Shown here: one piece after another, positions 1-64,000 of the stretch
Position numbering within the stretch: position 1 is the stretch's first letter
Layout of the letters: each line of letters starts with the position of its first letter
The notes under the pieces: model-generated
Databases searched by the model: none
What the model was told of the DNA's origin: nothing
What the model saw: the letters and a program-made list of their open reading frames with translations, nothing else
Made by a program: the position numbers and the translations under genes
DNA from: Candidatus Latescibacterota bacterium
GTDB lineage: Bacteria > Latescibacterota > CBDEFO01
Assembly: GCA_965248755.1 (NCBI GenBank)
Contig: OZ252149.1
Span: forward strand, 2,112,001-2,176,000
Length of the DNA stretch: 64,000 nt
Direction: 5' to 3'

Positions 1-317
1 CCAGCTTCATAAGCGAAGTTTTATGTTTCCTGGGCGCCTTCCAAAAATACTGGGCAGATCCCATGTACAGATGGATAGTGATAATACCTACTCTCGGAGT
101 AGTCCTGACAGCGGGATATTTCCTCTGGACGTTTCAGAGAATGTTTCTGGGACCTTTGAATCCTAAATATGAAGACCTCCCCGAAATAAACAAAAGAGAG
201 ATCTTCAGCCTGGCTCCATTAGGGGCCATAGTCATATTCCTCGGCGTCTATCCGATGCCCGTTTTGAACCTTATGAGAACATCTTTAAACAATATCATAA
301 AGATGGTTGGACCCTGA
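1..317 (+). CDS. nuoM: NADH-quinone oxidoreductase subunit M, 3' part (gene starts before the window)
   Basis: The frame is open from the window start (SFISEVLCFLGAF...GVVLTAGYFLWTFQRMFLGP...LGVYP), which are typical NuoM C-terminal motifs. It lies directly upstream of nuoN. Confidence 0.9.
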   Translation, partial: SFISEVLCFLGAFQKYWADPMYRWIVIIPTLGVVLTAGYFLWTFQRMFLGPLNPKYEDLPEINKREIFSLAPLGAIVIFLGVYPMPVLNLMRTSLNNIIKMVGP

Positions 318-457
318 AAAGGTAGACTTGGCACCGTCTTCGTTCCCTATAAAACAGTGAACGTATATAGAGACCAACCTGTGCGTTCACCCATTTGGGA
401 AAAACAAAGGGAGAAGGATGTGCCTTACCTACTGTCTACTTCGAAAGCGAGAGCTTC

Positions 458-1930
458 GTGTTAGAAGAAATTATCAGAAGTAACATAGACAGTCTCAAAT
501 ATATCTATCCTGAGATCGTCGTCGTACTCACGCTGGTTACTGTGATAATAACGGACCTGCTCCTTAAAAGGAGTAGACAGGCCCCCGTGGCGATTGTTTC
601 CACGATAGGGCTTATCATAGCCCTCGTTTTGATCGGTCAGCTCTACTCTGAGGAGAGTCGTTCTCTCTTTGCCGGAATGATGGCACTCGATCCATTTTCC
701 CTCTTTTTTAAGGCTGTCTTTTGCCTTGCCACCATAATAATAACGCTCTTTTCCATTACGTCTCCTGAGGTGCCAGAAGAACGCTCCGGTGAGTATTATG
801 CTCTCTTGCTGGGGATTGTCCTCGGTGGTTTTATGATGGCCTCCGCGACCAATCTCTTGATGATGTACCTTTCGCTTGAACTTGTCAGCATTCCCTCATA
901 TGTGCTTGCTTGCTTCCTCAAAAACGACCGCCGCTCTTCAGAGGCCGGGCTTAAATACTCAATCTACGGAGGCGTATCCTCAGGAGCAATGATTTACGGT
1001 ATGTCTCTGCTCTACGGGGCTACGGGTTCAATTAATATTTATCAGATTAGCCAGAGCATAAGTCAGTCACAACATTACGATTTAACGCTTGTGGTATCCA
1101 TCATCCTCATAATGGCCGGACTCGGATACAAGATAGCCTCAGTGCCCTTCCACTTTTGGACTCCCGACGTCTATGAAGGAGCACCCACACCTGTAACAGC
1201 CTATTTTTCAATCGTTCCCAAGGCCGCGGGATTTGCGATGCTCTCCAGATTCTTCTACTCCGGTGTATCCACATCAGAATGGATGCCGCAGATAGACTGG
1301 CCCTATCTTTTGGCCATAATATCCGCTGCCACCATGACGCTCGGCAATTTTGTGGCTATCTGGCAGGACAACTTAAAGAGGCTTCTTGCCTACTCAAGTA
1401 TAGCGCACGCAGGATATATCCTTATGGGGGTTGTAATGCTCTCCCCTGATGGGCTCAAAGCCGTTATGTTCTACATCGCAGTCTACCTGTTTATGAATTT
1501 AGGAGCCTTTCTGGTCGTCATAGCTATCTCCCAAAAGCTCAACACAGAAGACATAAAGGGCTACAGCGGTCTTGGATGGAGATCGCCCTTTGTCGCCGTC
1601 GCCATGACAATCTTCCTCTTCTCACTTACCGGGCTTCCACCTACAGGCGGATTTGTGGGGAAATTTTACCTCTTTGCCGCAGTCATAAAGGGCAAATACT
1701 ACTGGCTCGCCATCGTAGGTGTCCTCAACAGTGTCGTCTCTTTGTACTACTACGCAAGGATAGTAAAGGTTATGTTCTTGGAGGATGCCCTAACAGACGA
1801 AAAAGTGGTAATATCTACTTTGCATACAGTCCTTCTAACTCTGTTGGTTATACCTACGGTTCTGTTGGGAGTTTACTTTGTCCCTCTTGTCAAGCTGGCC
1901 GATAAATCTTTAGAGCTTTTGGGATACTAA
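458..1930 (+). CDS. nuoN: NADH-quinone oxidoreductase subunit N
   Basis: Polytopic membrane protein with SEAGLKY, KIASVPFHFWTPDVYEGAPTP, NLKRLLAYSSIAHAGY and SLTGLPPTGGFVGKF. The start is uncertain: GTG 458 chosen, the ORF track opens at 395. Confidence 0.95.
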   Translation: MLEEIIRSNIDSLKYIYPEIVVVLTLVTVIITDLLLKRSRQAPVAIVSTIGLIIALVLIGQLYSEESRSLFAGMMALDPFSLFFKAVFCLATIIITLFSITSPEVPEERSGEYYALLLGIVLGGFMMASATNLLMMYLSLELVSIPSYVLACFLKNDRRSSEAGLKYSIYGGVSSGAMIYGMSLLYGATGSINIYQISQSISQSQHYDLTLVVSIILIMAGLGYKIASVPFHFWTPDVYEGAPTPVTAYFSIVPKAAGFAMLSRFFYSGVSTSEWMPQIDWPYLLAIISAATMTLGNFVAIWQDNLKRLLAYSSIAHAGYILMGVVMLSPDGLKAVMFYIAVYLFMNLGAFLVVIAISQKLNTEDIKGYSGLGWRSPFVAVAMTIFLFSLTGLPPTGGFVGKFYLFAAVIKGKYYWLAIVGVLNSVVSLYYYARIVKVMFLEDALTDEKVVISTLHTVLLTLLVIPTVLLGVYFVPLVKLADKSLELLGY

Positions 1931-2063
1931 TAACCCCAAGAAAGTGGTCTGGGCACTGCGTGCGTCGATGCCAACCCTTTTTGCAAAGGGTACGAAGTGG
2001 TTAAGTGGTCGGAGAGCTTCTTGAAAAAGAAGATAATGGGTAGAGTCCGACTGTAATGAATCC

Positions 2064-2092
2064 TTGACATTTCTTGTGAGTTACAGCATTTT
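2064..2092 (+). promoter_or_regulatory. Possible sigma70 promoter of tRNA-Phe
   Basis: TTGACA at 2064-2069, 17-nt spacer, weak -10 CATTTT, about 35 nt upstream of the tRNA. Confidence 0.35.
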
Positions 2093-2125
2093 GGTTGTAG
2101 TTTATCAAAGTTACTCGGAACGATT

Positions 2126-2201
<76 letters not shown>

Positions 2202-2407
2202 ATAATTCCATCATAATCAATAAGTTGTGATGGATTTCTTCTTGCCGTTAATATTTAAGTTAATGGAGTAGGAAAGCTGAACTTGGTACGTTGAGAATTT
2301 GTTGATCTGTAGCGATATTGGGGACATGAAAAATTGACCTCGCTGCAGAGGAAGAACATTTTGAGTACTATAAGACTGGTCGGCTGCGTTGTCGTAAGTG
2401 TAAATTG

Positions 2408-2432
2408 ATCCCCAATAGACTCAATTGGGGAT
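2408..2432. repeat. Short palindromic REP-like element inside the IS remnant
   Basis: ATCCCCAAT-agactca-ATTGGGGAT, related to the 27-bp palindrome family seen elsewhere in the window. Confidence 0.7.
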
Positions 2433-2481
2433 TGACCAGAAAACTGGCCACTACCTTTCTGAGAGAAGAGTCGAATTACTC

Positions 2482-2504
2482 CCCCCGATAGATTCAATCG
2501 GGGG
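2482..2504. repeat. Short palindromic REP-like element inside the IS remnant
   Basis: CCCCCGAT-agattca-ATCGGGGG; the reverse complement resembles the copies at 57909 and 59891. Confidence 0.7.
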
Positions 2505-3368
2505 TGCGATACCAGGTTCCATACACAAGGAAGACCATGGAACGCTGGTATAGGATCATCAGAAAGGCAATCTACCATCACACTTTCAAGGAGTTTGAAC
2601 CCCTAGAAGGTGAACTTGAGATGGATGAAACTCTCTTCGGTGGTAGGAGACCTGGTAAAAGAGGTTGGGGTTCCGAAGGCAAACAGATAGTCTTTGGCAT
2701 CTATCAGAGAAAGGGTAAGGTGTTGACCTTTGCTGTCCCCTCAAGGAGTCGTGACTCACTACTGCCTCTTATTACCTAACACAGCAGACCAGGGAGCTTG
2801 TATTACACCGATAGTTGGATAGCCTACGCCTCGCTTTCTATCAGCGGCAACCGCCTGGTAGTGCCAAAAGAGAAGGGCATAGCGAAGGGAAAAGATCACC
2901 TCAATGGGGTGGAAGGCTTCTGGTCGTATGCCAAACACTGGCTCCATCAATATCAAGGCGTTGACAAAAGCTTCTTCCACCTTTACCTTAAAGAGGTAGA
3001 GTGGCGTTTCAACCACCGCCACGAAAATCTACTTCCTCTTATGAGAAAGCTACTCGATCAACAGGCTGTAAGTGACATGAGTTAGTGGAACTTTAGTTAT
3101 GCATTACCCTAATCAAAAATTCTTTTCGGGTGATGACAATGTCCCGGCAGTAAACTCGGACCACCCCCTTCGCACCCTGCTATCGGCGTGGGCGGCAGAA
3201 ATGGGGAATTCTGGTTAACATGGATAGGCCACTATGACAACACAAAAAGACTCATCCTTTGACGTTGAGAGCAAGAGTAAACAAAGCGTTCAGCTTGGGA
3301 GCCCGAGCCAACGGTCTGCACTTCGATTCACGAAAGACGGACTCACTCCTGACCAGTCCCAATAACCG

Positions 3369-4376
3369 GTGGATCGTCAGCCAATAAACGAGTACGCAGA
3401 GTTGAAACAGTTGGTTAGACAACGCGGACTCTTGGATAAGCAACTCGCTTACTACACCTATAAACTACTCTCAACATTAGGGTTGCTGGCCATCAGCCTT
3501 ACAATCCTTGCACTCGTAGATACCCTCTGGGTGCAGCTCATAAATGCTGGTTTTCTGGCCTTCGTCTTCGCCCAGTTAGGTTTCATCGGCCACGATGCAG
3601 GCCATAGGCAGATCTTTGGGTCGGACCGCAACAATGAAATCGCAGGCCTTGCCGTCTGCTTCTTGTTGGCTTTTGAGTGTAGCTGGTGGATCGATAAGCA
3701 CAATCGCCATCACAACAATCCCAATCACCTGGCTCTGGACCCAGATGCAGACTTTCCCGTTCTGGCTTTCACGAAGGAACAGGCCCTTAAAAAGAAGGGG
3801 TTTTTCAGGTTCATCGTAAAATACCAGGCCTTCCTCTTTTACCCGATGTTGCTTCTCGAGGGACTGGGCCTGCGACTAGCAGGGATTCAATACGTATTTG
3901 CCAACAAAATCAAATATCCTGTAGCAGAACCACTGCTCATGATGTGCCACTTCGCGGTCTACCTTGGCTTCTTATTCTTTTTCTTAAGTCCTTGGCACGC
4001 CGTGTTGTTTATCATAATTAACCAAGCGGTATTGGGTCTGATTGTGGGGTCGGTATTTGCGCCCAATCACAAAGGTATGCTTATGGTGGGCAAAAACGAA
4101 GAGATGGACTTCCTCCGGCGTCAGGTGCTAACTGCTCGAAATGTAAAAGGCCATCCTCTTACTGATTTCTGGTATGGGTGTCTCAACTATCAGATTGAGC
4201 ATCACTTGTTCCCCAACATGCCTCGCAATAATCTGAAGGAAACGCAGGAAATTGCAAAAGCGTTCTGTAAGGAACACTCCATCCCGTATCACGAGACAGG
4301 AATCGTTCAATCTGTGAAGGAAATCCTGCAGCATTTGCACCAGGAAAGCGCGCCATTACGGGAGAGAAAGGCATAA
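3369..4376 (+). CDS. Membrane-bound fatty acid (acyl-CoA/lipid) desaturase
   Basis: Three His boxes HDAGH, HNRHH and QIEHHLFP plus hydrophobic segments. The start is uncertain because an in-frame ATG at 3234 is cut off by a TAA at 3363. Confidence 0.9.
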   Translation: MDRQPINEYAELKQLVRQRGLLDKQLAYYTYKLLSTLGLLAISLTILALVDTLWVQLINAGFLAFVFAQLGFIGHDAGHRQIFGSDRNNEIAGLAVCFLLAFECSWWIDKHNRHHNNPNHLALDPDADFPVLAFTKEQALKKKGFFRFIVKYQAFLFYPMLLLEGLGLRLAGIQYVFANKIKYPVAEPLLMMCHFAVYLGFLFFFLSPWHAVLFIIINQAVLGLIVGSVFAPNHKGMLMVGKNEEMDFLRRQVLTARNVKGHPLTDFWYGCLNYQIEHHLFPNMPRNNLKETQEIAKAFCKEHSIPYHETGIVQSVKEILQHLHQESAPLRERKA

Positions 4377-4768
4377 CATTCCGTCTAATGTTCTTCTAGC
4401 CAGAGAGCCTATGGAGAGATGCGATAGTACAGACAAGAGGCGGCAATCTATTCGAGCATGAAATGAAAAATCCGGGTTGAAAGCCAAGGTTGAAGCGCCT
4501 TGCGTGATGCGCTTTGTGGCGGAGCAGGGGTGCACCGCTGCGGCCCCTGTTTGCTGGGGGACGAAGTGCCAGAAAACCGCGAAGCGGCGAAGTGGGCGAA
4601 GCAATCTGACTTAGGTTTCCTCTCCCTGTGTGTGGGCTACTATTTAGGATCCCTATAAACTTGTGCCTACTATTTTGACGCGATACTTGGCTTTTACCTG
4701 AAGGGAGGGAACCCTGATGTCAAACTCCTTTAATCACGGGCAGTCAGACCGTTTAATCTCCAAATGGG

Positions 4769-6910
4769 GTGATAAAAATGTCTTGGTGTGCAAGAATGGG
4801 TAGTATTTTATGTAAGCTGGCAGGGTTGATTCTGCTTGCTTTGATGGTCACCGCCATCTTTTTAGATGACGCCACCTGTGCGACTATCTACAGGATCGGA
4901 AAGCCCTTTTCGGATGCAGAAAGGACCAGTCTCGAGGGGATAGGGATTGAGGTCCAGCAGTTCAGCTGGGAAGTTTATGAGTCGGTGAAGAACCTGGATG
5001 TGGACTCTCTGAAGGCGGCACATGGCGGCTCAATTGAACCCAAGTTTATCAGGCCGGGTGAGAGCATAGCCGCAACGGCTCTGGACAGAGGAGGATGGAT
5101 AGCCGAAGGTACCCAAGACGATGAGAGGCTAAGCTTCAAAGAGGGATATGAAATCGAAGGCAACGTTGCGAATAACATGATAGACGGGGATCCGACCACG
5201 GCTTTTGTGTGGCCTAGGCCGGCGCCCCCGGGTTGGAAAAGAAACGGCGGAAGATGTCATAAAGCGCCTCACCGGATAGTTATTAACTTAGGCGGACAAT
5301 TTGTCGTCGACAAAGTAAGATTCTACCCTCGTGAAGGAATATCCCCTGATGGTGAGGAATATAAGACTCACTTCATAGAGGACTACCAATTGGGTACCAG
5401 TCAAGGCCGCAGGCCGCAGGATTTCGTCGAGACCTACTTGTGTCGAGGATCAGCTTTCATCCCGAGCTTCCGACAGTTTGCCCAGTACACTCACCCAGGA
5501 ACCGATCTTGACCAATCTGGAGGTCCATCTGGCAAAAGTGAAGACCATGATGATGTTGAAAATATATTTACTGAAGTTATAATACCGCTTGACCCTCCGG
5601 AGAAAATCTCTTATGTCGCGTTGTTGATCTGGCTCCCAATTGTGAAGACGATAGAGATCGCCGAGTTTGAGGTCTTTGGGCCGGAGGGCTTTATAGAAGA
5701 AGCCGCTTATATAGCTGACGTAATTGAGTTGGACGACATCGCCAGTTTCGGCGAGCTCACCTGGTCAGGGAGTCGTGATCCCAGGGCGGAGGCCAATATC
5801 CGAACCAGGAGCGGGACAGATCCTCAGCCGATTGTTTACTGGATACTCAAAGGTCAGCTGCGAACGCAGGTAGTTTTGCCTTCGACCAATGAGGAAGGAG
5901 AAGAGCTCAGCTTAGAGGAGTACAGAAGTGCTTTCTACAAACTCCCGGAAAATGTTTGGGCTGACTCGACTTACGATACGGAAAACTGGAGCTTCTGGTC
6001 TGCTCCTTACAAGTTTGAAAGTCCGGGAGCACCTATCGTCTCTCCTGGTCCCCGCAAATTCCTTCAGATCGGCGTGGATTTTGCCTCCGAAGTTAACGAT
6101 GGCAGCCGGATCGAGTATTTACAGTTTAAGGCCTCTGTGCCTCCTGCGGCTCGAGAGATAGTAGGTGAGATCTTCCCTACAGAAGTCGAGATAGGGAAGG
6201 TAACACACAAGTTCAGCTATTTTGTCAAGGCAACGATGACAGCTGTGGATAAAGGATTCGACACCTTGGAGATCACCACACCTTATGGGGTTAGTTCGGT
6301 CGATTCGCTAAGTGTAGATGGAATCAATCAGGACGGTTTCACCTGGGTGAAAAAGGCCGACGATTCTGGCTTTGAGGTCACATTACCCAGGAAGTTGGAT
6401 ACAGGAGACAGCGGAGTCATAGTTGAAGTGGTCTTCCAAGCTCCTGTTTTGAGGGAGCGCGGGACCTTTTTTGACGGCAGTGTGTTCGACAGCGCACAGC
6501 CTCACGAAGTTCATCAGAAGATCAAGGCTGGCAACGTGGCAGATGAGATCGAAAGCGATGTCCTTACGGTGATAACGTCTTTGGCCGAATCGATATTGTC
6601 CTCACCAGAGGTCTCTCCAAATCCCTTTACACCGAATGGCGACGGTGTCAATGATGTACTGAACCTATCTTATACCATTTTGAGGCTGACTGCCCCTGTT
6701 CCTGTCTCAATCGATATATACGATCTTTCCGGTGTCTTTATAAAGACAGTCTATTCTGGGAACGACTCCGTAGGACAATACCCCCGGCAATGGGATGGTA
6801 GAGACAGCGAGGATAATCTTGTTCCACCCGGGATATATGTGTATCGCGTATCGGTAGAGGCTCAGGAAGGGGAGGAGACGGCGACAGGGACTGTCTCTGT
6901 CGCCTATTAA
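4769..6910 (+). CDS. Secreted protein with discoidin-like head, Ig-like stalk and C-terminal FlgD-Ig/CHU_C-like domain (pair A, copy 1)
   Basis: Signal peptide; MIDGDPTT...IVINLGG.F.VDKVRFYP...IEIAEFEVFG; WSFWSAPY...SPGPRK; C-terminal SPNPFTPNGDGVND...IYDLSG...WDG...VPPGIYVY...VAY. Confidence 0.8.
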   Translation: MIKMSWCARMGSILCKLAGLILLALMVTAIFLDDATCATIYRIGKPFSDAERTSLEGIGIEVQQFSWEVYESVKNLDVDSLKAAHGGSIEPKFIRPGESIAATALDRGGWIAEGTQDDERLSFKEGYEIEGNVANNMIDGDPTTAFVWPRPAPPGWKRNGGRCHKAPHRIVINLGGQFVVDKVRFYPREGISPDGEEYKTHFIEDYQLGTSQGRRPQDFVETYLCRGSAFIPSFRQFAQYTHPGTDLDQSGGPSGKSEDHDDVENIFTEVIIPLDPPEKISYVALLIWLPIVKTIEIAEFEVFGPEGFIEEAAYIADVIELDDIASFGELTWSGSRDPRAEANIRTRSGTDPQPIVYWILKGQLRTQVVLPSTNEEGEELSLEEYRSAFYKLPENVWADSTYDTENWSFWSAPYKFESPGAPIVSPGPRKFLQIGVDFASEVNDGSRIEYLQFKASVPPAAREIVGEIFPTEVEIGKVTHKFSYFVKATMTAVDKGFDTLEITTPYGVSSVDSLSVDGINQDGFTWVKKADDSGFEVTLPRKLDTGDSGVIVEVVFQAPVLRERGTFFDGSVFDSAQPHEVHQKIKAGNVADEIESDVLTVITSLAESILSSPEVSPNPFTPNGDGVNDVLNLSYTILRLTAPVPVSIDIYDLSGVFIKTVYSGNDSVGQYPRQWDGRDSEDNLVPPGIYVYRVSVEAQEGEETATGTVSVAY

Positions 6911-7021
6911 TTACACTATTACCGGTGGTCAAGCAAGAATTCCCCCGTTCAAAGTGTTAAGGATTCGTTATATCAGCAGAAATTAGATAGATAGCAGTAT
7001 CCAAATCAGGTGTATGTTAGT
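6911..7021 (+). repeat. Duplicated downstream intergenic segment (second copy about 9243-9352)
   Basis: Near-identical non-coding sequence (cactattaccggtggtca...caaagtgttaaggattcgttatatc...gatagcagtatccaaatcaggtgtatgttagt) follows both pair-A genes. Confidence 0.85.
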
Positions 7022-7109
7022 GAAAGATTGCATAAAGGATTCATGTCAGCCAGCTCTTTATGAAGTTCTGTCAATCAATAAAGGGCAAACTAATTAACAT
7101 TCTTAGTGG

Positions 7110-9242
7110 GTGATGACAATGTCCTGGTTTACAAGAAATAGCAGTGTTCTATCAAAGCTGACAGGATTGATTCTTCTTGCTTTGGTAGTCATCAGTATCT
7201 TTTCAGATGAAGCCACCTGTGCGACTATCTACAGGATCGGAAGGCCGTTTTCACAAGCAGAGAGAGACAGTCTCGAGAGGATAGGGATTGAGGTCCAGCA
7301 GTTCAGCTGGGAAGTTTATGAGTCGGTGCAGAGTCTCGATGTGGACTCTCTGAAAGCGGCGGATGGCGGCTCAATTGAACCCAAGTTTATCAGGGAGGGT
7401 GAGAGCATAGCCGCAACGGCTCTGGACAGAGGAGGATGGATAGCCGAAGGTACCCAATCCGATGAGACGCTAGGCACCCTTGAGAGATATAAAATCCAAG
7501 GCAACATTGGGAACAACATGATAGATGGGGATCCGACCACGGCTTTTGTGTGGCCTTGGCCGCCGCCCCCGGGGGAGCAAAGAGGCGGCGCAAGATGTCA
7601 TAATGCGCCTCACCGGATAGTTATTTACTTAGGCGGACTATTTGTCGTCGATAAAGTAAGATTCTACACTCGTGAAGGAATATCCCCTGAGGGTGAGGAA
7701 TATGAGACTCACTTCATAGAGGACTATGAATTGGGTACCAGCCTTGGCCGCAGGCCGCAGGATTTCTTCGAGAGCTACTTGTGTCGAGGATCAGCTTACA
7801 TCCCGAGCTTCCGACAGTTTGCCAAGTACACTCTCTCACGCACTAATACGCATGAGCCGATTGAAAATATATTTTCTGAAGTTATAATACCGCTTGATCC
7901 TCCGGAGAAAATCTCTTATGTCGCGTTGTTGATCTATACCCCAAATTTGAAGACGATAGAGATCGCCGAGTTTGAGGTCTTAGGCTTACGAGAGAGCTTT
8001 ATAGAAGAATCCGCTTATATAGCTGACATAATTGAGTTGGACGACATCGCCAGTTTCGGCGAGATCACCTGGTCGGGGAGTCGTGATCCCAGGGCGGAGG
8101 CTAATATCCGAACCAGGAGCGGGACAGATCCTCAGCCGATTGTTTACTCGATACTCAAAGGTCCGCTGCTAACGCAGGTAGTTTTGCCTTCGACCGATCA
8201 GAAAGGAGAAGAGCTCAGCTTAGAGGAGTACAGAAGTGACTTCTACAAACTCCCGGATAATGTTCGGGCTGACTCGACTTACGATACGGAAAACTGGAGC
8301 TTCTGGTCTGCTCCTTACAAGTTTGAAAGTCCGGGAGCACCTATCGTCTCTCCTGGTCCCCGCAAATTCTTTCAGATCGGCGTGGATTTTGCCTCCGAAG
8401 TTAACGATGGCAGCCGGATCGAGTATTTACAGTTTAAGGCCTCTGTGCCTCCTGCGGCGCGAGAGATAGTTGGTGAGATCTTCCCTGCGGAAGTCGAGAT
8501 AGGGAAGGTAACACACAAGTTCAGCTATTTTGTCAAGGCAACGATGACAGCTGTGGATAAAGGATTCGACAGTGTTGAGATCACCACACCTTATAGGTTT
8601 AGTTCGGTGGATTCGCTAAGAGTAGATGGCATCAATCAGGACGGTTTCGACTTGAAGGTAAAGGAGGACAGCTTAGGCTTTGAGGTCACATTACCTACGG
8701 ATCCGGAAACTGGACTTCCTAGGAAGTTGGATACAGGAGATAGCGGAGTCATAGTTGAAGTGGTCTTCCAAGCTCCTGTTTTGAGGGAGCGCGGGACCTT
8801 TTTTGACGGCAGGGTGTTCGTCAAGGCAGAGCCTCACGAAGTTCGTCAGAGGATCAAGCCTGGCAACGTTGCAGATGAGATCGAAAGCGATGTCCTTACC
8901 GTGATAACGTCTTTGGCCGAATCGATATTGTCCTCTCCCCAGGTCTCTCCAAATCCCTTTACACCCAATGGCGATGGGGTCAATGACCTATTGAACATAT
9001 CTTATGCTATTCTGAGGTTGACTGCCCCTGTTCCTGTCTCAATCGATATATACGATCTTTCCGGTGACTTTATAAAGACAGTCTATTCTGGGAACGACTC
9101 CGTAGGACAATATATCCGGCATTGGGATGGGGGAGACAATAAGGATAATCTTGTTCCACCCGGGATATATGTGTATCGCGTATCGGTAGAGGCTCAGGAA
9201 GGGGAGGAGACGGCGACAGGGACTATCTCTGTTGTCTATTAA
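7110..9242 (+). CDS. Secreted FlgD-Ig/CHU_C-tailed protein (pair A, copy 2)
   Basis: Tandem paralog of 4769-6910 with long DNA-identical stretches and the same architecture; ends in VVY. Confidence 0.8.
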   Translation: MMTMSWFTRNSSVLSKLTGLILLALVVISIFSDEATCATIYRIGRPFSQAERDSLERIGIEVQQFSWEVYESVQSLDVDSLKAADGGSIEPKFIREGESIAATALDRGGWIAEGTQSDETLGTLERYKIQGNIGNNMIDGDPTTAFVWPWPPPPGEQRGGARCHNAPHRIVIYLGGLFVVDKVRFYTREGISPEGEEYETHFIEDYELGTSLGRRPQDFFESYLCRGSAYIPSFRQFAKYTLSRTNTHEPIENIFSEVIIPLDPPEKISYVALLIYTPNLKTIEIAEFEVLGLRESFIEESAYIADIIELDDIASFGEITWSGSRDPRAEANIRTRSGTDPQPIVYSILKGPLLTQVVLPSTDQKGEELSLEEYRSDFYKLPDNVRADSTYDTENWSFWSAPYKFESPGAPIVSPGPRKFFQIGVDFASEVNDGSRIEYLQFKASVPPAAREIVGEIFPAEVEIGKVTHKFSYFVKATMTAVDKGFDSVEITTPYRFSSVDSLRVDGINQDGFDLKVKEDSLGFEVTLPTDPETGLPRKLDTGDSGVIVEVVFQAPVLRERGTFFDGRVFVKAEPHEVRQRIKPGNVADEIESDVLTVITSLAESILSSPQVSPNPFTPNGDGVNDLLNISYAILRLTAPVPVSIDIYDLSGDFIKTVYSGNDSVGQYIRHWDGGDNKDNLVPPGIYVYRVSVEAQEGEETATGTISVVY

Positions 9243-9524
9243 TTGCACTATTACCGGTGGTCACGCAAAACTTACCCCCTTCAAAGTGTTAAGGATTCGT
9301 TATATCCACAGAAATTGGATAGATAGCAGTATCCAAATCAGGTGTATGTTAGTCTAATTTTGCATAAACGGTTTATGGGAACTAACTCTTATGGGAGAAA
9401 ATTACTCTATAACGGATCGTAGTTCATCGTATACTCCCCAACGGATGAGGAGGTGGAGCAAAGTATCGGGGATTAGTGGTTATTCCACAACAGTTAATAT
9501 CAATCCTAAAGGGGAATTCTGAAA

Positions 9525-11666
9525 ATGAGATTTGTAGTCTCATGTACTATTCTGATTATGTCGGTTGCTCTGAACGCTTCTGCATATACTCAAGAGAACT
9601 TGTTGGTAAACAGTGACTTGCGCCAAGGAGAGCCCGGCGAGAATAATTTCGGCTGGGTGATGGATTTGGCCAAGGACCAGAAGAGTGAATGCACCGTTGT
9701 CAACGGTCGCAGGCCCGGAAGTCGGGCTATACGCATCTACAACGACGAACTGGGCGAATCTTACATCATACAAGAGATCGCCGTTCGACCCTGGCGCTGG
9801 TACGTAGCGGAGGTGTGGGTCAACAGCGAGGGGATGCGTAACCTCGGTTTTGCCCCGTACCTTATGCTGCAGGGAGGCCGCGGTGTGAGCGGAAGACATA
9901 ATTTTGATGACGCATGGGAATTGCCGAAGGCGGGTTGGCACCAGCTGCGATTGATCGAACACACAACTGATTCAGATCGTCTGACATTGAAGTTAGGAGG
10001 CCAAGGCTGGAGCGGTGAGATGCTATTCACTGAACCAGTGGTCCGCGAATCCAGCATGCTTGAGGCCACCCGGGCGCTCTGGCAGACTCATCATCCGGCA
10101 CCTACCCCTTACGAGCACCACCTTATCCCTTGGGAGCCTAAAGGCGATCAGGGTCCGCGTGGGTACGCCTTCCACAAACGCAACTTCGCCAGGGTGGCTC
10201 GCAACTATCCTAACTCTTTCGAAATCTGGGGTCGCTTTAACCCAAGCCCAGACCCGGAGGGACGTATCTCGTTGTGGCTGCCGCCTGGCAAGTGCGAGAT
10301 GGTGATCGACAGCGACCTGGAAGCGGGCGAGTTGGCAGTCGGATATGTCCAGTACGAATGGCACGGTGGTTCTCAGCTCCCGATGCCGATCTACTTCCAG
10401 GGGGTCGAGCCGCCGCAGGTAACCCCTCCGAAAAGAGCGGTCACGATGATCACCGTGGCTCCGGAGACTTTCAACAACTGGGAAGGTGGACGAGGGGCCA
10501 TGGTGCGCGACTTAAAACGCTTCGGCTTCACCCGTATGGAAGTATGGGGACGCAGTGATGTTCGACCGTATTACGCCGAGGGGATATCCAGCGCCAACCA
10601 ATGGTCACCGAACTGGGACTTCGATGCCGAAAAGTACCCCGATGCCCGCGGGGTTAGCCTGAATGGAAAACACGCTAAACTGATGTGCCCATCCTACCGA
10701 GGTCCAGCTTTCACCCTTCAACTCGCCAACGCTAAAGAATCTTCCCGCTACGCCTCCGCCCTGTCCCTGGACGACGAGTGGTACGCCATGAGAGGCAGCC
10801 AAAGTCCGACGATATGCTTCGGCGACCGCTGTATGGAACGTTGGAATGGGTGGGTCTCTGAACATAAACCCGAGCTGGAGAAGGTGAGTCCGAAGATCTT
10901 CGCCAGGCAGCCGCACAAATATCCCGGGCACTACGATGCGTGGCTTCTTTTCCGCGGTTACCTGGTCGCCGAGAAATATGCTCTGATCCGGCAAGCGTTC
11001 TTTGAAGCCCTCAAGGAGACCCAGGTGAAAACGACTCCGTATCCGTGGGTGCAGGCTTACATAGGCGGCGGGCCAGTCATCGGCCTGCATTCAAACAAGT
11101 CTCTGGCAGAGGCTCTGGATTATGTCGCTAACATGGACTACTCAAGCGCGCGCGTATTGCGGGAGAACGTTGCCAGATTGGCGCCCCAGACCGGCAAGAA
11201 ACTCTTATTCACTATCTCGCCGGGATACCTGGGAAGCCCACCTGGTGACGCGCGCTCCCAGGTACTCGAAGTAGTCATGGGTGGTTCACAAGGAGTCCAC
11301 GTCTGGTGCTATCACATAGGGACTGACACCGGTCACATGGTAGATATGGCCGAGGCCATCAAGATGTTCTCCCCCGTGGAAGACATAATCCTGGACGGCG
11401 CGGTTCAGGCCGGCTACACGAGCGACACAAACTCGGTGAACCTGTTGGCCAGAGTGAAAGACGACGAAAGCGTCTTGCTCGTGTCGGACTACTCACCGAA
11501 CCCCGGCCGCATGAAGGTGTCGGTGCCCGGCGAGGCGGAGTTGGAAGTCACCGACCTGTTCACCGACCAAGTCGTCGCACGCCTGGACGCAAAGGAACGA
11601 TCGTTCGCGACAACCCTGAAGCGGACCTTCACAGCAAGGCTGTACCACTTGCAGTCCACAAAGTGA
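9525..11666 (+). CDS. Secreted protein with N-terminal CBM-like domain and putative glycoside-hydrolase-like TIM barrel (family copy 1)
   Basis: Signal peptide; NLLVNSD...FGW CBM-like start; LSLDDE and ICFGDRC motifs; paralog of 14789, 17446 and 20088. Function is inferred. Confidence 0.6.
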   Translation: MRFVVSCTILIMSVALNASAYTQENLLVNSDLRQGEPGENNFGWVMDLAKDQKSECTVVNGRRPGSRAIRIYNDELGESYIIQEIAVRPWRWYVAEVWVNSEGMRNLGFAPYLMLQGGRGVSGRHNFDDAWELPKAGWHQLRLIEHTTDSDRLTLKLGGQGWSGEMLFTEPVVRESSMLEATRALWQTHHPAPTPYEHHLIPWEPKGDQGPRGYAFHKRNFARVARNYPNSFEIWGRFNPSPDPEGRISLWLPPGKCEMVIDSDLEAGELAVGYVQYEWHGGSQLPMPIYFQGVEPPQVTPPKRAVTMITVAPETFNNWEGGRGAMVRDLKRFGFTRMEVWGRSDVRPYYAEGISSANQWSPNWDFDAEKYPDARGVSLNGKHAKLMCPSYRGPAFTLQLANAKESSRYASALSLDDEWYAMRGSQSPTICFGDRCMERWNGWVSEHKPELEKVSPKIFARQPHKYPGHYDAWLLFRGYLVAEKYALIRQAFFEALKETQVKTTPYPWVQAYIGGGPVIGLHSNKSLAEALDYVANMDYSSARVLRENVARLAPQTGKKLLFTISPGYLGSPPGDARSQVLEVVMGGSQGVHVWCYHIGTDTGHMVDMAEAIKMFSPVEDIILDGAVQAGYTSDTNSVNLLARVKDDESVLLVSDYSPNPGRMKVSVPGEAELEVTDLFTDQVVARLDAKERSFATTLKRTFTARLYHLQSTK

Positions 11667-11697
11667 ACTCTAGAAAATCTGGGAGACCTTTAGGTGA

Positions 11698-12201
11698 ATG
11701 GCGTTGCCAACAGTGACCCAAGCGCTCGCAGGCAATTTTGGTATGAATAGCGTTGTTGAGGAGATCTATATTGCCCCCAATGGCGGCGACCCGATGGAAA
11801 GGGTGGAGCAGATTGAAGCCGTGGTCGACTGTGGCCTCTATGGGGATCGCTATATGAGACGGACGGGATACTGGTCTGGGGTCGATGAATGCCAGGTTAC
11901 TTTGATCGAAAAGGAAGATATCGAATCGATTAGGAAGGAGAGCGATATTCAGATTGCCAACGGTCAACACCGACGCAACATTGTCACGCAGTGTGTTCGC
12001 CTTGAGAAGCTGAGGGGTAAGCAATTTGCCGTCGGAGAGGCCGTACTGGAATATGATTGTCCCCGCCCACCGTGCAGCTACATTCAGGGGATTACCCAGA
12101 AAGGAATGACGAAAGCCCTGGGACGGACGCGAGGCGGTATCTGTGCCCGTGTAGTGAAGTCCGGAGTCATACGAGTAGGGGACTCCATTCAAGTACTTTA
12201 A
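11698..12201 (+). CDS. MOSC domain-containing protein
   Basis: GLYGDRY, RRNIVT, PRPPCSYI and RGGICARVVKSGVIRVGD motifs. The start may be ATG 11743. Confidence 0.9.
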   Translation: MALPTVTQALAGNFGMNSVVEEIYIAPNGGDPMERVEQIEAVVDCGLYGDRYMRRTGYWSGVDECQVTLIEKEDIESIRKESDIQIANGQHRRNIVTQCVRLEKLRGKQFAVGEAVLEYDCPRPPCSYIQGITQKGMTKALGRTRGGICARVVKSGVIRVGDSIQVL

Positions 12202-12285
12202 GCAGTCTTGTGCAATTATTTACTGCAAGCCTGCACAAAAAATGAAATCGTGTCCAGATCGAAGGCCCGCCTGGTGATAGAACCC

Positions 12286-12498
12286 TCAGTAGTAAGCCTG
12301 ACCTCCCAATTCGAAGCATCCCTTATCTGGCCCGCAGTCCTCCGTGCACACAGAGTCGTTATCAGGGCCGACTACCAGCATCGTCTTGAGACACCAATAT
12401 TGAGTTTCCGGACTCGTCTCTGTCAGGTACAGGGGCGACCTTTCTGCCGGAACGTATGACGCCTTCGCCCTGAGATACTGGCATATTGCTTGCACCAT
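12286..12498 (-). CDS. Small Cys-rich hypothetical protein (paralog of 52278-52481)
   Basis: ATG after GAAGGAAG; ICQYLRAKASYVP...YWCLKTM.VVGPDND.VC.EDC.PDK.CF is conserved with the copy downstream of the Pao-like operon. Confidence 0.65.
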   Translation of the reverse strand: MVQAICQYLRAKASYVPAERSPLYLTETSPETQYWCLKTMLVVGPDNDSVCTEDCGPDKGCFELGGQAYY

Positions 12499-12518
12499 TG
12501 CTACTTCCTTCGGCACTA

Positions 12519-12585
12519 TCAAGCTTTCAAAGCAGACAAGATAGCATGTCTGAGCAACGTCTTGGCCAAGTTCACCTTGTTGGCG
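12519..12585 (-). pseudogene. 3' remnant of a xanthine-dehydrogenase-family FAD subunit gene
   Basis: Reads KVNLAKTLLRHAILSALKA*, matching the C-terminus of 52505-53497 (KVDLAKAVLREAILSALKA*). Confidence 0.7.
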
Positions 12586-12706
12586 TGGTCCTCGCCGTTC
12601 TGGGTGGACGCGGGGTAGGAGTATGCGCGCACAGGAAATAACATGACTGAATTGGAAATCTATCACGTTGATGTTCAGGGCTTACCGATTCTCGACGACA
12701 TGCATG

Positions 12707-12915
12707 ACCACGATCAGCCGCTGGAAGTGCGTATCAACGGCATCCCCTGCTCATGGCCGGGACTAGCCGAACACGTTAAAGCGTCAGGATGAGAAAGAGC
12801 CTCAGCCGCGCCGGCACGTCTATGACGTATCCCCGGAGGCCCTGAGCGACGGCTACAACCTGTCGAGGTGAGCGCCAAGCACATGATCACGTGGGTAGAG
12901 ATCTCGGTGCGATAG
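12707..12915 (+). pseudogene. Frameshifted remnant of the 3' end of the GHL10-like gene
   Basis: DNA homology to about 14442-14660 (cacgatcagccgctgga...atcacgtgggtagagatctcggtgcgatag) with indels. Confidence 0.8.
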
Positions 12916-12997
12916 GTTTCATGGATACGCGGGGAAGCTTCCATAGGCGGGCGATCTCCGCTAGAGCTTCAGTTGTTGGGATGGGTTTGCGGAAAGT

Positions 12998-13024
12998 CCT
13001 GTCCTCGAATGACTCTATCGGGGG
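12998..13024 (+). repeat. 27-bp palindromic element (filled allele; empty allele at about 14742)
   Basis: CCTGTCCTCGAATGACTCTATCGGGGG is inserted in ggaaagt|atggatttt; the homologous leader at 14736-14752 lacks it. Confidence 0.85.
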
Positions 13025-13076
13025 ATGGATTTTCAAACGTAATCGGCGTTCGTTTAGAGAGAAAGAGGAGTTGGCC

Positions 13077-14660
13077 ATGAAGAGTGTCTGGATGGGGATG
13101 TTGATTCTGGGTCTGGCCGGTGTTTCCGCCTCCGACAATGACGGCAACCTGCTTGCAAACAGTGATTCCAAAGGAGAAGCCAACATGAATGATGCTAATG
13201 CTGCCCGAGGGAAGGTCATCTACAACCTGGACTGCACTCAGTTCTTTATGGGGTCGTTCGGTCCCATTGTCCCCGAGACGATCGACAAGTTCGTGGACAC
13301 GCACGCTGCTCTCGGAGTCACGGATCTCTTCATCAACGTCAACGCAAAGCGCACCAACTACCGGAGCGATGTATGGGAATCATATTGGGACGGCTACGAT
13401 CCGAGCGTCGGCGACGACCAGGCGTTCTTCGCGGGACTTGACCCGAAACGCAGGTTCGAGACGGGGTTGTTCAAGAACATGCTGGCGCTTCACGAGCAGG
13501 GATGCGACTACCCGAAGAGAATGATCGACCGTGCGAGGCGAAATCGAGTAAAGGGGTGGATCTCGCTGCGAATGAACGACGACCACAACCCCCATCTCGC
13601 GGATCATCCGGCCCACAGCACGATCTGGAAGTCACATCCGGAATGGCGCCTTGCATATGGCCTGGACTACGAACAGCCCGAGGTGCGTGAGCACTATATG
13701 AAACTCGTCCGGGAGGTGTGTTCTCGCTACGACCTGGACGGTCTGGAACTGGATTTTCTGCGTTTCTGGCTCTACTTTCGCGCCGGACGCGAGCACGAAG
13801 GTGCGAAGCTAATGACAGCTTTTGTGGAGCAGGCGCGGCAGGCGACAGAAGAAGCCGCGAAGCGATTGGGGCATCCCGTCGAACTCGCCGTGCGCGTACC
13901 GACAACTCCGTGGATCGCCCGCAGGCACGGATTGGATGCGATCGCCTGGGCTAAGAGAGGGCTAGTGGACCTGATTGTGGTCGGATCGTTTTGGTTCTCC
14001 GTCGATAGTGACATGCCTATCGAGACCTGGAAAGGTCTGCTCATCGGTACGGACGTTGCCGTCGCAGTGCATCTGGAAGACGGGATCAATTCGGGCGACA
14101 GCGGTCGTCATACGATGACGCATGAGGAGATGCGCGGGGTATTGGTGAGCGCTCTGCACCGCGGGGCCGACGCGGTATACTTCTTCAATCTCTTTACGGG
14201 ACCGCATCAGCGCTGGCCGCGTGAGGATCATGACCGGCTGCTGAGGGACGCAGGGTCCTATGCAGAGCTTCGCGCTGGGCCGCGGCGGCATGCGATCACC
14301 ATCATGAACCCCTGGGCGGAGGGTGAGCCGGGTGAAGCCAGGTCGCTCCCTTACGCCGGCATGCACGGTGTCTTCCGCCTTCACATCGGACCGAAGCCAC
14401 TCTCACAACAGAACGCCCGGATTGAGCTGGTGGCGCCGGAACACGATCAGCCGCTGGAGGTACGTCTCAATGGCATCCCCTGTAAATGGTCAGGCCTTGT
14501 CGAAGCCGAACACGTTAAAGCGTCAGGATGGAAAGAGCCTGAACCGCGCCGACACATCTATGACGTGCTCCCGGAGGCCCTGAGCGACGGGTACAATCTG
14601 ATCGAAGTGACCTCCGAGGAAGATGTCAAGATCACGTGGGTAGAGATCTCGGTGCGATAG
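13077..14660 (+). CDS. Glycoside hydrolase-like TIM-barrel protein (GHL10/DUF187-like) with signal peptide
   Basis: GAGGAG RBS then ATG 13077; VIYNLDC, WISLRMNDDH, LDYEQPEVR, RYDLDGLELDFLR and GADAVYFFN motifs. Confidence 0.75.
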   Translation: MKSVWMGMLILGLAGVSASDNDGNLLANSDSKGEANMNDANAARGKVIYNLDCTQFFMGSFGPIVPETIDKFVDTHAALGVTDLFINVNAKRTNYRSDVWESYWDGYDPSVGDDQAFFAGLDPKRRFETGLFKNMLALHEQGCDYPKRMIDRARRNRVKGWISLRMNDDHNPHLADHPAHSTIWKSHPEWRLAYGLDYEQPEVREHYMKLVREVCSRYDLDGLELDFLRFWLYFRAGREHEGAKLMTAFVEQARQATEEAAKRLGHPVELAVRVPTTPWIARRHGLDAIAWAKRGLVDLIVVGSFWFSVDSDMPIETWKGLLIGTDVAVAVHLEDGINSGDSGRHTMTHEEMRGVLVSALHRGADAVYFFNLFTGPHQRWPREDHDRLLRDAGSYAELRAGPRRHAITIMNPWAEGEPGEARSLPYAGMHGVFRLHIGPKPLSQQNARIELVAPEHDQPLEVRLNGIPCKWSGLVEAEHVKASGWKEPEPRRHIYDVLPEALSDGYNLIEVTSEEDVKITWVEISVR

Positions 14661-14788
14661 GTTTCATGCATACGCGGGGAAGCCTTGATAGGGGGGCGAT
14701 CTCCGCTAGAGCTTCAGTTGTTGGGATGGGTTTGCGGAAAGTATGGATTTTCAAACGTAACCGGCATTTATGAAAGGAGAAAGAGCAC

Positions 14789-17059
14789 ATGGCTATGGAG
14801 ATTCTCTTGATGGTGATGGTGATTCTGGGTCTGGCCCGAATTTCTGCCGCCGACAATGACGGGAACTTGCTTGTGAACAGCGATTTCAGCCAGGGCAATC
14901 CGAGCGAGGAGAGTTTCGGCTGGACGGTGGAGCTGGCTGAGGGAGAGAAGAACGAGTGCACCGTGGTAGAAGGGCACCAGCCGGAAACTTACGCAGTACG
15001 TATTTACAATGACGAAAGGAGTTCATCGGGCATCAGTCAGAATGTGGCTGTTAGACCCTGGCGCTGGTATGTGGCCGAGGTGTGGGTTAAGAGCGACGGG
15101 ATGTATCCTTCCGTAGTTGGCTTCTCTTTAAAAGGTGGCCGTAAGAATGGCGTGTGGCGGTACAAAATGGATCTTTATCACAGGCCGAAATCAGGATGGC
15201 GCATGATACGGGTGTACGATCACTCGGGGGACAGTGAGCGGCTGACACTATGGATAGGCGGTGATGCCTGGAGCGGCGAGCTGCTCTTAAGCGAACCCGT
15301 CGTCCGTGAGTGCAGCCAGGTGGAAGCGCTCTCGTACCACCCCAAACCAGCTGACCGCCATCCAGCATATGGCGGTCCTCCCATCGATCCTGAGAAGGGA
15401 CTGCCCGGGTATGCCTTCCTGCGAGCGGACGTCCGCCGGGTAGCTCGTGACTTCCCGAATGCGTTGCGGATCTCGATGGACATCCCGGACCCTGAGGACT
15501 CTGAGGGGAGGGTCGCGTTGTGGCTGCCGGCGGGCATTCGCTTCCTTAAACTGCGACCTCATGGCGGAGGGAAGAGACCCCCAAAAGTGACAGATCTATC
15601 GGGCGGCACAGATGCCCGGGGCGGCATGTACCTCGAGCTGCATACGGGCCCTGGCGAGAGCAACCTGCTGATCGAATCCGACCTGGAGCCGGGCGAGCGG
15701 GCAACGGGGTACGTCTATTACGAGTGGAACGGCGGCTTTCAGCTTCCCAGGCCGGTTGCATTTGAAGGGGTAGAACTGCCGAAGGTCACTGCGCCGAGGC
15801 GAATCGTCACTGCACTTGATGTCTACGGTGCTGCTTACCTGAATTGGGAGAACTTCAAACCTGGCCTGGACGGGCGGGAGGCTATGGTCCGGGACATGAA
15901 ACGTTTGGGCTTCAACCGGTTACAACTATGGGGTGGGGATCCTCGACCCTACGCCAGCATGGGCCTGCAGGGCGCCACCTCCTACGGAGGGAGCTTTTCC
16001 GTGGATGCGGAAAAATACCCTGAGTCGGTCGCTGTCGCATTGAATGGAGAACGTACGAAGGTGATGTGCCCGTCATATCGGGGTCCGGGTTTTAAGACTA
16101 ACCCATGGCTGGAGCGCTTGAGAGACACTGCTGCGATCACTTCGGCGGTGAATCTGGACGACGAGGTTTACCTGATGTCCGGCGTTGGCCCGGTCATCTG
16201 TTTCGACGACCGTTGTATTAAACGTTGGAAAGAGTGGGTGAGCGAGCACAAGCCTGGCCTGGCCGGTATTACCCCCAGGGAGTTCTTCAAGCGGGCGCAC
16301 AACTATCCGGAGCACTACGAGGCATGGTTGAGATTTCGCTGTGATCTGGTGGCCGAGCGGTTTGGCATACTGCGGCAGGTGTTCCATGAAGCGGTCAAGA
16401 AATCCGGTGTGAAGACGACGCCCGAGCCAGAGTTGGGGGCGTTCACAGGCGAGGAGATGTTGATGGGTCTGTCTTCAATTGAGGCCTTGAGCGGGGCTCT
16501 GGATTTTATTTCACCCATGATCTATCTGAATGGGGACGGTGTGCGCAAAGAAGTTGCCAAGATTGCACCAATTAGCGGCGGGAAGCTAGTGGTCTGCCTG
16601 GCACCGGGATATGGCAATAGTCCGCCCGGTGACGCCAGGTCGCAGGTACTTGAAACCGTGATGGGTGGTGCAAGGGGCTTTGTCGCCTGGAACTATGACA
16701 TCGGCCCGATGACTACCGGTCACCTGGCGGATATGTCCGAGGCGATCAAGATGTTTTCCCCCGTTGAGGACATCATTCTAGACGGCGAGCTTCAGCCTGG
16801 ATACGCCGCTGACACTGAATCAGCGAATCTGCTGGCAAGGAAACAGGGAGACGAAACTGTCTTACTTGTCTCGGACTACACACCTGGAGGTGCGCGGGCT
16901 AAGGTAACGGTACCGGGGCAGGCCAGTCTGGAGGTGGTCGATCTTTTCACCGATGAGGTGGTGGCTCGTTTGGATACGAGAAAACGGACTTTTGAAGTCA
17001 AACTCAGACGTGACTTTCAAGCACGTCTCTACCACCTGCGGCCGGCAGGTAGCTCATAG
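14789..17059 (+). CDS. Secreted CBM-like plus putative glycoside hydrolase (family copy 2)
   Basis: AAGGAG RBS; signal peptide; paralog of 9525, 17446 and 20088; VNLDDE and ICFDDRC motifs. Confidence 0.6.
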   Translation: MAMEILLMVMVILGLARISAADNDGNLLVNSDFSQGNPSEESFGWTVELAEGEKNECTVVEGHQPETYAVRIYNDERSSSGISQNVAVRPWRWYVAEVWVKSDGMYPSVVGFSLKGGRKNGVWRYKMDLYHRPKSGWRMIRVYDHSGDSERLTLWIGGDAWSGELLLSEPVVRECSQVEALSYHPKPADRHPAYGGPPIDPEKGLPGYAFLRADVRRVARDFPNALRISMDIPDPEDSEGRVALWLPAGIRFLKLRPHGGGKRPPKVTDLSGGTDARGGMYLELHTGPGESNLLIESDLEPGERATGYVYYEWNGGFQLPRPVAFEGVELPKVTAPRRIVTALDVYGAAYLNWENFKPGLDGREAMVRDMKRLGFNRLQLWGGDPRPYASMGLQGATSYGGSFSVDAEKYPESVAVALNGERTKVMCPSYRGPGFKTNPWLERLRDTAAITSAVNLDDEVYLMSGVGPVICFDDRCIKRWKEWVSEHKPGLAGITPREFFKRAHNYPEHYEAWLRFRCDLVAERFGILRQVFHEAVKKSGVKTTPEPELGAFTGEEMLMGLSSIEALSGALDFISPMIYLNGDGVRKEVAKIAPISGGKLVVCLAPGYGNSPPGDARSQVLETVMGGARGFVAWNYDIGPMTTGHLADMSEAIKMFSPVEDIILDGELQPGYAADTESANLLARKQGDETVLLVSDYTPGGARAKVTVPGQASLEVVDLFTDEVVARLDTRKRTFEVKLRRDFQARLYHLRPAGSS

Positions 17060-17079
17060 CACTTTTTTGGAGGTTAGCC

Positions 17080-17260
17080 CATGGCCAAACCTTTCCGAAA
17101 CCGAACACGTCAGAGCATCCGGATGGAAAGATCCTCAGCCGTGACGGGGGAGTTTATGACGTGCGCCCGGACGCCAACAGCCTCTGCTAGAATCTGATCG
17201 AAGTAAGCGCCAAGCACGGTGTTAAGATCACGTGGGCAGGGATCTCGGCGCGACAGGTGT
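17080..17260 (+). pseudogene. Remnant of the GHL10-like gene 3' end
   Basis: Encodes degraded WPNLSETEHVRASGWKDPQP...KITWAGISAR, homologous to the C-terminus of 13077-14660. Confidence 0.75.
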
Positions 17261-17261
17261 G

Positions 17262-17288
17262 CCTGTCCCCGAATGACTTTATCGGGGA
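17262..17288 (+). repeat. 27-bp palindromic element (filled allele; empty allele at about 19936)
   Basis: CCTGTCCCCGAATGACTTTATCGGGGA lies between caggtgtg and ttgcttccgcc and is absent from the homologous 19929-19950. Confidence 0.85.
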
Positions 17289-17366
17289 TTGCTTCCGCCG
17301 GGAAGCGTCGATTGGCGGCCGATCTCTGCTATGGTCTCAGTTGTTGGTACTGGGCTTGTCCAAAGT

Positions 17367-17393
17367 CCTGTCCCCGAATGACTTTATCGGGGG
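17367..17393 (+). repeat. 27-bp palindromic element
   Basis: CCTGTCCCCGAATGACTTTATCGGGGG, at the same leader site as 12998 and 20015. Confidence 0.85.
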
Positions 17394-17445
17394 ATGGATT
17401 TTCAAATGTAACCGGCATTCACACAGGAAGAAAGAGGAGATGACT

Positions 17446-19731
17446 ATGAAGAGTGTCTGGGCGGTGATGTTGATTCTGGGCCTGTCCCCGAATGACTCTA
17501 TCGGAGATCTGGCCTCTGCTGCTGCCGCCAACAATCACGGGAACCTGCTTGTAAACAGCGATTTCAGCCAGGGCAAACCGAGCCAGGAGAGTTTCGTCTG
17601 GAGAGTGGAGCTGGCTGAGGGAGAGAAGAACGAGTGCTCCGTTGTAGAAGGGCCTCGCCCGGGAACTAGCGCCGTACGCATTTACAATGACGAACGGAGT
17701 TCATCGGGCATCGACCAAAAGTTCGCTGTTCGGCCCTGGCGGTGGTATGTGGCCGAGGTGTGGGTTAAGAGCGACGGAATGTATCCGTCCGTTGTTGGCA
17801 TGTCTTTGCAAGGTGGCCGTAAGAGTGGTGGGTGGCGGTACTTCATGGATTTGTATCACAGGCCGAAATCCGGATGGCGGATGATACGGGCGTATGATCA
17901 CTCGGGGGACAGTGAGCAGCTGACATTATCGATAGGCGGTGGTGACTGGAGCGGCGAGCTGCTCTTAAGCGAACCGGTTGTACATGAAATAAGCCTAGTA
18001 GAAGCTGTTGGCTACCACCGGTTGCCGGGATACCATCGTAACCCGGCACGGTACGGTCCTTCCTCGGACCCTGCGAAGGGACAGTATGGGTACGCCCACC
18101 AGGAAGGTGATGTCAGCCGGGTAGCCCGCAACTTCCCGAACCCGTTCTATATCAGTGGCCGTATGGACGCCAATGCGCCTGAGGGGAGGATCTCGTTGTG
18201 GCTGCCGGCGGGCATTCGCTTCCTTAAGCTTCGACCTCATGGCGGAGGGAAGAGGCCCCCAAAGGTGACAGATCTATCGGGCGGTGTGGATGCCCGGAGC
18301 GGCATGTACCTCGAGCTGCATACGGGGCCTGGCGAGGGCCAGTTGCTGATCGAGTCCGACCTGGAGCCGGGCGAGCGGGCAATCGGTTACGTCTACTACG
18401 AGTGGAAGGGAGGCTATCAACTTCCGAGGCCAGTCGTGTTCGAAGGAGTGGTACTACCGAAGGTCACCGCGCCGAGACGAATCGTCACTGCACTTGATGT
18501 CTACCGGGCTGCTTACCTGAATTGGGAGAACTTCAAACCTGGCCTCGACGGGCGGGAGGCTATGGTCCGGGACATGAAGCGTTTGGGCTTCAACCGCTTA
18601 CAGCTATGGGGCGGGGATCCTCGACCCTACGCCAGCATGGGCCTGGAGGGCGCCTCCTCCTACGGAGGCAGCTTTTCCGTGGATGCGGAAAAATACCCTG
18701 AGTCAGTCGCTGTCGCATTGAATGGAGAACGTACGAAGGTGATGTGCCCGTCATATCGGGGTCCAGGTTTCAAGGCAAACCCATGGCTGGAGCGCCTGAG
18801 AGAAACTGCTAGCAGAACTTCCTCGGTGAATCTGGACGACGAGGTTTACCTGATGTCTGGCGTTGGCCCGGTCATCTGTTTCGACGACCGTTGTATTAAA
18901 CGTTGGAAAGAGTTGGTGAGCGAGCACAAGCCTGGCCTGGCCGGTATTCCCCCTAAGGAGTTCTTCAAGCGGGCGCACAAGTATCCGGAGCACTACGAGG
19001 CATGGTTGAGATTTCGCTGTGATCTGGTGGCCGAGCGGTTTGGCATACTGCGGCAGGTGTTCCATAAAGCAGTGGAGGAATCCGGTGTGAAGACGACGCC
19101 TGAGCCCGAGTTGGGGGCGTTCACAGGGGAGGAGATGTTGGTGGGTCTGTCTTCAATTGAGGCCTTGAGCGATGCTCTGGATTTTATTTCGCCCATGATC
19201 TATCTGGATGGGGACGGCGTGCGCAAAGAAGTTGCCAAGATTGCACCAATTAGTGGCGGGAAGCTGGTGGTCTGCCTGGCGCCGGGATATCTAGGCAGTC
19301 TGCCTGGCGATGTACGTTCCCAGGTACTTGAAACCGTGATGGGTGGTGCAAGGGGCTTTGTCGCCTGGAATTATGACATCAGGATGACTACCGGTCATCT
19401 GGTGGATATGGCTGAGGCGATCAAAATGTTTGCCCCCGTTGAGGACATCATTCTAGACGGAGAGCTTCAGACTGGATACGCCGCTGACACTGTATCAGCG
19501 AATCTGCTTGCAAGGAAACAGGGTGACGAAAGTGTGTTACTTGTCTCGGACTACTCACCTGGAGGCGCGCGGGTGAAGGTAACGGTACCTGGGCAGGACA
19601 GTCTGGAGGTGGTTGATCTTTTCACCTATGAGCCGGTGACTCGTTTGGATGCGAGCAAACGGACTTTTGAAGTCAAACTCAGACGTGACTTTCAAGCACG
19701 TCTCTACCACCTTCGGCCGGCAGGTAGCTGA
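17446..19731 (+). CDS. Secreted CBM-like plus putative glycoside hydrolase (family copy 3)
   Basis: GAGGAG RBS then ATG 17446 (or 17440); largely near-identical to 14789-17059. The ORF-track start at 17257 runs through repeats and is unlikely. Confidence 0.6.
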   Translation: MKSVWAVMLILGLSPNDSIGDLASAAAANNHGNLLVNSDFSQGKPSQESFVWRVELAEGEKNECSVVEGPRPGTSAVRIYNDERSSSGIDQKFAVRPWRWYVAEVWVKSDGMYPSVVGMSLQGGRKSGGWRYFMDLYHRPKSGWRMIRAYDHSGDSEQLTLSIGGGDWSGELLLSEPVVHEISLVEAVGYHRLPGYHRNPARYGPSSDPAKGQYGYAHQEGDVSRVARNFPNPFYISGRMDANAPEGRISLWLPAGIRFLKLRPHGGGKRPPKVTDLSGGVDARSGMYLELHTGPGEGQLLIESDLEPGERAIGYVYYEWKGGYQLPRPVVFEGVVLPKVTAPRRIVTALDVYRAAYLNWENFKPGLDGREAMVRDMKRLGFNRLQLWGGDPRPYASMGLEGASSYGGSFSVDAEKYPESVAVALNGERTKVMCPSYRGPGFKANPWLERLRETASRTSSVNLDDEVYLMSGVGPVICFDDRCIKRWKELVSEHKPGLAGIPPKEFFKRAHKYPEHYEAWLRFRCDLVAERFGILRQVFHKAVEESGVKTTPEPELGAFTGEEMLVGLSSIEALSDALDFISPMIYLDGDGVRKEVAKIAPISGGKLVVCLAPGYLGSLPGDVRSQVLETVMGGARGFVAWNYDIRMTTGHLVDMAEAIKMFAPVEDIILDGELQTGYAADTVSANLLARKQGDESVLLVSDYSPGGARVKVTVPGQDSLEVVDLFTYEPVTRLDASKRTFEVKLRRDFQARLYHLRPAGS
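17481..17507 (+). repeat. 27-bp palindromic element inserted in frame in a signal peptide
   Basis: CCTGTCCCCGAATGACTCTATCGGAGA in attctggg|tctggcc adds 9 codons (LSPNDSIGD). Confidence 0.85.
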
Positions 19732-19742
19732 TAGCATTTATT

Positions 19743-19937
19743 TTGGAGGAGAGCTCGTGGCCAAACCTTTCCGAAGCCGAACACGTCAGAGCATCCGGAT
19801 GGAAAGAACCTCAGCCGAGGCGCCACGTCTACGATGTGCGCCCGGACGCCATCGGCCTCGGCTACAATCTGATCGAAGTAAGCGTCAAGCACGATGTTAA
19901 GATCACGTGGGCAGGGATCTCGGCGCGACAGGTGTGA
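19743..19937 (+). pseudogene. Remnant of the GHL10-like gene 3' end
   Basis: EAEHVRASGWKEPQPRRHVYDVRPDAIGLGYNLIEVSVKHDVKITWAGIS matches the C-terminal ~55 aa of 13077-14660. Confidence 0.8.
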
Positions 19938-20014
19938 TGCTTCCGCCGGGAAGCGTCGATTGGCGGCCGATCTCTGCTATGGTCTCAGTTGTTGGTAATG
20001 GGCTTGTCCAAAGT

Positions 20015-20041
20015 CCTGTCCCCGAATGACTCTATCGGGGA
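20015..20041 (+). repeat. 27-bp palindromic element
   Basis: CCTGTCCCCGAATGACTCTATCGGGGA in the repeated leader. Confidence 0.85.
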
Positions 20042-20087
20042 ATGCATTTTCAGACGTAAGCGACATTCATGAAAGGAGAAAAAGGAG

Positions 20088-22406
20088 ATGACTATGAAGA
20101 GTGTCTGGATGGGGATGTTGATTCTGGGCCTGTCCCCGAATGACTTTATCGGGGATCTGGCCTGTGCTGCTGCCGCCGACAATGACGGGAACCTGCTTGT
20201 AAACAGCGATTTCAGCCAGGGCAAACCCAGCGACAGCGACTTCGGATGGAAGCTGGAGATAGCCAAGGACCAGAAGAGCGAGTGCACGGTGGAGACTGTC
20301 AGGCAGCCGGCAGAAGTTGTAGGCACCTCCTACAGACCGGTACTGCCAGGCCAGCGGCCGGGCGCTACAGCCATTCGCATCTACCACGACGAGTTGGGCG
20401 CCTCCCGCATCAGTCAGGAGATCGAGGTTCAGCCCTGGCGCTGGTACGTTGCCGAGATCTGGGTGAACACGGAGGGTATGGCCACCTTTGACTTCTCCCC
20501 CACCATCGCCCTGGAGGGCGGCCGCAGCATTGCCGGTGAGAGCTTTATCTACGATTCCTTCGACTGGCCCCAGAAAGGGTGGCGCCCTCTTCACGTGATC
20601 GCCCATTCGGCGGATCAGGATCGCATAACCCTGACGATGGGTGGGGGCGGGCACACAGTGCGAGTCGGCGGCGGATGGAGCGGGGAGCTGCTCTTTTCGG
20701 CGCCGTCGGTCCGTGAGGTCAGCCTCGTCGAGGCCGCTGGGTACTACCCGTCGGTTAGTAATCGCCACCCCTTCGCGTATAGTCCGCCCATCAACCCGGA
20801 GCGCAATGAGCACGGGTATGCCCTCCAGAAAGGAGATCTCTGCCGCGTGGCCAAAGGGTTCCCGAATCCCCTGTACATCACCGACGGGATGAATACGGAG
20901 GCGCCGGAGGGGCGAGTTTCGTTAGCCCTTCCGCCCGGCATGCGCTTCCGAAAGCACCAGAACAGAAAAATCACCCCGAGCGTCAGCCAGATGTCAAATG
21001 GATTCCAGCGCGTCGAGCTGCCGGCGGGAGGCAACAATTTGGTGGTCGACAGCGAACTCGCCCCCGGCGAGGACGCAGTGGGATACATCCAGTTCGAGTG
21101 GAAGGGCGGGTATCAGCTCCCGACTCCTGTGCGGTTCAAGGGCATCGCGATGCCGGATGTCGCCGCGCCCAAGCGCGCCATGATGACCCTCGGCATTGGC
21201 GGTGGGACGGTCTATAACTGGGACGACAACCAACCGGCCATGGTCCGTGACCTCAAGCGTTTCGGGTTCAACCACCTTGAGACGTGGGGCGGTGACCCTC
21301 GCGGGTTCTACAAGAACGGCATTTACGGCGTTACCGCCTGGGGCGGCGGACCTCGCGTCATGGAGAAGAACCCCGAGGCCCTGGCAGTCACGTTGGACGG
21401 GAATCCCACCAAGGAGGACCTGATATCCCCTTCATACCGGGGCCCCGCCTTGCAGCCCTTTATCGACCGTATCAAGCACACGGCCACGAGGTCGTCGGCC
21501 CTGACTCTCAACGACGAGAACTACCTCGCCTCGGCCAAGAGCGCCGCCATCGGTTTTCACCCCCGCACCATCGAGCGCTGGAAGGAGTGGGTAGCCGGGC
21601 ACGAGCCGGAGCTAACGGGCGTTGACCCCAGCGTGTTCGCCAGACGGCCGCACAAGTACCGCAAGCATTACGATGCATGGCTGCGATTCCGCTCTGACCT
21701 GGTGGCCGAAATGTACGGGATCATGCGGGATGTATTCCACAAGGCCGTCGAAGAGAGCGGCGTGAAGACGACGGAGCGGACGATGCTCGGAGCCTACATC
21801 GGGGGCGGGCCGCTCCACGGCCTGCACGCGAACAAATCACTAGCGCCCGTGCTGGACTACGTCGCGAACATGGTCTATGAGGACGGCTACGGCGTGCGCA
21901 AGACAGTCGCCCGGCTTGCACCGCTGACGGGTAAGAAGCTCGTGATCGCGATTTCCCCCGGGTACCAGTGGAGCCCGCCGGGCGACGCCCGGTCTCAGGT
22001 GCTCGAAGCCCTCATGGGCGGCTCGCAGGGCGTGATTGCCTGGGGATACTACATGGGAGCGACCACCGGTCACCTGGCGGATATGTCCGAGGCGATCAAG
22101 ATGTTTGCCCCCGTTGAGGACATCATTCTAGACGGCGGGATTCAGGCTGGATACGCCGCTGACACTGAATCGGCGAATCTGCTGGCAAGGAAACAGGGTG
22201 ACGAAACTGTGTTACTTGTCTCGGACTACACACCTGGAGGTGCGCGGGCTAAGGTAACGGTACCGGGGCAGGCCAGTCTGGAGGTGGTTGATCTTTTCAC
22301 CGATGAGGTCGTGGCTCGTCTGGATGCGAGAAAACGGACTTTTGACGTCAAACTCAGACGTGACTTTCAAGCACGTCTCTACCACCTGCGGCCGGCAGGC
22401 TTATAG
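20088..22406 (+). CDS. Secreted CBM-like plus putative glycoside hydrolase (family copy 4, chimeric)
   Basis: The leader and the last ~110 codons match copies 2 and 3, while the core is closer to copy 1; LTLNDE at the position of LDDE. Confidence 0.6.
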   Translation: MTMKSVWMGMLILGLSPNDFIGDLACAAAADNDGNLLVNSDFSQGKPSDSDFGWKLEIAKDQKSECTVETVRQPAEVVGTSYRPVLPGQRPGATAIRIYHDELGASRISQEIEVQPWRWYVAEIWVNTEGMATFDFSPTIALEGGRSIAGESFIYDSFDWPQKGWRPLHVIAHSADQDRITLTMGGGGHTVRVGGGWSGELLFSAPSVREVSLVEAAGYYPSVSNRHPFAYSPPINPERNEHGYALQKGDLCRVAKGFPNPLYITDGMNTEAPEGRVSLALPPGMRFRKHQNRKITPSVSQMSNGFQRVELPAGGNNLVVDSELAPGEDAVGYIQFEWKGGYQLPTPVRFKGIAMPDVAAPKRAMMTLGIGGGTVYNWDDNQPAMVRDLKRFGFNHLETWGGDPRGFYKNGIYGVTAWGGGPRVMEKNPEALAVTLDGNPTKEDLISPSYRGPALQPFIDRIKHTATRSSALTLNDENYLASAKSAAIGFHPRTIERWKEWVAGHEPELTGVDPSVFARRPHKYRKHYDAWLRFRSDLVAEMYGIMRDVFHKAVEESGVKTTERTMLGAYIGGGPLHGLHANKSLAPVLDYVANMVYEDGYGVRKTVARLAPLTGKKLVIAISPGYQWSPPGDARSQVLEALMGGSQGVIAWGYYMGATTGHLADMSEAIKMFAPVEDIILDGGIQAGYAADTESANLLARKQGDETVLLVSDYTPGGARAKVTVPGQASLEVVDLFTDEVVARLDARKRTFDVKLRRDFQARLYHLRPAGL
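20129..20155 (+). repeat. 27-bp palindromic element inserted in frame in a signal peptide
   Basis: CCTGTCCCCGAATGACTTTATCGGGGA adds LSPNDFIGD; the site is empty in 13077 and 14789. Confidence 0.85.
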
Positions 22407-22498
22407 TTTTGGGGATGAAATCTAGCGTACCGTGCGTGTATTTTCGTAGCCGGACTGTCCTGAGTCCGGAATTTTGGGCTGATTGAAGGGAGGTCTCT

Positions 22499-23133
22499 AT
22501 GAACATCGACGGGGCCGCGACGCTCGGGTTTTCGGCCTTCGACTTCGAAACGATGGTATCTTGAGACAGCTCGTGAATTGGACGTGACGGTCGTCACGTG
22601 GCCCACGGCTCGCCGCGCATTTGGCGATAAGTGGGCACGACAAATGCACCCGGCGTGCGAGACATACCGCGCCATCGCCAACATTGCGCAGCAGTTCGAC
22701 ATCAGCTTGCATCTGGAGGTGCCGCACCTCTTTCAGATAATTGAGACGGTCGAACATGTGTCGGAACTCTTCGACCAGATCGATCACCCGGCGGTGGGCG
22801 CGACTGTGGATTGCAGCCATTGGGGCATCATCGGCTAGGACCTGGATGCGTTTTTCCAAATGCTCGGGGCCCCGTCTGCGTCACGTGCACCTGCGTGACA
22901 GCACCGGCCCGGATACCAAGGATGGCAAACAGCAGCTCGAGAGGACTCCAGGACAGGGCGTCGTTGACTTCACGCATTTTCGAGAAGCGCTCCAACGAGC
23001 CGGCTATAATGGGAACGTCACGCTCGACTTCGAATACCGCGGCGCCGATCTGGAACAGATAAGAAACGAATACCGGGAAGGCTTGCGCGTGCTGAGTGAA
23101 CACGGTTGGGATTTCGATCCGCACGGACATTAA
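22499..23133 (+). pseudogene. Sugar phosphate isomerase/epimerase (xylose-isomerase-like TIM barrel) pseudogene
   Basis: GGAGG RBS and ATG 22499; LHLEVPH and VGATVDCSHW in one frame, RHVHLRD...PGQGVVDF...GYNGNVTLDFEY in another; broken by a stop and frameshifts. Confidence 0.8.
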
Positions 23134-23235
23134 CCAATACAGCAGGATAGCCGCTGATTCTCGCCGAGTCGGCGGCCACACTGGGGCTCGTGGGGATTCA
23201 CGAGTTCGAGGAGAAAACCTCGGGAGGGACGACAC

Positions 23236-24801
23236 ATGAGCTACCTGGACAGCGTCGCACTTGGGATTGGAAACTTCACGCAGCTGTTTCTGGATAACGC
23301 GATCGTGGAGGCTTCGCAGGAGCTGACCAAGACCTTCCATGAGCCGCGCAAGGAGGAATCGCGGAACCCGCTCCTGAAGAAGGACAGGCCGTGGGAGCAC
23401 GTTCCTTACTTTACGTGCAGCAACCACGTGGTGAGGAGAGACTCCCGCAGTGGCCTCTTCAAGTGCTGGTACGAGGATCTGATTGACCACAGCCATGAGC
23501 ACCCGAAGTGGCTGATCGCGGCGCGGCAGTGCTACGCCGAAAGTGAGGACGGCCTGGAGTGGACGAAGCCGCAACTGGACGTGGTCGAGGAGGACGGCCG
23601 CCGGACGAACATAGTTCTGGGGGGGAGCAATGGGCTCGAGCAAGTCCACTCGTGCAACGTGATCGAGGACCCCAATCCTATAGATGATTCGCAACGATAC
23701 CGGGCCCTCTTCTCCCACTACCCCCCGTACTCGGGGGAGATGCGGGCGGCGCACTCGCCGGACGGGATCCACTGGGAAGTCGAGGAAGACCTCCCGGTGT
23801 TCGGCAGCCTCGGCCAGAGGCTGGGAGATGTCTGCACTCTGCACTACGACCGGTTCAGCCGCAACTTCGTGGTCGTCACCCGTCACTGGTTACAATGCGC
23901 TCCCCCTCTGAATCCGCGGAACCCGGTGGGCCCGACGAATCCCGGGCCGCGGTACCCGCACGATTTCTCGAAGCAGAACCGGCGGCGTATCTGGCAGTCC
24001 GAGAGCCCGGATATGCTCCACTGGGGCGAGCCGTACCTGCTGCTCCGGCCGGACGATGAGGAGGACAATATCGATGACGGGTTCTACGGAATGACGCAGT
24101 ATGAGCTGGGAAACCTGTACGTGGGTTTCCTGAATGTCCTTCATAGGGTCGCCAACAAGATGGACGTGCAGCTCGTTTTCAGCCGGGACCGCAAGAGATG
24201 GCAGCGGCTCAACAAACGACAGCCCTGGCTGACCTTCGGCCAGCCGGACGCCTGGGACCAGGGGATGGTGACGATCTGCTCGCCGCCGATCGATGCGGGC
24301 GACGAACTGCTTATCTACTACGGGGGATGCTTCTGCCATCACGACTACTGGATGTGGGGACCGCGTGAGGGAATGAACCACCCCGAGATCGAGGATCCCG
24401 GGCTGGTTCGGTTCGGTCTCGGGGTGGCGCGCCTCCGGAAGGACGGGTTTGTCTCGTTCGACGCCGGGCCGGTGCGCGAAGGACTCCTCGTGACGAGGCC
24501 GTTACTGTCCGATGGGGAGGCGCTTGACATCAACGCTCGTTGCCGCAAGGACGGCTACATCAAGGTGGAGGTAGTCGACCATGGGGACGACCAACTTCCG
24601 GGGCGCGGCCGAGAGGACTGCGACGTCTTCACCGGTGACAGCACGTGTCACCGGGTTACCTGGGAGGGAGACGGCACGATTCCTGTCGCTCTCCCGGACT
24701 TCGGCGGGGATACAGTGTTCCCGTGGAAGAAGCAGAAGCCCTTTCGCAAACTCCGCTTCTTCATGAAGAACGCCGAACTCTACTCGTTCCGGATGGCGTA
24801 G
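23236..24801 (+). CDS. Five-bladed beta-propeller glycoside hydrolase-like protein (GH32/GH43-like)
   Basis: QLFLDN, NPLLKKDRPWE, FKCWYE, AESEDGLEWTKPQL, SPDGIHW and GLGVARLRKDGFVSF motifs; no signal peptide. Confidence 0.72.
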   Translation: MSYLDSVALGIGNFTQLFLDNAIVEASQELTKTFHEPRKEESRNPLLKKDRPWEHVPYFTCSNHVVRRDSRSGLFKCWYEDLIDHSHEHPKWLIAARQCYAESEDGLEWTKPQLDVVEEDGRRTNIVLGGSNGLEQVHSCNVIEDPNPIDDSQRYRALFSHYPPYSGEMRAAHSPDGIHWEVEEDLPVFGSLGQRLGDVCTLHYDRFSRNFVVVTRHWLQCAPPLNPRNPVGPTNPGPRYPHDFSKQNRRRIWQSESPDMLHWGEPYLLLRPDDEEDNIDDGFYGMTQYELGNLYVGFLNVLHRVANKMDVQLVFSRDRKRWQRLNKRQPWLTFGQPDAWDQGMVTICSPPIDAGDELLIYYGGCFCHHDYWMWGPREGMNHPEIEDPGLVRFGLGVARLRKDGFVSFDAGPVREGLLVTRPLLSDGEALDINARCRKDGYIKVEVVDHGDDQLPGRGREDCDVFTGDSTCHRVTWEGDGTIPVALPDFGGDTVFPWKKQKPFRKLRFFMKNAELYSFRMA

Positions 24802-24911
24802 TCACGGTATTCGTCCACCACAGGGCATCGGAATCAGGCTGATGATCGATGGGGCGACAGATCCAGATTCCAGTGAGTTCAACGTCGTCAGCCGGATGTA
24901 GGAGGCATGAG

Positions 24912-25127
24912 ATGAGAAGTCATGGAATTCCGGCGGCTACGCCGATCGCGGCTGTGTTGCTGGGGCCGTCGCTCGAAGACGAAGCGCGCGCCGAGGACCC
25001 GGAGGCACCGAGAGTCTCGTCGCTTTTGTCGCATCCCGATGCATACGTGCGTCTGGGCGCAACGTATGCCCTCACCTGCATGAAGCGTCCGCCAAGATGG
25101 CGATGCAAACGGCTACATGTCCGATAA
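24912..25127 (+). pseudogene. Internally deleted remnant of a paralog of the downstream HEAT-repeat lipoprotein
   Basis: APRVSSLLSHPDAYVRLGATYAL repeats the segment at about 27087-27160 (APRVSSLLSHTDAYVRLGATFTL) directly after a signal-like N-terminus. Confidence 0.65.
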
Positions 25128-25229
25128 TCGGGTGGACATTGGAATAAAGGGCCCTAATCTGGAAAAGAGAATTGGCCGGTCGCAGCATGCGGACAAAGCG
25201 GCTCTTAACTCGCCGGAAGGAGATGGAAT

Positions 25230-27896
25230 ATGAAAAAACGGAGCATCGTTGCCTGTACAGCGCTGGCCGTTGGATTAACGGCCTGCAATGTCAGCGGAGA
25301 GGGGGAAGCTAACATGCAGGATAATTCAGATGCACCCATAGAGTGGACGAAACTGGATAGAGACAAGGGCTACGTTGTCTTTAATTACAGCACGCTGAAG
25401 AACCTGCCGCCTTCCCACGTGCCCACTCCGGACGACGTTGCCAAGAAGATTTCGTGCGCGTTAGCCAGGGATGAGTACGAGTCGATTCAGTTCGGCGTGC
25501 ACGCGATCTCAGACGGAGTGAAGGATGTCCGGATCGAGGTGGAATCGGACCTCGAGGTAACCGTTTATCATCGCATCGAACCCGGCGTTAAAGAGAAGCT
25601 AGTCAAAACGGACATGTCGTGGCTGAGCTCGGTGCCCGCTGAAATATATCTGCAACGAGGTGAGGTGGTAGCGGATCTTCCCAGGGGCAGCAGCGTCAAT
25701 TTCTGGCTGACGTTCCGTGCGGATCGCGAGGCGTCCCAGGGTTTACACAAGGGCCAGGTACGGATCCAGCCCGCGAACAAGCCAGCTACTATCCTGGAAC
25801 TGGAGCTTGAAGTCAGGCCCTTCGAACTGGCTCCGGCGCGAATCCCCTTCGGCATGTACTATCGGGAGGACATGCTGCTGGAGCGCTTTGGCGGCTGGGC
25901 GGTGAGCGAGCAACTGGAGCTGGAGCTCTACCGGGACATGACGACGCACAGCCAGAATTCGGTGCACTTCTACATGGCCGGGGACTTCGCGGAATTGCCG
26001 CCTCGAGCCTGGAAGAAAATGGTGCCGCTGGAGAAACGCGTCTCGCTGGCGGCTGAAGCGGGGCTCGTCCACCAGGACATCCCCTGCGTCATCGCCCAAC
26101 ACAATATCGCGGATTGTTGTCTTTCCGAGGAGCAAAAGGCAGCAGCGGCAGACTGGCTGCAAAGACAGCACAGGGAGCACGGGTGGCCGGAGATTCTGAT
26201 CTACGGCTGGGATGAACCACCTTATCCGGCGCCCGGGCTGCGGGAGAGCTACGCTCCCCTTCGCACGCTGCCCATCCGCCTGACGACGGCCATCAGTGCG
26301 GAGGCGGCGTACCCCTATGGCGACGTATTCGACGTGTGGATCGTACTTGGGGGGGAGGTGACGCCAGAGATGCGGGCCGAGGCGTCGCGCCGCGGGGCGC
26401 AGGTATGGACGTATTCGTTTCGCATACTGAGAGAAGGTTTCAAGCCGCTTCGTCAGCGTTACTATGCTGGGCTATACACCTGGGCTCACCGGCTCGGAGG
26501 TAATTACGTCTGGGCTTACTCACACGGACATCACGGTCACGTCTGGTGGGAACCCGAAAGCACCGAGCCCCTGCCTATCACCGGTTGGGAGGCGCGTCGC
26601 GAGGGAGTTGACGATTTCCGCTACCTTCAGATGGTGGAGGACGCCGTGGCGGCGATGCCCGCCGGGGTGACCGCCATAGAGGCGGCTGCGTGGTTGGAGT
26701 CTCTCCGGGCTCGCCTCCTTGGCTTTGATCCGCACGATGCGGAGCCCGGCAAGCCTCTGGAGATCGAAGAATATGAGGAGATTCGTGCCAGGGCTTCCGA
26801 CTATATCCATAGGCTGGGTCCTGTGCCGGCGGGCGCGGTACAGCCTGCCCCCGTTACCTATGTAAGGGACGAGGCAGCCCCCTTCCGCAACAGGTCTGTA
26901 AAGGAGTGCATTGCGGGGTTGCGTAGTTCCCAGGCCTCCGAGCGTCGAAGTGCTGCCTGGGCGCTCTTTGAAATGGGGCCGGAGGCAGCCCCGGCGGTGG
27001 ATGCCCTGGAAGAGGTGCTTGAGGATCCGGAAGTTCGCATTCCCGCTCTGCGAGCTCTTGAGGGGATCGGCCCGGATGCGTACTCAGCGGCGCCGAGAGT
27101 TTCGTCGCTTCTGTCGCATACCGATGCCTACGTGCGTCTGGGAGCAACCTTCACCCTCAGCAAAATGGCGCGACCGCAAAGCTGGAATGAAGAAGTCAAA
27201 GGCTACCTGCCGGATGACGGGGCGCTCTCGGCTCGCGCTCTCGTGGCACCGCTGCGCCAGGCGCTGCGCGACAGGGACGAGGCGGTCGTGACGTTGGCCG
27301 CGCTCGGGCTGTTCCTCTGCGGCGAGGCCGCGGCACCCGCGCTGCCTGACGCGTTGGCTCTGCTGGGAACCCACTATGATGGTCCTTTCCCTCTTTACCT
27401 CCGTAAGGCGGTCGGCTTGCAGGTGCTATCGGGCATGGGTCCGGGGGCTGCGAGTGCTGTTCCCACCCTCGCGAAGGCGTACGAAGAATCCGAAGGCAAT
27501 GAGAATCTGATCGCCCGCGCGCTGGCGGCGATAGGGCCGGCGGCCTCTGAGGCCGTCCCGGTCCTGGAGAAGTATCGAACGCCGGAAAACCGGTTCCTGG
27601 CCGACGTCTGCTACGCCCTCTACTGCATTCGTGGGGGCGAGTCGGAGCTCGTGACCCTGGCGGAGCTCGTGGGAGATGATACACGGCCAAGGGGCTACGC
27701 GGGGAGGAGTGGGGAGTGGCAGGATGCTGCCAGATTCCTCTCGGCCCTGGGTGGGGAGGCCGCGTCGGTCGTCCCCTTGGTCAGGGAACGCCTCCCACTT
27801 CTAGATACCGAGCCTACGCTAAGGCGCTACATCGAGGAGGTTTTCTTCAAGAGAGTGGAGGAAGGGGCGCCACCTCTCAGATTGCTGTTGCGGTGA
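25230..27896 (+). CDS. Putative lipoprotein: GH123/DUF4091-like hydrolase domain fused to HEAT repeats
   Basis: Lipobox LTAC; LARDEYESIQF, YGWDEP and WEARREGVDDFRYL motifs; C-terminal repeats such as AAWALFEMGPEAAPAV and ALAAIGPAASEAVPVL. Confidence 0.7.
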   Translation: MKKRSIVACTALAVGLTACNVSGEGEANMQDNSDAPIEWTKLDRDKGYVVFNYSTLKNLPPSHVPTPDDVAKKISCALARDEYESIQFGVHAISDGVKDVRIEVESDLEVTVYHRIEPGVKEKLVKTDMSWLSSVPAEIYLQRGEVVADLPRGSSVNFWLTFRADREASQGLHKGQVRIQPANKPATILELELEVRPFELAPARIPFGMYYREDMLLERFGGWAVSEQLELELYRDMTTHSQNSVHFYMAGDFAELPPRAWKKMVPLEKRVSLAAEAGLVHQDIPCVIAQHNIADCCLSEEQKAAAADWLQRQHREHGWPEILIYGWDEPPYPAPGLRESYAPLRTLPIRLTTAISAEAAYPYGDVFDVWIVLGGEVTPEMRAEASRRGAQVWTYSFRILREGFKPLRQRYYAGLYTWAHRLGGNYVWAYSHGHHGHVWWEPESTEPLPITGWEARREGVDDFRYLQMVEDAVAAMPAGVTAIEAAAWLESLRARLLGFDPHDAEPGKPLEIEEYEEIRARASDYIHRLGPVPAGAVQPAPVTYVRDEAAPFRNRSVKECIAGLRSSQASERRSAAWALFEMGPEAAPAVDALEEVLEDPEVRIPALRALEGIGPDAYSAAPRVSSLLSHTDAYVRLGATFTLSKMARPQSWNEEVKGYLPDDGALSARALVAPLRQALRDRDEAVVTLAALGLFLCGEAAAPALPDALALLGTHYDGPFPLYLRKAVGLQVLSGMGPGAASAVPTLAKAYEESEGNENLIARALAAIGPAASEAVPVLEKYRTPENRFLADVCYALYCIRGGESELVTLAELVGDDTRPRGYAGRSGEWQDAARFLSALGGEAASVVPLVRERLPLLDTEPTLRRYIEEVFFKRVEEGAPPLRLLLR

Positions 27897-28665
27897 AGCA
27901 AGAGAACTTGCATGCGGCAGTCGAAGCGTCCTGAGTGTGGTGATGGGCAGCTGGCAGACCTACGCCTTTGAGGTAGCGGCGCATGCAGGCCGGGAAGACA
28001 GCAACGTTGATGGCGAGGAAGTGTCGTTGAAAACGTGGCTCATGCGGCATATTGACGAGAATCGTAGCTGCCGACCTCGCGATCTCTGACTCTACCTTCA
28101 GTGGATCTCTAAACGTACTTGCTTGAACACTACCGATTGGAAACTGATTACGTCCCCCTTGATGAGGCGAACGATTAGCATGTTTAGTGCCTCTGCAAGG
28201 GTGGGCCAGATACTTCAAACTGAATGAGTGCCCGACACGGCCTCGCCCGATATCGTATTGTGATACACCTTCTCTGCAAAGAGCTGATAGCCCCAACTGT
28301 ACCTGAATATGCGACGGGACTCCAAACGGACCGCGTCCCAGTTGAACTGACATCTGCCTCACCCTCGTCCCCCAGGTTGTCAAATCCCAAGCTGAGGATG
28401 CCCCGTTCTAGGAATCCCTCGCCCCTTTCCTCCTCTACCTTGTGGGTGATGTCCAGACCTAAGACCGAACCGGCGCGGGATGACGTCTCCTCCATGAACA
28501 CCGGAAGGGAATCACATACCTGAACGCCCGTTATGAGCGTTCTTCGACCTAACCCGGTCGGCGTGGTCTAGGTTGTAACGAATGTTGAGGAGGGAAAAAC
28601 CTATCCTGATCAACGAACTCACCCCGCACCCACTTCCCAGATACTCCTCGTCAATTGCCGAAAAC

Positions 28666-28695
28666 TCACTGGTTCAAATCAAGTACTGCCCACCA
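28666..28695 (+). other. Isolated tRNA 3' fragment (att-like scar) followed by an imperfect hairpin
   Basis: TC-ACTGG-TTCAAAT-CAAGT-ACTGCCC-ACCA is a T-arm with one mismatch, a 3' acceptor strand and CCA, with no 5' half. It is followed by aacggg...cccgtttttt. Confidence 0.6.
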
Positions 28696-28859
28696 CAAAA
28701 AAACAACGGGCTACGATGATTGGTTCCTATCCCGTTTTTTGCCTGGCGCCCAAGCTGTACGCAACATCGGGACTTTGACTTCAGCTACAAACTCAGTGAC
28801 TTAATTCAGTGATTTAATTATGAACAAAGCCTTTCCGAATCATAGATACAAAGATTTAC

Positions 28860-28904
28860 TTGACTTTAGGACAACTTTTTTGTAACTTATACTCAAAGTT
28901 ACAA
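28860..28904 (+). promoter_or_regulatory. Putative sigma70 promoter with overlapping inverted-repeat operator
   Basis: TTGACT-17-TAACTT; perfect inverted repeat TTGTAACTT-N7-AAGTTACAA at 28880-28904. Confidence 0.55.
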
Positions 28905-28954
28905 TATGTGTGCTGTAATTTGATAACGTCGATGACTTTAGGAGGCGATTTGGT

Positions 28955-31168
28955 ATGGAAATTAAAAGAGAAATGATACTACTTCCTCTGGCTGGTTTGA
29001 TCTATCTTTCATTGTTAATCGGCGGTGTCCAGGCAAAGGAAATAATCATCCTCGGCGGAGATGAGGGGAATTCGTGGGCAGACGGCGGCGGAGGCATCAC
29101 ACCTGTCTTTATAGTGGGTCCCAAGGAAGTGGAACTCGGAAACACGCCGGGCGGAGTAATCGATTTTGATTTCGAGGACAGAACAGACTGGGTATTTCCC
29201 GAAAGATCGGATCCGACGAAAAATATCGCAATAGGGCTCATCGACAGGGGAGGTTCGATAGAAGACAACCTGTTTGACACCACCGAGGGCGATTTGATAC
29301 AAATGATAGACAACAACGCCGAAACCGCCTTTGAAAGGAAGAGTACTGAGCTAAAGATGGTCTTCACTTTTGGGGTAATAATAACATTCGATTTAGGATC
29401 GCGGTTCGGTGTGGGTAGGCTGAAGTTTTTCCCCAGAAACGCCGATCCTGACTTTGCTGCATCGGACTTTCCGTTTCAGGACGATTTTATAAGAGCATAT
29501 GAGATCTTTTTCAACGATGGCAGCGAAGAGACCCAAAGCGGTGGCAGACCGATATTTACAAGCTTCCTGCTTGAGCAGCAAAACGATCAAGCTGTGGTGG
29601 ATATGTCGATAGTCCCTCAGTATATTCGCTTTATCAGGATCAGGTCGCAGACGACCGTCGGTTTTGAAATATCGGAGTTCCAGGTCTTCGGAGTGGGGTT
29701 CGTGCCTGTTGCGGAGTATCAATCTGACATATTCGATTTAGGGGAGGGGTTAGCCCTCTGGGGGAACATACGCTGGGAGGAGGATATAATAGGCGATGCT
29801 GTCCTCTCCGGCGCTGCGATAAGGACAAGGAGCGGAATAGACGACAGCCCTGTGCTGTTCAATCGAATCAGAGACGACCTTGCAGAAGTGCCGTGGAAAA
29901 GGGAAGGAGACCTCGAGGGTTCAAGGGAAAGGGAGATAGTAGCAGAGCTCGACAGCCCCGATCTGAATGTGAGGGAGGCTATGCTTACGTTCAGCGAATT
30001 GACTCCGGAGGAGAGGAACAGTATATCTCTTACGCGGTCTGACCACACCGGCCTGTCATCAACCAAGAAGGGTTCGGTAAGGGACGACATAGAAAACTGG
30101 AGTCTTTGGACGCCGCCCTATTCTCCCGCGGGGATAGTGACATCGGGGGAGGTGGCAGCAGGGGAAGGGGGCGTCAGGATTCTCTCTCCGGGGCCACGCC
30201 GGTTCTTCCAGGTTAAGATAGACTTTTCCAACGACGAACTCTTTGCGTCAAGGGGCATCGGCGCACTATCCTTTGACTTTTCCAGCCCGCCCCTCGCAGA
30301 GGAGATATTAGCTGAAATATCCCCCCGACAGGTAGATTTAGGGGAAATTACAGAGTTTTCTTATTGGATCTTGCCCCACATACGGCCGGGATTTGACAAA
30401 GGGTTCAACTCCTTTGAGATCACGACCCCTGTCAGGGTGACATCTATTGACAAGATAGAGATGAGCTTTCCGGATGGGACAAAGGTCACTGAGGACTTTT
30501 CCGATGCAGACCTTACCAACTTGCCCGTAAGTCGTGGTAATTTTAGCATAGACCTTGTGGAGGAAGATCGCTTCGGAATCAGCTTCCCCAGGGTTGAAAA
30601 CAGCAATGTAGAGACACGGGAGATGACAACTGTAAATGTGACCTTCAAGGGCGTAGTGCTGAGAATCGGGACGGCGTTCACAGGCAGGGCGTTAAACAGC
30701 CTCACTGGAGAGCTCGAACTCCCTCAGGAGGTGATAGGGGCAAACGTGGTCGACCTGAGCCAGGAAGAACTCAATGTAGCCCATCTGCGGAACCAGGCAA
30801 ACCTTGTGGTGCAGGTCGCGATAGAGGAGGATCTTCTGATTAACGTCAAGGCAGTTCCGAATCCTTTCACGCCAAACGGGGATGGTATCAACGACTTTAC
30901 AGACATAAACTACGATATTACGAGCTTAACCAGCAAGGGGAAGGTTACGGTAGGTGTCTACGACCTTTCGGGGAGGCTCCTCAAAGAGTTATACTCGGGT
31001 CGTGACGCGAGCGGAAGTTATTCCAGTCAGAATCGTGAATCATTGAGATGGGAGGGGAGGGATAAAGATGGGAATCTACTGCCGCCGGGGATATATATCT
31101 TCAGGGTAGAGATAGATGCCGACGCAGATAACGAAGGAGCAAGCGGAACTGTAGCGGTAGTATATTAG
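28955..31168 (+). CDS. Secreted FlgD-Ig/CHU_C-tailed protein, first gene of the 29-52 kb cluster
   Basis: AGGAGG RBS; signal peptide; FDLG.RFGV..LKFFPR, EISEFQVFG and WSLWTPPY...SPGPRRFFQ; PNPFTPNGDGIND...VVY tail. Confidence 0.8.
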   Translation: MEIKREMILLPLAGLIYLSLLIGGVQAKEIIILGGDEGNSWADGGGGITPVFIVGPKEVELGNTPGGVIDFDFEDRTDWVFPERSDPTKNIAIGLIDRGGSIEDNLFDTTEGDLIQMIDNNAETAFERKSTELKMVFTFGVIITFDLGSRFGVGRLKFFPRNADPDFAASDFPFQDDFIRAYEIFFNDGSEETQSGGRPIFTSFLLEQQNDQAVVDMSIVPQYIRFIRIRSQTTVGFEISEFQVFGVGFVPVAEYQSDIFDLGEGLALWGNIRWEEDIIGDAVLSGAAIRTRSGIDDSPVLFNRIRDDLAEVPWKREGDLEGSREREIVAELDSPDLNVREAMLTFSELTPEERNSISLTRSDHTGLSSTKKGSVRDDIENWSLWTPPYSPAGIVTSGEVAAGEGGVRILSPGPRRFFQVKIDFSNDELFASRGIGALSFDFSSPPLAEEILAEISPRQVDLGEITEFSYWILPHIRPGFDKGFNSFEITTPVRVTSIDKIEMSFPDGTKVTEDFSDADLTNLPVSRGNFSIDLVEEDRFGISFPRVENSNVETREMTTVNVTFKGVVLRIGTAFTGRALNSLTGELELPQEVIGANVVDLSQEELNVAHLRNQANLVVQVAIEEDLLINVKAVPNPFTPNGDGINDFTDINYDITSLTSKGKVTVGVYDLSGRLLKELYSGRDASGSYSSQNRESLRWEGRDKDGNLLPPGIYIFRVEIDADADNEGASGTVAVVY

Positions 31169-31237
31169 TAGATAGGAAGGGAGAAAGACGATCTGTCTAC
31201 TAGCTACCGTCTACCACTTTGGACAGGGGGTATCCTA

Positions 31238-34030
31238 ATGTTAAAAAGCTATAAGATCTTAGTGATTTTTCTCCTTTTAGCTGTGATTTTTGGCGATAGC
31301 GCCTATGCTCAGCAGTACGGTGTCCGTACAGGAGAAAGACGGGGCGGCGCAGTCACATTCGAACCCAGAGGCCCAGGGGTGCTCTTCGGACCGCTAGATC
31401 CTGTGGTGAAAAAATGGTACGTCCCTCAGGAGCTCTACCAGGAGTACCAGTGGAAATCGTGGGAGTACTCCAATTATGCCAGGGACCCCTACGAGCGCTA
31501 CGTGGACATCGCACGTGAGGGCGACTACTTTTACGATCTCTATGGAAACTATGTGACAAAGGGCTGGCTCATCTATGACTGGAGGCAGGAGGCTCCAGCT
31601 CCCCTTGGAAGTTCTCTTTTCAAGGATACAAGGTACAATACATGGTTCAGCAGCGTCCTGGCCTCCTCCGACTCGAAAGGGTCCCACTACTACTCTATAA
31701 CCGTAGGCGACCGGATCAGGACTACTTTAACCCCTCTGACCTTTTCAAAGCCCCGCTACAACGGGATACAGTTGGACCTTGCGTCGGATAGGTATGAGGC
31801 TACCGTTTTACTTTCACGGATCAGCAGCCCTGTAGTTGGCTCAAGCGGTACGACACCAAGAACGCGGACTAATAGTACAAATTTGATCGGAGGCAGGGCG
31901 ACAGCTCAGGTGGGAGATTTTGTCAAAGTCGGAGCGACCTTTATCAACGCTCACAACTCCCGGAGCACCGTGGACGCCTTCAGCGGCAACAGCTTTAAGG
32001 GCACCCTCGGCGAAGACCAGGCTGCCCAGCCGGGGATAACGGCTATCGCTGTTGTCTTAAGCGACGATTCTCCCGAAGACGGCGTGGGAGGGGCGGCCCT
32101 CTTTGATCACGATATAACCATAGTCCGCGAAGATTTCGAAACCGGAAGACGCCAGACTTTAAGGCTGGAAGATCTCACAAATGACCCGACCAGATGGCCG
32201 AATATATTGGGCGGCTTTCCAAAGGAGGGCTTTTTGGCTGCGGACGGATTAGAAAGGATAGTGATCAACTACGATTTCACAGACCCGTCATATACGGGAC
32301 CGAATCCGACTGAGATAGTAAAGGTGACATTTGACATGGTCTTAGCCAACGACTTTAAAGTCCAGGTATGGTCAAACAGGCAGACAGGAGGAAGTAGAGT
32401 GCCGATTCCTCCCTTAAGTGGGGCAATCATAGATGAAAACAACCCCGCGCTCTTAGATATGATGAGGGCAGAGGACAACATAAAGGACAGCTCCAACCGG
32501 CAGAGGGTCGTCTTCGACTACGGACTGCCGACGGCCAATCAAATATACGGCGTCACCCTGGAGGTAACGGATGTTAAGGACTTCAACCTCTATGCGGAGT
32601 TTGACATCAACCACAGATTCAGACAGTACCCCAACTTTGCCCTCTTTACCGAGGAAGAGAACTTTGAGGCCGCCTCCTCCAGATCGGAGGCGGGGATGGT
32701 AAATCTTTCCTACCGCTCCTATCCGTGGTTCTTCCTTGGAGAGGCATTTACTATGGATCCCGACTATTCTACCAGCACTTTCATACTTAATCCACAAGGG
32801 GGAATCACCTACGATAACCCGGGAACCTCTCTGTACGAGTTTGTGGACGATAACGACGACCAAGATAGGACCCCCGACTGGAGCCGCGCCAACCACGGGG
32901 GCCCTGATCCGTCCGTCTTCCCCGGCTGGGATGAAAACAACGACTTCATATCCGACTTCAATCAAAACGACAACAGAGCGGTCACCAACCGCATACCCGA
33001 CTACGAGGAGCCGTTCCTAAGATACGGGGTAGACCGTCCGGAGTTCCTCTTTGGCATCGATCTGAACAACAACACCACGATTGACAGGTTCGAAAACGAT
33101 AATGAGCCCGATTTCCCCTATCAAAGGGACCACCGCGGATATAACGCCTACATCGGAGCGCATATAGTCCCCGATATAAGGCTTTCTGTGGGTCAGCTTC
33201 GCGAAGAGCTCATATCGTCCGAAAAGAAGAATATAACCACTTACGGGCTGTTTACATTAGATAGGAACTACCCTCGCTGGGGGAGGCTCAGAATCTTCGA
33301 AATGTTAAAGAGAACCAAAGATAACATCCCCGGTAACCGCTTCGGGCCACAGCTATTCTTGCAAGCTGAGACCCCGGGCATAGTCGCGGACATCTTACCG
33401 GCTCAAGACACCTGGATAAACACGTTCTGGACCGGGTTGGACTACACTCGGATCCACAATTTGAACATCATCAACAAGATCAAATATGAGATCTTCACCC
33501 AGCGATCTGACGATCCGAGGGCTCTGGACAGGAGCCCCTTAAACGACGATTCGTCCTTCTTCGGGCTTATAAACAAAGCGGATTATACCTACCGAATTGC
33601 CGATCTTGTTATCCGGCCCAGATTCAAGAGCGAATTCTTGAGACAGACGCCATTTAAAGAACGTGACGACAGTAGGCGAGAGTGGGCAAAGATGCCCTCC
33701 TTGATCTTGAAGTTCCCTATGCTTAGGGAGACGTCAATAGAGCTGGGCGCGGAATTTCTGCACTTTACCGAATTGAGGGCAGATGAAGACGACCTGCTAG
33801 AAAACGCGATTTTAGGTCCCACTGGCGACTATACCGAGTCCGTCTTTGCGATACAGTGGGAAACGGTGACAGATTATTTAGGATATAAGCTTATCATGCA
33901 GACAGGTTTCAAATTCTCAAGGACTTCCATCGAGACGATCAAAGCGACCGATTTGGAGATCGAAAAGAAAAACGAGGTGGAAACGAGCAGCACCACTTTT
34001 ATGATCTTCTACGCTGGAGTGCAGCAGTGA
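31238..34030 (+). CDS. Large secreted protein, putative outer-membrane beta-barrel with Ca-binding-like acidic motifs (paralog 1)
   Basis: Signal peptide; DDNDDQD, GWDENNDFISDFNQN and DLNNN..IDRFEND; amphipathic beta-strand pattern in the C-terminal third; ends FMIFYAGVQQ. The barrel call is an inference. Confidence 0.6.
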   Translation: MLKSYKILVIFLLLAVIFGDSAYAQQYGVRTGERRGGAVTFEPRGPGVLFGPLDPVVKKWYVPQELYQEYQWKSWEYSNYARDPYERYVDIAREGDYFYDLYGNYVTKGWLIYDWRQEAPAPLGSSLFKDTRYNTWFSSVLASSDSKGSHYYSITVGDRIRTTLTPLTFSKPRYNGIQLDLASDRYEATVLLSRISSPVVGSSGTTPRTRTNSTNLIGGRATAQVGDFVKVGATFINAHNSRSTVDAFSGNSFKGTLGEDQAAQPGITAIAVVLSDDSPEDGVGGAALFDHDITIVREDFETGRRQTLRLEDLTNDPTRWPNILGGFPKEGFLAADGLERIVINYDFTDPSYTGPNPTEIVKVTFDMVLANDFKVQVWSNRQTGGSRVPIPPLSGAIIDENNPALLDMMRAEDNIKDSSNRQRVVFDYGLPTANQIYGVTLEVTDVKDFNLYAEFDINHRFRQYPNFALFTEEENFEAASSRSEAGMVNLSYRSYPWFFLGEAFTMDPDYSTSTFILNPQGGITYDNPGTSLYEFVDDNDDQDRTPDWSRANHGGPDPSVFPGWDENNDFISDFNQNDNRAVTNRIPDYEEPFLRYGVDRPEFLFGIDLNNNTTIDRFENDNEPDFPYQRDHRGYNAYIGAHIVPDIRLSVGQLREELISSEKKNITTYGLFTLDRNYPRWGRLRIFEMLKRTKDNIPGNRFGPQLFLQAETPGIVADILPAQDTWINTFWTGLDYTRIHNLNIINKIKYEIFTQRSDDPRALDRSPLNDDSSFFGLINKADYTYRIADLVIRPRFKSEFLRQTPFKERDDSRREWAKMPSLILKFPMLRETSIELGAEFLHFTELRADEDDLLENAILGPTGDYTESVFAIQWETVTDYLGYKLIMQTGFKFSRTSIETIKATDLEIEKKNEVETSSTTFMIFYAGVQQ

Positions 34031-34100
34031 ACATGGGGCTTTGTGGCTTTTTGTGTTAAGACTATGGCTACACCACAGAGATAGAAAGAGGAGGAGATCG

Positions 34101-36908
34101 ATGTTAAAGAGTCGCACTATATTGCCGAGTGCAATAATTTTTCTCCTTTTGCTTGCCCTCTCCTGGGAGAGCACCCTTGCCCAGCAGGACTACGGAATCC
34201 GCTTGGGACAAAGAGAGGGCGACAAGGTGGCCTTTCGACCTCAAGGGCCGGGGACACTTTTAGGAACTATAGACCCTGTGGTCAAAAAATGGTACCTTCC
34301 GCAGGAGCTATATCAGGAGTATCAGTGGCAGACGTGGGATTACACCAACTACGGCAGGGATCGCTACAAACGTTATAATGATCCTATAAATGAGGGAGAC
34401 TACTTTTACGACCTCTACGGCAATTTTATAACCAGGGGATGGCTGGTCTACAATTGGACGGAGGAGCGCCCCAGGTCATCTGACGGCAGCAGTATCCTCA
34501 AAACGGGACAGTACGGCAGCTTCTTCAGGTCGCTTGTAATAGCCCGAGACCAGAAGGGACAATATTCCTACTCTATCACCGTAGGCGACGAGATACGTAC
34601 GACCCTAACGCCGATGACGTTTAGAAAGTCCACCTTCAACGGCGCTCAGGCCGATTTTATGTCAGATAATTACTCAGCGACTGTCCTGCTGTCCAGAATC
34701 AGCGCTCCGGGCATCCCAATAGCAGGCGCGGTTACCTCCGTCACCAATGACTACACCAATCTGATAGGGGGCAGGGCAAAGGTCAATATCGGGGATTTCG
34801 TGACGGTGGGAGGGACAATCGTTAATGCCCACACCGGCAGAGGCAACCTGGAAAGCTTTACGGGCAATCCGTATAAGGGGGCCCTTACCACAGGCCAGTT
34901 GCAGGACAAGATCAACACCATAACCATCCGGCTGAGCGACGCCTCTCCAGCGGACAACACAGGAGGTGCCGTCCTACTTTCTGACGACGTGGAGATAACG
35001 ACCAAGATCGGAGAGAGGGACACAGTTCTATCTGGAAACGCAGTAGGCTTCAGGCCCAACATGGAAGGCGGCATCCTGAAAGAAGGAGCTATAGTGGCAG
35101 ATGGAACCGAAACGATAACACTAAGGTACGACCTGTCCGATTTGGTGGAAATAGTGGGCGATGTAGACGTCGTAAACAGCATCGAAAAGGTCAGATTCAG
35201 ATTCACTCTGGCAAATGACTACAAAGTGGAGATGACATCTGACCGACAGACAAATAGGGAGGGACAGCCGATCTTCGTTCTGGTGACGCAGGCCAAGGGA
35301 AACGTAAAGGACGCCTCAAACAAGAAGGAGGTCGGCTTCGACTACGGTTTTCCCACAGCCAACCAGGTCTATGGCTTCACCCTGGAAGTAAAGGACCTTA
35401 TGGGATTTAATCTCTACACCGAGTTCGACATAAACCACCGTTTCAGGCAATATCCCAACCTCCGTCTGGAGACGCACGATGCCTCCTCAGGGATCATCGG
35501 CGATGAGGCGTCCGAAGCGTGGATGATGAACCTGTCGAAGATCTCTTATCCGTGGCACTTCTTCGCAGAGGGCTTCTATATGGACGACAACTACAACACG
35601 AGCCCCTTCATTGTGGATCAGTTTGGCAGAATAGACTACGAGGACGAAACCAGGAGCATCTACGACTTTGTGGACGACAACGATGACCAGGACCAGAAGC
35701 CCGACCAAGAAAGAAGGTTCCAGGACTACAGGACCTCGTCTGAAAGAGGGACTGAAGGAAGCACTTTGGATGGGGCTGCTGATGACGCGGTCTTCCCCGG
35801 ATGGGACGAAAACAACGACTTTATATCCGACTTCAATCAAAACAGCACCCCATTCCGGGAAAATACGATTCCCGACTACGATGAGCCGTTCCTGAGATAC
35901 GGTGTAGACCGCCCTGAATTCCTCTTTGGGATGGACCTGAATAATAACGGATGGATAGACAGATTTGAAAACGACAACGAACCCGACTATCCCTACAAAA
36001 AGGATCGAAAGGGATACAACATCTACCTTGGAAGCCACATAACGCCAGAGATGATTCTGACGGTGGGACAGGAGCGCGAATTTCTCATATCTGACGACAG
36101 AAAAAACCTGACCACGTACGCGCTTTTCACATTCGAAAGGGAATACGCAAAGATCGGTAGATTACGGTTTTTCGATATGGTCAAGAAGGTCAAAGACAAC
36201 ATCCAGGACGATCTCTTTCAGTGGATACAGCCCCCTGGATCGGTCGGGGTGAATCAATTCGTACCAGACCCGCTGTCGGCTCAGGATACCTGGATAAATA
36301 CGGCCTGGTTCGGCTTTGACCGTTCGACCGACTGGGGAATAAACCTTGTCAACAAGTTCAAATACGAAATATTGGACCAGCGCCAAGACGAAAGCATCAC
36401 GGGGTTCAAGGAGAACACACGACTTTTGGGCATCGTCAACAAGGTCGATTATATCCAAAAGATCGGTAACATGAAGATCCGTCCGAAGTTCAAAAGCGCA
36501 CTTTTAAAGGATAACACTCCTTACTCCCTCGGTAGGGCAGAGCGAGACGAATGGTCGGGCATATTCTCCCTGGTTTTCGAGTTTCCGGCCTTCAGGAAAA
36601 CTAACATCGAAATAGGACTCGAACAGCTCTTTTCCCAGGATATGCTCCTCGATGAGACGTTAAAAGTCGTGGATGATGCCGGGAATGTTATTAAAGGGAA
36701 TTTCGAGGCGCGTCAGCCCACGGGAGATTTCTTCGGTACTGTGTTGGCGGCGCAGTTGACCAATATCGGGGACTATGTAGGCTACCGGCTGATCACCCAG
36801 CTCGGCATTAGAGTCGACAGAAAATCCCTTGAGAGATTTGAAGAGGACAGAAAATCACAGACCGATAGTTTCGTCTTTGTGACAGTGTACGCTGGTGTTC
36901 AAGAATAG
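34101..36908 (+). CDS. Large secreted protein, putative outer-membrane beta-barrel (paralog 2)
   Basis: GAGGAG RBS then ATG 34101; full-length paralog of 31238 (DPVVKKWY.PQELYQEYQW, GD.IRTTLTP.TF, FDYG.PTANQ.YG); ends FVTVYAGVQE. Confidence 0.6.
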   Translation: MLKSRTILPSAIIFLLLLALSWESTLAQQDYGIRLGQREGDKVAFRPQGPGTLLGTIDPVVKKWYLPQELYQEYQWQTWDYTNYGRDRYKRYNDPINEGDYFYDLYGNFITRGWLVYNWTEERPRSSDGSSILKTGQYGSFFRSLVIARDQKGQYSYSITVGDEIRTTLTPMTFRKSTFNGAQADFMSDNYSATVLLSRISAPGIPIAGAVTSVTNDYTNLIGGRAKVNIGDFVTVGGTIVNAHTGRGNLESFTGNPYKGALTTGQLQDKINTITIRLSDASPADNTGGAVLLSDDVEITTKIGERDTVLSGNAVGFRPNMEGGILKEGAIVADGTETITLRYDLSDLVEIVGDVDVVNSIEKVRFRFTLANDYKVEMTSDRQTNREGQPIFVLVTQAKGNVKDASNKKEVGFDYGFPTANQVYGFTLEVKDLMGFNLYTEFDINHRFRQYPNLRLETHDASSGIIGDEASEAWMMNLSKISYPWHFFAEGFYMDDNYNTSPFIVDQFGRIDYEDETRSIYDFVDDNDDQDQKPDQERRFQDYRTSSERGTEGSTLDGAADDAVFPGWDENNDFISDFNQNSTPFRENTIPDYDEPFLRYGVDRPEFLFGMDLNNNGWIDRFENDNEPDYPYKKDRKGYNIYLGSHITPEMILTVGQEREFLISDDRKNLTTYALFTFEREYAKIGRLRFFDMVKKVKDNIQDDLFQWIQPPGSVGVNQFVPDPLSAQDTWINTAWFGFDRSTDWGINLVNKFKYEILDQRQDESITGFKENTRLLGIVNKVDYIQKIGNMKIRPKFKSALLKDNTPYSLGRAERDEWSGIFSLVFEFPAFRKTNIEIGLEQLFSQDMLLDETLKVVDDAGNVIKGNFEARQPTGDFFGTVLAAQLTNIGDYVGYRLITQLGIRVDRKSLERFEEDRKSQTDSFVFVTVYAGVQE

Positions 36909-37115
36909 GCGAATCCCAAAGTGTGCTTGCCCCAAAGAGTGCTTGCAATGTTATCGTATAAGAGCCATAATACTACGATGTCCGTCTCAAATTAGCGGTT
37001 CTTTATGAGGAGATGGACGTTGTCGCAAACGAGAACGCTGTCAGCAGATGAGTTGTAGGGGCACATGCGTGTGTGCGCTCTCGTAATTTACCGGGGAAAA
37101 GGAGATCTTTAAAAG

Positions 37116-38798
37116 GTGAACAATATCGCTGCTGTTGTAAAAAAAGCTACAAGAATTCGTGTGTTCCCGATCGCCTTTTTGGTTATCTGTATGAGTTGCG
37201 CGAAGCAAAAGGGGGATTTAGTAGTAGCCCAGGTTGGAGATAAGACGATAACTTTAAAGCAGTTTCAGGAATTTTATGATAAACTCCCCGAATATTACCA
37301 TAGCCAAAAAACAGGAATGGAAGGAGAAAGGAATCATCTGCAAACTATGATTGATATGAAGCTCTTGACGATGGAGTCCCCCAAGGTGGGCATCGATAAG
37401 AGCCTCGCCTTTCTAAGGAAGATGAATAAGGCCAAAAAGGAAAAGCTTGTAGGTATCTTTCAACGAAGGGAAATAAAGATAGATGTAAAAGAAGAGGAGA
37501 TACAGGAGTTCTTTGAAAAGCATGGATTCTCCAGGGGGATCAGGTTCAGCGATATTACGGTTGACAGTGAGGACAAAGTAAAGCTCGCTTTTGAGGAGAT
37601 CAAAAAGGGGAAAAGCTTTGAGGATGTTGCCAGGAAGTGGTCTACGAATAAAGAGACTGCTCCAAGAGGGGGCGATACAGAAAGGTACAGTGTCAAAGAA
37701 AGTATAACGCTGATTCAGGACAAGCTATATTCTCTCAAGGTGGGCGAAGTATCAGAGCCCGTAAAGATTGGCAGCGGATATTCGATCTTCAAAGTTGTTG
37801 CTGATACTACAATGGCCCTTGGCCCGGAGCTGAGAGCAAAGATTTCCAAATCACTCTATGTAAAGAAGTTTAGTCTCGAAAGAGCCGCTTTAGTAGACAA
37901 GCTCAAGAATAAATATCACCTCGAACTGGATCAGGGTGGTTTGAACGCCTTTGTTGACAGCTTGCGCAACGGTGCATCTTTTGAAACGGAGGATGAGCGG
38001 AATATCGTCGTTTACAGATACGACAGGGGAAAGATAACAGCAGGAGACTTTATCTACGTGATCAGCGATCTAAAAAGTAAAGGTGGTCCCACTAATTTTA
38101 CAGATAGCCGACAGGCGGTCTCCTTTGCAGAGCGTGCCGTAATTCCCTACATAATGATTATGGAAGCTGCTATTCGCGGTGGAATAGATAAGGAGGAAGA
38201 TATAGCAAAATGGCTTGAGACAAAAAGAAGGAAGTTTTTAATATGGGGACTCAGGAAAAGAGCGCTGGAAGGGAAGGTAAACATAACTGAGGAAGAGATA
38301 CGACGGGAGTACGACAGCAATCCGGATAATTATATGCGCCCTGAGCACATACATATACAGGAGATACTTGTAGAGACAGAGGAAGAGGCGCTGCGCCTTA
38401 AGGAGCAGATCCGAGAGGGCGCCCTATTGGGCCAGCTTGCAGGGATTCATTCTATACGGCCTATAAAAGAACGAGATGAAGAAGGAAGCATGTATTTTCA
38501 TGCCGATCCCATCCACCGCTATAAATACGGCGACTTAGTGGAAGCTGCACAGGAAGCGCAGATAGAGGTGCTCAAAGGTCCTGTTAAGGTAAAGGGTGGC
38601 TATTCTATATTCAAGGTGCTATCCAGAAAGCATGAGAGACGGCCCTTTTCAGATGCCAAGAGGCTTGTTAGAAAGCATATAAAGAAAGTGAGGGAGGCGG
38701 AGATATTTGAGCAGTTTCTGAAAGTACTGCGAAATAAATACGCATCACAGGTGAATATCCTAGAAGATAACCTTAAAGTAGCCTTCAAAACCGAGTAG
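37116..38798 (+). CDS. Parvulin-type peptidyl-prolyl isomerase/chaperone lipoprotein with two rotamase domains (PrsA/SurA-like)
   Basis: Lipobox-like CMSC; VVAQVGDKTIT; GKSFEDVARKWS...RGGD...GEVSEPVK.GSGYSIFKV; second domain HIQEILVETEEEA...GPVKVKGGYSIFKV. Confidence 0.85.
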   Translation: MNNIAAVVKKATRIRVFPIAFLVICMSCAKQKGDLVVAQVGDKTITLKQFQEFYDKLPEYYHSQKTGMEGERNHLQTMIDMKLLTMESPKVGIDKSLAFLRKMNKAKKEKLVGIFQRREIKIDVKEEEIQEFFEKHGFSRGIRFSDITVDSEDKVKLAFEEIKKGKSFEDVARKWSTNKETAPRGGDTERYSVKESITLIQDKLYSLKVGEVSEPVKIGSGYSIFKVVADTTMALGPELRAKISKSLYVKKFSLERAALVDKLKNKYHLELDQGGLNAFVDSLRNGASFETEDERNIVVYRYDRGKITAGDFIYVISDLKSKGGPTNFTDSRQAVSFAERAVIPYIMIMEAAIRGGIDKEEDIAKWLETKRRKFLIWGLRKRALEGKVNITEEEIRREYDSNPDNYMRPEHIHIQEILVETEEEALRLKEQIREGALLGQLAGIHSIRPIKERDEEGSMYFHADPIHRYKYGDLVEAAQEAQIEVLKGPVKVKGGYSIFKVLSRKHERRPFSDAKRLVRKHIKKVREAEIFEQFLKVLRNKYASQVNILEDNLKVAFKTE

Positions 38799-39025
38799 CG
38801 CACACTCGGATAAGTCCACAAGTGATGGTTACCTTTTGCAACATAGTAATTGGTTTTATGCACCGTGCGGGTGAGACCAATATTACTGCTGCCCGTGCCC
38901 AGCCCTGATCAGCTGTAGTCCTCTTTGACATTGAAATGGAAAACTGAATAGCCACTGGATGGATCCTAATCTTGTTTCCCCTTTTACAAGGTGTAAATAT
39001 TTTTTACATTTTGCCAAAAAAAGAC

Positions 39026-39054
39026 TTGACATTTGACAGAACTTTATGTATTAT
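39026..39054 (+). promoter_or_regulatory. Sigma70 promoter
   Basis: TTGACA-17 nt-TATTAT, with an AT-rich tract upstream. Confidence 0.7.
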
Positions 39055-39314
39055 GTAGCGTTATAAGTTAGAAACCTTACGATATAGCACTCTGTCATAT
39101 TAGCTGTACAATTAGCCTAAACTTACATATAGGTGCCTCGTCGGCTTTATGAACATAATTTGGAGGACTACGGTATGCCCCAGAAATGGAAAAGGAGGTG
39201 GGCCTGGGTTAGATAGATGAAGGGAAGGGGTAGAGTTGTGTCATAACTGCATTCTCCCGCTTGTTTGGAGCCGGAGATTTGCTGTAACAATGTAAACATT
39301 AGGAGGTAGCAGTA

Positions 39315-40268
39315 ATGAAGACATTAATCAGAAGTTCCCTGGCGCTCAGCCTGATATTCGCCGTGGCCACACTCGTCTCAGCACATGAGCCGCCGGGAGT
39401 AGAGTTTTTCGCTTATGGATTCCATCTTGACGACGTCCCTGATATAGATGGCAACCGTGCTGACTGGGATGCAATCCCTGATATCGCGGATGTTTCGCTA
39501 AATCAAGTAGAGGGTGAATTCTGGGAGGCCGTAAGGAATCCAGGGTTTGATCTTGCTGATTATAACATCCAGGGCATTATAGGGTGGAACGATGAGCTCA
39601 ACCGCGTCTACATGATGGTGCACACATTTGATGACATTCTATCGTATGGCACCTACCGTGGAGTGTCCTCAGGCTTCAACGGAGACGACGACATTAACTT
39701 CATCCTGGATGCCGACCACAGCGGCGGAAATCTGTTCGACGACGCATGGCTGGCTGAAGGCGTTACCCGAGAAGAACAGGAGCAGTTGTTCTTCACGACC
39801 GGCCAGCTTTACACAATGCTTGTGCCGCCCAGAGACGGCTTTTACAGCTTTATGTACTTCCTGGATAACGGCAAGGCGATCAGTTGGCTGACAGACGGAA
39901 CGCAGGACGTTTCTCCTGACTATCTTGAGACCGGCTGGAGCGTCGAAGGCGACGTGGGAGGACCTGGCGAAACCATTTATGAGTATAAGGTAACTCCTTT
40001 TGAGATCCTGAGCTACTCTGGCGCTGCCGCCAGCACAATTGTAGATCTTGAGCCCGACAAAATCATACACGTCGGGTTCGTCATGAAGGACTACGATGAT
40101 AAGCTCACGGGCTACGAGGGGTCCTATGACTTCCCGGGCCTACACAATACCTGGCGCAACGCCAGTCTCCACGGCGACTTCGTGCTGTTGGCACCCCCTG
40201 CTGGGTCCGTGACAGCGGTCGAGGAAGACACATGGGGCAGGATCAAGGCTTCGTTCCAATTGGAGTAG
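39315..40268 (+). CDS. Secreted CBM9/DOMON-like protein with C-terminal TWGxIK motif
   Basis: AGGAGG RBS; signal peptide; PDIDGNRADW and GWNDELNRVY..V..DD; ends TAVEEDTWGRIKASFQLE. Confidence 0.7.
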   Translation: MKTLIRSSLALSLIFAVATLVSAHEPPGVEFFAYGFHLDDVPDIDGNRADWDAIPDIADVSLNQVEGEFWEAVRNPGFDLADYNIQGIIGWNDELNRVYMMVHTFDDILSYGTYRGVSSGFNGDDDINFILDADHSGGNLFDDAWLAEGVTREEQEQLFFTTGQLYTMLVPPRDGFYSFMYFLDNGKAISWLTDGTQDVSPDYLETGWSVEGDVGGPGETIYEYKVTPFEILSYSGAAASTIVDLEPDKIIHVGFVMKDYDDKLTGYEGSYDFPGLHNTWRNASLHGDFVLLAPPAGSVTAVEEDTWGRIKASFQLE

Positions 40269-40296
40269 TTAGGTATTAAGCTCGACGCGGCACCCT

Positions 40297-40329
40297 GGGG
40301 GGGATAATTCTTATCCCCCCCTACTTTTT
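40297..40329 (+). terminator. Rho-independent terminator
   Basis: GGGGGGGATAA-ttc-TTATCCCCCCC stem followed by TACTTTTT, 28 nt after the stop codon. Confidence 0.8.
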
Positions 40330-40575
40330 CTATGGAGCGACGGGAATTCCGAATTCTGCACATTGACTGGAACGGTATTAGGACTGAAGAGTCTCAGTAG
40401 TTAAGTCGGAGTTCAGCAGCCGAGGGAAGCACACCTAAGCAAGTTTAAAAATATAGGTAAGATTCACTTTTGCCGGTTATATTAAATTTATAAAAAGCTT
40501 GAAAAGCCCGCATACAAAAACTCTGATGGTAGAAAGGAGGCAGGGCGTTTCTTCCGCTGACTATACGAGGCGGTT

Positions 40576-43161
40576 TTGATGCCCGGATTCTTTATGAAAG
40601 GTCTTAGAATCATGAATTGGACTTGGGGGACTTGCGCAGTGGTTCGTGTGGCAGTCTCAGTAATTTTGTTTTTCCCTTTTTATGTCGAGGCTCAAAAAGG
40701 GCATAGAATCATCGAAAACAGGATTCAAATCAACCAGAGATCTCAATGGGAGGTGTGGGATATTGAAGGAGGCAACACAAATATTTCGCAGGATGGCTCG
40801 GTAAGTCCCAGCTTTATACATAAAAACATCAATGCCGCCTTGGATGCAGAGGAGTTCTCCTTAACTGATGAAGGGGGCATAACTGCCGGTTCGAACCAGC
40901 AGGATGCGCGTAATTTGATGGATGGAGATATGAGCACAACCTGGGGTCCCGAGAGGAACAGCCCCTTTGAGGATTGGTGGGTGACTTTGAGTTTAGGACG
41001 GTTAGTTGTCGCTTCAAAGATAGTGTTGCGCTTCGCCGAGGAAGGCGAGGGGGATCCCTTTTTGCAGTTTAAGGTTTTAGTCTGGAGACACCCCCCTGCA
41101 ACGGTCAAAGCTGACGACCACCCGTTTTATCAAAGTTATCTGCTTCCGCTAACCAATACGCCGAGATTCTGGGAGATCGGCAGGAGTATCAAACCCAACA
41201 AGACTCAGAGGGTCTTTGAGTTTGTCCCTCCATCAACGCAATCTACAGATGACGTTTTTACAGGAGATCCTATTGAGTATGTTCAGATAATCGCTACAGA
41301 CAGCGATTTTGACAAGGCACAGGAGGTATCGAAAGAGGATTACGATGTCCTTCCGGACGATAAGAAAGGGGCTGTGGAATACTTTAGAAGGAGCATATCT
41401 GGCAGGGAGACCCTGATCTCGGAAGAAGAATACGAGGCGATCCATCCCAGCCGGCAGGGCCCCATAAGGTACTACAGGAGGGAGATACCCAGATTAGCCG
41501 AAATCGAGGTCTGGACCCCCGGGGATAATATCAACCTCGGCATAACAGAGCGCGGCGGGAAGTTGACTATTGAGATCAAGGGCGGCGTTAGGGATGCCGG
41601 TTCCGTTGTTACAGACGGCGATTATGGAACGTCGCTTAACGGGACGATAAGTTCGTTTTACACCTATACTTTCCTTCAGGATTTGGGGGCGCTCTTTTGG
41701 ATCGAGAAAATGCAGGTTCTAAACGACGGATCATCCAGCATAGCTAAGATCTTTCTGGATATATCTGACGGGACGAGGGCGCCCGACGGCAGCATCAAGT
41801 GGACGAGGGTGGGAAGCAGTACACAGAAATCAGCATACGCCGAGATGAAGTTTGATCCTGCTAAAGTCAGATTTATCAGGGTACCGTACGAGCATGAACA
41901 GCAGGTCGGGGGGCTGGCTTACATATCATGGACAGACGTGATGCTTTACGGTGAAGGATACCTTCCGGAGGTGGTGATGACTTCGGACCTTATAGAGTTG
42001 GGCGGCAGGAAGAATCTCATTTCCATAGAATGGGAGGCGGACACTCCCCCTGGCACAAGCGTCCGGTTGCAGACGAGGACGGGCAACGAATTGGATGAGG
42101 AGAAGATATTTCACGACTCAAAGGGCAAAGTTATTACAGAGAAGAGATACAACAAACTTCCCAAAAGCAGGCGGGGTGAAATAACGAGCATATTTAAGCC
42201 GGGCGGCGATTGGAGCACCTGGAGCGCTCCCTACCGTTTTCAAGGTGAGGACATAAAGTCTCCAAGTCCCAGAGAGTTTATGCTTATAAGGGCAAGGATT
42301 CTGTCGGATAGTCCCGATATTGCCGCATCTTTGCGCTCCATCGAGGTGAATATGTCCGATCCGATCGCGGACAGGATGATCGGAGAGGTGTGGCCCAACA
42401 GGATCGTGACCTTAGGCAGACCTGAGGATTTCTCATTATTCATTCGTCCTTCTTTCAGCACGGCATTACAGAGATTTGATGAGATTATGATAGAAGCCAC
42501 TGCCGGAAGCCAGATGGAACTCCTCCGGGTGCGTACAGGCAGCGATGAGGATTTTCAAAACGGTGAGATTAGAGGTTTTTCACCTTCAGAGTTGACAACG
42601 TTCGAATCACAGCCCGACACACTCTGGTTTCGCCTGCCTGATCCTGTCAGGAGGGGAGTGGACCTTGTTGAGGTTCAGTTCCGTTCGAGGATCTTTTCAA
42701 ACAGCGAATCGTTCAAGGCATCGGGCCAAAGCTCTAACTCCCCCGGTTTTTGGCAGAGGGTAGATGCTGGAGATGCTACGGATTTGGTAAACAGCCAGAG
42801 GACAATTGTCCTTGCTTTGGGGGGAAATGAGATTATACAAGATTTGATTATTGATCCTGAGACGATTACTCCCAACGGAGATGGGGTAAACGATGAGATG
42901 ACGTTTAGCTTCAGCGTTACAGGCGTAATAACAGCTAAGGAAGTGAAAGTTACGATATACGATCTCGGCGGTGTTGTAGTCAAGGTGTTGTCAGAGCACA
43001 GATCTGATCCGAGGGGGGCCTATTCAATTGTCTGGACAGGAGATGACCGATCGGGCAACATAGTTTCTCCCGGGATGTATCTTTCCAGGGTCGAAGTAGA
43101 TGTCGATTCCGGTTCTGCAGAGGATACTTCTGCTGATCGGTTGGTCTCTGTGGCCTATTGA
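40576..43161 (+). CDS. Secreted FlgD-Ig/CHU_C-tailed protein with two discoidin-like domains
   Basis: Signal peptide (start may be 40579 or 40612); LMDGDMSTTW...LSLGRLV and a second VTDGD...DLGALFWI; WSTWSAPY...SPSPR; ITPNGDGVND...VAY tail. Confidence 0.78.
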   Translation: MMPGFFMKGLRIMNWTWGTCAVVRVAVSVILFFPFYVEAQKGHRIIENRIQINQRSQWEVWDIEGGNTNISQDGSVSPSFIHKNINAALDAEEFSLTDEGGITAGSNQQDARNLMDGDMSTTWGPERNSPFEDWWVTLSLGRLVVASKIVLRFAEEGEGDPFLQFKVLVWRHPPATVKADDHPFYQSYLLPLTNTPRFWEIGRSIKPNKTQRVFEFVPPSTQSTDDVFTGDPIEYVQIIATDSDFDKAQEVSKEDYDVLPDDKKGAVEYFRRSISGRETLISEEEYEAIHPSRQGPIRYYRREIPRLAEIEVWTPGDNINLGITERGGKLTIEIKGGVRDAGSVVTDGDYGTSLNGTISSFYTYTFLQDLGALFWIEKMQVLNDGSSSIAKIFLDISDGTRAPDGSIKWTRVGSSTQKSAYAEMKFDPAKVRFIRVPYEHEQQVGGLAYISWTDVMLYGEGYLPEVVMTSDLIELGGRKNLISIEWEADTPPGTSVRLQTRTGNELDEEKIFHDSKGKVITEKRYNKLPKSRRGEITSIFKPGGDWSTWSAPYRFQGEDIKSPSPREFMLIRARILSDSPDIAASLRSIEVNMSDPIADRMIGEVWPNRIVTLGRPEDFSLFIRPSFSTALQRFDEIMIEATAGSQMELLRVRTGSDEDFQNGEIRGFSPSELTTFESQPDTLWFRLPDPVRRGVDLVEVQFRSRIFSNSESFKASGQSSNSPGFWQRVDAGDATDLVNSQRTIVLALGGNEIIQDLIIDPETITPNGDGVNDEMTFSFSVTGVITAKEVKVTIYDLGGVVVKVLSEHRSDPRGAYSIVWTGDDRSGNIVSPGMYLSRVEVDVDSGSAEDTSADRLVSVAY

Positions 43162-43197
43162 TTGTTCTGTCACGCCGTATTAAGGAGGAGGTTGAAA

Positions 43198-45147
43198 ATG
43201 AGAAATGTTAGATTGGGGTTATGCTTGTGGGTCCTTATCCTGGCGGTTGTGCTGACATATAAGGATTCATCAGGACTTATCATCTACAGATTCGGCGGCC
43301 AGGCACTCCCTCCTCCTTCTGATGCGGAAAGTGAGGGTGTAGAATTTATTCAGAAAAGCTGGTCGGATTTGAACAGTTCACAGGGAGGAGAGACCTTTCA
43401 GCTCGTTATGGAGGACAATTCGATTAAGGCTTTTGAATTAGATCCTCAGGAGAATATAGCCCCAACGATTGAAGAAAGAGGAGGACGTAGAGAGTATGGA
43501 GCAGTTGACTACGTTGATGTGTTTGACGGGGATTTGACCACAGTGCACACTCTTCCCAGATACCTCTGTGCGGAGAAAGCCCTTAAAACCCGGCAGAGCT
43601 GCCTCTTACCTCCGTATGACACTGAAGGTCTAATCCAGATATCTCTCAACGGTCTATTTCTCATTGACAGGATCAGGATAATATCAGGACTCCTTGATCC
43701 GGACAAAGTTGTGCAGAGGGTTCGCGTCTACACTACCAACCTTCTCGTCGGACATAGAGGTGTCTATCATGAAATGGAAGATTGGATACAACCGAGTGAT
43801 GCGGTCCATGGTTCGGCTCACATAGACAATTCTATATACTCCGTGCTTGAGGTTAAGGACAACATGAAGCAGTACCTGGATATAGAGCCGGCCCCTATAA
43901 GGACTACCTTCATCCAGTTGACGGTGGCTGAACACAATGTAGAGTGGGAAATTGCAGAAGTAGAGGTCTATGCGAAGGGTTTTCTTGAAGAATCTTCATA
44001 TGTATCCGACAGGATAGACTTTGGGATCCCAGCAGCCTGGGGCGATATTAGATGGTCCGGAAGTAGAGACCCGGGCGCAAAAGTCTTGATACAGACAAGG
44101 AGCGGAGCGGACGACGATCCCACTATGTACTGGAAGAACACAGGGCGCGGGGGTGAGAAGAAGGAAGTGACCAGGTCTCGATATAACAGGCTCAATTTCG
44201 GCGAGAAGGCAGGAACGACCCATGATAGGGACAACTGGACGCTCTGGTCTCAACCTTACGATTTTGCCGACAGTTTAGGCACATCCGTTGTCTCTTTGAG
44301 TCCCCGTCGCTTCGTTCAGTTTAAGGTCGACTTCTTTCCACTGGGAGAGGCGGGTGGCGGACTGGACTTTTTGGAGTTTCGCGCCTCTGTCCCTCCTTCG
44401 GCCTCCAAGTTGGTGGGTGAGATTTCTCCTGTCCGGGTGGAAGTGGGGAAGGTATCACGTTTCACCTACGCTGTGAAGCCGACCATAGAGGGGGACGATA
44501 GAGGATTCGACAGTTTGGAGATGACCACAGCTTCTACGATTATGTCTGTCAATTCGGTGAGGATAGACGATGTTGATGTTCCGTTTGAGGTGGAGGCTTT
44601 AGAGGAGAATGAATTCGAGGTCAGTATCCCCAGAATAGGGAGGGAGGATTCAGGGGCGTTGATTGAGGTGGTATTCGATGCTAAGGTTTTAAGATATGGT
44701 TCTTCCTTCAATGCTCGTGTCTTCGACAGCAGCAGGCCTTGGGAGGTCCATCAGGGGGTCGGCGCTGGAGATGCAAAGGCCGAGTTCGAGGAGAACAGCG
44801 TATCTGTTATAACATCGGTTGAAGATAAGTCAGTACTTGAGGTGAGCGTTTCGCCTGAGACGTTCACACCGAATGGAGATGGGATAAACGACGTTGCCAT
44901 CATATCTTATGATATCTTTGAGATTACAGTTTCGGTCTTTGTGACAGTTGAGATACGAGATTTGTCAGGTAATTCTCTTCGGAAGGTATATTCAGGGGAT
45001 GATCCGATCGGTCATCACGAGCGGGAGTGGGATGGGAGGGACGATTCAGGGGAGATAGTCCCTCCTGGTGTCTACGTATATCAAGTTTCTATGGAGGCTG
45101 ATAAAGGAAACGACGATAAAGCCGGAACTGTCGACGTAGCTTATTAA
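43198..45147 (+). CDS. Secreted FlgD-Ig/CHU_C-tailed protein (pair B, copy 1)
   Basis: AGGAGG RBS then ATG 43198; signal peptide; FDGDLTT, WEIAEVEVY and WTLWSQPY; FTPNGDGIND...VAY tail. Confidence 0.8.
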   Translation: MRNVRLGLCLWVLILAVVLTYKDSSGLIIYRFGGQALPPPSDAESEGVEFIQKSWSDLNSSQGGETFQLVMEDNSIKAFELDPQENIAPTIEERGGRREYGAVDYVDVFDGDLTTVHTLPRYLCAEKALKTRQSCLLPPYDTEGLIQISLNGLFLIDRIRIISGLLDPDKVVQRVRVYTTNLLVGHRGVYHEMEDWIQPSDAVHGSAHIDNSIYSVLEVKDNMKQYLDIEPAPIRTTFIQLTVAEHNVEWEIAEVEVYAKGFLEESSYVSDRIDFGIPAAWGDIRWSGSRDPGAKVLIQTRSGADDDPTMYWKNTGRGGEKKEVTRSRYNRLNFGEKAGTTHDRDNWTLWSQPYDFADSLGTSVVSLSPRRFVQFKVDFFPLGEAGGGLDFLEFRASVPPSASKLVGEISPVRVEVGKVSRFTYAVKPTIEGDDRGFDSLEMTTASTIMSVNSVRIDDVDVPFEVEALEENEFEVSIPRIGREDSGALIEVVFDAKVLRYGSSFNARVFDSSRPWEVHQGVGAGDAKAEFEENSVSVITSVEDKSVLEVSVSPETFTPNGDGINDVAIISYDIFEITVSVFVTVEIRDLSGNSLRKVYSGDDPIGHHEREWDGRDDSGEIVPPGVYVYQVSMEADKGNDDKAGTVDVAY

Positions 45148-45205
45148 GTAAACAGCAGTCAGGGAAGGAGGAGGATCCGCATCTACCATTTCAAAGTGGG
45201 GGGAT

Positions 45206-45546
45206 TTGGAAACTTCGACATATGGAAGGACTTCATCCGACGCAGTAGAAACTAAAACTTCAGGTATTACGTTCAGGTCTATTTTTATCAGAGCGCTCTT
45301 ATCACTGTTTATAGGCATCGCTGTTCCCTATTCCAGTATGATCATTAAGGGAACGCGGGTTGCTCATAATTTCAGCACTCCTGCCGCCCTGTTTGTCTTC
45401 TTCATCTTCGTTGCGATCATCAACGTGATTTTAGGCGCCCTGAGAAGGAGCTTCGCCCTCACCCGCGCAGAGTTAGCTACAGTCTATATTATTTGGTAAT
45501 AGACTTTTTCACAGGCATGACGGGAAATGGTGTCGGATATTTCTAA
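45206..45546 (+). pseudogene. DUF6785-like transporter gene with an internal deletion of about 1.6 kb
   Basis: The first ~95 codons match 47728 and are joined at about 45492 directly to the last ~55 bp of the gene (ttggtaatagactttttcacagg...ggatatttctaa). Confidence 0.85.
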
Positions 45547-45574
45547 GGGGCTGGTCTGGATACGATGTTCCGTG

Positions 45575-45681
45575 AGGGACGACCGATGGGGAATTTAGTT
45601 CCTCCCGGGATATATCTTTCCAGGGTCGGAGTAGATGTGGATTCTGATTCTGCCGATCGCTTGCTCTCTGTGGCGTACTGA
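45575..45681 (+). pseudogene. Remnant of the 3' end of the 40576-43161 gene
   Basis: cccgggatatatctttccagggtcggagtagatgtggattc...ctctctgtggcgtactga is homologous to about 43045-43161. Confidence 0.75.
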
Positions 45682-45710
45682 TCCTTCGGTACGCGGTATT
45701 GGGGAGGATA

Positions 45711-47669
45711 TTGAAAATTAGAAATAGCAGATTGGGGTTATGCTTGTGGGTCCTTATGCTAGCGATTGTGCTGACATATCAGGATTCATCAGGACTTATC
45801 ATCTACAGATTCGGCGGCCAGGCACTCCCTCCTCCTTCGGAGGTGGAAAGTGAGGGTGTAGAATTTATTCAGAAAAGCTGGTCGGATTTGAACAGTTCAC
45901 AGGGAGGAGAGACCTTTCAGCTGGATATGGAGGACAATTCGATTAAGGCTTTTGAGTTAGATCCTCAGGAGAATATAGCCCCAACGGCTGAAGAAAGAGG
46001 AGGACGCAGAGAGTATGGAGCAGTTGACTTCGTTGATGCGTTTGACGGGAATTTGACCACAGTGTACTCTGCTCCCACATATAGCTGTGCGGAGGTTTTC
46101 CATACTAGACGAGGGCAGACGTGCGAACACGATCATTATGACGAGCTTGGTTTGGTCCAGATATCTCTCGGCGGTCTATTTCTCATTGACAGGATCAGGA
46201 TAATATCAGGATTCGTTAATCCGGACGGCGTTGTGCAGAGGCTTCGCGTCTACATCACCAACCTTCTCCCCGGACATAGAGGTGTCTGGGTTGAAGGGGA
46301 AGATTGGATACAACCGGCCAATAGACCGGATCAGATGGACAATTCTATATTCTCCGTGCTTGAGATTAAGGACAACAAGGAGCAGTTCCTGGAGATAAAG
46401 GTGGCGCCTATAAGGACTACCTTCATCCAGTTTGTGGTGGCAGAACACGATGTATTGTGGGAAATTGCAGATATAGAGGTCTATGCGAAGGGTTTTCTTG
46501 AAGAATCTTCATATGTATCCGACAGGATAGACTTTGGGAGCCCAGCAGCCTGGGGCGATATTAGATGGTCCGGAAGTAGAGACCCGGGAGCAAAAGTCTT
46601 TATACAGACAAGGAGCGGAGCGGACGACGATCCCAATATCTACTGGGAGGAGACAGGGCGCGCGGGTGAGAAGAAGGAAGTGGACAGGTCTCGATATAAC
46701 AGGCTCAAGTTCAGCGAGAAGGCAGGAACGACCCATGACAGGGACAACTGGACGTTCTGGTCTCAACCTTACGATTTTGCCGACAGTTTAGGCACATCCG
46801 TTGTCTCTTTGAGTCCCCGTCGCTTCGTTCAGTTTAAGGTCGACTTCTTTCCACTGGGAGAGGCGGGTGGCGGACTCGACTTCTTGGAGTTTCGCGCCTC
46901 TGTCCCTCCTTCGGCCTCCAAGTTGGTGGGTGAGATTTCTCCTGTCCGGGTGGAAGTGGGGAAGGTATCACGTTTCACCTACGCTGTGAAGCCGACCATA
47001 GAGGGGGACGATAGAGGATTTAACAGTTTGGAGATGACCACATCTTCTACGATTATGTCTGTCAATTCGGTGAGGATAGACGATGTTGATGTTCCGCCTG
47101 ACGATTTCGAGGTGGAGGCTTTAGAGGAGAATCGGTTCGAGGTCAGTTTCCCAAGAATAGATAGGGAGGATTCAGGGGCGTTGATTGAGGTGGTATTCGA
47201 TGCTAAGGTTTTAAGATATGGTTCTTCCTTCAACGCTCGTGTCTTCGACAGCAGCAAGCCTTTGGAGGTCCATCAGGGGGTCAGCGCTGGAGATGCAAAG
47301 GCCGAGTTTGAGGAGAACAGCGTATCTGTTATAACATCGGTTGAAGATAAGTCAGTACTTGAGGTGAGCGTTTCGCCTGAGACGTTCACACCGAATGGAG
47401 ATGGGATAAACGACGTTTCCATCATATCTTATGATATCTTTGAGATTACAGTTTCGGTCTTTGTGACAGTTGAGATACGAGATTTGTCAGGTAATTCTCT
47501 TCGGAAGGTATATTCGGGGGATGATCCGATCGGTCATCACGAGCGAGAGTGGGATGGGAGGGACGATTCAGGGGAGATAGTACCTCCTGGTGTCTACGTA
47601 TATCAAGTTTCTATGGAGGCTGATAAAGGAAACGACGATAAAGCCGGAACTGTCGACGTAGCTTATTAA
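45711..47669 (+). CDS. Secreted FlgD-Ig/CHU_C-tailed protein (pair B, copy 2)
   Basis: GGAGG RBS then TTG 45711 (the homologous ATG reads ATT here); near-identical to 43198 outside the head domain. Confidence 0.8.
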   Translation: MKIRNSRLGLCLWVLMLAIVLTYQDSSGLIIYRFGGQALPPPSEVESEGVEFIQKSWSDLNSSQGGETFQLDMEDNSIKAFELDPQENIAPTAEERGGRREYGAVDFVDAFDGNLTTVYSAPTYSCAEVFHTRRGQTCEHDHYDELGLVQISLGGLFLIDRIRIISGFVNPDGVVQRLRVYITNLLPGHRGVWVEGEDWIQPANRPDQMDNSIFSVLEIKDNKEQFLEIKVAPIRTTFIQFVVAEHDVLWEIADIEVYAKGFLEESSYVSDRIDFGSPAAWGDIRWSGSRDPGAKVFIQTRSGADDDPNIYWEETGRAGEKKEVDRSRYNRLKFSEKAGTTHDRDNWTFWSQPYDFADSLGTSVVSLSPRRFVQFKVDFFPLGEAGGGLDFLEFRASVPPSASKLVGEISPVRVEVGKVSRFTYAVKPTIEGDDRGFNSLEMTTSSTIMSVNSVRIDDVDVPPDDFEVEALEENRFEVSFPRIDREDSGALIEVVFDAKVLRYGSSFNARVFDSSKPLEVHQGVSAGDAKAEFEENSVSVITSVEDKSVLEVSVSPETFTPNGDGINDVSIISYDIFEITVSVFVTVEIRDLSGNSLRKVYSGDDPIGHHEREWDGRDDSGEIVPPGVYVYQVSMEADKGNDDKAGTVDVAY

Positions 47670-47727
47670 GTAAACAGCAGTCAGGGAAGAAGGAGGATGC
47701 GCATCTACTATTCCAAAGTGGGGGGAT

Positions 47728-49704
47728 TTGGAAACTTCGACATATAGAAGAACTTCATCCGACGCAGTAGAAACTAAAACTTCAGGTATTACGTTCAGGT
47801 CCGTTTTTATCGGAGCGCTCTTATCACTGTTTATAGGCATCGCTGTTCCCTATTCCAGTATGATCATTAAGGGAACGCGCCTTGCTCATAATTTCAGCAC
47901 TCCCGCCGCCCTGTTTGTCTTCTTCATCTTCGTTGCGATCATCAACGTGATTTTAGGCGCCCTGAGAAGGAGCTTTGCCCTCAGCCGTCCAGAGTTAGCC
48001 ACAGTCTATATTATGGCGATGATCGCAACAGCAATACCCACCATCGGATTTTCCGAATACGTCCTGCCTATCATCATTGGCGTTTACTATTTCGCAACAC
48101 CTGAGAACGACTGGGCAAACCTTATTCATCCCAACGTGCCAGAGTGGATAACACCCAAGGATCCGGATGCAATAAGGTATTTCTATGAGGGCCTCCCCCA
48201 AGGCCAGTCTGTGCCCTGGAAAGAATGGTTTGAGCCGATATTTTACTGGTGTCTGTTCATAGTCACCCTCTATTTTGTGATGATATGCATGATGATAATT
48301 ATGAGGAAGCAGTGGATGGAGAGAGAGAGGTTGCTCTATCCGTTGGTTCAGGTCCCCCTGGAGATGATACGGGACGATGAGAGGGGCTCCCTTATCAAAC
48401 CTCTCTTCAAGAATCCGGTTATGTGGATCGGTTTTGCCATTCCCTTCTTAATAGGAAATGTGAATGCGTTTCACAATTACTTCCCTTTCATCCCGAGTAT
48501 TGAAATGGGCACTAGTCTGGCACTCTTCAGGAATACTACATGGCTCTCCTTCAATATGAACATACCGCTGATCGGTTTTGCGTATCTTTTGAATCGCGAC
48601 ATTGCATTAGGATTTTGGCTCTTTTTTCTTCTGTCGATAGTAGAAAGGGGTACATTCAGCATTATAGGCTTTCAGAGCACGGAGAATTTAAGCAGGTTTG
48701 CGAATCTCGCTGGCCCTTACCTTGCGCATCAGGCGATGGGAGCTATGATAGTATTGGTGTTGTCAGGGCTATGGGTAGCCAGAGGACACCTTAGAGATGT
48801 GTTCAGGAAGGCCTTCAGGGGAGACCCGGATGTAGATGATTCGGGGGAAGTGCTATCTTATCGAACAGCCGTTTATGGGCTTTTGATTGGGCTTTTTCTT
48901 ATGAGCATCTGGCTCTGGAAGTCAGGTTTCCCCATCTGGATCGTGCCCATATTCTTATTTGCAGTCTTTGTTATATTTACGGCCCTAACCAGAGCGGTGA
49001 TAGAGGGAGGTGCATCCATCCTGAGGACGCCTATAACGCCTTCAGACTTCGTCGTTTCTGGAATAGGGAGCAGTGTCCTGGGGTCATCCGGACTGGTAGC
49101 TTTAGCATTTACGTATGTTTGGAGCGCCAATATTCGCATCTTCTTTATGCCCTGTTTCGCCAATGCGCTGAAATTAGCAGAGGAGATAAAGGGGAGTAAG
49201 AGACCTTTAATTTGGGCGGTGGCAGTAGCTATAGCGGTCACCATAGCAGGGTCTGTATGGGTGATTATGGATATGTCCTATAAGCACGGCGGGATCAATC
49301 TTGACTCCTTCTATTTCATTGCTGTTCCTCGAAATGCATTTAGATATATAGCCCCTAAATTGGCCAATCCTGTCGCGGCGAACATAGGAGGATGGATATT
49401 TACGGCTATAGGTGCTCTTCTAATGGGTCTTTTGACGTTTGCCAGGTATCGGTTTTTGTGGTGGCCTGTACACCCCTTGGGATTTGCCACCAGCACGTTC
49501 TATATTATGAATGTGGCCTGGTTTCCTGTCTTTTTAGCGTGGATATTTAAGACGATAATTCTCAAATATGGTGGATCGCTGTTGTATAGAAGGACGAGGC
49601 CGTTTTTCCTGGGATTGATTTTGGGGGCGGTATTTGTTGCGGGGATGTGGTTGGTAATAGACTTTTTCACAGGGAAGACCGAAAATGGTGTCGGATATTT
49701 TTAA
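47728..49704 (+). CDS. DUF6785/DUF6784-like polytopic inner-membrane protein (putative transporter)
   Basis: Many TM segments; ELATVY.M, YFATPENDW, RKQWMERERLLYPLVQVP, WWPVHPLGF and KYGG.LLYR...PFFLGLILG motifs. Confidence 0.75.
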   Translation: METSTYRRTSSDAVETKTSGITFRSVFIGALLSLFIGIAVPYSSMIIKGTRLAHNFSTPAALFVFFIFVAIINVILGALRRSFALSRPELATVYIMAMIATAIPTIGFSEYVLPIIIGVYYFATPENDWANLIHPNVPEWITPKDPDAIRYFYEGLPQGQSVPWKEWFEPIFYWCLFIVTLYFVMICMMIIMRKQWMERERLLYPLVQVPLEMIRDDERGSLIKPLFKNPVMWIGFAIPFLIGNVNAFHNYFPFIPSIEMGTSLALFRNTTWLSFNMNIPLIGFAYLLNRDIALGFWLFFLLSIVERGTFSIIGFQSTENLSRFANLAGPYLAHQAMGAMIVLVLSGLWVARGHLRDVFRKAFRGDPDVDDSGEVLSYRTAVYGLLIGLFLMSIWLWKSGFPIWIVPIFLFAVFVIFTALTRAVIEGGASILRTPITPSDFVVSGIGSSVLGSSGLVALAFTYVWSANIRIFFMPCFANALKLAEEIKGSKRPLIWAVAVAIAVTIAGSVWVIMDMSYKHGGINLDSFYFIAVPRNAFRYIAPKLANPVAANIGGWIFTAIGALLMGLLTFARYRFLWWPVHPLGFATSTFYIMNVAWFPVFLAWIFKTIILKYGGSLLYRRTRPFFLGLILGAVFVAGMWLVIDFFTGKTENGVGYF

Positions 49705-49998
49705 GGGGCTAGTCTGTATACGATAGGGGGGCGGTGGGGCCCCTCCAAATCTACAAAGGCCCGCACAGGTATAAATCTTTCTCAAACCTGTGGGTTTTGA
49801 ACACCGCATTGTCTGAAGCATTCTCATCGTAACTCTTGCTGACATGGGGTTACGCTTTCCACGACGGCCTGTTTGTCGATCTTCCCCACTGGATCGATCT
49901 CTTCCTGCTGGCACTCAGAGCGAGCTATTTCCCCGAACAACAAGCCACAGCCGTGATGACTCTGTCTGGTAAATCCGGGAGCTTTCTGCCTCGCGTTT

Positions 49999-52017
49999 TT
50001 GTATGATACGATTCACCCTACTTCAGGATCCACCTTTTTTGAAATGATCTCAACACAAAGACAGACTCTATCCGACCCAGTAAAAGATGAGTCATCAAGT
50101 ATTACATTCAGGTCCGTTTTTATCGGAGCGCTCTTATCACTGTTTATAGGCATCGCTGTTCCCTATTCCAGTATGATCATTAAGGGGACGCGCGTTGCTC
50201 ATAATTTCAGCGCTCCTGCCGCCCTCTTTGTCTTCTTCATCTTCGTTGCGATCATCAACGTGATCTTAGGCGTCCTGAGAAGGAGCTTTGCCCTCAGCCG
50301 CCCAGAGTTAGCCACAGTCTATATTATGGCGATGATCGCAACAGCTATACCCACCGTTGGATTTTCCCAATACGTCCTGCCTATCATCATTGGCCTTTAC
50401 TATTTTGCCACACCTGAGAACGACTGGGTAAACCTTATTCATCCCAGCGTGCCAGAGTGGATAACACCCAAGGATTCGGATGCAATAAGGTATTTCTATG
50501 AGGGCCTCCCCCAAGGCCAGTCTGTGCCCTGGGACGAGTGGTTTGAGCCGATATTTTACTGGTGTCTGTTTGTTGTCACCCTCTATTTTGTGATGATATG
50601 TACGATGATAATCTTGAGGAAGCAGTGGATGGAAAAAGAGCGGTTTCTCTATCCTCTGGTTCAGGTGCCTTTGGAGATGATACAGGATGATGAGAGACAC
50701 TCCCTTATCAAACCTTTCTTTAGGAATCCGGTTATGTGGATAGGTTTTGCCATTCCCTTCTTAATAGGAAATGTCAATGCCCTTCACAACTACTTCCCTT
50801 TCATCCCGCATATTGAAATAGGCACTGGTCTGTCGCTGTTCAGGAATACTATAGGGCTCTCCTTCTATGTGAACTTACCGCTTGTCGGATTTGCGTATCT
50901 TTTAAGCCGCGACATTGCATTAGGATTCTGGCTCTTTTATCTTCTGACGACAGTACAAAGGGGCATGTTTAATATTATTGGCTTTCAGAGCACAGAGAAG
51001 TTGAGCAGGTTTGCGGAGTTGGTGGGTCCTTACCTTGCGCATCAGACGATGGGAGCTATGATAGTATTGGTGTTGTCAGGGCTATGGGTAGGCAGAGGAC
51101 ACCTTAGAGATGTGTTCAGGAAGGCCTTCAGGGGAGACCCGGATGTAGATGATTCAGGGGAGGTGCTATCTTATCGAACAGCAGTTATCGGGCTTATGAT
51201 CGGGCTTTTTCTTATGAGCATCTGGCTCTGGAAGTCGGGTTTTCCCCTCTGGATCGTGCCCATATTCCTATTTGCAGTCTTTGTTATATTTACAGCCGTA
51301 ACCAGAGCGGTGATAGAGGGAGGTGCATCGTTCATCAGGACGCCCATAATTCCCTCAGACTTCGTCGTTTCTGGATTGGGAACGAGTGTTTTGGGATCGT
51401 CCGGGCTGGTAGCTTTAGCCTTTACGTATGTTTGGAGCGCCAATATTCGCATGTTCTTTATGCCCTGTTTTGCTAATGCGCTGAAATTAGCAGAGGAGAT
51501 AAAGGGGAATAAAAGACCTCTGATATGGGCGGTGGCAGTAGCTATAGCGGTTACCTTAGCAGGGTCTATATGGGAGATTATGAATATATCTTACAAGCAT
51601 GGCGCGATCAATCTTGACAGCTTCTATTTCATTGCTGTTCCCCGAAATGCTTTTAGCTATATAGCCCCTCTTTTCGCCGGCCCTGTTGCGGCGAATATAG
51701 GAGGATGGATATTTACGGCTATAGGCGCTCTTCTGATGGGTCTTTTCACGTTTGCCAGGTATCGTTTTTTGTGGTGGCCTGTACACCCTCTGGGATTTGC
51801 CACAAGCACGTTCTATACTATGAGTGTGGCCTGGTTTCCTGTGTTTTTAGCTTGGCTATTTAAGACGATAATTCTCAAGTATGGTGGATCGCTGTTGTAT
51901 AGAAGGACGAGGCCCTTTTTCCTGGGATTGATTTTGGGGGCGGTATTTGTTGCGGGCATGTGGTTAGTAATAGACTTTTTCACAGGGATGACCGACAATG
52001 GTATCGGATATTTCTAA
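49999..52017 (+). CDS. DUF6785/DUF6784-like polytopic inner-membrane protein (tandem paralog)
   Basis: Highly similar to 47728-49704. The start is uncertain (ATG 50044 is possible). Confidence 0.75.
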   Translation: MYDTIHPTSGSTFFEMISTQRQTLSDPVKDESSSITFRSVFIGALLSLFIGIAVPYSSMIIKGTRVAHNFSAPAALFVFFIFVAIINVILGVLRRSFALSRPELATVYIMAMIATAIPTVGFSQYVLPIIIGLYYFATPENDWVNLIHPSVPEWITPKDSDAIRYFYEGLPQGQSVPWDEWFEPIFYWCLFVVTLYFVMICTMIILRKQWMEKERFLYPLVQVPLEMIQDDERHSLIKPFFRNPVMWIGFAIPFLIGNVNALHNYFPFIPHIEIGTGLSLFRNTIGLSFYVNLPLVGFAYLLSRDIALGFWLFYLLTTVQRGMFNIIGFQSTEKLSRFAELVGPYLAHQTMGAMIVLVLSGLWVGRGHLRDVFRKAFRGDPDVDDSGEVLSYRTAVIGLMIGLFLMSIWLWKSGFPLWIVPIFLFAVFVIFTAVTRAVIEGGASFIRTPIIPSDFVVSGLGTSVLGSSGLVALAFTYVWSANIRMFFMPCFANALKLAEEIKGNKRPLIWAVAVAIAVTLAGSIWEIMNISYKHGAINLDSFYFIAVPRNAFSYIAPLFAGPVAANIGGWIFTAIGALLMGLFTFARYRFLWWPVHPLGFATSTFYTMSVAWFPVFLAWLFKTIILKYGGSLLYRRTRPFFLGLILGAVFVAGMWLVIDFFTGMTDNGIGYF

Positions 52018-52277
52018 GGGGCTGGTCCGGATACGATGGGCGGTGGGGGCGTCCTCCAAATCTACAAAGACCCTCATAGGCATAAATCTTTATCGAAACT
52101 ATGGGTCTTTAACACCAGTATGTGTCTTAAACACCGCATTGTCTGAAGCATTTAAATGCTCTACTTCGATGGAGAAGAAATTGATCTCTCACAACGCGTC
52201 TGCTACACGGCTGGATGGATTAGAAATTTTAGAGCGTCTTCCGCAGAGCTTGGCGAAGGGCATAAACGATACTCAAC

Positions 52278-52481
52278 TTAAGCCTGAACTCCCAATACGA
52301 AGCATGCCCTGTCTGGCTTGCAGTCCTCCGGGCACACAAAGTCGTTATCAGGACCGACGACCATCATTGTCTTAAGACACCAATACTGAGCCGTAGGGCT
52401 CGTCTTTGTCAAATAAAGGGGAGACCTTTCTGCCGGAACGTATGACGCCTTCGTCCTGAGATACTGACATATTTCTGGCAC
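52278..52481 (-). CDS. Small Cys-rich hypothetical protein, last gene of the Pao-like operon
   Basis: AAGGAGG RBS then GTG; 67 aa with 5 Cys; a conserved second copy lies at 12286-12498. Confidence 0.7.
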   Translation of the reverse strand: MPEICQYLRTKASYVPAERSPLYLTKTSPTAQYWCLKTMMVVGPDNDFVCPEDCKPDRACFVLGVQA

Positions 52482-52504
52482 GATTGCTACCTCCTTTGGC
52501 ACTA

Positions 52505-53497
52505 TCAAGCTTTCAAAGCCGACAATATAGCCTCTCTGAGCACTGCCTTGGCCAAGTCCACCTTGTAGCCGTTTCCACGCATGGGCTCTGCGGACTCGGT
52601 GGCGGCCTCTGCCGCCTTAAGGGCAAGTGGCTCATCTATCGTCTTCCCCTTCAAGACATTCTCGGCCTCTTCGGACCTGAAGGGCCTTGCCGCCACTCCG
52701 CCGAAGACGATGCGGACATCCCGACAGACTTTCCCTTCAAGAGTAAGGACGACTGCTACGCTCACAAGAGCAAAATCCATCGAGCCCTTTTCCTGGAGCT
52801 TAAGGTAGAGGCTTCTGGTGTTCGGCTTCGGATTTGGGACTCCGATCTCGGTGAGAATCTCCCCGGGCTTAAGCACGTTCTCCCGGAATATTTCACCATC
52901 GGGCATCGTGAAGAAATCTTCCAAAGAGATTATCCTGGAACCTTGCCTCCCTTCGATCTTGGCGCTTGCCCCTAAAGCCACAAGGGCAGGAGCCATATCC
53001 GAGGGATGAACGATGTGGCATGTATAGACGTCCAGCTCCACACCTAAGATGGCGTGATACTTGTTCTCTCCCTCTATGGCGTAACAGATATCGCCTCCCT
53101 TTTTCAGACAGGGAAAGTCAGTACTGCGGTAGTACCAGCACCTGGGCCTTTGACACAGATTACCGCCTAAAGTCGCAACATTACGAATCTGCAAGGTGGC
53201 TATAGACCCGGCAGCGTTAGATAGTACGGCGAATCTGTCCTGAATTGTCGGATCAGCTTCGATCTGGCTGATGGTGGTTAAAGCTCCTATCTTAAGGCCC
53301 CCACCATCGTGCTCTATATACTTTAGACCAGCGGCCGATTTGAGATTTACGAGACGCTTCGGGCTGATGACCCGTTCCTTCATCTCACCTATAAGATCGG
53401 TTCCTCCTGCGATCAACATCGCCCCCTCCCATTCACCATCCAGCGCAGAGATAGCTTCCTTTAGATTCGACGGACTTGCATATTCGAATGGTCTCAT
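52505..53497 (-). CDS. Xanthine dehydrogenase family FAD-binding subunit (PaoB/YagS-like)
   Basis: IAGGTDL, IGALTT, QIRNVATLGGNLCQRPRCWYYR and the Cys cluster C.KKGGD.C...C..VHPSD. Confidence 0.92.
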   Translation of the reverse strand: MRPFEYASPSNLKEAISALDGEWEGAMLIAGGTDLIGEMKERVISPKRLVNLKSAAGLKYIEHDGGGLKIGALTTISQIEADPTIQDRFAVLSNAAGSIATLQIRNVATLGGNLCQRPRCWYYRSTDFPCLKKGGDICYAIEGENKYHAILGVELDVYTCHIVHPSDMAPALVALGASAKIEGRQGSRIISLEDFFTMPDGEIFRENVLKPGEILTEIGVPNPKPNTRSLYLKLQEKGSMDFALVSVAVVLTLEGKVCRDVRIVFGGVAARPFRSEEAENVLKGKTIDEPLALKAAEAATESAEPMRGNGYKVDLAKAVLREAILSALKA

Positions 53498-53500
53498 CGT

Positions 53501-55615
53501 CTATCTCTCCTTCGCTTGGGCAAGCGCCGCAAGCACCTTATCAGGCGTGATGGGAAGCTCCCGGATGCCCACGCCGATGGCGTTGGAGACAGCGTTGGCG
53601 ATGGCTCCCGCAGTCGGGATTACGGCCGGCTCGCCCAATCCTATTACGCCCCGTTCCGGCTCGTCGAATATGATTACGTCAATATCGGGCATCTCCATCG
53701 AGCCTGCAATCTTATAAGCTTCAAGATTAGGATTGACCATAAGTCCTGTAGGACCATCCAAAATGCGATCCTCCAAAAGGGCATAGCTCAAGCCCTGAAC
53801 CACACCTCCGTTTATCTGACTCTCAGCCGCAAGGCGATTGACGACAAGGCCGAAGTCCTGGACGGCCACTACCCTTATGACCTTTACCTGTCCCGTCTCT
53901 GTATCCACCTCCACCTCAGCGAACTGAGTGCCCGCAACTCCGCTGCTTGAAAGTCCGCTCGTCCATCCCCCCTGAACTGAGATCACATCCGTTCCTAACT
54001 GCGCTGCGGCCCGCTTCCAGGAGATGCTTTGGGACGGATCGCTTTTGATATAGATATTCCCATCTGTGGCTTCTAATTCCTCAGGTTGAGCTCCCAAAAG
54101 CGGTGCAGCTATCTGAAATAGTTCCCCTTTTGCACTGGCCGCTGCAGTTTTGACTGCAGGGGCGACCGACGCTACGGTGGTGCTTCCTCCGCTTCCTCCT
54201 GAGGGGAGCTGGTAGACTGTGTCACCGATATGCACCTTGATGTCTTCGATCTGAAGCCCCAACTCCTCGGCGGCTACCGCGGCTATCACAGTCCGCGTTC
54301 CGGTGCCTAAATCCTGGCTTCCGGTGGTCACATCCGTGCTGCCGTCGGGATGGATCATCACCCTCACCTGAGTGCCAGTGCCACCGCCCCCTCCCCACGT
54401 CCCGCTGCCCATGCCGAGGCCACGCCTCTTGCGGCCCCTGTCAGAGCCGGATTTTTTGCGCCTCACCCAACCTATCTTCTCTGCTCCTACTGTATACTCC
54501 TTCTGCCTTGTCTCATTAGGGTCGTTCTTTCTCCTGAACTCCAGGGGGTCCATCTCCATCTTTTGGGCGAGCTCATCCATCACCGATTCCATACCGAAGG
54601 AGGCCTGCGGGTGTCCGGGCGCCCGCATCGCCGCAGACGGACCGGCGTTGATGAAGACGTCGGACTGCTCTACTTTGAAATTGGGCACGCTATAGATGTA
54701 TGGAGCCGGAAATCCTGCTCCTCCTCCGATCCCGCCGGTGCCGTACGACCTGAGCTGGAAAGCGGTAAGAGTACCGTCTCTTTTTGCCCCGGCCTTAATA
54801 TACTGCACCGATGAGGGACGGTTGCCCGTATACAGGAAATCCTCTTTCCGGCTGAGCATAAGCTTGACAGGAGCTCTGGACTCTTTGGCAAGTCTCACGG
54901 CTACGATGCTCCAGCTTCCTGCGCCAAGCTTGCTTCCGAAGCCGCCTCCCATGTGCTCCGTGATAACCCTTACCTTGCTGGAGGGAATCCCAAAATGGCT
55001 GGCTATTTGATTCCGGACGCCGAACACAGCCTGGGTCGACGCCCACACCGTCAACTCATCTTCGTCCCATTTTGCCACCACGCCGTGAGTCTCCAGGCAA
55101 GTATGCGTCTGAACCTGCGTTCTATAGGTCCCTTCCACGATGACGTCGGCCTCCCCAAATCCCCTGTCCAGGTCCCCCCGCTCATTGACGCGCCCCTTTC
55201 TGACGTTGCCACTTTCATAAACCTTCGCGGAATCCGGATGCATAGCCTCCTCTACGTTTACGACAAAGGGCAGTTCCTCGTATTCCACCTGGATGAGTTC
55301 CAAGGCGTCCTCAGCTACATCCTCGCTTATTGCTGCGACTGCTGCCACCTCTTCTCCCGCAAAGCGGAGCGTCCGGTCGGAAGCTAAATCGGTCAGGAGG
55401 GCCTTGACTCCGGGGTGACGCTTCGCCCTGCTTGCATCTATCCTCAGAAGGCGGGCTTGAGGGTAGGGACAGCGCAAAATCTTTCCGTAGAGCATGCCCG
55501 GAAGGCTGATGTCGTAGGTATATTTTGCACGTCCTGTCACCTTATCGGCGGCATCGACGCGCTGGAGCCTGCGGCCGATCACGCTGAGTCCTCCGTCCTT
55601 TTCCCAGCCTGCCAT
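53501..55615 (-). CDS. Xanthine dehydrogenase family molybdopterin-binding subunit (PaoC/YagR-like)
   Basis: DKVTGRAKY, MGGGFGSK, AMRAPG, QDLGTG, QINGGVVQG and GLGEPAVIPTAGAIANAV motifs. Confidence 0.93.
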   Translation of the reverse strand: MAGWEKDGGLSVIGRRLQRVDAADKVTGRAKYTYDISLPGMLYGKILRCPYPQARLLRIDASRAKRHPGVKALLTDLASDRTLRFAGEEVAAVAAISEDVAEDALELIQVEYEELPFVVNVEEAMHPDSAKVYESGNVRKGRVNERGDLDRGFGEADVIVEGTYRTQVQTHTCLETHGVVAKWDEDELTVWASTQAVFGVRNQIASHFGIPSSKVRVITEHMGGGFGSKLGAGSWSIVAVRLAKESRAPVKLMLSRKEDFLYTGNRPSSVQYIKAGAKRDGTLTAFQLRSYGTGGIGGGAGFPAPYIYSVPNFKVEQSDVFINAGPSAAMRAPGHPQASFGMESVMDELAQKMEMDPLEFRRKNDPNETRQKEYTVGAEKIGWVRRKKSGSDRGRKRRGLGMGSGTWGGGGGTGTQVRVMIHPDGSTDVTTGSQDLGTGTRTVIAAVAAEELGLQIEDIKVHIGDTVYQLPSGGSGGSTTVASVAPAVKTAAASAKGELFQIAAPLLGAQPEELEATDGNIYIKSDPSQSISWKRAAAQLGTDVISVQGGWTSGLSSSGVAGTQFAEVEVDTETGQVKVIRVVAVQDFGLVVNRLAAESQINGGVVQGLSYALLEDRILDGPTGLMVNPNLEAYKIAGSMEMPDIDVIIFDEPERGVIGLGEPAVIPTAGAIANAVSNAIGVGIRELPITPDKVLAALAQAKER

Positions 55616-55618
55616 GGT

Positions 55619-56257
55619 TCAGCCCCCCTTCTGCATCTTAGCTGATGCCGCCAGCGCTGCCTCAAAGACCTTCGGATACGTTCCACATCGACACAGATTT
55701 CCAGATACCGATCTTTTTACCTCCTCCAACGTCGGATTTAGATTCTGGTCTAAAAGCGCCTTGACGGACATAATAAACCCCGGAGTGCAAAAGCCGCACA
55801 TCAGGGCGTCTTTCTCGATGAAAGCCTGCTGTACGGGGTGCAGTTGATCTCCCTTATGGAGACCTTCAACGGTTAGGATCTGTCTGTCCTGAGATTCGAT
55901 AGCAAGCATCATACAGGCATAGACTGGCATTCCATCCATCAAAACCGTGCATCCGCCGCACTCGCCGCGATCGCAGATAATCTTTGTTCCTGTGAGTCCC
56001 AGCTCGTCCCTTAAAGCGTCTGCTAAGGTAAGACGAGGCTCGGCGTTAATTGCATGCTCAACTCCGTTTACACTCAGCGTTATGGGCACTTTCTCCGGAC
56101 CCTCGATCTTGAGCCCATGGGTCTGTGCCGCGGCTCTCTCAGAGACAAAACTGCCCACAGAGACGGCTGCTGTAGTGGCAACGCTGCCCTTGAGAAACTT
56201 CCGCCTCGATATGTTCGTCAAGGATGCCGCAGATTCTTCATTGGTATGATCTTCCAC
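55619..56257 (-). CDS. [2Fe-2S] subunit with Tat signal (PaoA/YagT-like)
   Basis: ISRRKFLKG twin-arginine motif; CDRGECGGCTV, CGFCTPG and NLCRCGTY. Confidence 0.93.
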   Translation of the reverse strand: MEDHTNEESAASLTNISRRKFLKGSVATTAAVSVGSFVSERAAAQTHGLKIEGPEKVPITLSVNGVEHAINAEPRLTLADALRDELGLTGTKIICDRGECGGCTVLMDGMPVYACMMLAIESQDRQILTVEGLHKGDQLHPVQQAFIEKDALMCGFCTPGFIMSVKALLDQNLNPTLEEVKRSVSGNLCRCGTYPKVFEAALAASAKMQKGG

Positions 56258-56799
56258 AGCTTTGATCCTCCTTTGCTTCGTGTTTCACTCATACACGGAC
56301 ACTTACTTAGAGCACATCGGATAATACACTCATCTAACCTGTAGGAATCAAGTAAAATCACGACCCGCGCGGGTTCTCCATAGAACTTTTCCAACCTCCA
56401 TCCCCACGGGGCAATACTCACAGCACGAAGCAGGATCCTGCCGCTCGGGTTGCGTAGGAGTTAAGGGTGATCTAAGAACCTATCTGTCTGCATACACGCA
56501 CAGGCAGAGAGGGCGAGATATAATCGCCCCGCAAAAGCAATTTTCACATTTAACCAACCAATTCAAAATGTCCCAGGTTCGTCTTCCAGAGGTCAACAGA
56601 AAACAGATAACATGCAGACGTACAGACACCCCTCAATTGAGCTACACTGCACAGGACACTGCCAAGACAACGACCGCCTTGGAAATAACTGGACAGTGCA
56701 AAGCGGTCATAGTCAGTGTTTTGGTTATCTTTTATCGTCATATTGTCCTGTCGGGCTACCGCCGCGCATCCTATCTCTCACTTCCCAGGTTGGCAGCGC

Positions 56800-57285
56800 C
56801 TATGGAACCAAGTCTGGCGGGACGAGACAAGCCACAGCCCACTTCTTTTCCTGCCGGACCAAGCAAACTAACCCGCCCATGTAAAAGCGGATGAGTGCGC
56901 GATCTGGATCGTTGAGGAGCAGACGACCGGCCAGCCGGTTCAAAAAGGGCAGGTGGCCGACGAGCATCACTGAGCCACTTCCCCGCTCCAGGGCTTCTGC
57001 CACCGGATGCACATCATCATTTGGAGCCAAACCCGAGACCACCTTTACGCCTTCTGCCACCTCAAGATGCCCAGCAAAGATGAAGGCTGTCTCTTCGGCA
57101 CGGCGTTTCCCGCTATGACGGATCTGGTCCACTTTCAGACCGGCACTAGCCGCCCACGCCGCTACCTGCTCCGCCGTCTCTTTTCCCCGCTCCGTAAGAG
57201 GACGCTCCGGATCTTCCTCCTCCGTCTTTGCCTCACCGTGCTGAACCAGATACAGAAACCTCTCCTTGGATCCCTTATCCTCCAT
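56800..57285 (-). CDS. sixA: Phosphohistidine phosphatase SixA
   Basis: LYLVQHGEA, RPLTERG, HSGKRRAEETA and MLVGHLPFL motifs. Confidence 0.88.
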   Translation of the reverse strand: MEDKGSKERFLYLVQHGEAKTEEEDPERPLTERGKETAEQVAAWAASAGLKVDQIRHSGKRRAEETAFIFAGHLEVAEGVKVVSGLAPNDDVHPVAEALERGSGSVMLVGHLPFLNRLAGRLLLNDPDRALIRFYMGGLVCLVRQEKKWAVACLVPPDLVP

Positions 57286-57404
57286 TATCTTACCTCCCTC
57301 GATCTGCGATCCTTTTCATCTTTCGAAAAGAAGCTCATTTTCGTTCCATGTTGATGATCCAGTTCATCAGTGGGAAGTTATAGCTATACTGGTAGAAGGA
57401 GTAT

Positions 57405-57680
57405 TACCAGTAGTATCCCCCAATGCCGGCCAGGGCGCTCTGTAGCAGCGGTACCCCACGCCAGAACGTCGCCCGGAAGGTGTCAAGCCAGATGGTGCTC
57501 GATCCACTTTGCATCCTTTCCTAAAAGTAAAGGCTTCAGGTGATTGCGCAGTGTATCCACAACTGCCATATTCTGTCCGCCAAGCGACGCCTCGCCGATT
57601 CGATAACTCCCCTCTGATGTCTCGATCTGTACAAACACGCAGTTGCGCACCGGGAATACTTTCAGATCGGAGAATCTCCT
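57405..57680 (-). pseudogene. N-terminal remnant of a galactonate dehydratase-like (mandelate racemase/enolase superfamily) gene
   Basis: The minus strand reads RFSDLKVFPVRNCVFVQIETSEG..IGEASL...HLKPLLLGKD...IW..TFRATFWRG.PLLQSALAGI across frameshifts, collinear with the DgoD N-terminus. Confidence 0.65.
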
Positions 57681-57847
57681 GACTGTGTCGCCCCGTATAG
57701 GGGGGCTCGTTTAGGTTTTCTATTTTGCTCTATATTCTTGGGAGAGACCCCTGTATCGTATCGTTTTGAAGGCTATGGAGGGGAGAATCCCTTGCGTCTG
57801 TTGCTCCAATTTGACGGGGCGCTTCTCTAAAAAGTACGTTTCCCTTG

Positions 57848-57876
57848 TTGACATACCAAAGCCAATAGATTATTTT
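57848..57876 (+). promoter_or_regulatory. Possible sigma70 promoter of pyk
   Basis: TTGACA-17 nt-TATTTT. Confidence 0.5.
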
Positions 57877-57908
57877 AAGTAGAACCATACAGGGATGAGA
57901 CAAATGCC

Positions 57909-57954
57909 CCTGTCCCCGATTGAACCCCCAATAGATTCAATTGGGGGTCGGGGA
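57909..57954. repeat. Nested palindromic elements
   Basis: CCTGTCCCCGATTGAA-[CCCCCAATAGATTCAATTGGGGG]-TCGGGGA: one element inside another, in the opposite orientation. Confidence 0.7.
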
Positions 57955-58066
57955 TCTGTCTACTATACTTGTGGTCTATAATAATAATTTCTGAAGAATT
58001 AGTCAATAGAATTTGACGCAGGAAAACCGGAAGAAGGTCATACATAAAGGATAGTCAATTCTTACT

Positions 58067-59488
58067 ATGAGAAGAGCAAAGATAATATGCACTATGGGGC
58101 CGTCCACTAGCTCACAGGACACGTTAGAGCGTATGATAGAAGAGGGGATGGATGTAGCGCGGATCAACTTGTCCCACGGAGAAAGGAACGATCACAAGGA
58201 GTCTATCCGCAAGATCAGGAGCGCCTCAAAAAGGGTTGGGAAGTACATTGCTATCCTCCAGGACCTTCAGGGCCCTAAGATCAGGGCGGGCAAGATTAGG
58301 GGAGGCCAGGCAACCCTGAAGGCAAAAGATGAATTCGTAATTACGAGCCGTCCAGTAGCTGGAACATCCAAAATCGTCTCCACAAGTTACAAAAGCATGC
58401 CAGAAGATGTCAAGACTGGCGATACAATACTTATAGACGACGGGATGATAGAGCTTAAAGTAGAGTATGTGGACGGTCAGGACATAATCTGCCAAGTAGT
58501 AAATGGCGGAATATTGAAGGATCACAAGGGGATAAATCTGCCGGGAGTTGACCTGGACATACCATCGATCACAGAGAAGGACAGGGAAGATCTCCTCTTT
58601 GGAATAGATCAGGGAGTTGACTACGTTGGCATTTCGTTCGTAAGGAGAGCCCAGGACGTATCCGACGTAAAGAAGATATTGGACGAAAGGGGTGCAGATA
58701 TCCCGGCCATAGCCAAGTTAGAAAAGCCGGAGGCTATAGAGAACCTGGACGAGATATTAGAAGTTGCAGACGGCGTGATGATAGCAAGGGGCGACCTCGG
58801 TGTGGAGATGTCGCCAGAACAGGTGCCTGTAGTGCAGAAGGAGGTTATATCTAAAGCCAACTTGTGCGGCGTTGTCGTGATCACAGCGACGCAGATGCTC
58901 GAATCTATGACTGCGAATCCCCGTCCCACAAGGGCAGAGGCTTCAGACGTGGCTAACGCCATCTTCGACGGGACGGATGCCCTTATGCTCTCGGGCGAAA
59001 CGGCGGTCGGTTCCTATCCCGTGGAGTCTCTGAAGATGATGTCCAGGATAATTGCAAAGGCAGAAGAGAGCCTCTTCGCTCAGCCTATATTTAGACGCAG
59101 ACGAAGGTCCACGGATACAGACGTAACCTTTGAAGAGGCGGTAAGCGAGGCAGCATCCATTGCGGCTGAAGAGTTAAAAGCCAGGGCTATTGTGGCTTTC
59201 ACTCAGTCCGGGTCCACTGCAAGATCGATCTCCAAAGAACGTCCGCACACCCCGATAATAGCCTTTACGCCCCACGAAAATGTGCAAAGGAGGCTCTCCC
59301 TATATTGGGGTGTGATCCCCAGGACTATGGGCGTGGCTATAGAGACTGACTCTATGGTCCAAGAAGTAGAATCGATACTCCTTAAGGACGGGTCGGTCGC
59401 ACGGGGAGACGTAATAGTTATCATCGCTGGCTCTCCTATCACGTCCCGCGGAGGAACGAACCTGCTCAGACTACACAAAGTTCAGTAG
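58067..59488 (+). CDS. pyk: Pyruvate kinase
   Basis: AKIICTMGPS, ARINLSHG, DLQGPKIR, IAKLEKPEA, GVMIARGDLGVE and ATQMLESM...RPTRAEASDVANA motifs. Confidence 0.98.
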   Translation: MRRAKIICTMGPSTSSQDTLERMIEEGMDVARINLSHGERNDHKESIRKIRSASKRVGKYIAILQDLQGPKIRAGKIRGGQATLKAKDEFVITSRPVAGTSKIVSTSYKSMPEDVKTGDTILIDDGMIELKVEYVDGQDIICQVVNGGILKDHKGINLPGVDLDIPSITEKDREDLLFGIDQGVDYVGISFVRRAQDVSDVKKILDERGADIPAIAKLEKPEAIENLDEILEVADGVMIARGDLGVEMSPEQVPVVQKEVISKANLCGVVVITATQMLESMTANPRPTRAEASDVANAIFDGTDALMLSGETAVGSYPVESLKMMSRIIAKAEESLFAQPIFRRRRRSTDTDVTFEEAVSEAASIAAEELKARAIVAFTQSGSTARSISKERPHTPIIAFTPHENVQRRLSLYWGVIPRTMGVAIETDSMVQEVESILLKDGSVARGDVIVIIAGSPITSRGGTNLLRLHKVQ

Positions 59489-59542
59489 ACAAGATATTCT
59501 CCCGCACTGTCTACTATCTATTCTATCCAGGAGGTGTGACTT

Positions 59543-59791
59543 ATGTTGTTCCGAAGCAGTAACAAAAACAGCAAGAGAAGCAACTGTTTCTATTGTGGCT
59601 TTGTAATAGGCTCCCTGTTCGGGGCAGGAGTAAGCCTCTTTTTGGTCTCCAATAGGGCCAAAAACACGGCTTTAAGGGCAAAGGAAACTGTTGCCGGCTT
59701 AAAAGATAGGCTGATAAAGCGCACGCCCCCAAAGGCCGAAGTCGAATCAAGCGAAGGAGGCAACGGAAAGACAGAGGGTAAAGGGGGATAA
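59543..59791 (+). CDS. Small YtxH-like membrane-anchored protein
   Basis: AGGAGG RBS; GFVIGSLFGAGVSLFL glycine-zipper followed by a charged tail. Confidence 0.6.
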   Translation: MLFRSSNKNSKRSNCFYCGFVIGSLFGAGVSLFLVSNRAKNTALRAKETVAGLKDRLIKRTPPKAEVESSEGGNGKTEGKGG

Positions 59792-59890
59792 AGCAAAAAA
59801 ATAGATGGAAATTCCCTCAATATTGCTTATATTTTGATTGTGGAGGATATCTGAATAGACAGCAGTGGGAAAGAAAGAATGCGCTGTCTA

Positions 59891-59930
59891 CCCCCGATTG
59901 AACCTATCGGAGACTATTGGGGATCGGGGG
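59891..59930. repeat. Degenerate or compound palindromic element
   Basis: CCCCCGATTGAACCTATCGGAGA...ATCGGGGG, same family as 57909. Confidence 0.55.
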
Positions 59931-59970
59931 CTGCTTGCTAACGGATCTGAACGGCGTAAAAGAGGCATAA

Positions 59971-61092
59971 ATGGTAAGCATTTGTCTTCGTGGTGTTACA
60001 AAACGATTCACTGATACCGTAGCAGTGGACAACGTAGATCTGACAATAGAAGAAGGAGAACTCTTTTTCCTTTTGGGACCTTCAGGTTGTGGCAAGACGA
60101 CCATACTCAGGATAATTGCGGGCTTTTACAGCCCTGACGAGGGAGGCATTCTGTTTGACAACAGGGATATAAGCGCTGTTCCGCCGCATAAGCGAAATAC
60201 AGGAATGGTCTTTCAAAACTACGCTTTGTGGCCCCATATGACAGTTTACAAGAATGTAGAGTACGGGCTCAATATGAGGGATGTGTCCAGGGAGAATAAG
60301 GAAACGAGGGTTCAAAGGGCGCTTGAGATAGTCGAAATGGAGCGTTACAGAGAACGCTCCCCGAATCAACTTTCCGGAGGACAACAACAAAGGGTAGCCC
60401 TGGCAAGAGCGCTGGTGATAGAACCTGACGCTGTGCTTATGGACGAGCCGCTTTCCAATCTGGATGCAAAACTGAGGATAGAGATGAGGGAGAGGATAAA
60501 ACGCATCCATCAGGAATTAGGCGTTACCATGGTCTATGTCACACACGATCAGACAGAGGCGCTGTGTATGGCAGATAGGATGGCTGTGATGGATATGGGA
60601 AAGGTGGTTCAGGTGGCGCCTCCCAGAGAGATCTATGCAAGACCAAAGAGCGTCTTTGTAGCTGGATTCATAGGTGAGACGAACTTTATAAAGGGAACGG
60701 TCTCGCAGAGAACGTCTGCTCCCGGACCACAGCAGGAAATCTTTGTGGATACCCCTGTCGGTAAAGTAGTTTCTTCTGTACACAATGGAATTTCCTCGGG
60801 AATTTGCTCGGAGATAGGAGAGGAAGTGACCTGTTCCATCCGACCGGAACTCATCGTGGTATCGGGAGACACAGCAGAATCAGACGTAAACGGAACTACC
60901 ACCCCGAACAAGCTTTCGGGCAAGGTGGAAAGCGTTTTGTACATGGGCGACAACGAGCAGTATTTTGTGAGGCTCAATGACGGAACTTTGTTGAAGGTTG
61001 TAGAGCACAAGCCCGCCGAACAAAAAGCTCTATCCGGTCAAAACGCGAACTTAACTTTCGACCCGAAGGATGTAATAATATTGAAGGAATAG
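59971..61092 (+). CDS. ABC transporter ATP-binding protein (FbpC/PotA-like)
   Basis: GPSGCGKT, VFQNYALWPH, LSGGQQQRVALARAL and MDEPLSNLD motifs, plus a TOBE-like C-terminus. Confidence 0.93.
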   Translation: MVSICLRGVTKRFTDTVAVDNVDLTIEEGELFFLLGPSGCGKTTILRIIAGFYSPDEGGILFDNRDISAVPPHKRNTGMVFQNYALWPHMTVYKNVEYGLNMRDVSRENKETRVQRALEIVEMERYRERSPNQLSGGQQQRVALARALVIEPDAVLMDEPLSNLDAKLRIEMRERIKRIHQELGVTMVYVTHDQTEALCMADRMAVMDMGKVVQVAPPREIYARPKSVFVAGFIGETNFIKGTVSQRTSAPGPQQEIFVDTPVGKVVSSVHNGISSGICSEIGEEVTCSIRPELIVVSGDTAESDVNGTTTPNKLSGKVESVLYMGDNEQYFVRLNDGTLLKVVEHKPAEQKALSGQNANLTFDPKDVIILKE

Positions 61093-61093
61093 T

Positions 61094-62779
61094 ATGAAAA
61101 GATACGATTTAGATATAAAGACCGTCAGTTTCCTTGTTATCCTGACGATCTTTTTTATTTTATTTTTGTTTTATCCCCTGTCATACGTCTTCAAGAATGC
61201 CTTCTATTCAGACGGTAGCTTCTCTTTAGCGTTCATCAAACTTATATTTGTCAACCCGGTTTTTAGAGAAGCTATAATAAATAGTGTAAATCTGGGAATA
61301 GCAGTCACCATCGCTACGACTTTACTTAGCCTGCCTATGGCGTTTATGCTGGTAAAGTACGATTTCAAAGGCAAAGACCTTTTAAACGGACTTATTTTAG
61401 TTCCTTTAGTTTTGCCCCCTTTTGTGGGAGCTATAGGAATGAAACAGATGTTTTCCCGATTCGGATCTATCAATCTTTTGCTGTTCAAGATAGGACTTAT
61501 AGATTCTCCGATAGACTGGTTCGGCGGCGGCGGATTTTGGGGAGTTGTGATCATAGAGGTACTGCATCTTTATCCTATTATGTATCTGAATGTTGCAGCG
61601 GCTTTAGCCAATATAGATCCGAGTCTGGAGGAGGCAGCAAGGAACGTAGGCGCTTCCGGGTTTAAGCTCTTTCGATCCATCACATTTCCATTGATGCTCC
61701 CCGGGTACTTTGCCGGAGCGATAATAGTCTTTATCTGGGCCTTTACAGACCTTGGAACGCCACTTATATTCGAATATCAAAGAGTCATCCCCGTTCAGAT
61801 ATTCAATATGGTCTCGGACATACACGAAAATCCGATGGGGTACGTTCTGGTGGTCATCGTCATAGCAATCACGGTGATATTCTTCCTTTTGTCCAAGGTG
61901 TTTCTTGGGGGCAGGAGCTATGAGATGATAGCCAGAGGGCATGTGGTCTCCGCAGTTAAGAAGGCGTCCGTCCCGACAGCCTTCCTTATATATGCAGTGA
62001 TGCTGATGATAACTTTTGTGGCTCTTATTCCTCACATAAGCATCTTTTTGACCTCTATTTCCGACAGATGGTTTATGACCATCCTGCCTGAGGAGACGAC
62101 CTTAATGCATTACAAGAGCGTCTTCACACACAAATTGGCTTTGCTTAGCGTGAAGAACAGCTTCCTTTTGAGCATCATGAGCACAGTTGTGGATATAGTG
62201 CTTGGCATAAGCATAGCTTATCTTCTGTCGCGAAAGAATATTCCGTTCAAGAACGTTTTGGATTCCGTATCCATGTTGCCACTGGCACTTCCGGGCCTGG
62301 TTTTAGCTTTTGGATATTTAGCATCCTTTTCAGGCACATTCTTAGACGCAAGGCAAAATCCTATGCCCCTTTTGGTTATAAGCTATGCTGTAAGGAGACT
62401 GCCATTTATGGTGAGATCCGCCTATGCGGGATTTCAGCAGACGAGCATAACTCTCGAGGAGGCATCTCTGAATATGGGAGCAGGTCCTTTTAGGACTTTT
62501 ATAAAGATAACATTCCCACTGATCTTGGCAAATTTAGTTGCGGGAATGGTTTTGTGCTTTTCATTTGCGATGTTGGAGGTCAGCGACAGCCTTATTTTGG
62601 CGTTTAAGGAACAGTACTATCCCATTACCAAAGCGATCTACCATCTACTGGCGCGCATCTCAGACGGGCAGTATATAGCCAGCGCTATGGGGATGTTCGG
62701 GATGATCCTTTTGTCTTTGAGCCTATTTTTGGCGGGGAGATTTCTAGGTCGAAGGATGGGAGAACTGTTTAGGGTTTAG
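61094..62779 (+). CDS. ABC transporter permease (FbpB-like, two fused TM domains)
   Basis: Two EAA loops (LEEAARNVGA and LEEASLNMGA); FTDLGTPL. Confidence 0.9.
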   Translation: MKRYDLDIKTVSFLVILTIFFILFLFYPLSYVFKNAFYSDGSFSLAFIKLIFVNPVFREAIINSVNLGIAVTIATTLLSLPMAFMLVKYDFKGKDLLNGLILVPLVLPPFVGAIGMKQMFSRFGSINLLLFKIGLIDSPIDWFGGGGFWGVVIIEVLHLYPIMYLNVAAALANIDPSLEEAARNVGASGFKLFRSITFPLMLPGYFAGAIIVFIWAFTDLGTPLIFEYQRVIPVQIFNMVSDIHENPMGYVLVVIVIAITVIFFLLSKVFLGGRSYEMIARGHVVSAVKKASVPTAFLIYAVMLMITFVALIPHISIFLTSISDRWFMTILPEETTLMHYKSVFTHKLALLSVKNSFLLSIMSTVVDIVLGISIAYLLSRKNIPFKNVLDSVSMLPLALPGLVLAFGYLASFSGTFLDARQNPMPLLVISYAVRRLPFMVRSAYAGFQQTSITLEEASLNMGAGPFRTFIKITFPLILANLVAGMVLCFSFAMLEVSDSLILAFKEQYYPITKAIYHLLARISDGQYIASAMGMFGMILLSLSLFLAGRFLGRRMGELFRV

Positions 62780-62790
62780 AAGGGGGAAAA

Positions 62791-64000
62791 ATGAAAATAG
62801 TAGTGGTCGGGGCAGGAACAGTCGGGCGCCGTGTCGCAGAGCATCTATCTAAGGAAGAACACGATATAATCGTCGTTGATAAGAACGAAGAACGCAGACG
62901 CCGTGTCGCAGAACAGATGGATGTTCTGGCAGTAAGGGGGAGCGGAACGAGCACAAAGGTGCTGAAAGATGTCGGGGCAGATGACGCCGACATCTTCTTG
63001 GCTGTTACCGACTCCGACGAGGTGAATATCGTCTCCTGTTTGATCGCCTCAGAGTTCAGCGTAAAGACGAAGGTCGCCAGAGTTCGAAATCCTGAATACT
63101 TTACAGGGTCATCCGCTTTGAGTCCCCAAAAGCTGGATATAGACCTGATGATAAACCCTGAGGAGGAGGCGGCAGAGGAGGCCGTAAGGCTTTTAAAGAT
63201 GTCGGCGGCAACAGACATAGTGGAGTTCGAGGATGGCAAAATACAGCTTATAGGCCTGAAGTTAGACAGGAACTCTCCGATAGTCAACCGAACGCTGAAA
63301 GATATAGGTTCCAGCGTTCCCGGTCTCTATTTTTGGGTAGTCGCCATAAACAGGGCAGAAAGGACGATCATCCCATATGCCGATGACTATCTAAGGATAA
63401 ACGATCAGGTATTTGTGATGGCCGAATCTGAGTCGATAGAGGATGTGGTGAAGCTCACGGGCGAAAGGAGCCACAAACTTCAAAGGGTTATGATACTCGG
63501 CGGCTCTCGAGTGGCAAAAAACGCCGCAAGGCTATTAGCAGACGAAGATCTCCAGGTCAAGATGGTCGAATCGGACAGAGAAAGGTCCCAGTCCCTTGCC
63601 GATGAGATGGACAAAGTCCTGATCCTGCACGGAGACGGGACGGACATAGACCTTTTGGCGAGGGAGGGGATATTGGACATGGACGGCCTGGTGGCAGCAA
63701 CCGACGACCAAGAGACTAATATCCTTGCGTGCCTTTTGGCCAAGCATATAGGCGTAAAGAAAGTCATCACTATTGTGACCCAGCCGCACTATCTACCCCT
63801 GATGCCGAGCATAGGGATAGATGCAGCAGTTGACCCGAACTCCTCAACAGTAAACACAATCTTAAGGTTTGTGCGGCGCGGCAGGATAGTATCAGTGGTG
63901 GGGATAAAGGGTATGGACGCTGAGGTGATAGAACTGATAGCCAACAGGGACTCCAAGATAGTGGGCAAAGCCTTAATAGATGTAAAGTTTCCCAAGGGCG
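62791..64000 (+). CDS. trkA: Trk potassium uptake NAD-binding subunit, truncated by the window end
   Basis: Absent from the ORF track because no stop codon falls in the window. Reads MKIVVVGAGTVG...FLAVTDSDEVNIVSC...KVARVRN...IDLMINPE, then a second RCK domain RVMILGGSRV...LHGDGTD. Confidence 0.93.
   Translation, partial: MKIVVVGAGTVGRRVAEHLSKEEHDIIVVDKNEERRRRVAEQMDVLAVRGSGTSTKVLKDVGADDADIFLAVTDSDEVNIVSCLIASEFSVKTKVARVRNPEYFTGSSALSPQKLDIDLMINPEEEAAEEAVRLLKMSAATDIVEFEDGKIQLIGLKLDRNSPIVNRTLKDIGSSVPGLYFWVVAINRAERTIIPYADDYLRINDQVFVMAESESIEDVVKLTGERSHKLQRVMILGGSRVAKNAARLLADEDLQVKMVESDRERSQSLADEMDKVLILHGDGTDIDLLAREGILDMDGLVAATDDQETNILACLLAKHIGVKKVITIVTQPHYLPLMPSIGIDAAVDPNSSTVNTILRFVRRGRIVSVVGIKGMDAEVIELIANRDSKIVGKALIDVKFPKG

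Follow-up and report, generated by a model that had tools for sequence, protein, structure and literature searches.

ExbBD motors act on TonB-dependent receptors, on Tol-Pal and on the gliding machinery, and the barrel of a TonB-dependent transporter has 22 strands. The SusCD complexes of Bacteroidota with TonB-ExbB-ExbD, as presented in 10.1101/2022.08.15.503959, resemble the locus described here in combining a large barrel with surface binding proteins, in occurring in many copies, and in having an ExbB/ExbD motor and a membrane-anchored arm. Type-B cargo of type IX secretion (T9SS), for which PMC12618676 places the SprF gene directly downstream of the cargo gene, shares with it the FTPNGDG-type tail (CHU_C), the barrel gene directly downstream and SprA in the genome. 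The vWA-headed, motor-driven force transducers of PMC12204202 share TPR, tolQ-like and paired tolR-like genes, a His-bearing membrane helix, a linker and a non-TonB head; neither DUF4159 nor Latescibacter occurs in the main text of that article. Latescibacterota have been described as polysaccharide degraders in PMC4454575.

The window, that is, the whole 64,000-nucleotide stretch of DNA analysed, belongs to a Latescibacterota genome of 4.54 Mb in one contig. Its ~23 kb cluster (28860-52017) contains every gene listed in a preliminary description of this DNA, all in place and on the + strand, and sequence comparison identifies it as a single cassette of a Latescibacterota gene set that is conserved and present in multiple copies. 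Because relatives of its predicted pore proteins adjoin a proton-motor gene set, the cluster likely belongs to a separately evolved, undescribed system that captures and imports complex nutrients. With a probability of roughly 0.5, it may be a motor-powered uptake system that works in the manner of SusCD and is unrelated to SusCD; the preliminary description had already proposed a non-SusCD analogue of a utilisation locus, and this is also the preferred reading here.

Tailed proteins and predicted barrels of a recurrent cassette

The features of the window are listed in order of position, and proteins are named below by their first coordinate.

4769..6910, + strand: detached tailed protein, variable type; 94% identical copy at G000:C1:3522484
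7110..9242, + strand: tandem duplicate of 4769; 81% identical, head 64-80%
28955..31168, + strand: tailed protein, cassette-leading type S1; signal peptide, predicted CBM32/discoidin head (residues 86-248), stalk, Ig domain and Tyr-ending, T9SS-like C-terminal domain (CTD); CHU_C 32.6 bits
31238..34030, + strand: predicted giant barrel, position-1 subfamily; ends YAGVQQ; AlphaFold2 (AF2) pLDDT 89.9, pTM 0.87
34101..36908, + strand: predicted giant barrel, position-2 subfamily; ends YAGVQE; 47% identical to 31238 (BLAST)
37116..38798, + strand: two-parvulin PrsA/SurA-like foldase; Pfam Rotamase_2 in two stretches; lipobox-like Cys28
39026..39054, + strand: promoter-like site TTGACA-17-TATTAT, near-consensus sigma-70 (11/12 consensus positions), ahead of a ~260-nt leader of the TWG gene
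39315..40268, + strand: CBM9-like secreted protein with a C-terminal TWGxIK tail (TWGRIK here), from the family profile; its gene is called the TWG gene
40297..40321, + strand: strong terminator-like hairpin, an 11-bp stem followed by a T run, 3' of the TWG gene
40576..43161, + strand: tailed protein, long type S2, with an F5/8-type-C domain (Pfam F5_F8_type_C, E 6e-5) and FlgD_ig
43198..45147, + strand: tailed protein, variable type S0, tandem copy 1; 85% identical to 45699
45206..45546, + strand: internally deleted DUF6785 remnant, the first ~96 codons joined to the last ~17 (blastn and three-frame translation)
45699..47669, + strand: tailed protein, variable type S0, tandem copy 2, from sequence comparison with 43198
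47728..49704, + strand: DUF6785/DUF6784 inner-membrane protein (Pfam E 1.6e-135)
49999..52017, + strand: second intact DUF6785/DUF6784 protein (Pfam; 88% identical to 47728)

The 23 kb are probably several transcription units rather than one operon, because the promoter-like site and the terminator-like hairpin bracket the TWG gene. Promoter-like sites as a whole are no more numerous than in shuffled sequence; a TTGAC spaced alike (-281 to -289) lies upstream of four of the five TWG genes inspected in the host genome. The segments 43042-45492 and 45578-48014 are a recent tandem duplication (91% DNA identity), and the deleted DUF6785 gene of the preliminary description is real and belongs to it. 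Two more cassettes are present in the host genome (C1:235-245 kb and C1:1461-1478 kb). In an Rfam scan, tRNA was the sole RNA match.

Genomic neighborhood analysis supports the conserved gene order that the preliminary description had anticipated. Among the best 80 of 268 GTDB stretches with a barrel relative, which come from related genomes and are not independent loci, 73 have a tailed gene directly upstream of the barrel; the remaining seven have another gene in that place (three), meet a contig edge (three) or lack a called barrel ORF (one). The same best 80 of 268 loci contain the TWG gene in 62 cases, the foldase in 57 and an FG-GAP/ASPIC protein in 31. No PorP/SprF-like gene lies directly downstream of a tailed gene in the window or in these 80, and within 10 kb of the big barrel all 80 lack both motor genes and the small barrel.

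The six tailed proteins of the window all carry C-terminal CHU_C and FlgD_ig Pfam matches and end in VVY or VAY. CHU_C exceeds its cut-off in five of the six, and TIGR04131 reaches 17-28 bits (cut-off 35) on the five tails scanned. Structurally, the model of 28955 (AF2 pLDDT 93.8) aligns at its head with the CBM32 fold (Z 15.1, rmsd 2.0, 123 residues aligned) and at its tail with the PorU CTD (Z 11.8, rmsd 2.6, 100 residues). The head is predicted to adopt a CBM32-type fold and is a putative sugar binder; the fold is no proof of sugar binding, because the non-lectin DOC, IFT25 and SUN domains score nearly as high, within 1-3 Z units of CBM32 on this head.

The tailed types differ in copy number: S1 (the 28955 type) has 63 genes in 63 loci and S2 (the 40576 type) 56 genes in 52 loci, and S0 (the 43198 type) is often duplicated, with 100 genes in 65 loci. 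The preliminary description had distinguished single-copy core proteins from duplicated, variable ones. The distinction stands at the level of the cassette, where the 28955 type occurs once, but not at that of the genome, where paralogs lie elsewhere. That the duplicated proteins are the variable ones agrees with the recent paralogs, which differ most in the head; between 43198 and 45699, identity is 58-82% across the head region and 85-100% over the final 300 residues. The host genome has 92 CTD-like ORFs, 13 ending in Tyr and 72 in Lys or Arg, and the stalk is carried by all 13 of the former and by none of the latter (0/72).

Both ~930-aa proteins, 31238 and 34101 (for the latter, ATG 34101 is the start preceded by a ribosome-binding site), are predicted outer-membrane barrels of about 24 strands, in line with the outer-membrane location first proposed for these paralogs. 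The AF2 model of 31238 was built from 148 aligned sequences, and its strands, read from DSSP, comprise 23 long ones between residues 140 and 927. A 24th strand probably lies near residues 105-118, because the short turns, counted from the C-terminus, all fall on one side. The barrel carries two inserts, a beta-sandwich (residues 243-428) and an Asp/Asn-rich segment (507-631). Strand parity would place both outside the cell, and residues 25-108 in the periplasm or the lumen. The insert at 507-631 is the best-conserved segment of the barrel in the conservation profile. The N-terminal segment 25-108 is also conserved, with residues 61-108 scoring 0.55 against 0.54 for the first strands. Neither a plug nor a TonB box was identified in the barrel, where most of residues 19-90 are modelled at pLDDT <50.

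Neither barrel matches a Pfam or NCBIfam family. A full-library sequence search with the large protein returned 748 relatives at E <= 0.001, the named ones mostly Candidatus Latescibacterota, together with some MAGs labelled Gemmatimonadetes. Searched against solved sequences, the barrel profile gave nothing below E 0.048. The fold search with the 31238 model returned outer-membrane barrels as top matches, none of them close (TM <= 0.24, Z <= 13.1), in lists that leave room for a close family. No profile similarity to SprA was found (compared with 10 SprA sequences, hhalign gave a probability of 3.6 across 26 columns; no PF14349 match), and DUF6029, an Atlas lead at 0.89, was not confirmed (no PF19494 match on the barrels of three genomes; hhalign 0.2 against one member). 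In a FastTree phylogeny of 101 barrels, tandem pairs split by position, their first genes in one clade (support 0.936) and their second genes in another (0.998), and three-barrel rows give position clades supported at 0.986, 0.826 and 0.529; solo barrels group mostly with the weakly supported third position. Because positions 1 and 2 form separate clades, the two window barrels appear to be old, distinct subunits, and the tree suggests that they may combine in a mixed oligomer.

The two-parvulin foldase is likely a lipoprotein, to judge from its lipobox-like cysteine. The TWG family profile weakly matches PDB 7nwn, a 215-aa chain named beta-xylanase (E 1.1e-4), and CBM9_1 matches 2 of 11 family members (E 0.019).

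The motor row and its distribution in the phylum

In distant families, the barrel belongs to a row consisting of a tailed gene, a ~300-aa barrel, one to three big barrels, a ~1,100-aa TPR protein, ExbB, one or two ExbD and a DUF4159 protein. The host genome has a matching row at C1:2733362-2742010, ~560 kb beyond the window, in which the small barrel is at C1:2734397-2735338, the giant TPR at C1:2735381-2738599 and the DUF4159 domain at C1:2739849-2741021. ExbB and ExbD were identified by both Pfam and NCBIfam. The small barrel is of the PorV family, with a score below the curated cut-off and a weak PorP match, and separates the tailed gene from the big barrel in 8 of the 45 distant regions scanned. 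The DUF4159 arm has a membrane helix, with a His in six of seven aligned members, and then a Pro/Lys-rich linker; the two arms scanned against Pfam matched DUF4159 only, with no TonB_C, and the host-genome arm had no NCBIfam match. Among regions centred on the TPR gene, 17 of 20 contain a big barrel, and two of the other three are short contigs; in one region with a barrel (L112), the tree places that barrel on the same side as those of the window. This ExbB-ExbD-DUF4159-TPR motor, which tracks the barrel, was absent from the preliminary description.

Distribution was assessed in 121 genomes of the phylum that are at least 85% complete. The barrel occurs in 69 and the membrane-anchored DUF4159 arm in the same 69; the giant TPR protein is present in 66 of these and in none of the 52 barrel-negative genomes. 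It was not found, with all candidates scored, in the barrel-bearing genomes G002 (host genus, 96% complete), G026 and G112. Barrel-positive genomes were the source of the arm and TPR profiles; a check for profile bias with generic DUF4159 gave matches in 12 of 12 barrel-negative genomes, mostly as 220-320-aa open frames. The barrel-negative G007 has one DUF4159 open frame of 399 aa. Because barrel presence splits by family (nine positive, four negative), the co-occurrence amounts to about one phylogenetic contrast, or a few independent events. For the window's own barrel subfamily, the motor link rests on co-occurrence and a few loci, since none of its 80 closest loci has a motor gene. This pattern suggests a likely power source for the barrels, namely an ExbB/ExbD motor and its TonB-like DUF4159 arm, whose genes lie in another part of the genome.

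The stalk matches in 59 of the 121 genomes, all of them barrel-positive, and more distant tailed genes adjoin barrels in the stalk-negative genomes G003, G006 and G014. Co-occurrence of the families, which the preliminary description had proposed to test, holds for stalk and barrel in that all 59 stalk-matching genomes have the barrel, but not for DUF6785, which does not track the barrel. By genome comparison, DUF6785 is an accessory and not a core part, contrary to the inner-membrane step first assigned to it: it occurs in 52 of 52 barrel-negative genomes and was not found in 10 of the 69 barrel-positive ones. The overall count is 111 of 121, and it was not found in any of the 10 genomes of family f6. 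It lies in 33 of the best 80 of 268 barrel loci, against ~17-25% by chance (45-88 copies per genome). A relation to the OPT family (PF03169) is a lead only (Atlas score 0.77), and no solved-structure match to DUF6785 was found.

SprA was found in 120 of the 121 genomes, so an export route exists. The preliminary description had seen no recognisable T9SS core gene, which is right for the window but not for the host genome, where SprA, PorV and PorU are encoded elsewhere. The genome-wide search it had called for recovered SprA and PorV. GldM and GldN gave no match in the host genome, in searches with weak controls, which gave no match in any Bacteroidota genome.

Import weighed against export and anchoring

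Motor-driven import would assign a role to each part. SprA would carry the tailed proteins across the outer membrane, the motor row's PorV-family barrel acting as their shuttle. They would bind to the big barrels and serve there as lids or capture proteins, their variable heads setting specificity. Position-1 and position-2 barrels would join in the mixed oligomer, and the DUF4159 arm, together with the giant TPR protein, could pull the conserved N-terminal barrel segment so that the channel opens. The parvulin lipoprotein may aid folding, and DUF6785 could be one among several possible inner-membrane importers. The predicted barrels likely import glycans or other large nutrients. A more specific form of this reading is offered tentatively: separately evolved energised outer-membrane importers, built as mixed oligomers from a new family of ~24-stranded barrels, would be opened by ExbBD, DUF4159 and TPR and capped by lectins delivered via a motor-less type IX pore with the help of the Tyr tail and a PorV-like shuttle, three-barrel cassettes comprising two shared subunits and dozens of exchangeable third ones.

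In the genome G046, barrel matches number 65, some being fragments, and the 19 of 29 stalk candidates that were scored gave 2 matches. Across its 27 top-listed barrel regions, one has a tailed gene, eight contain a partner of another family, with an FlgD-like N-terminus and a type-A tail (in one case a fragment at the region edge), and 18 have neither. Many of the 84 genes flanking G046 barrels are catabolic, encoding sulfatases, BNR proteins, a rhamnosidase, oxidoreductases or PhyH enzymes, as raw counts for loci from the top of the match list. Motor-driven import is ranked first and an export machine second, because an expansion of this kind is more typical of receptors than of a translocon or of an anchor paired one-to-one with its cargo. 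Against import, these genomes also keep ordinary TonB-dependent receptors, with 3-26 matches in each of five genomes.

A parallel export or display machine, in which the big barrel would be a second translocon for Tyr-tailed cargo, is doubtful. The PorV-family barrel would then be the shuttle, the parvulin and TPR proteins would correspond to the SprA-bound PPI and SprE, and ExbBD-DUF4159 would replace GldLM. Such a machine would account for the order of tailed gene, small PorV-family barrel, big barrel(s), TPR, ExbB and ExbD in distant families, for a tail class so exclusive that the stalk marks every Tyr-ending CTD and no Lys/Arg-ending one, for the barrel in every stalk-matching genome, and for the lack of GldM and GldN matches, weakly controlled as those searches are. 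It would also suit G014, which has three barrels and a tailed gene with no SprA match, although that assembly is in 60 contigs. However, a translocon would have no need for 65 copies with 2 cargo matches, 18 of the 27 sampled G046 loci lack either partner family, and barrel and SprA have no profile similarity (the hhalign probability of 3.6 given above).

A role of the big barrel as the tail's cognate shuttle or anchor, comparable to SprF/PorP for type-B cargo and with no part in transport, is improbable. The tailed gene directly upstream in 73 of the best 80 of 268 loci matches the order of type-B cargo and SprF in PMC12618676, and the tails match TIGR04131 weakly. Yet the PorV-family barrel, which separates tailed gene from big barrel in 8 of 45 distant loci, would suit the shuttle role better, barrels far exceed tailed genes in some genomes, and the motor link would be left unexplained. 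The 65 barrel matches against 2 tailed-family matches in G046, and the presence of SprA, PorV and PorU in the host, make a one-to-one tail anchor unlikely. The preliminary proposal of a translocon or anchor keeps its predicted outer-membrane barrels, and its type-B anchor is weakened by the PorV-family barrel (8/45) and by the G046 loci with no tailed partner (18/27).

A motor-driven device for adhesion or surface motility, comparable to Agl-Glt, in which the lectin heads would be adhesins and the barrels their outer-membrane platform, would use the same kinds of parts (Agl-Glt comprises ExbB, paired ExbD, a TonB-like arm, TPR, several barrels and surface lectins) but is likewise a poor prospect, since solo barrels scattered by the dozen among enzyme genes are more in keeping with receptors than with one motility machine.

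Comparison with known systems

Motor-driven import, the preferred reading, sets the locus beside SusCD. The window barrel has ~24 predicted strands and no TonB-dependent receptor Pfam match (PF00593, PF07715); the host genome has three PF00593 matches, all at other places. Its partners are CTD-tailed CBM32 proteins and not SusD lipoproteins, SusD having no match among the 30 window proteins. The arm ends in DUF4159 instead of TonB_C, and a 1,100-aa TPR protein and a PorV-family barrel belong to the set. In contrast to T9SS type-B cargo, the tails have a terminal Tyr and stay below the cut-off of TIGR04131, and the downstream gene in the window encodes a 930-aa barrel rather than a ~300-aa PorP/SprF; GldM and GldN, in searches with weak controls, are unmatched here. 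The vWA-headed transducers differ in the head, which is DUF4159 here, and in that a candidate outer-membrane target is encoded alongside here.

Among solved structures, the large barrels MtrB (6r2q), SlpA (7zgx), LptD, the FimD usher and SprA are the top Foldseek matches, but with TM <= 0.24, Z <= 13.1 and rmsd mostly near or above 10 A the likeness is that of barrels in general. The outer-membrane usher of chaperone-usher systems has 24 strands and a plug formed by a periplasmic loop. Its strand number may agree with that of the window barrel, whereas parity would place the sandwich insert of the latter outside; FimD matches at TM 0.19, and no usher Pfam family matches the barrels.

In the literature searched, mostly outside subscription journals and supplements, no description of a barrel-lectin-motor system was found. 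What this window adds is a barrel-lectin cassette and a motor row split within one closed contig, together with a test that excludes DUF6785 as a core part. The Tyr-ending tails form a class that can be tested as cargo signals of a type IX pore seemingly lacking the usual motor. If true, the import reading would offer an explanation for polymer capture at the surface by polysaccharide-degrading Latescibacterota, and a non-homologous barrel family tied to ExbBD, with up to ~65 matches in one genome, would be a new class of target beside those on which ExbBD motors are known to act.

TWG-tailed proteins and their leaders

The C-terminal TWGxIK-type tail of the cassette's CBM9-like secreted TWG protein ends 21 ORFs in the host genome (G000), and five TWG-tailed CBM9-like paralogs are encoded there in tandem (single contig C1:2989397-2994320). 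This tail is possibly a further sorting signal. The TWG genes are preceded by leaders of ∼260 nt (window 39054-39315, and the comparison regions L108 and L109), in which a AAAGGAGGTGG motif is conserved, present in repeat in three of the five leaders aligned. An Rfam search of the window, whose only hit was a tRNA, returned no match to the leader at 39054-39315; this element may be regulatory, or it may be a short ORF ahead of the gene.

Barrel-associated genes, SprA and motor rows

A second family of ∼600 to 660 residues, whose members begin with a FlgD-like domain and carry a tail of type A, is encoded alongside the barrels in seven gene regions (L095, L096, L099, L101, L111, L118 and L120); none was found in G000.

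In G000 (C1:4143504-4151664), sprA is followed by two putative PilM/PilN-like genes. Another genome of the phylum, G014 (96% complete, 60 contigs), yielded no SprA match and encodes a tailed protein, a small PorV-family barrel and three big barrels together with the motor (L085, L086), a gene set that bears on the reading of the big barrel as a protein translocon. G000 carries a second TPR-ExbB-ExbD row directly after two DUF6785 genes (C1:1375252-1387896, L106).

Genes flanking the cassette

Other features of the window
2126-2201: tRNA-Phe(GAA), after nuoN
9525-27896: GC-richer block, GC mostly 55-64%
52505-56257, minus strand: three-gene molybdoenzyme of the xanthine/CO-dehydrogenase family, with a TAT signal

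The molybdoenzyme genes are unrelated to the cassette. The GC-richer block, which may be a glycan-degradation island adjoining the cassette, encodes four paralogous secreted proteins (∼710 to 820 residues, without a Pfam match), a 521-residue protein without a match, a GHL10 protein and a GH123-like/HEAT protein.
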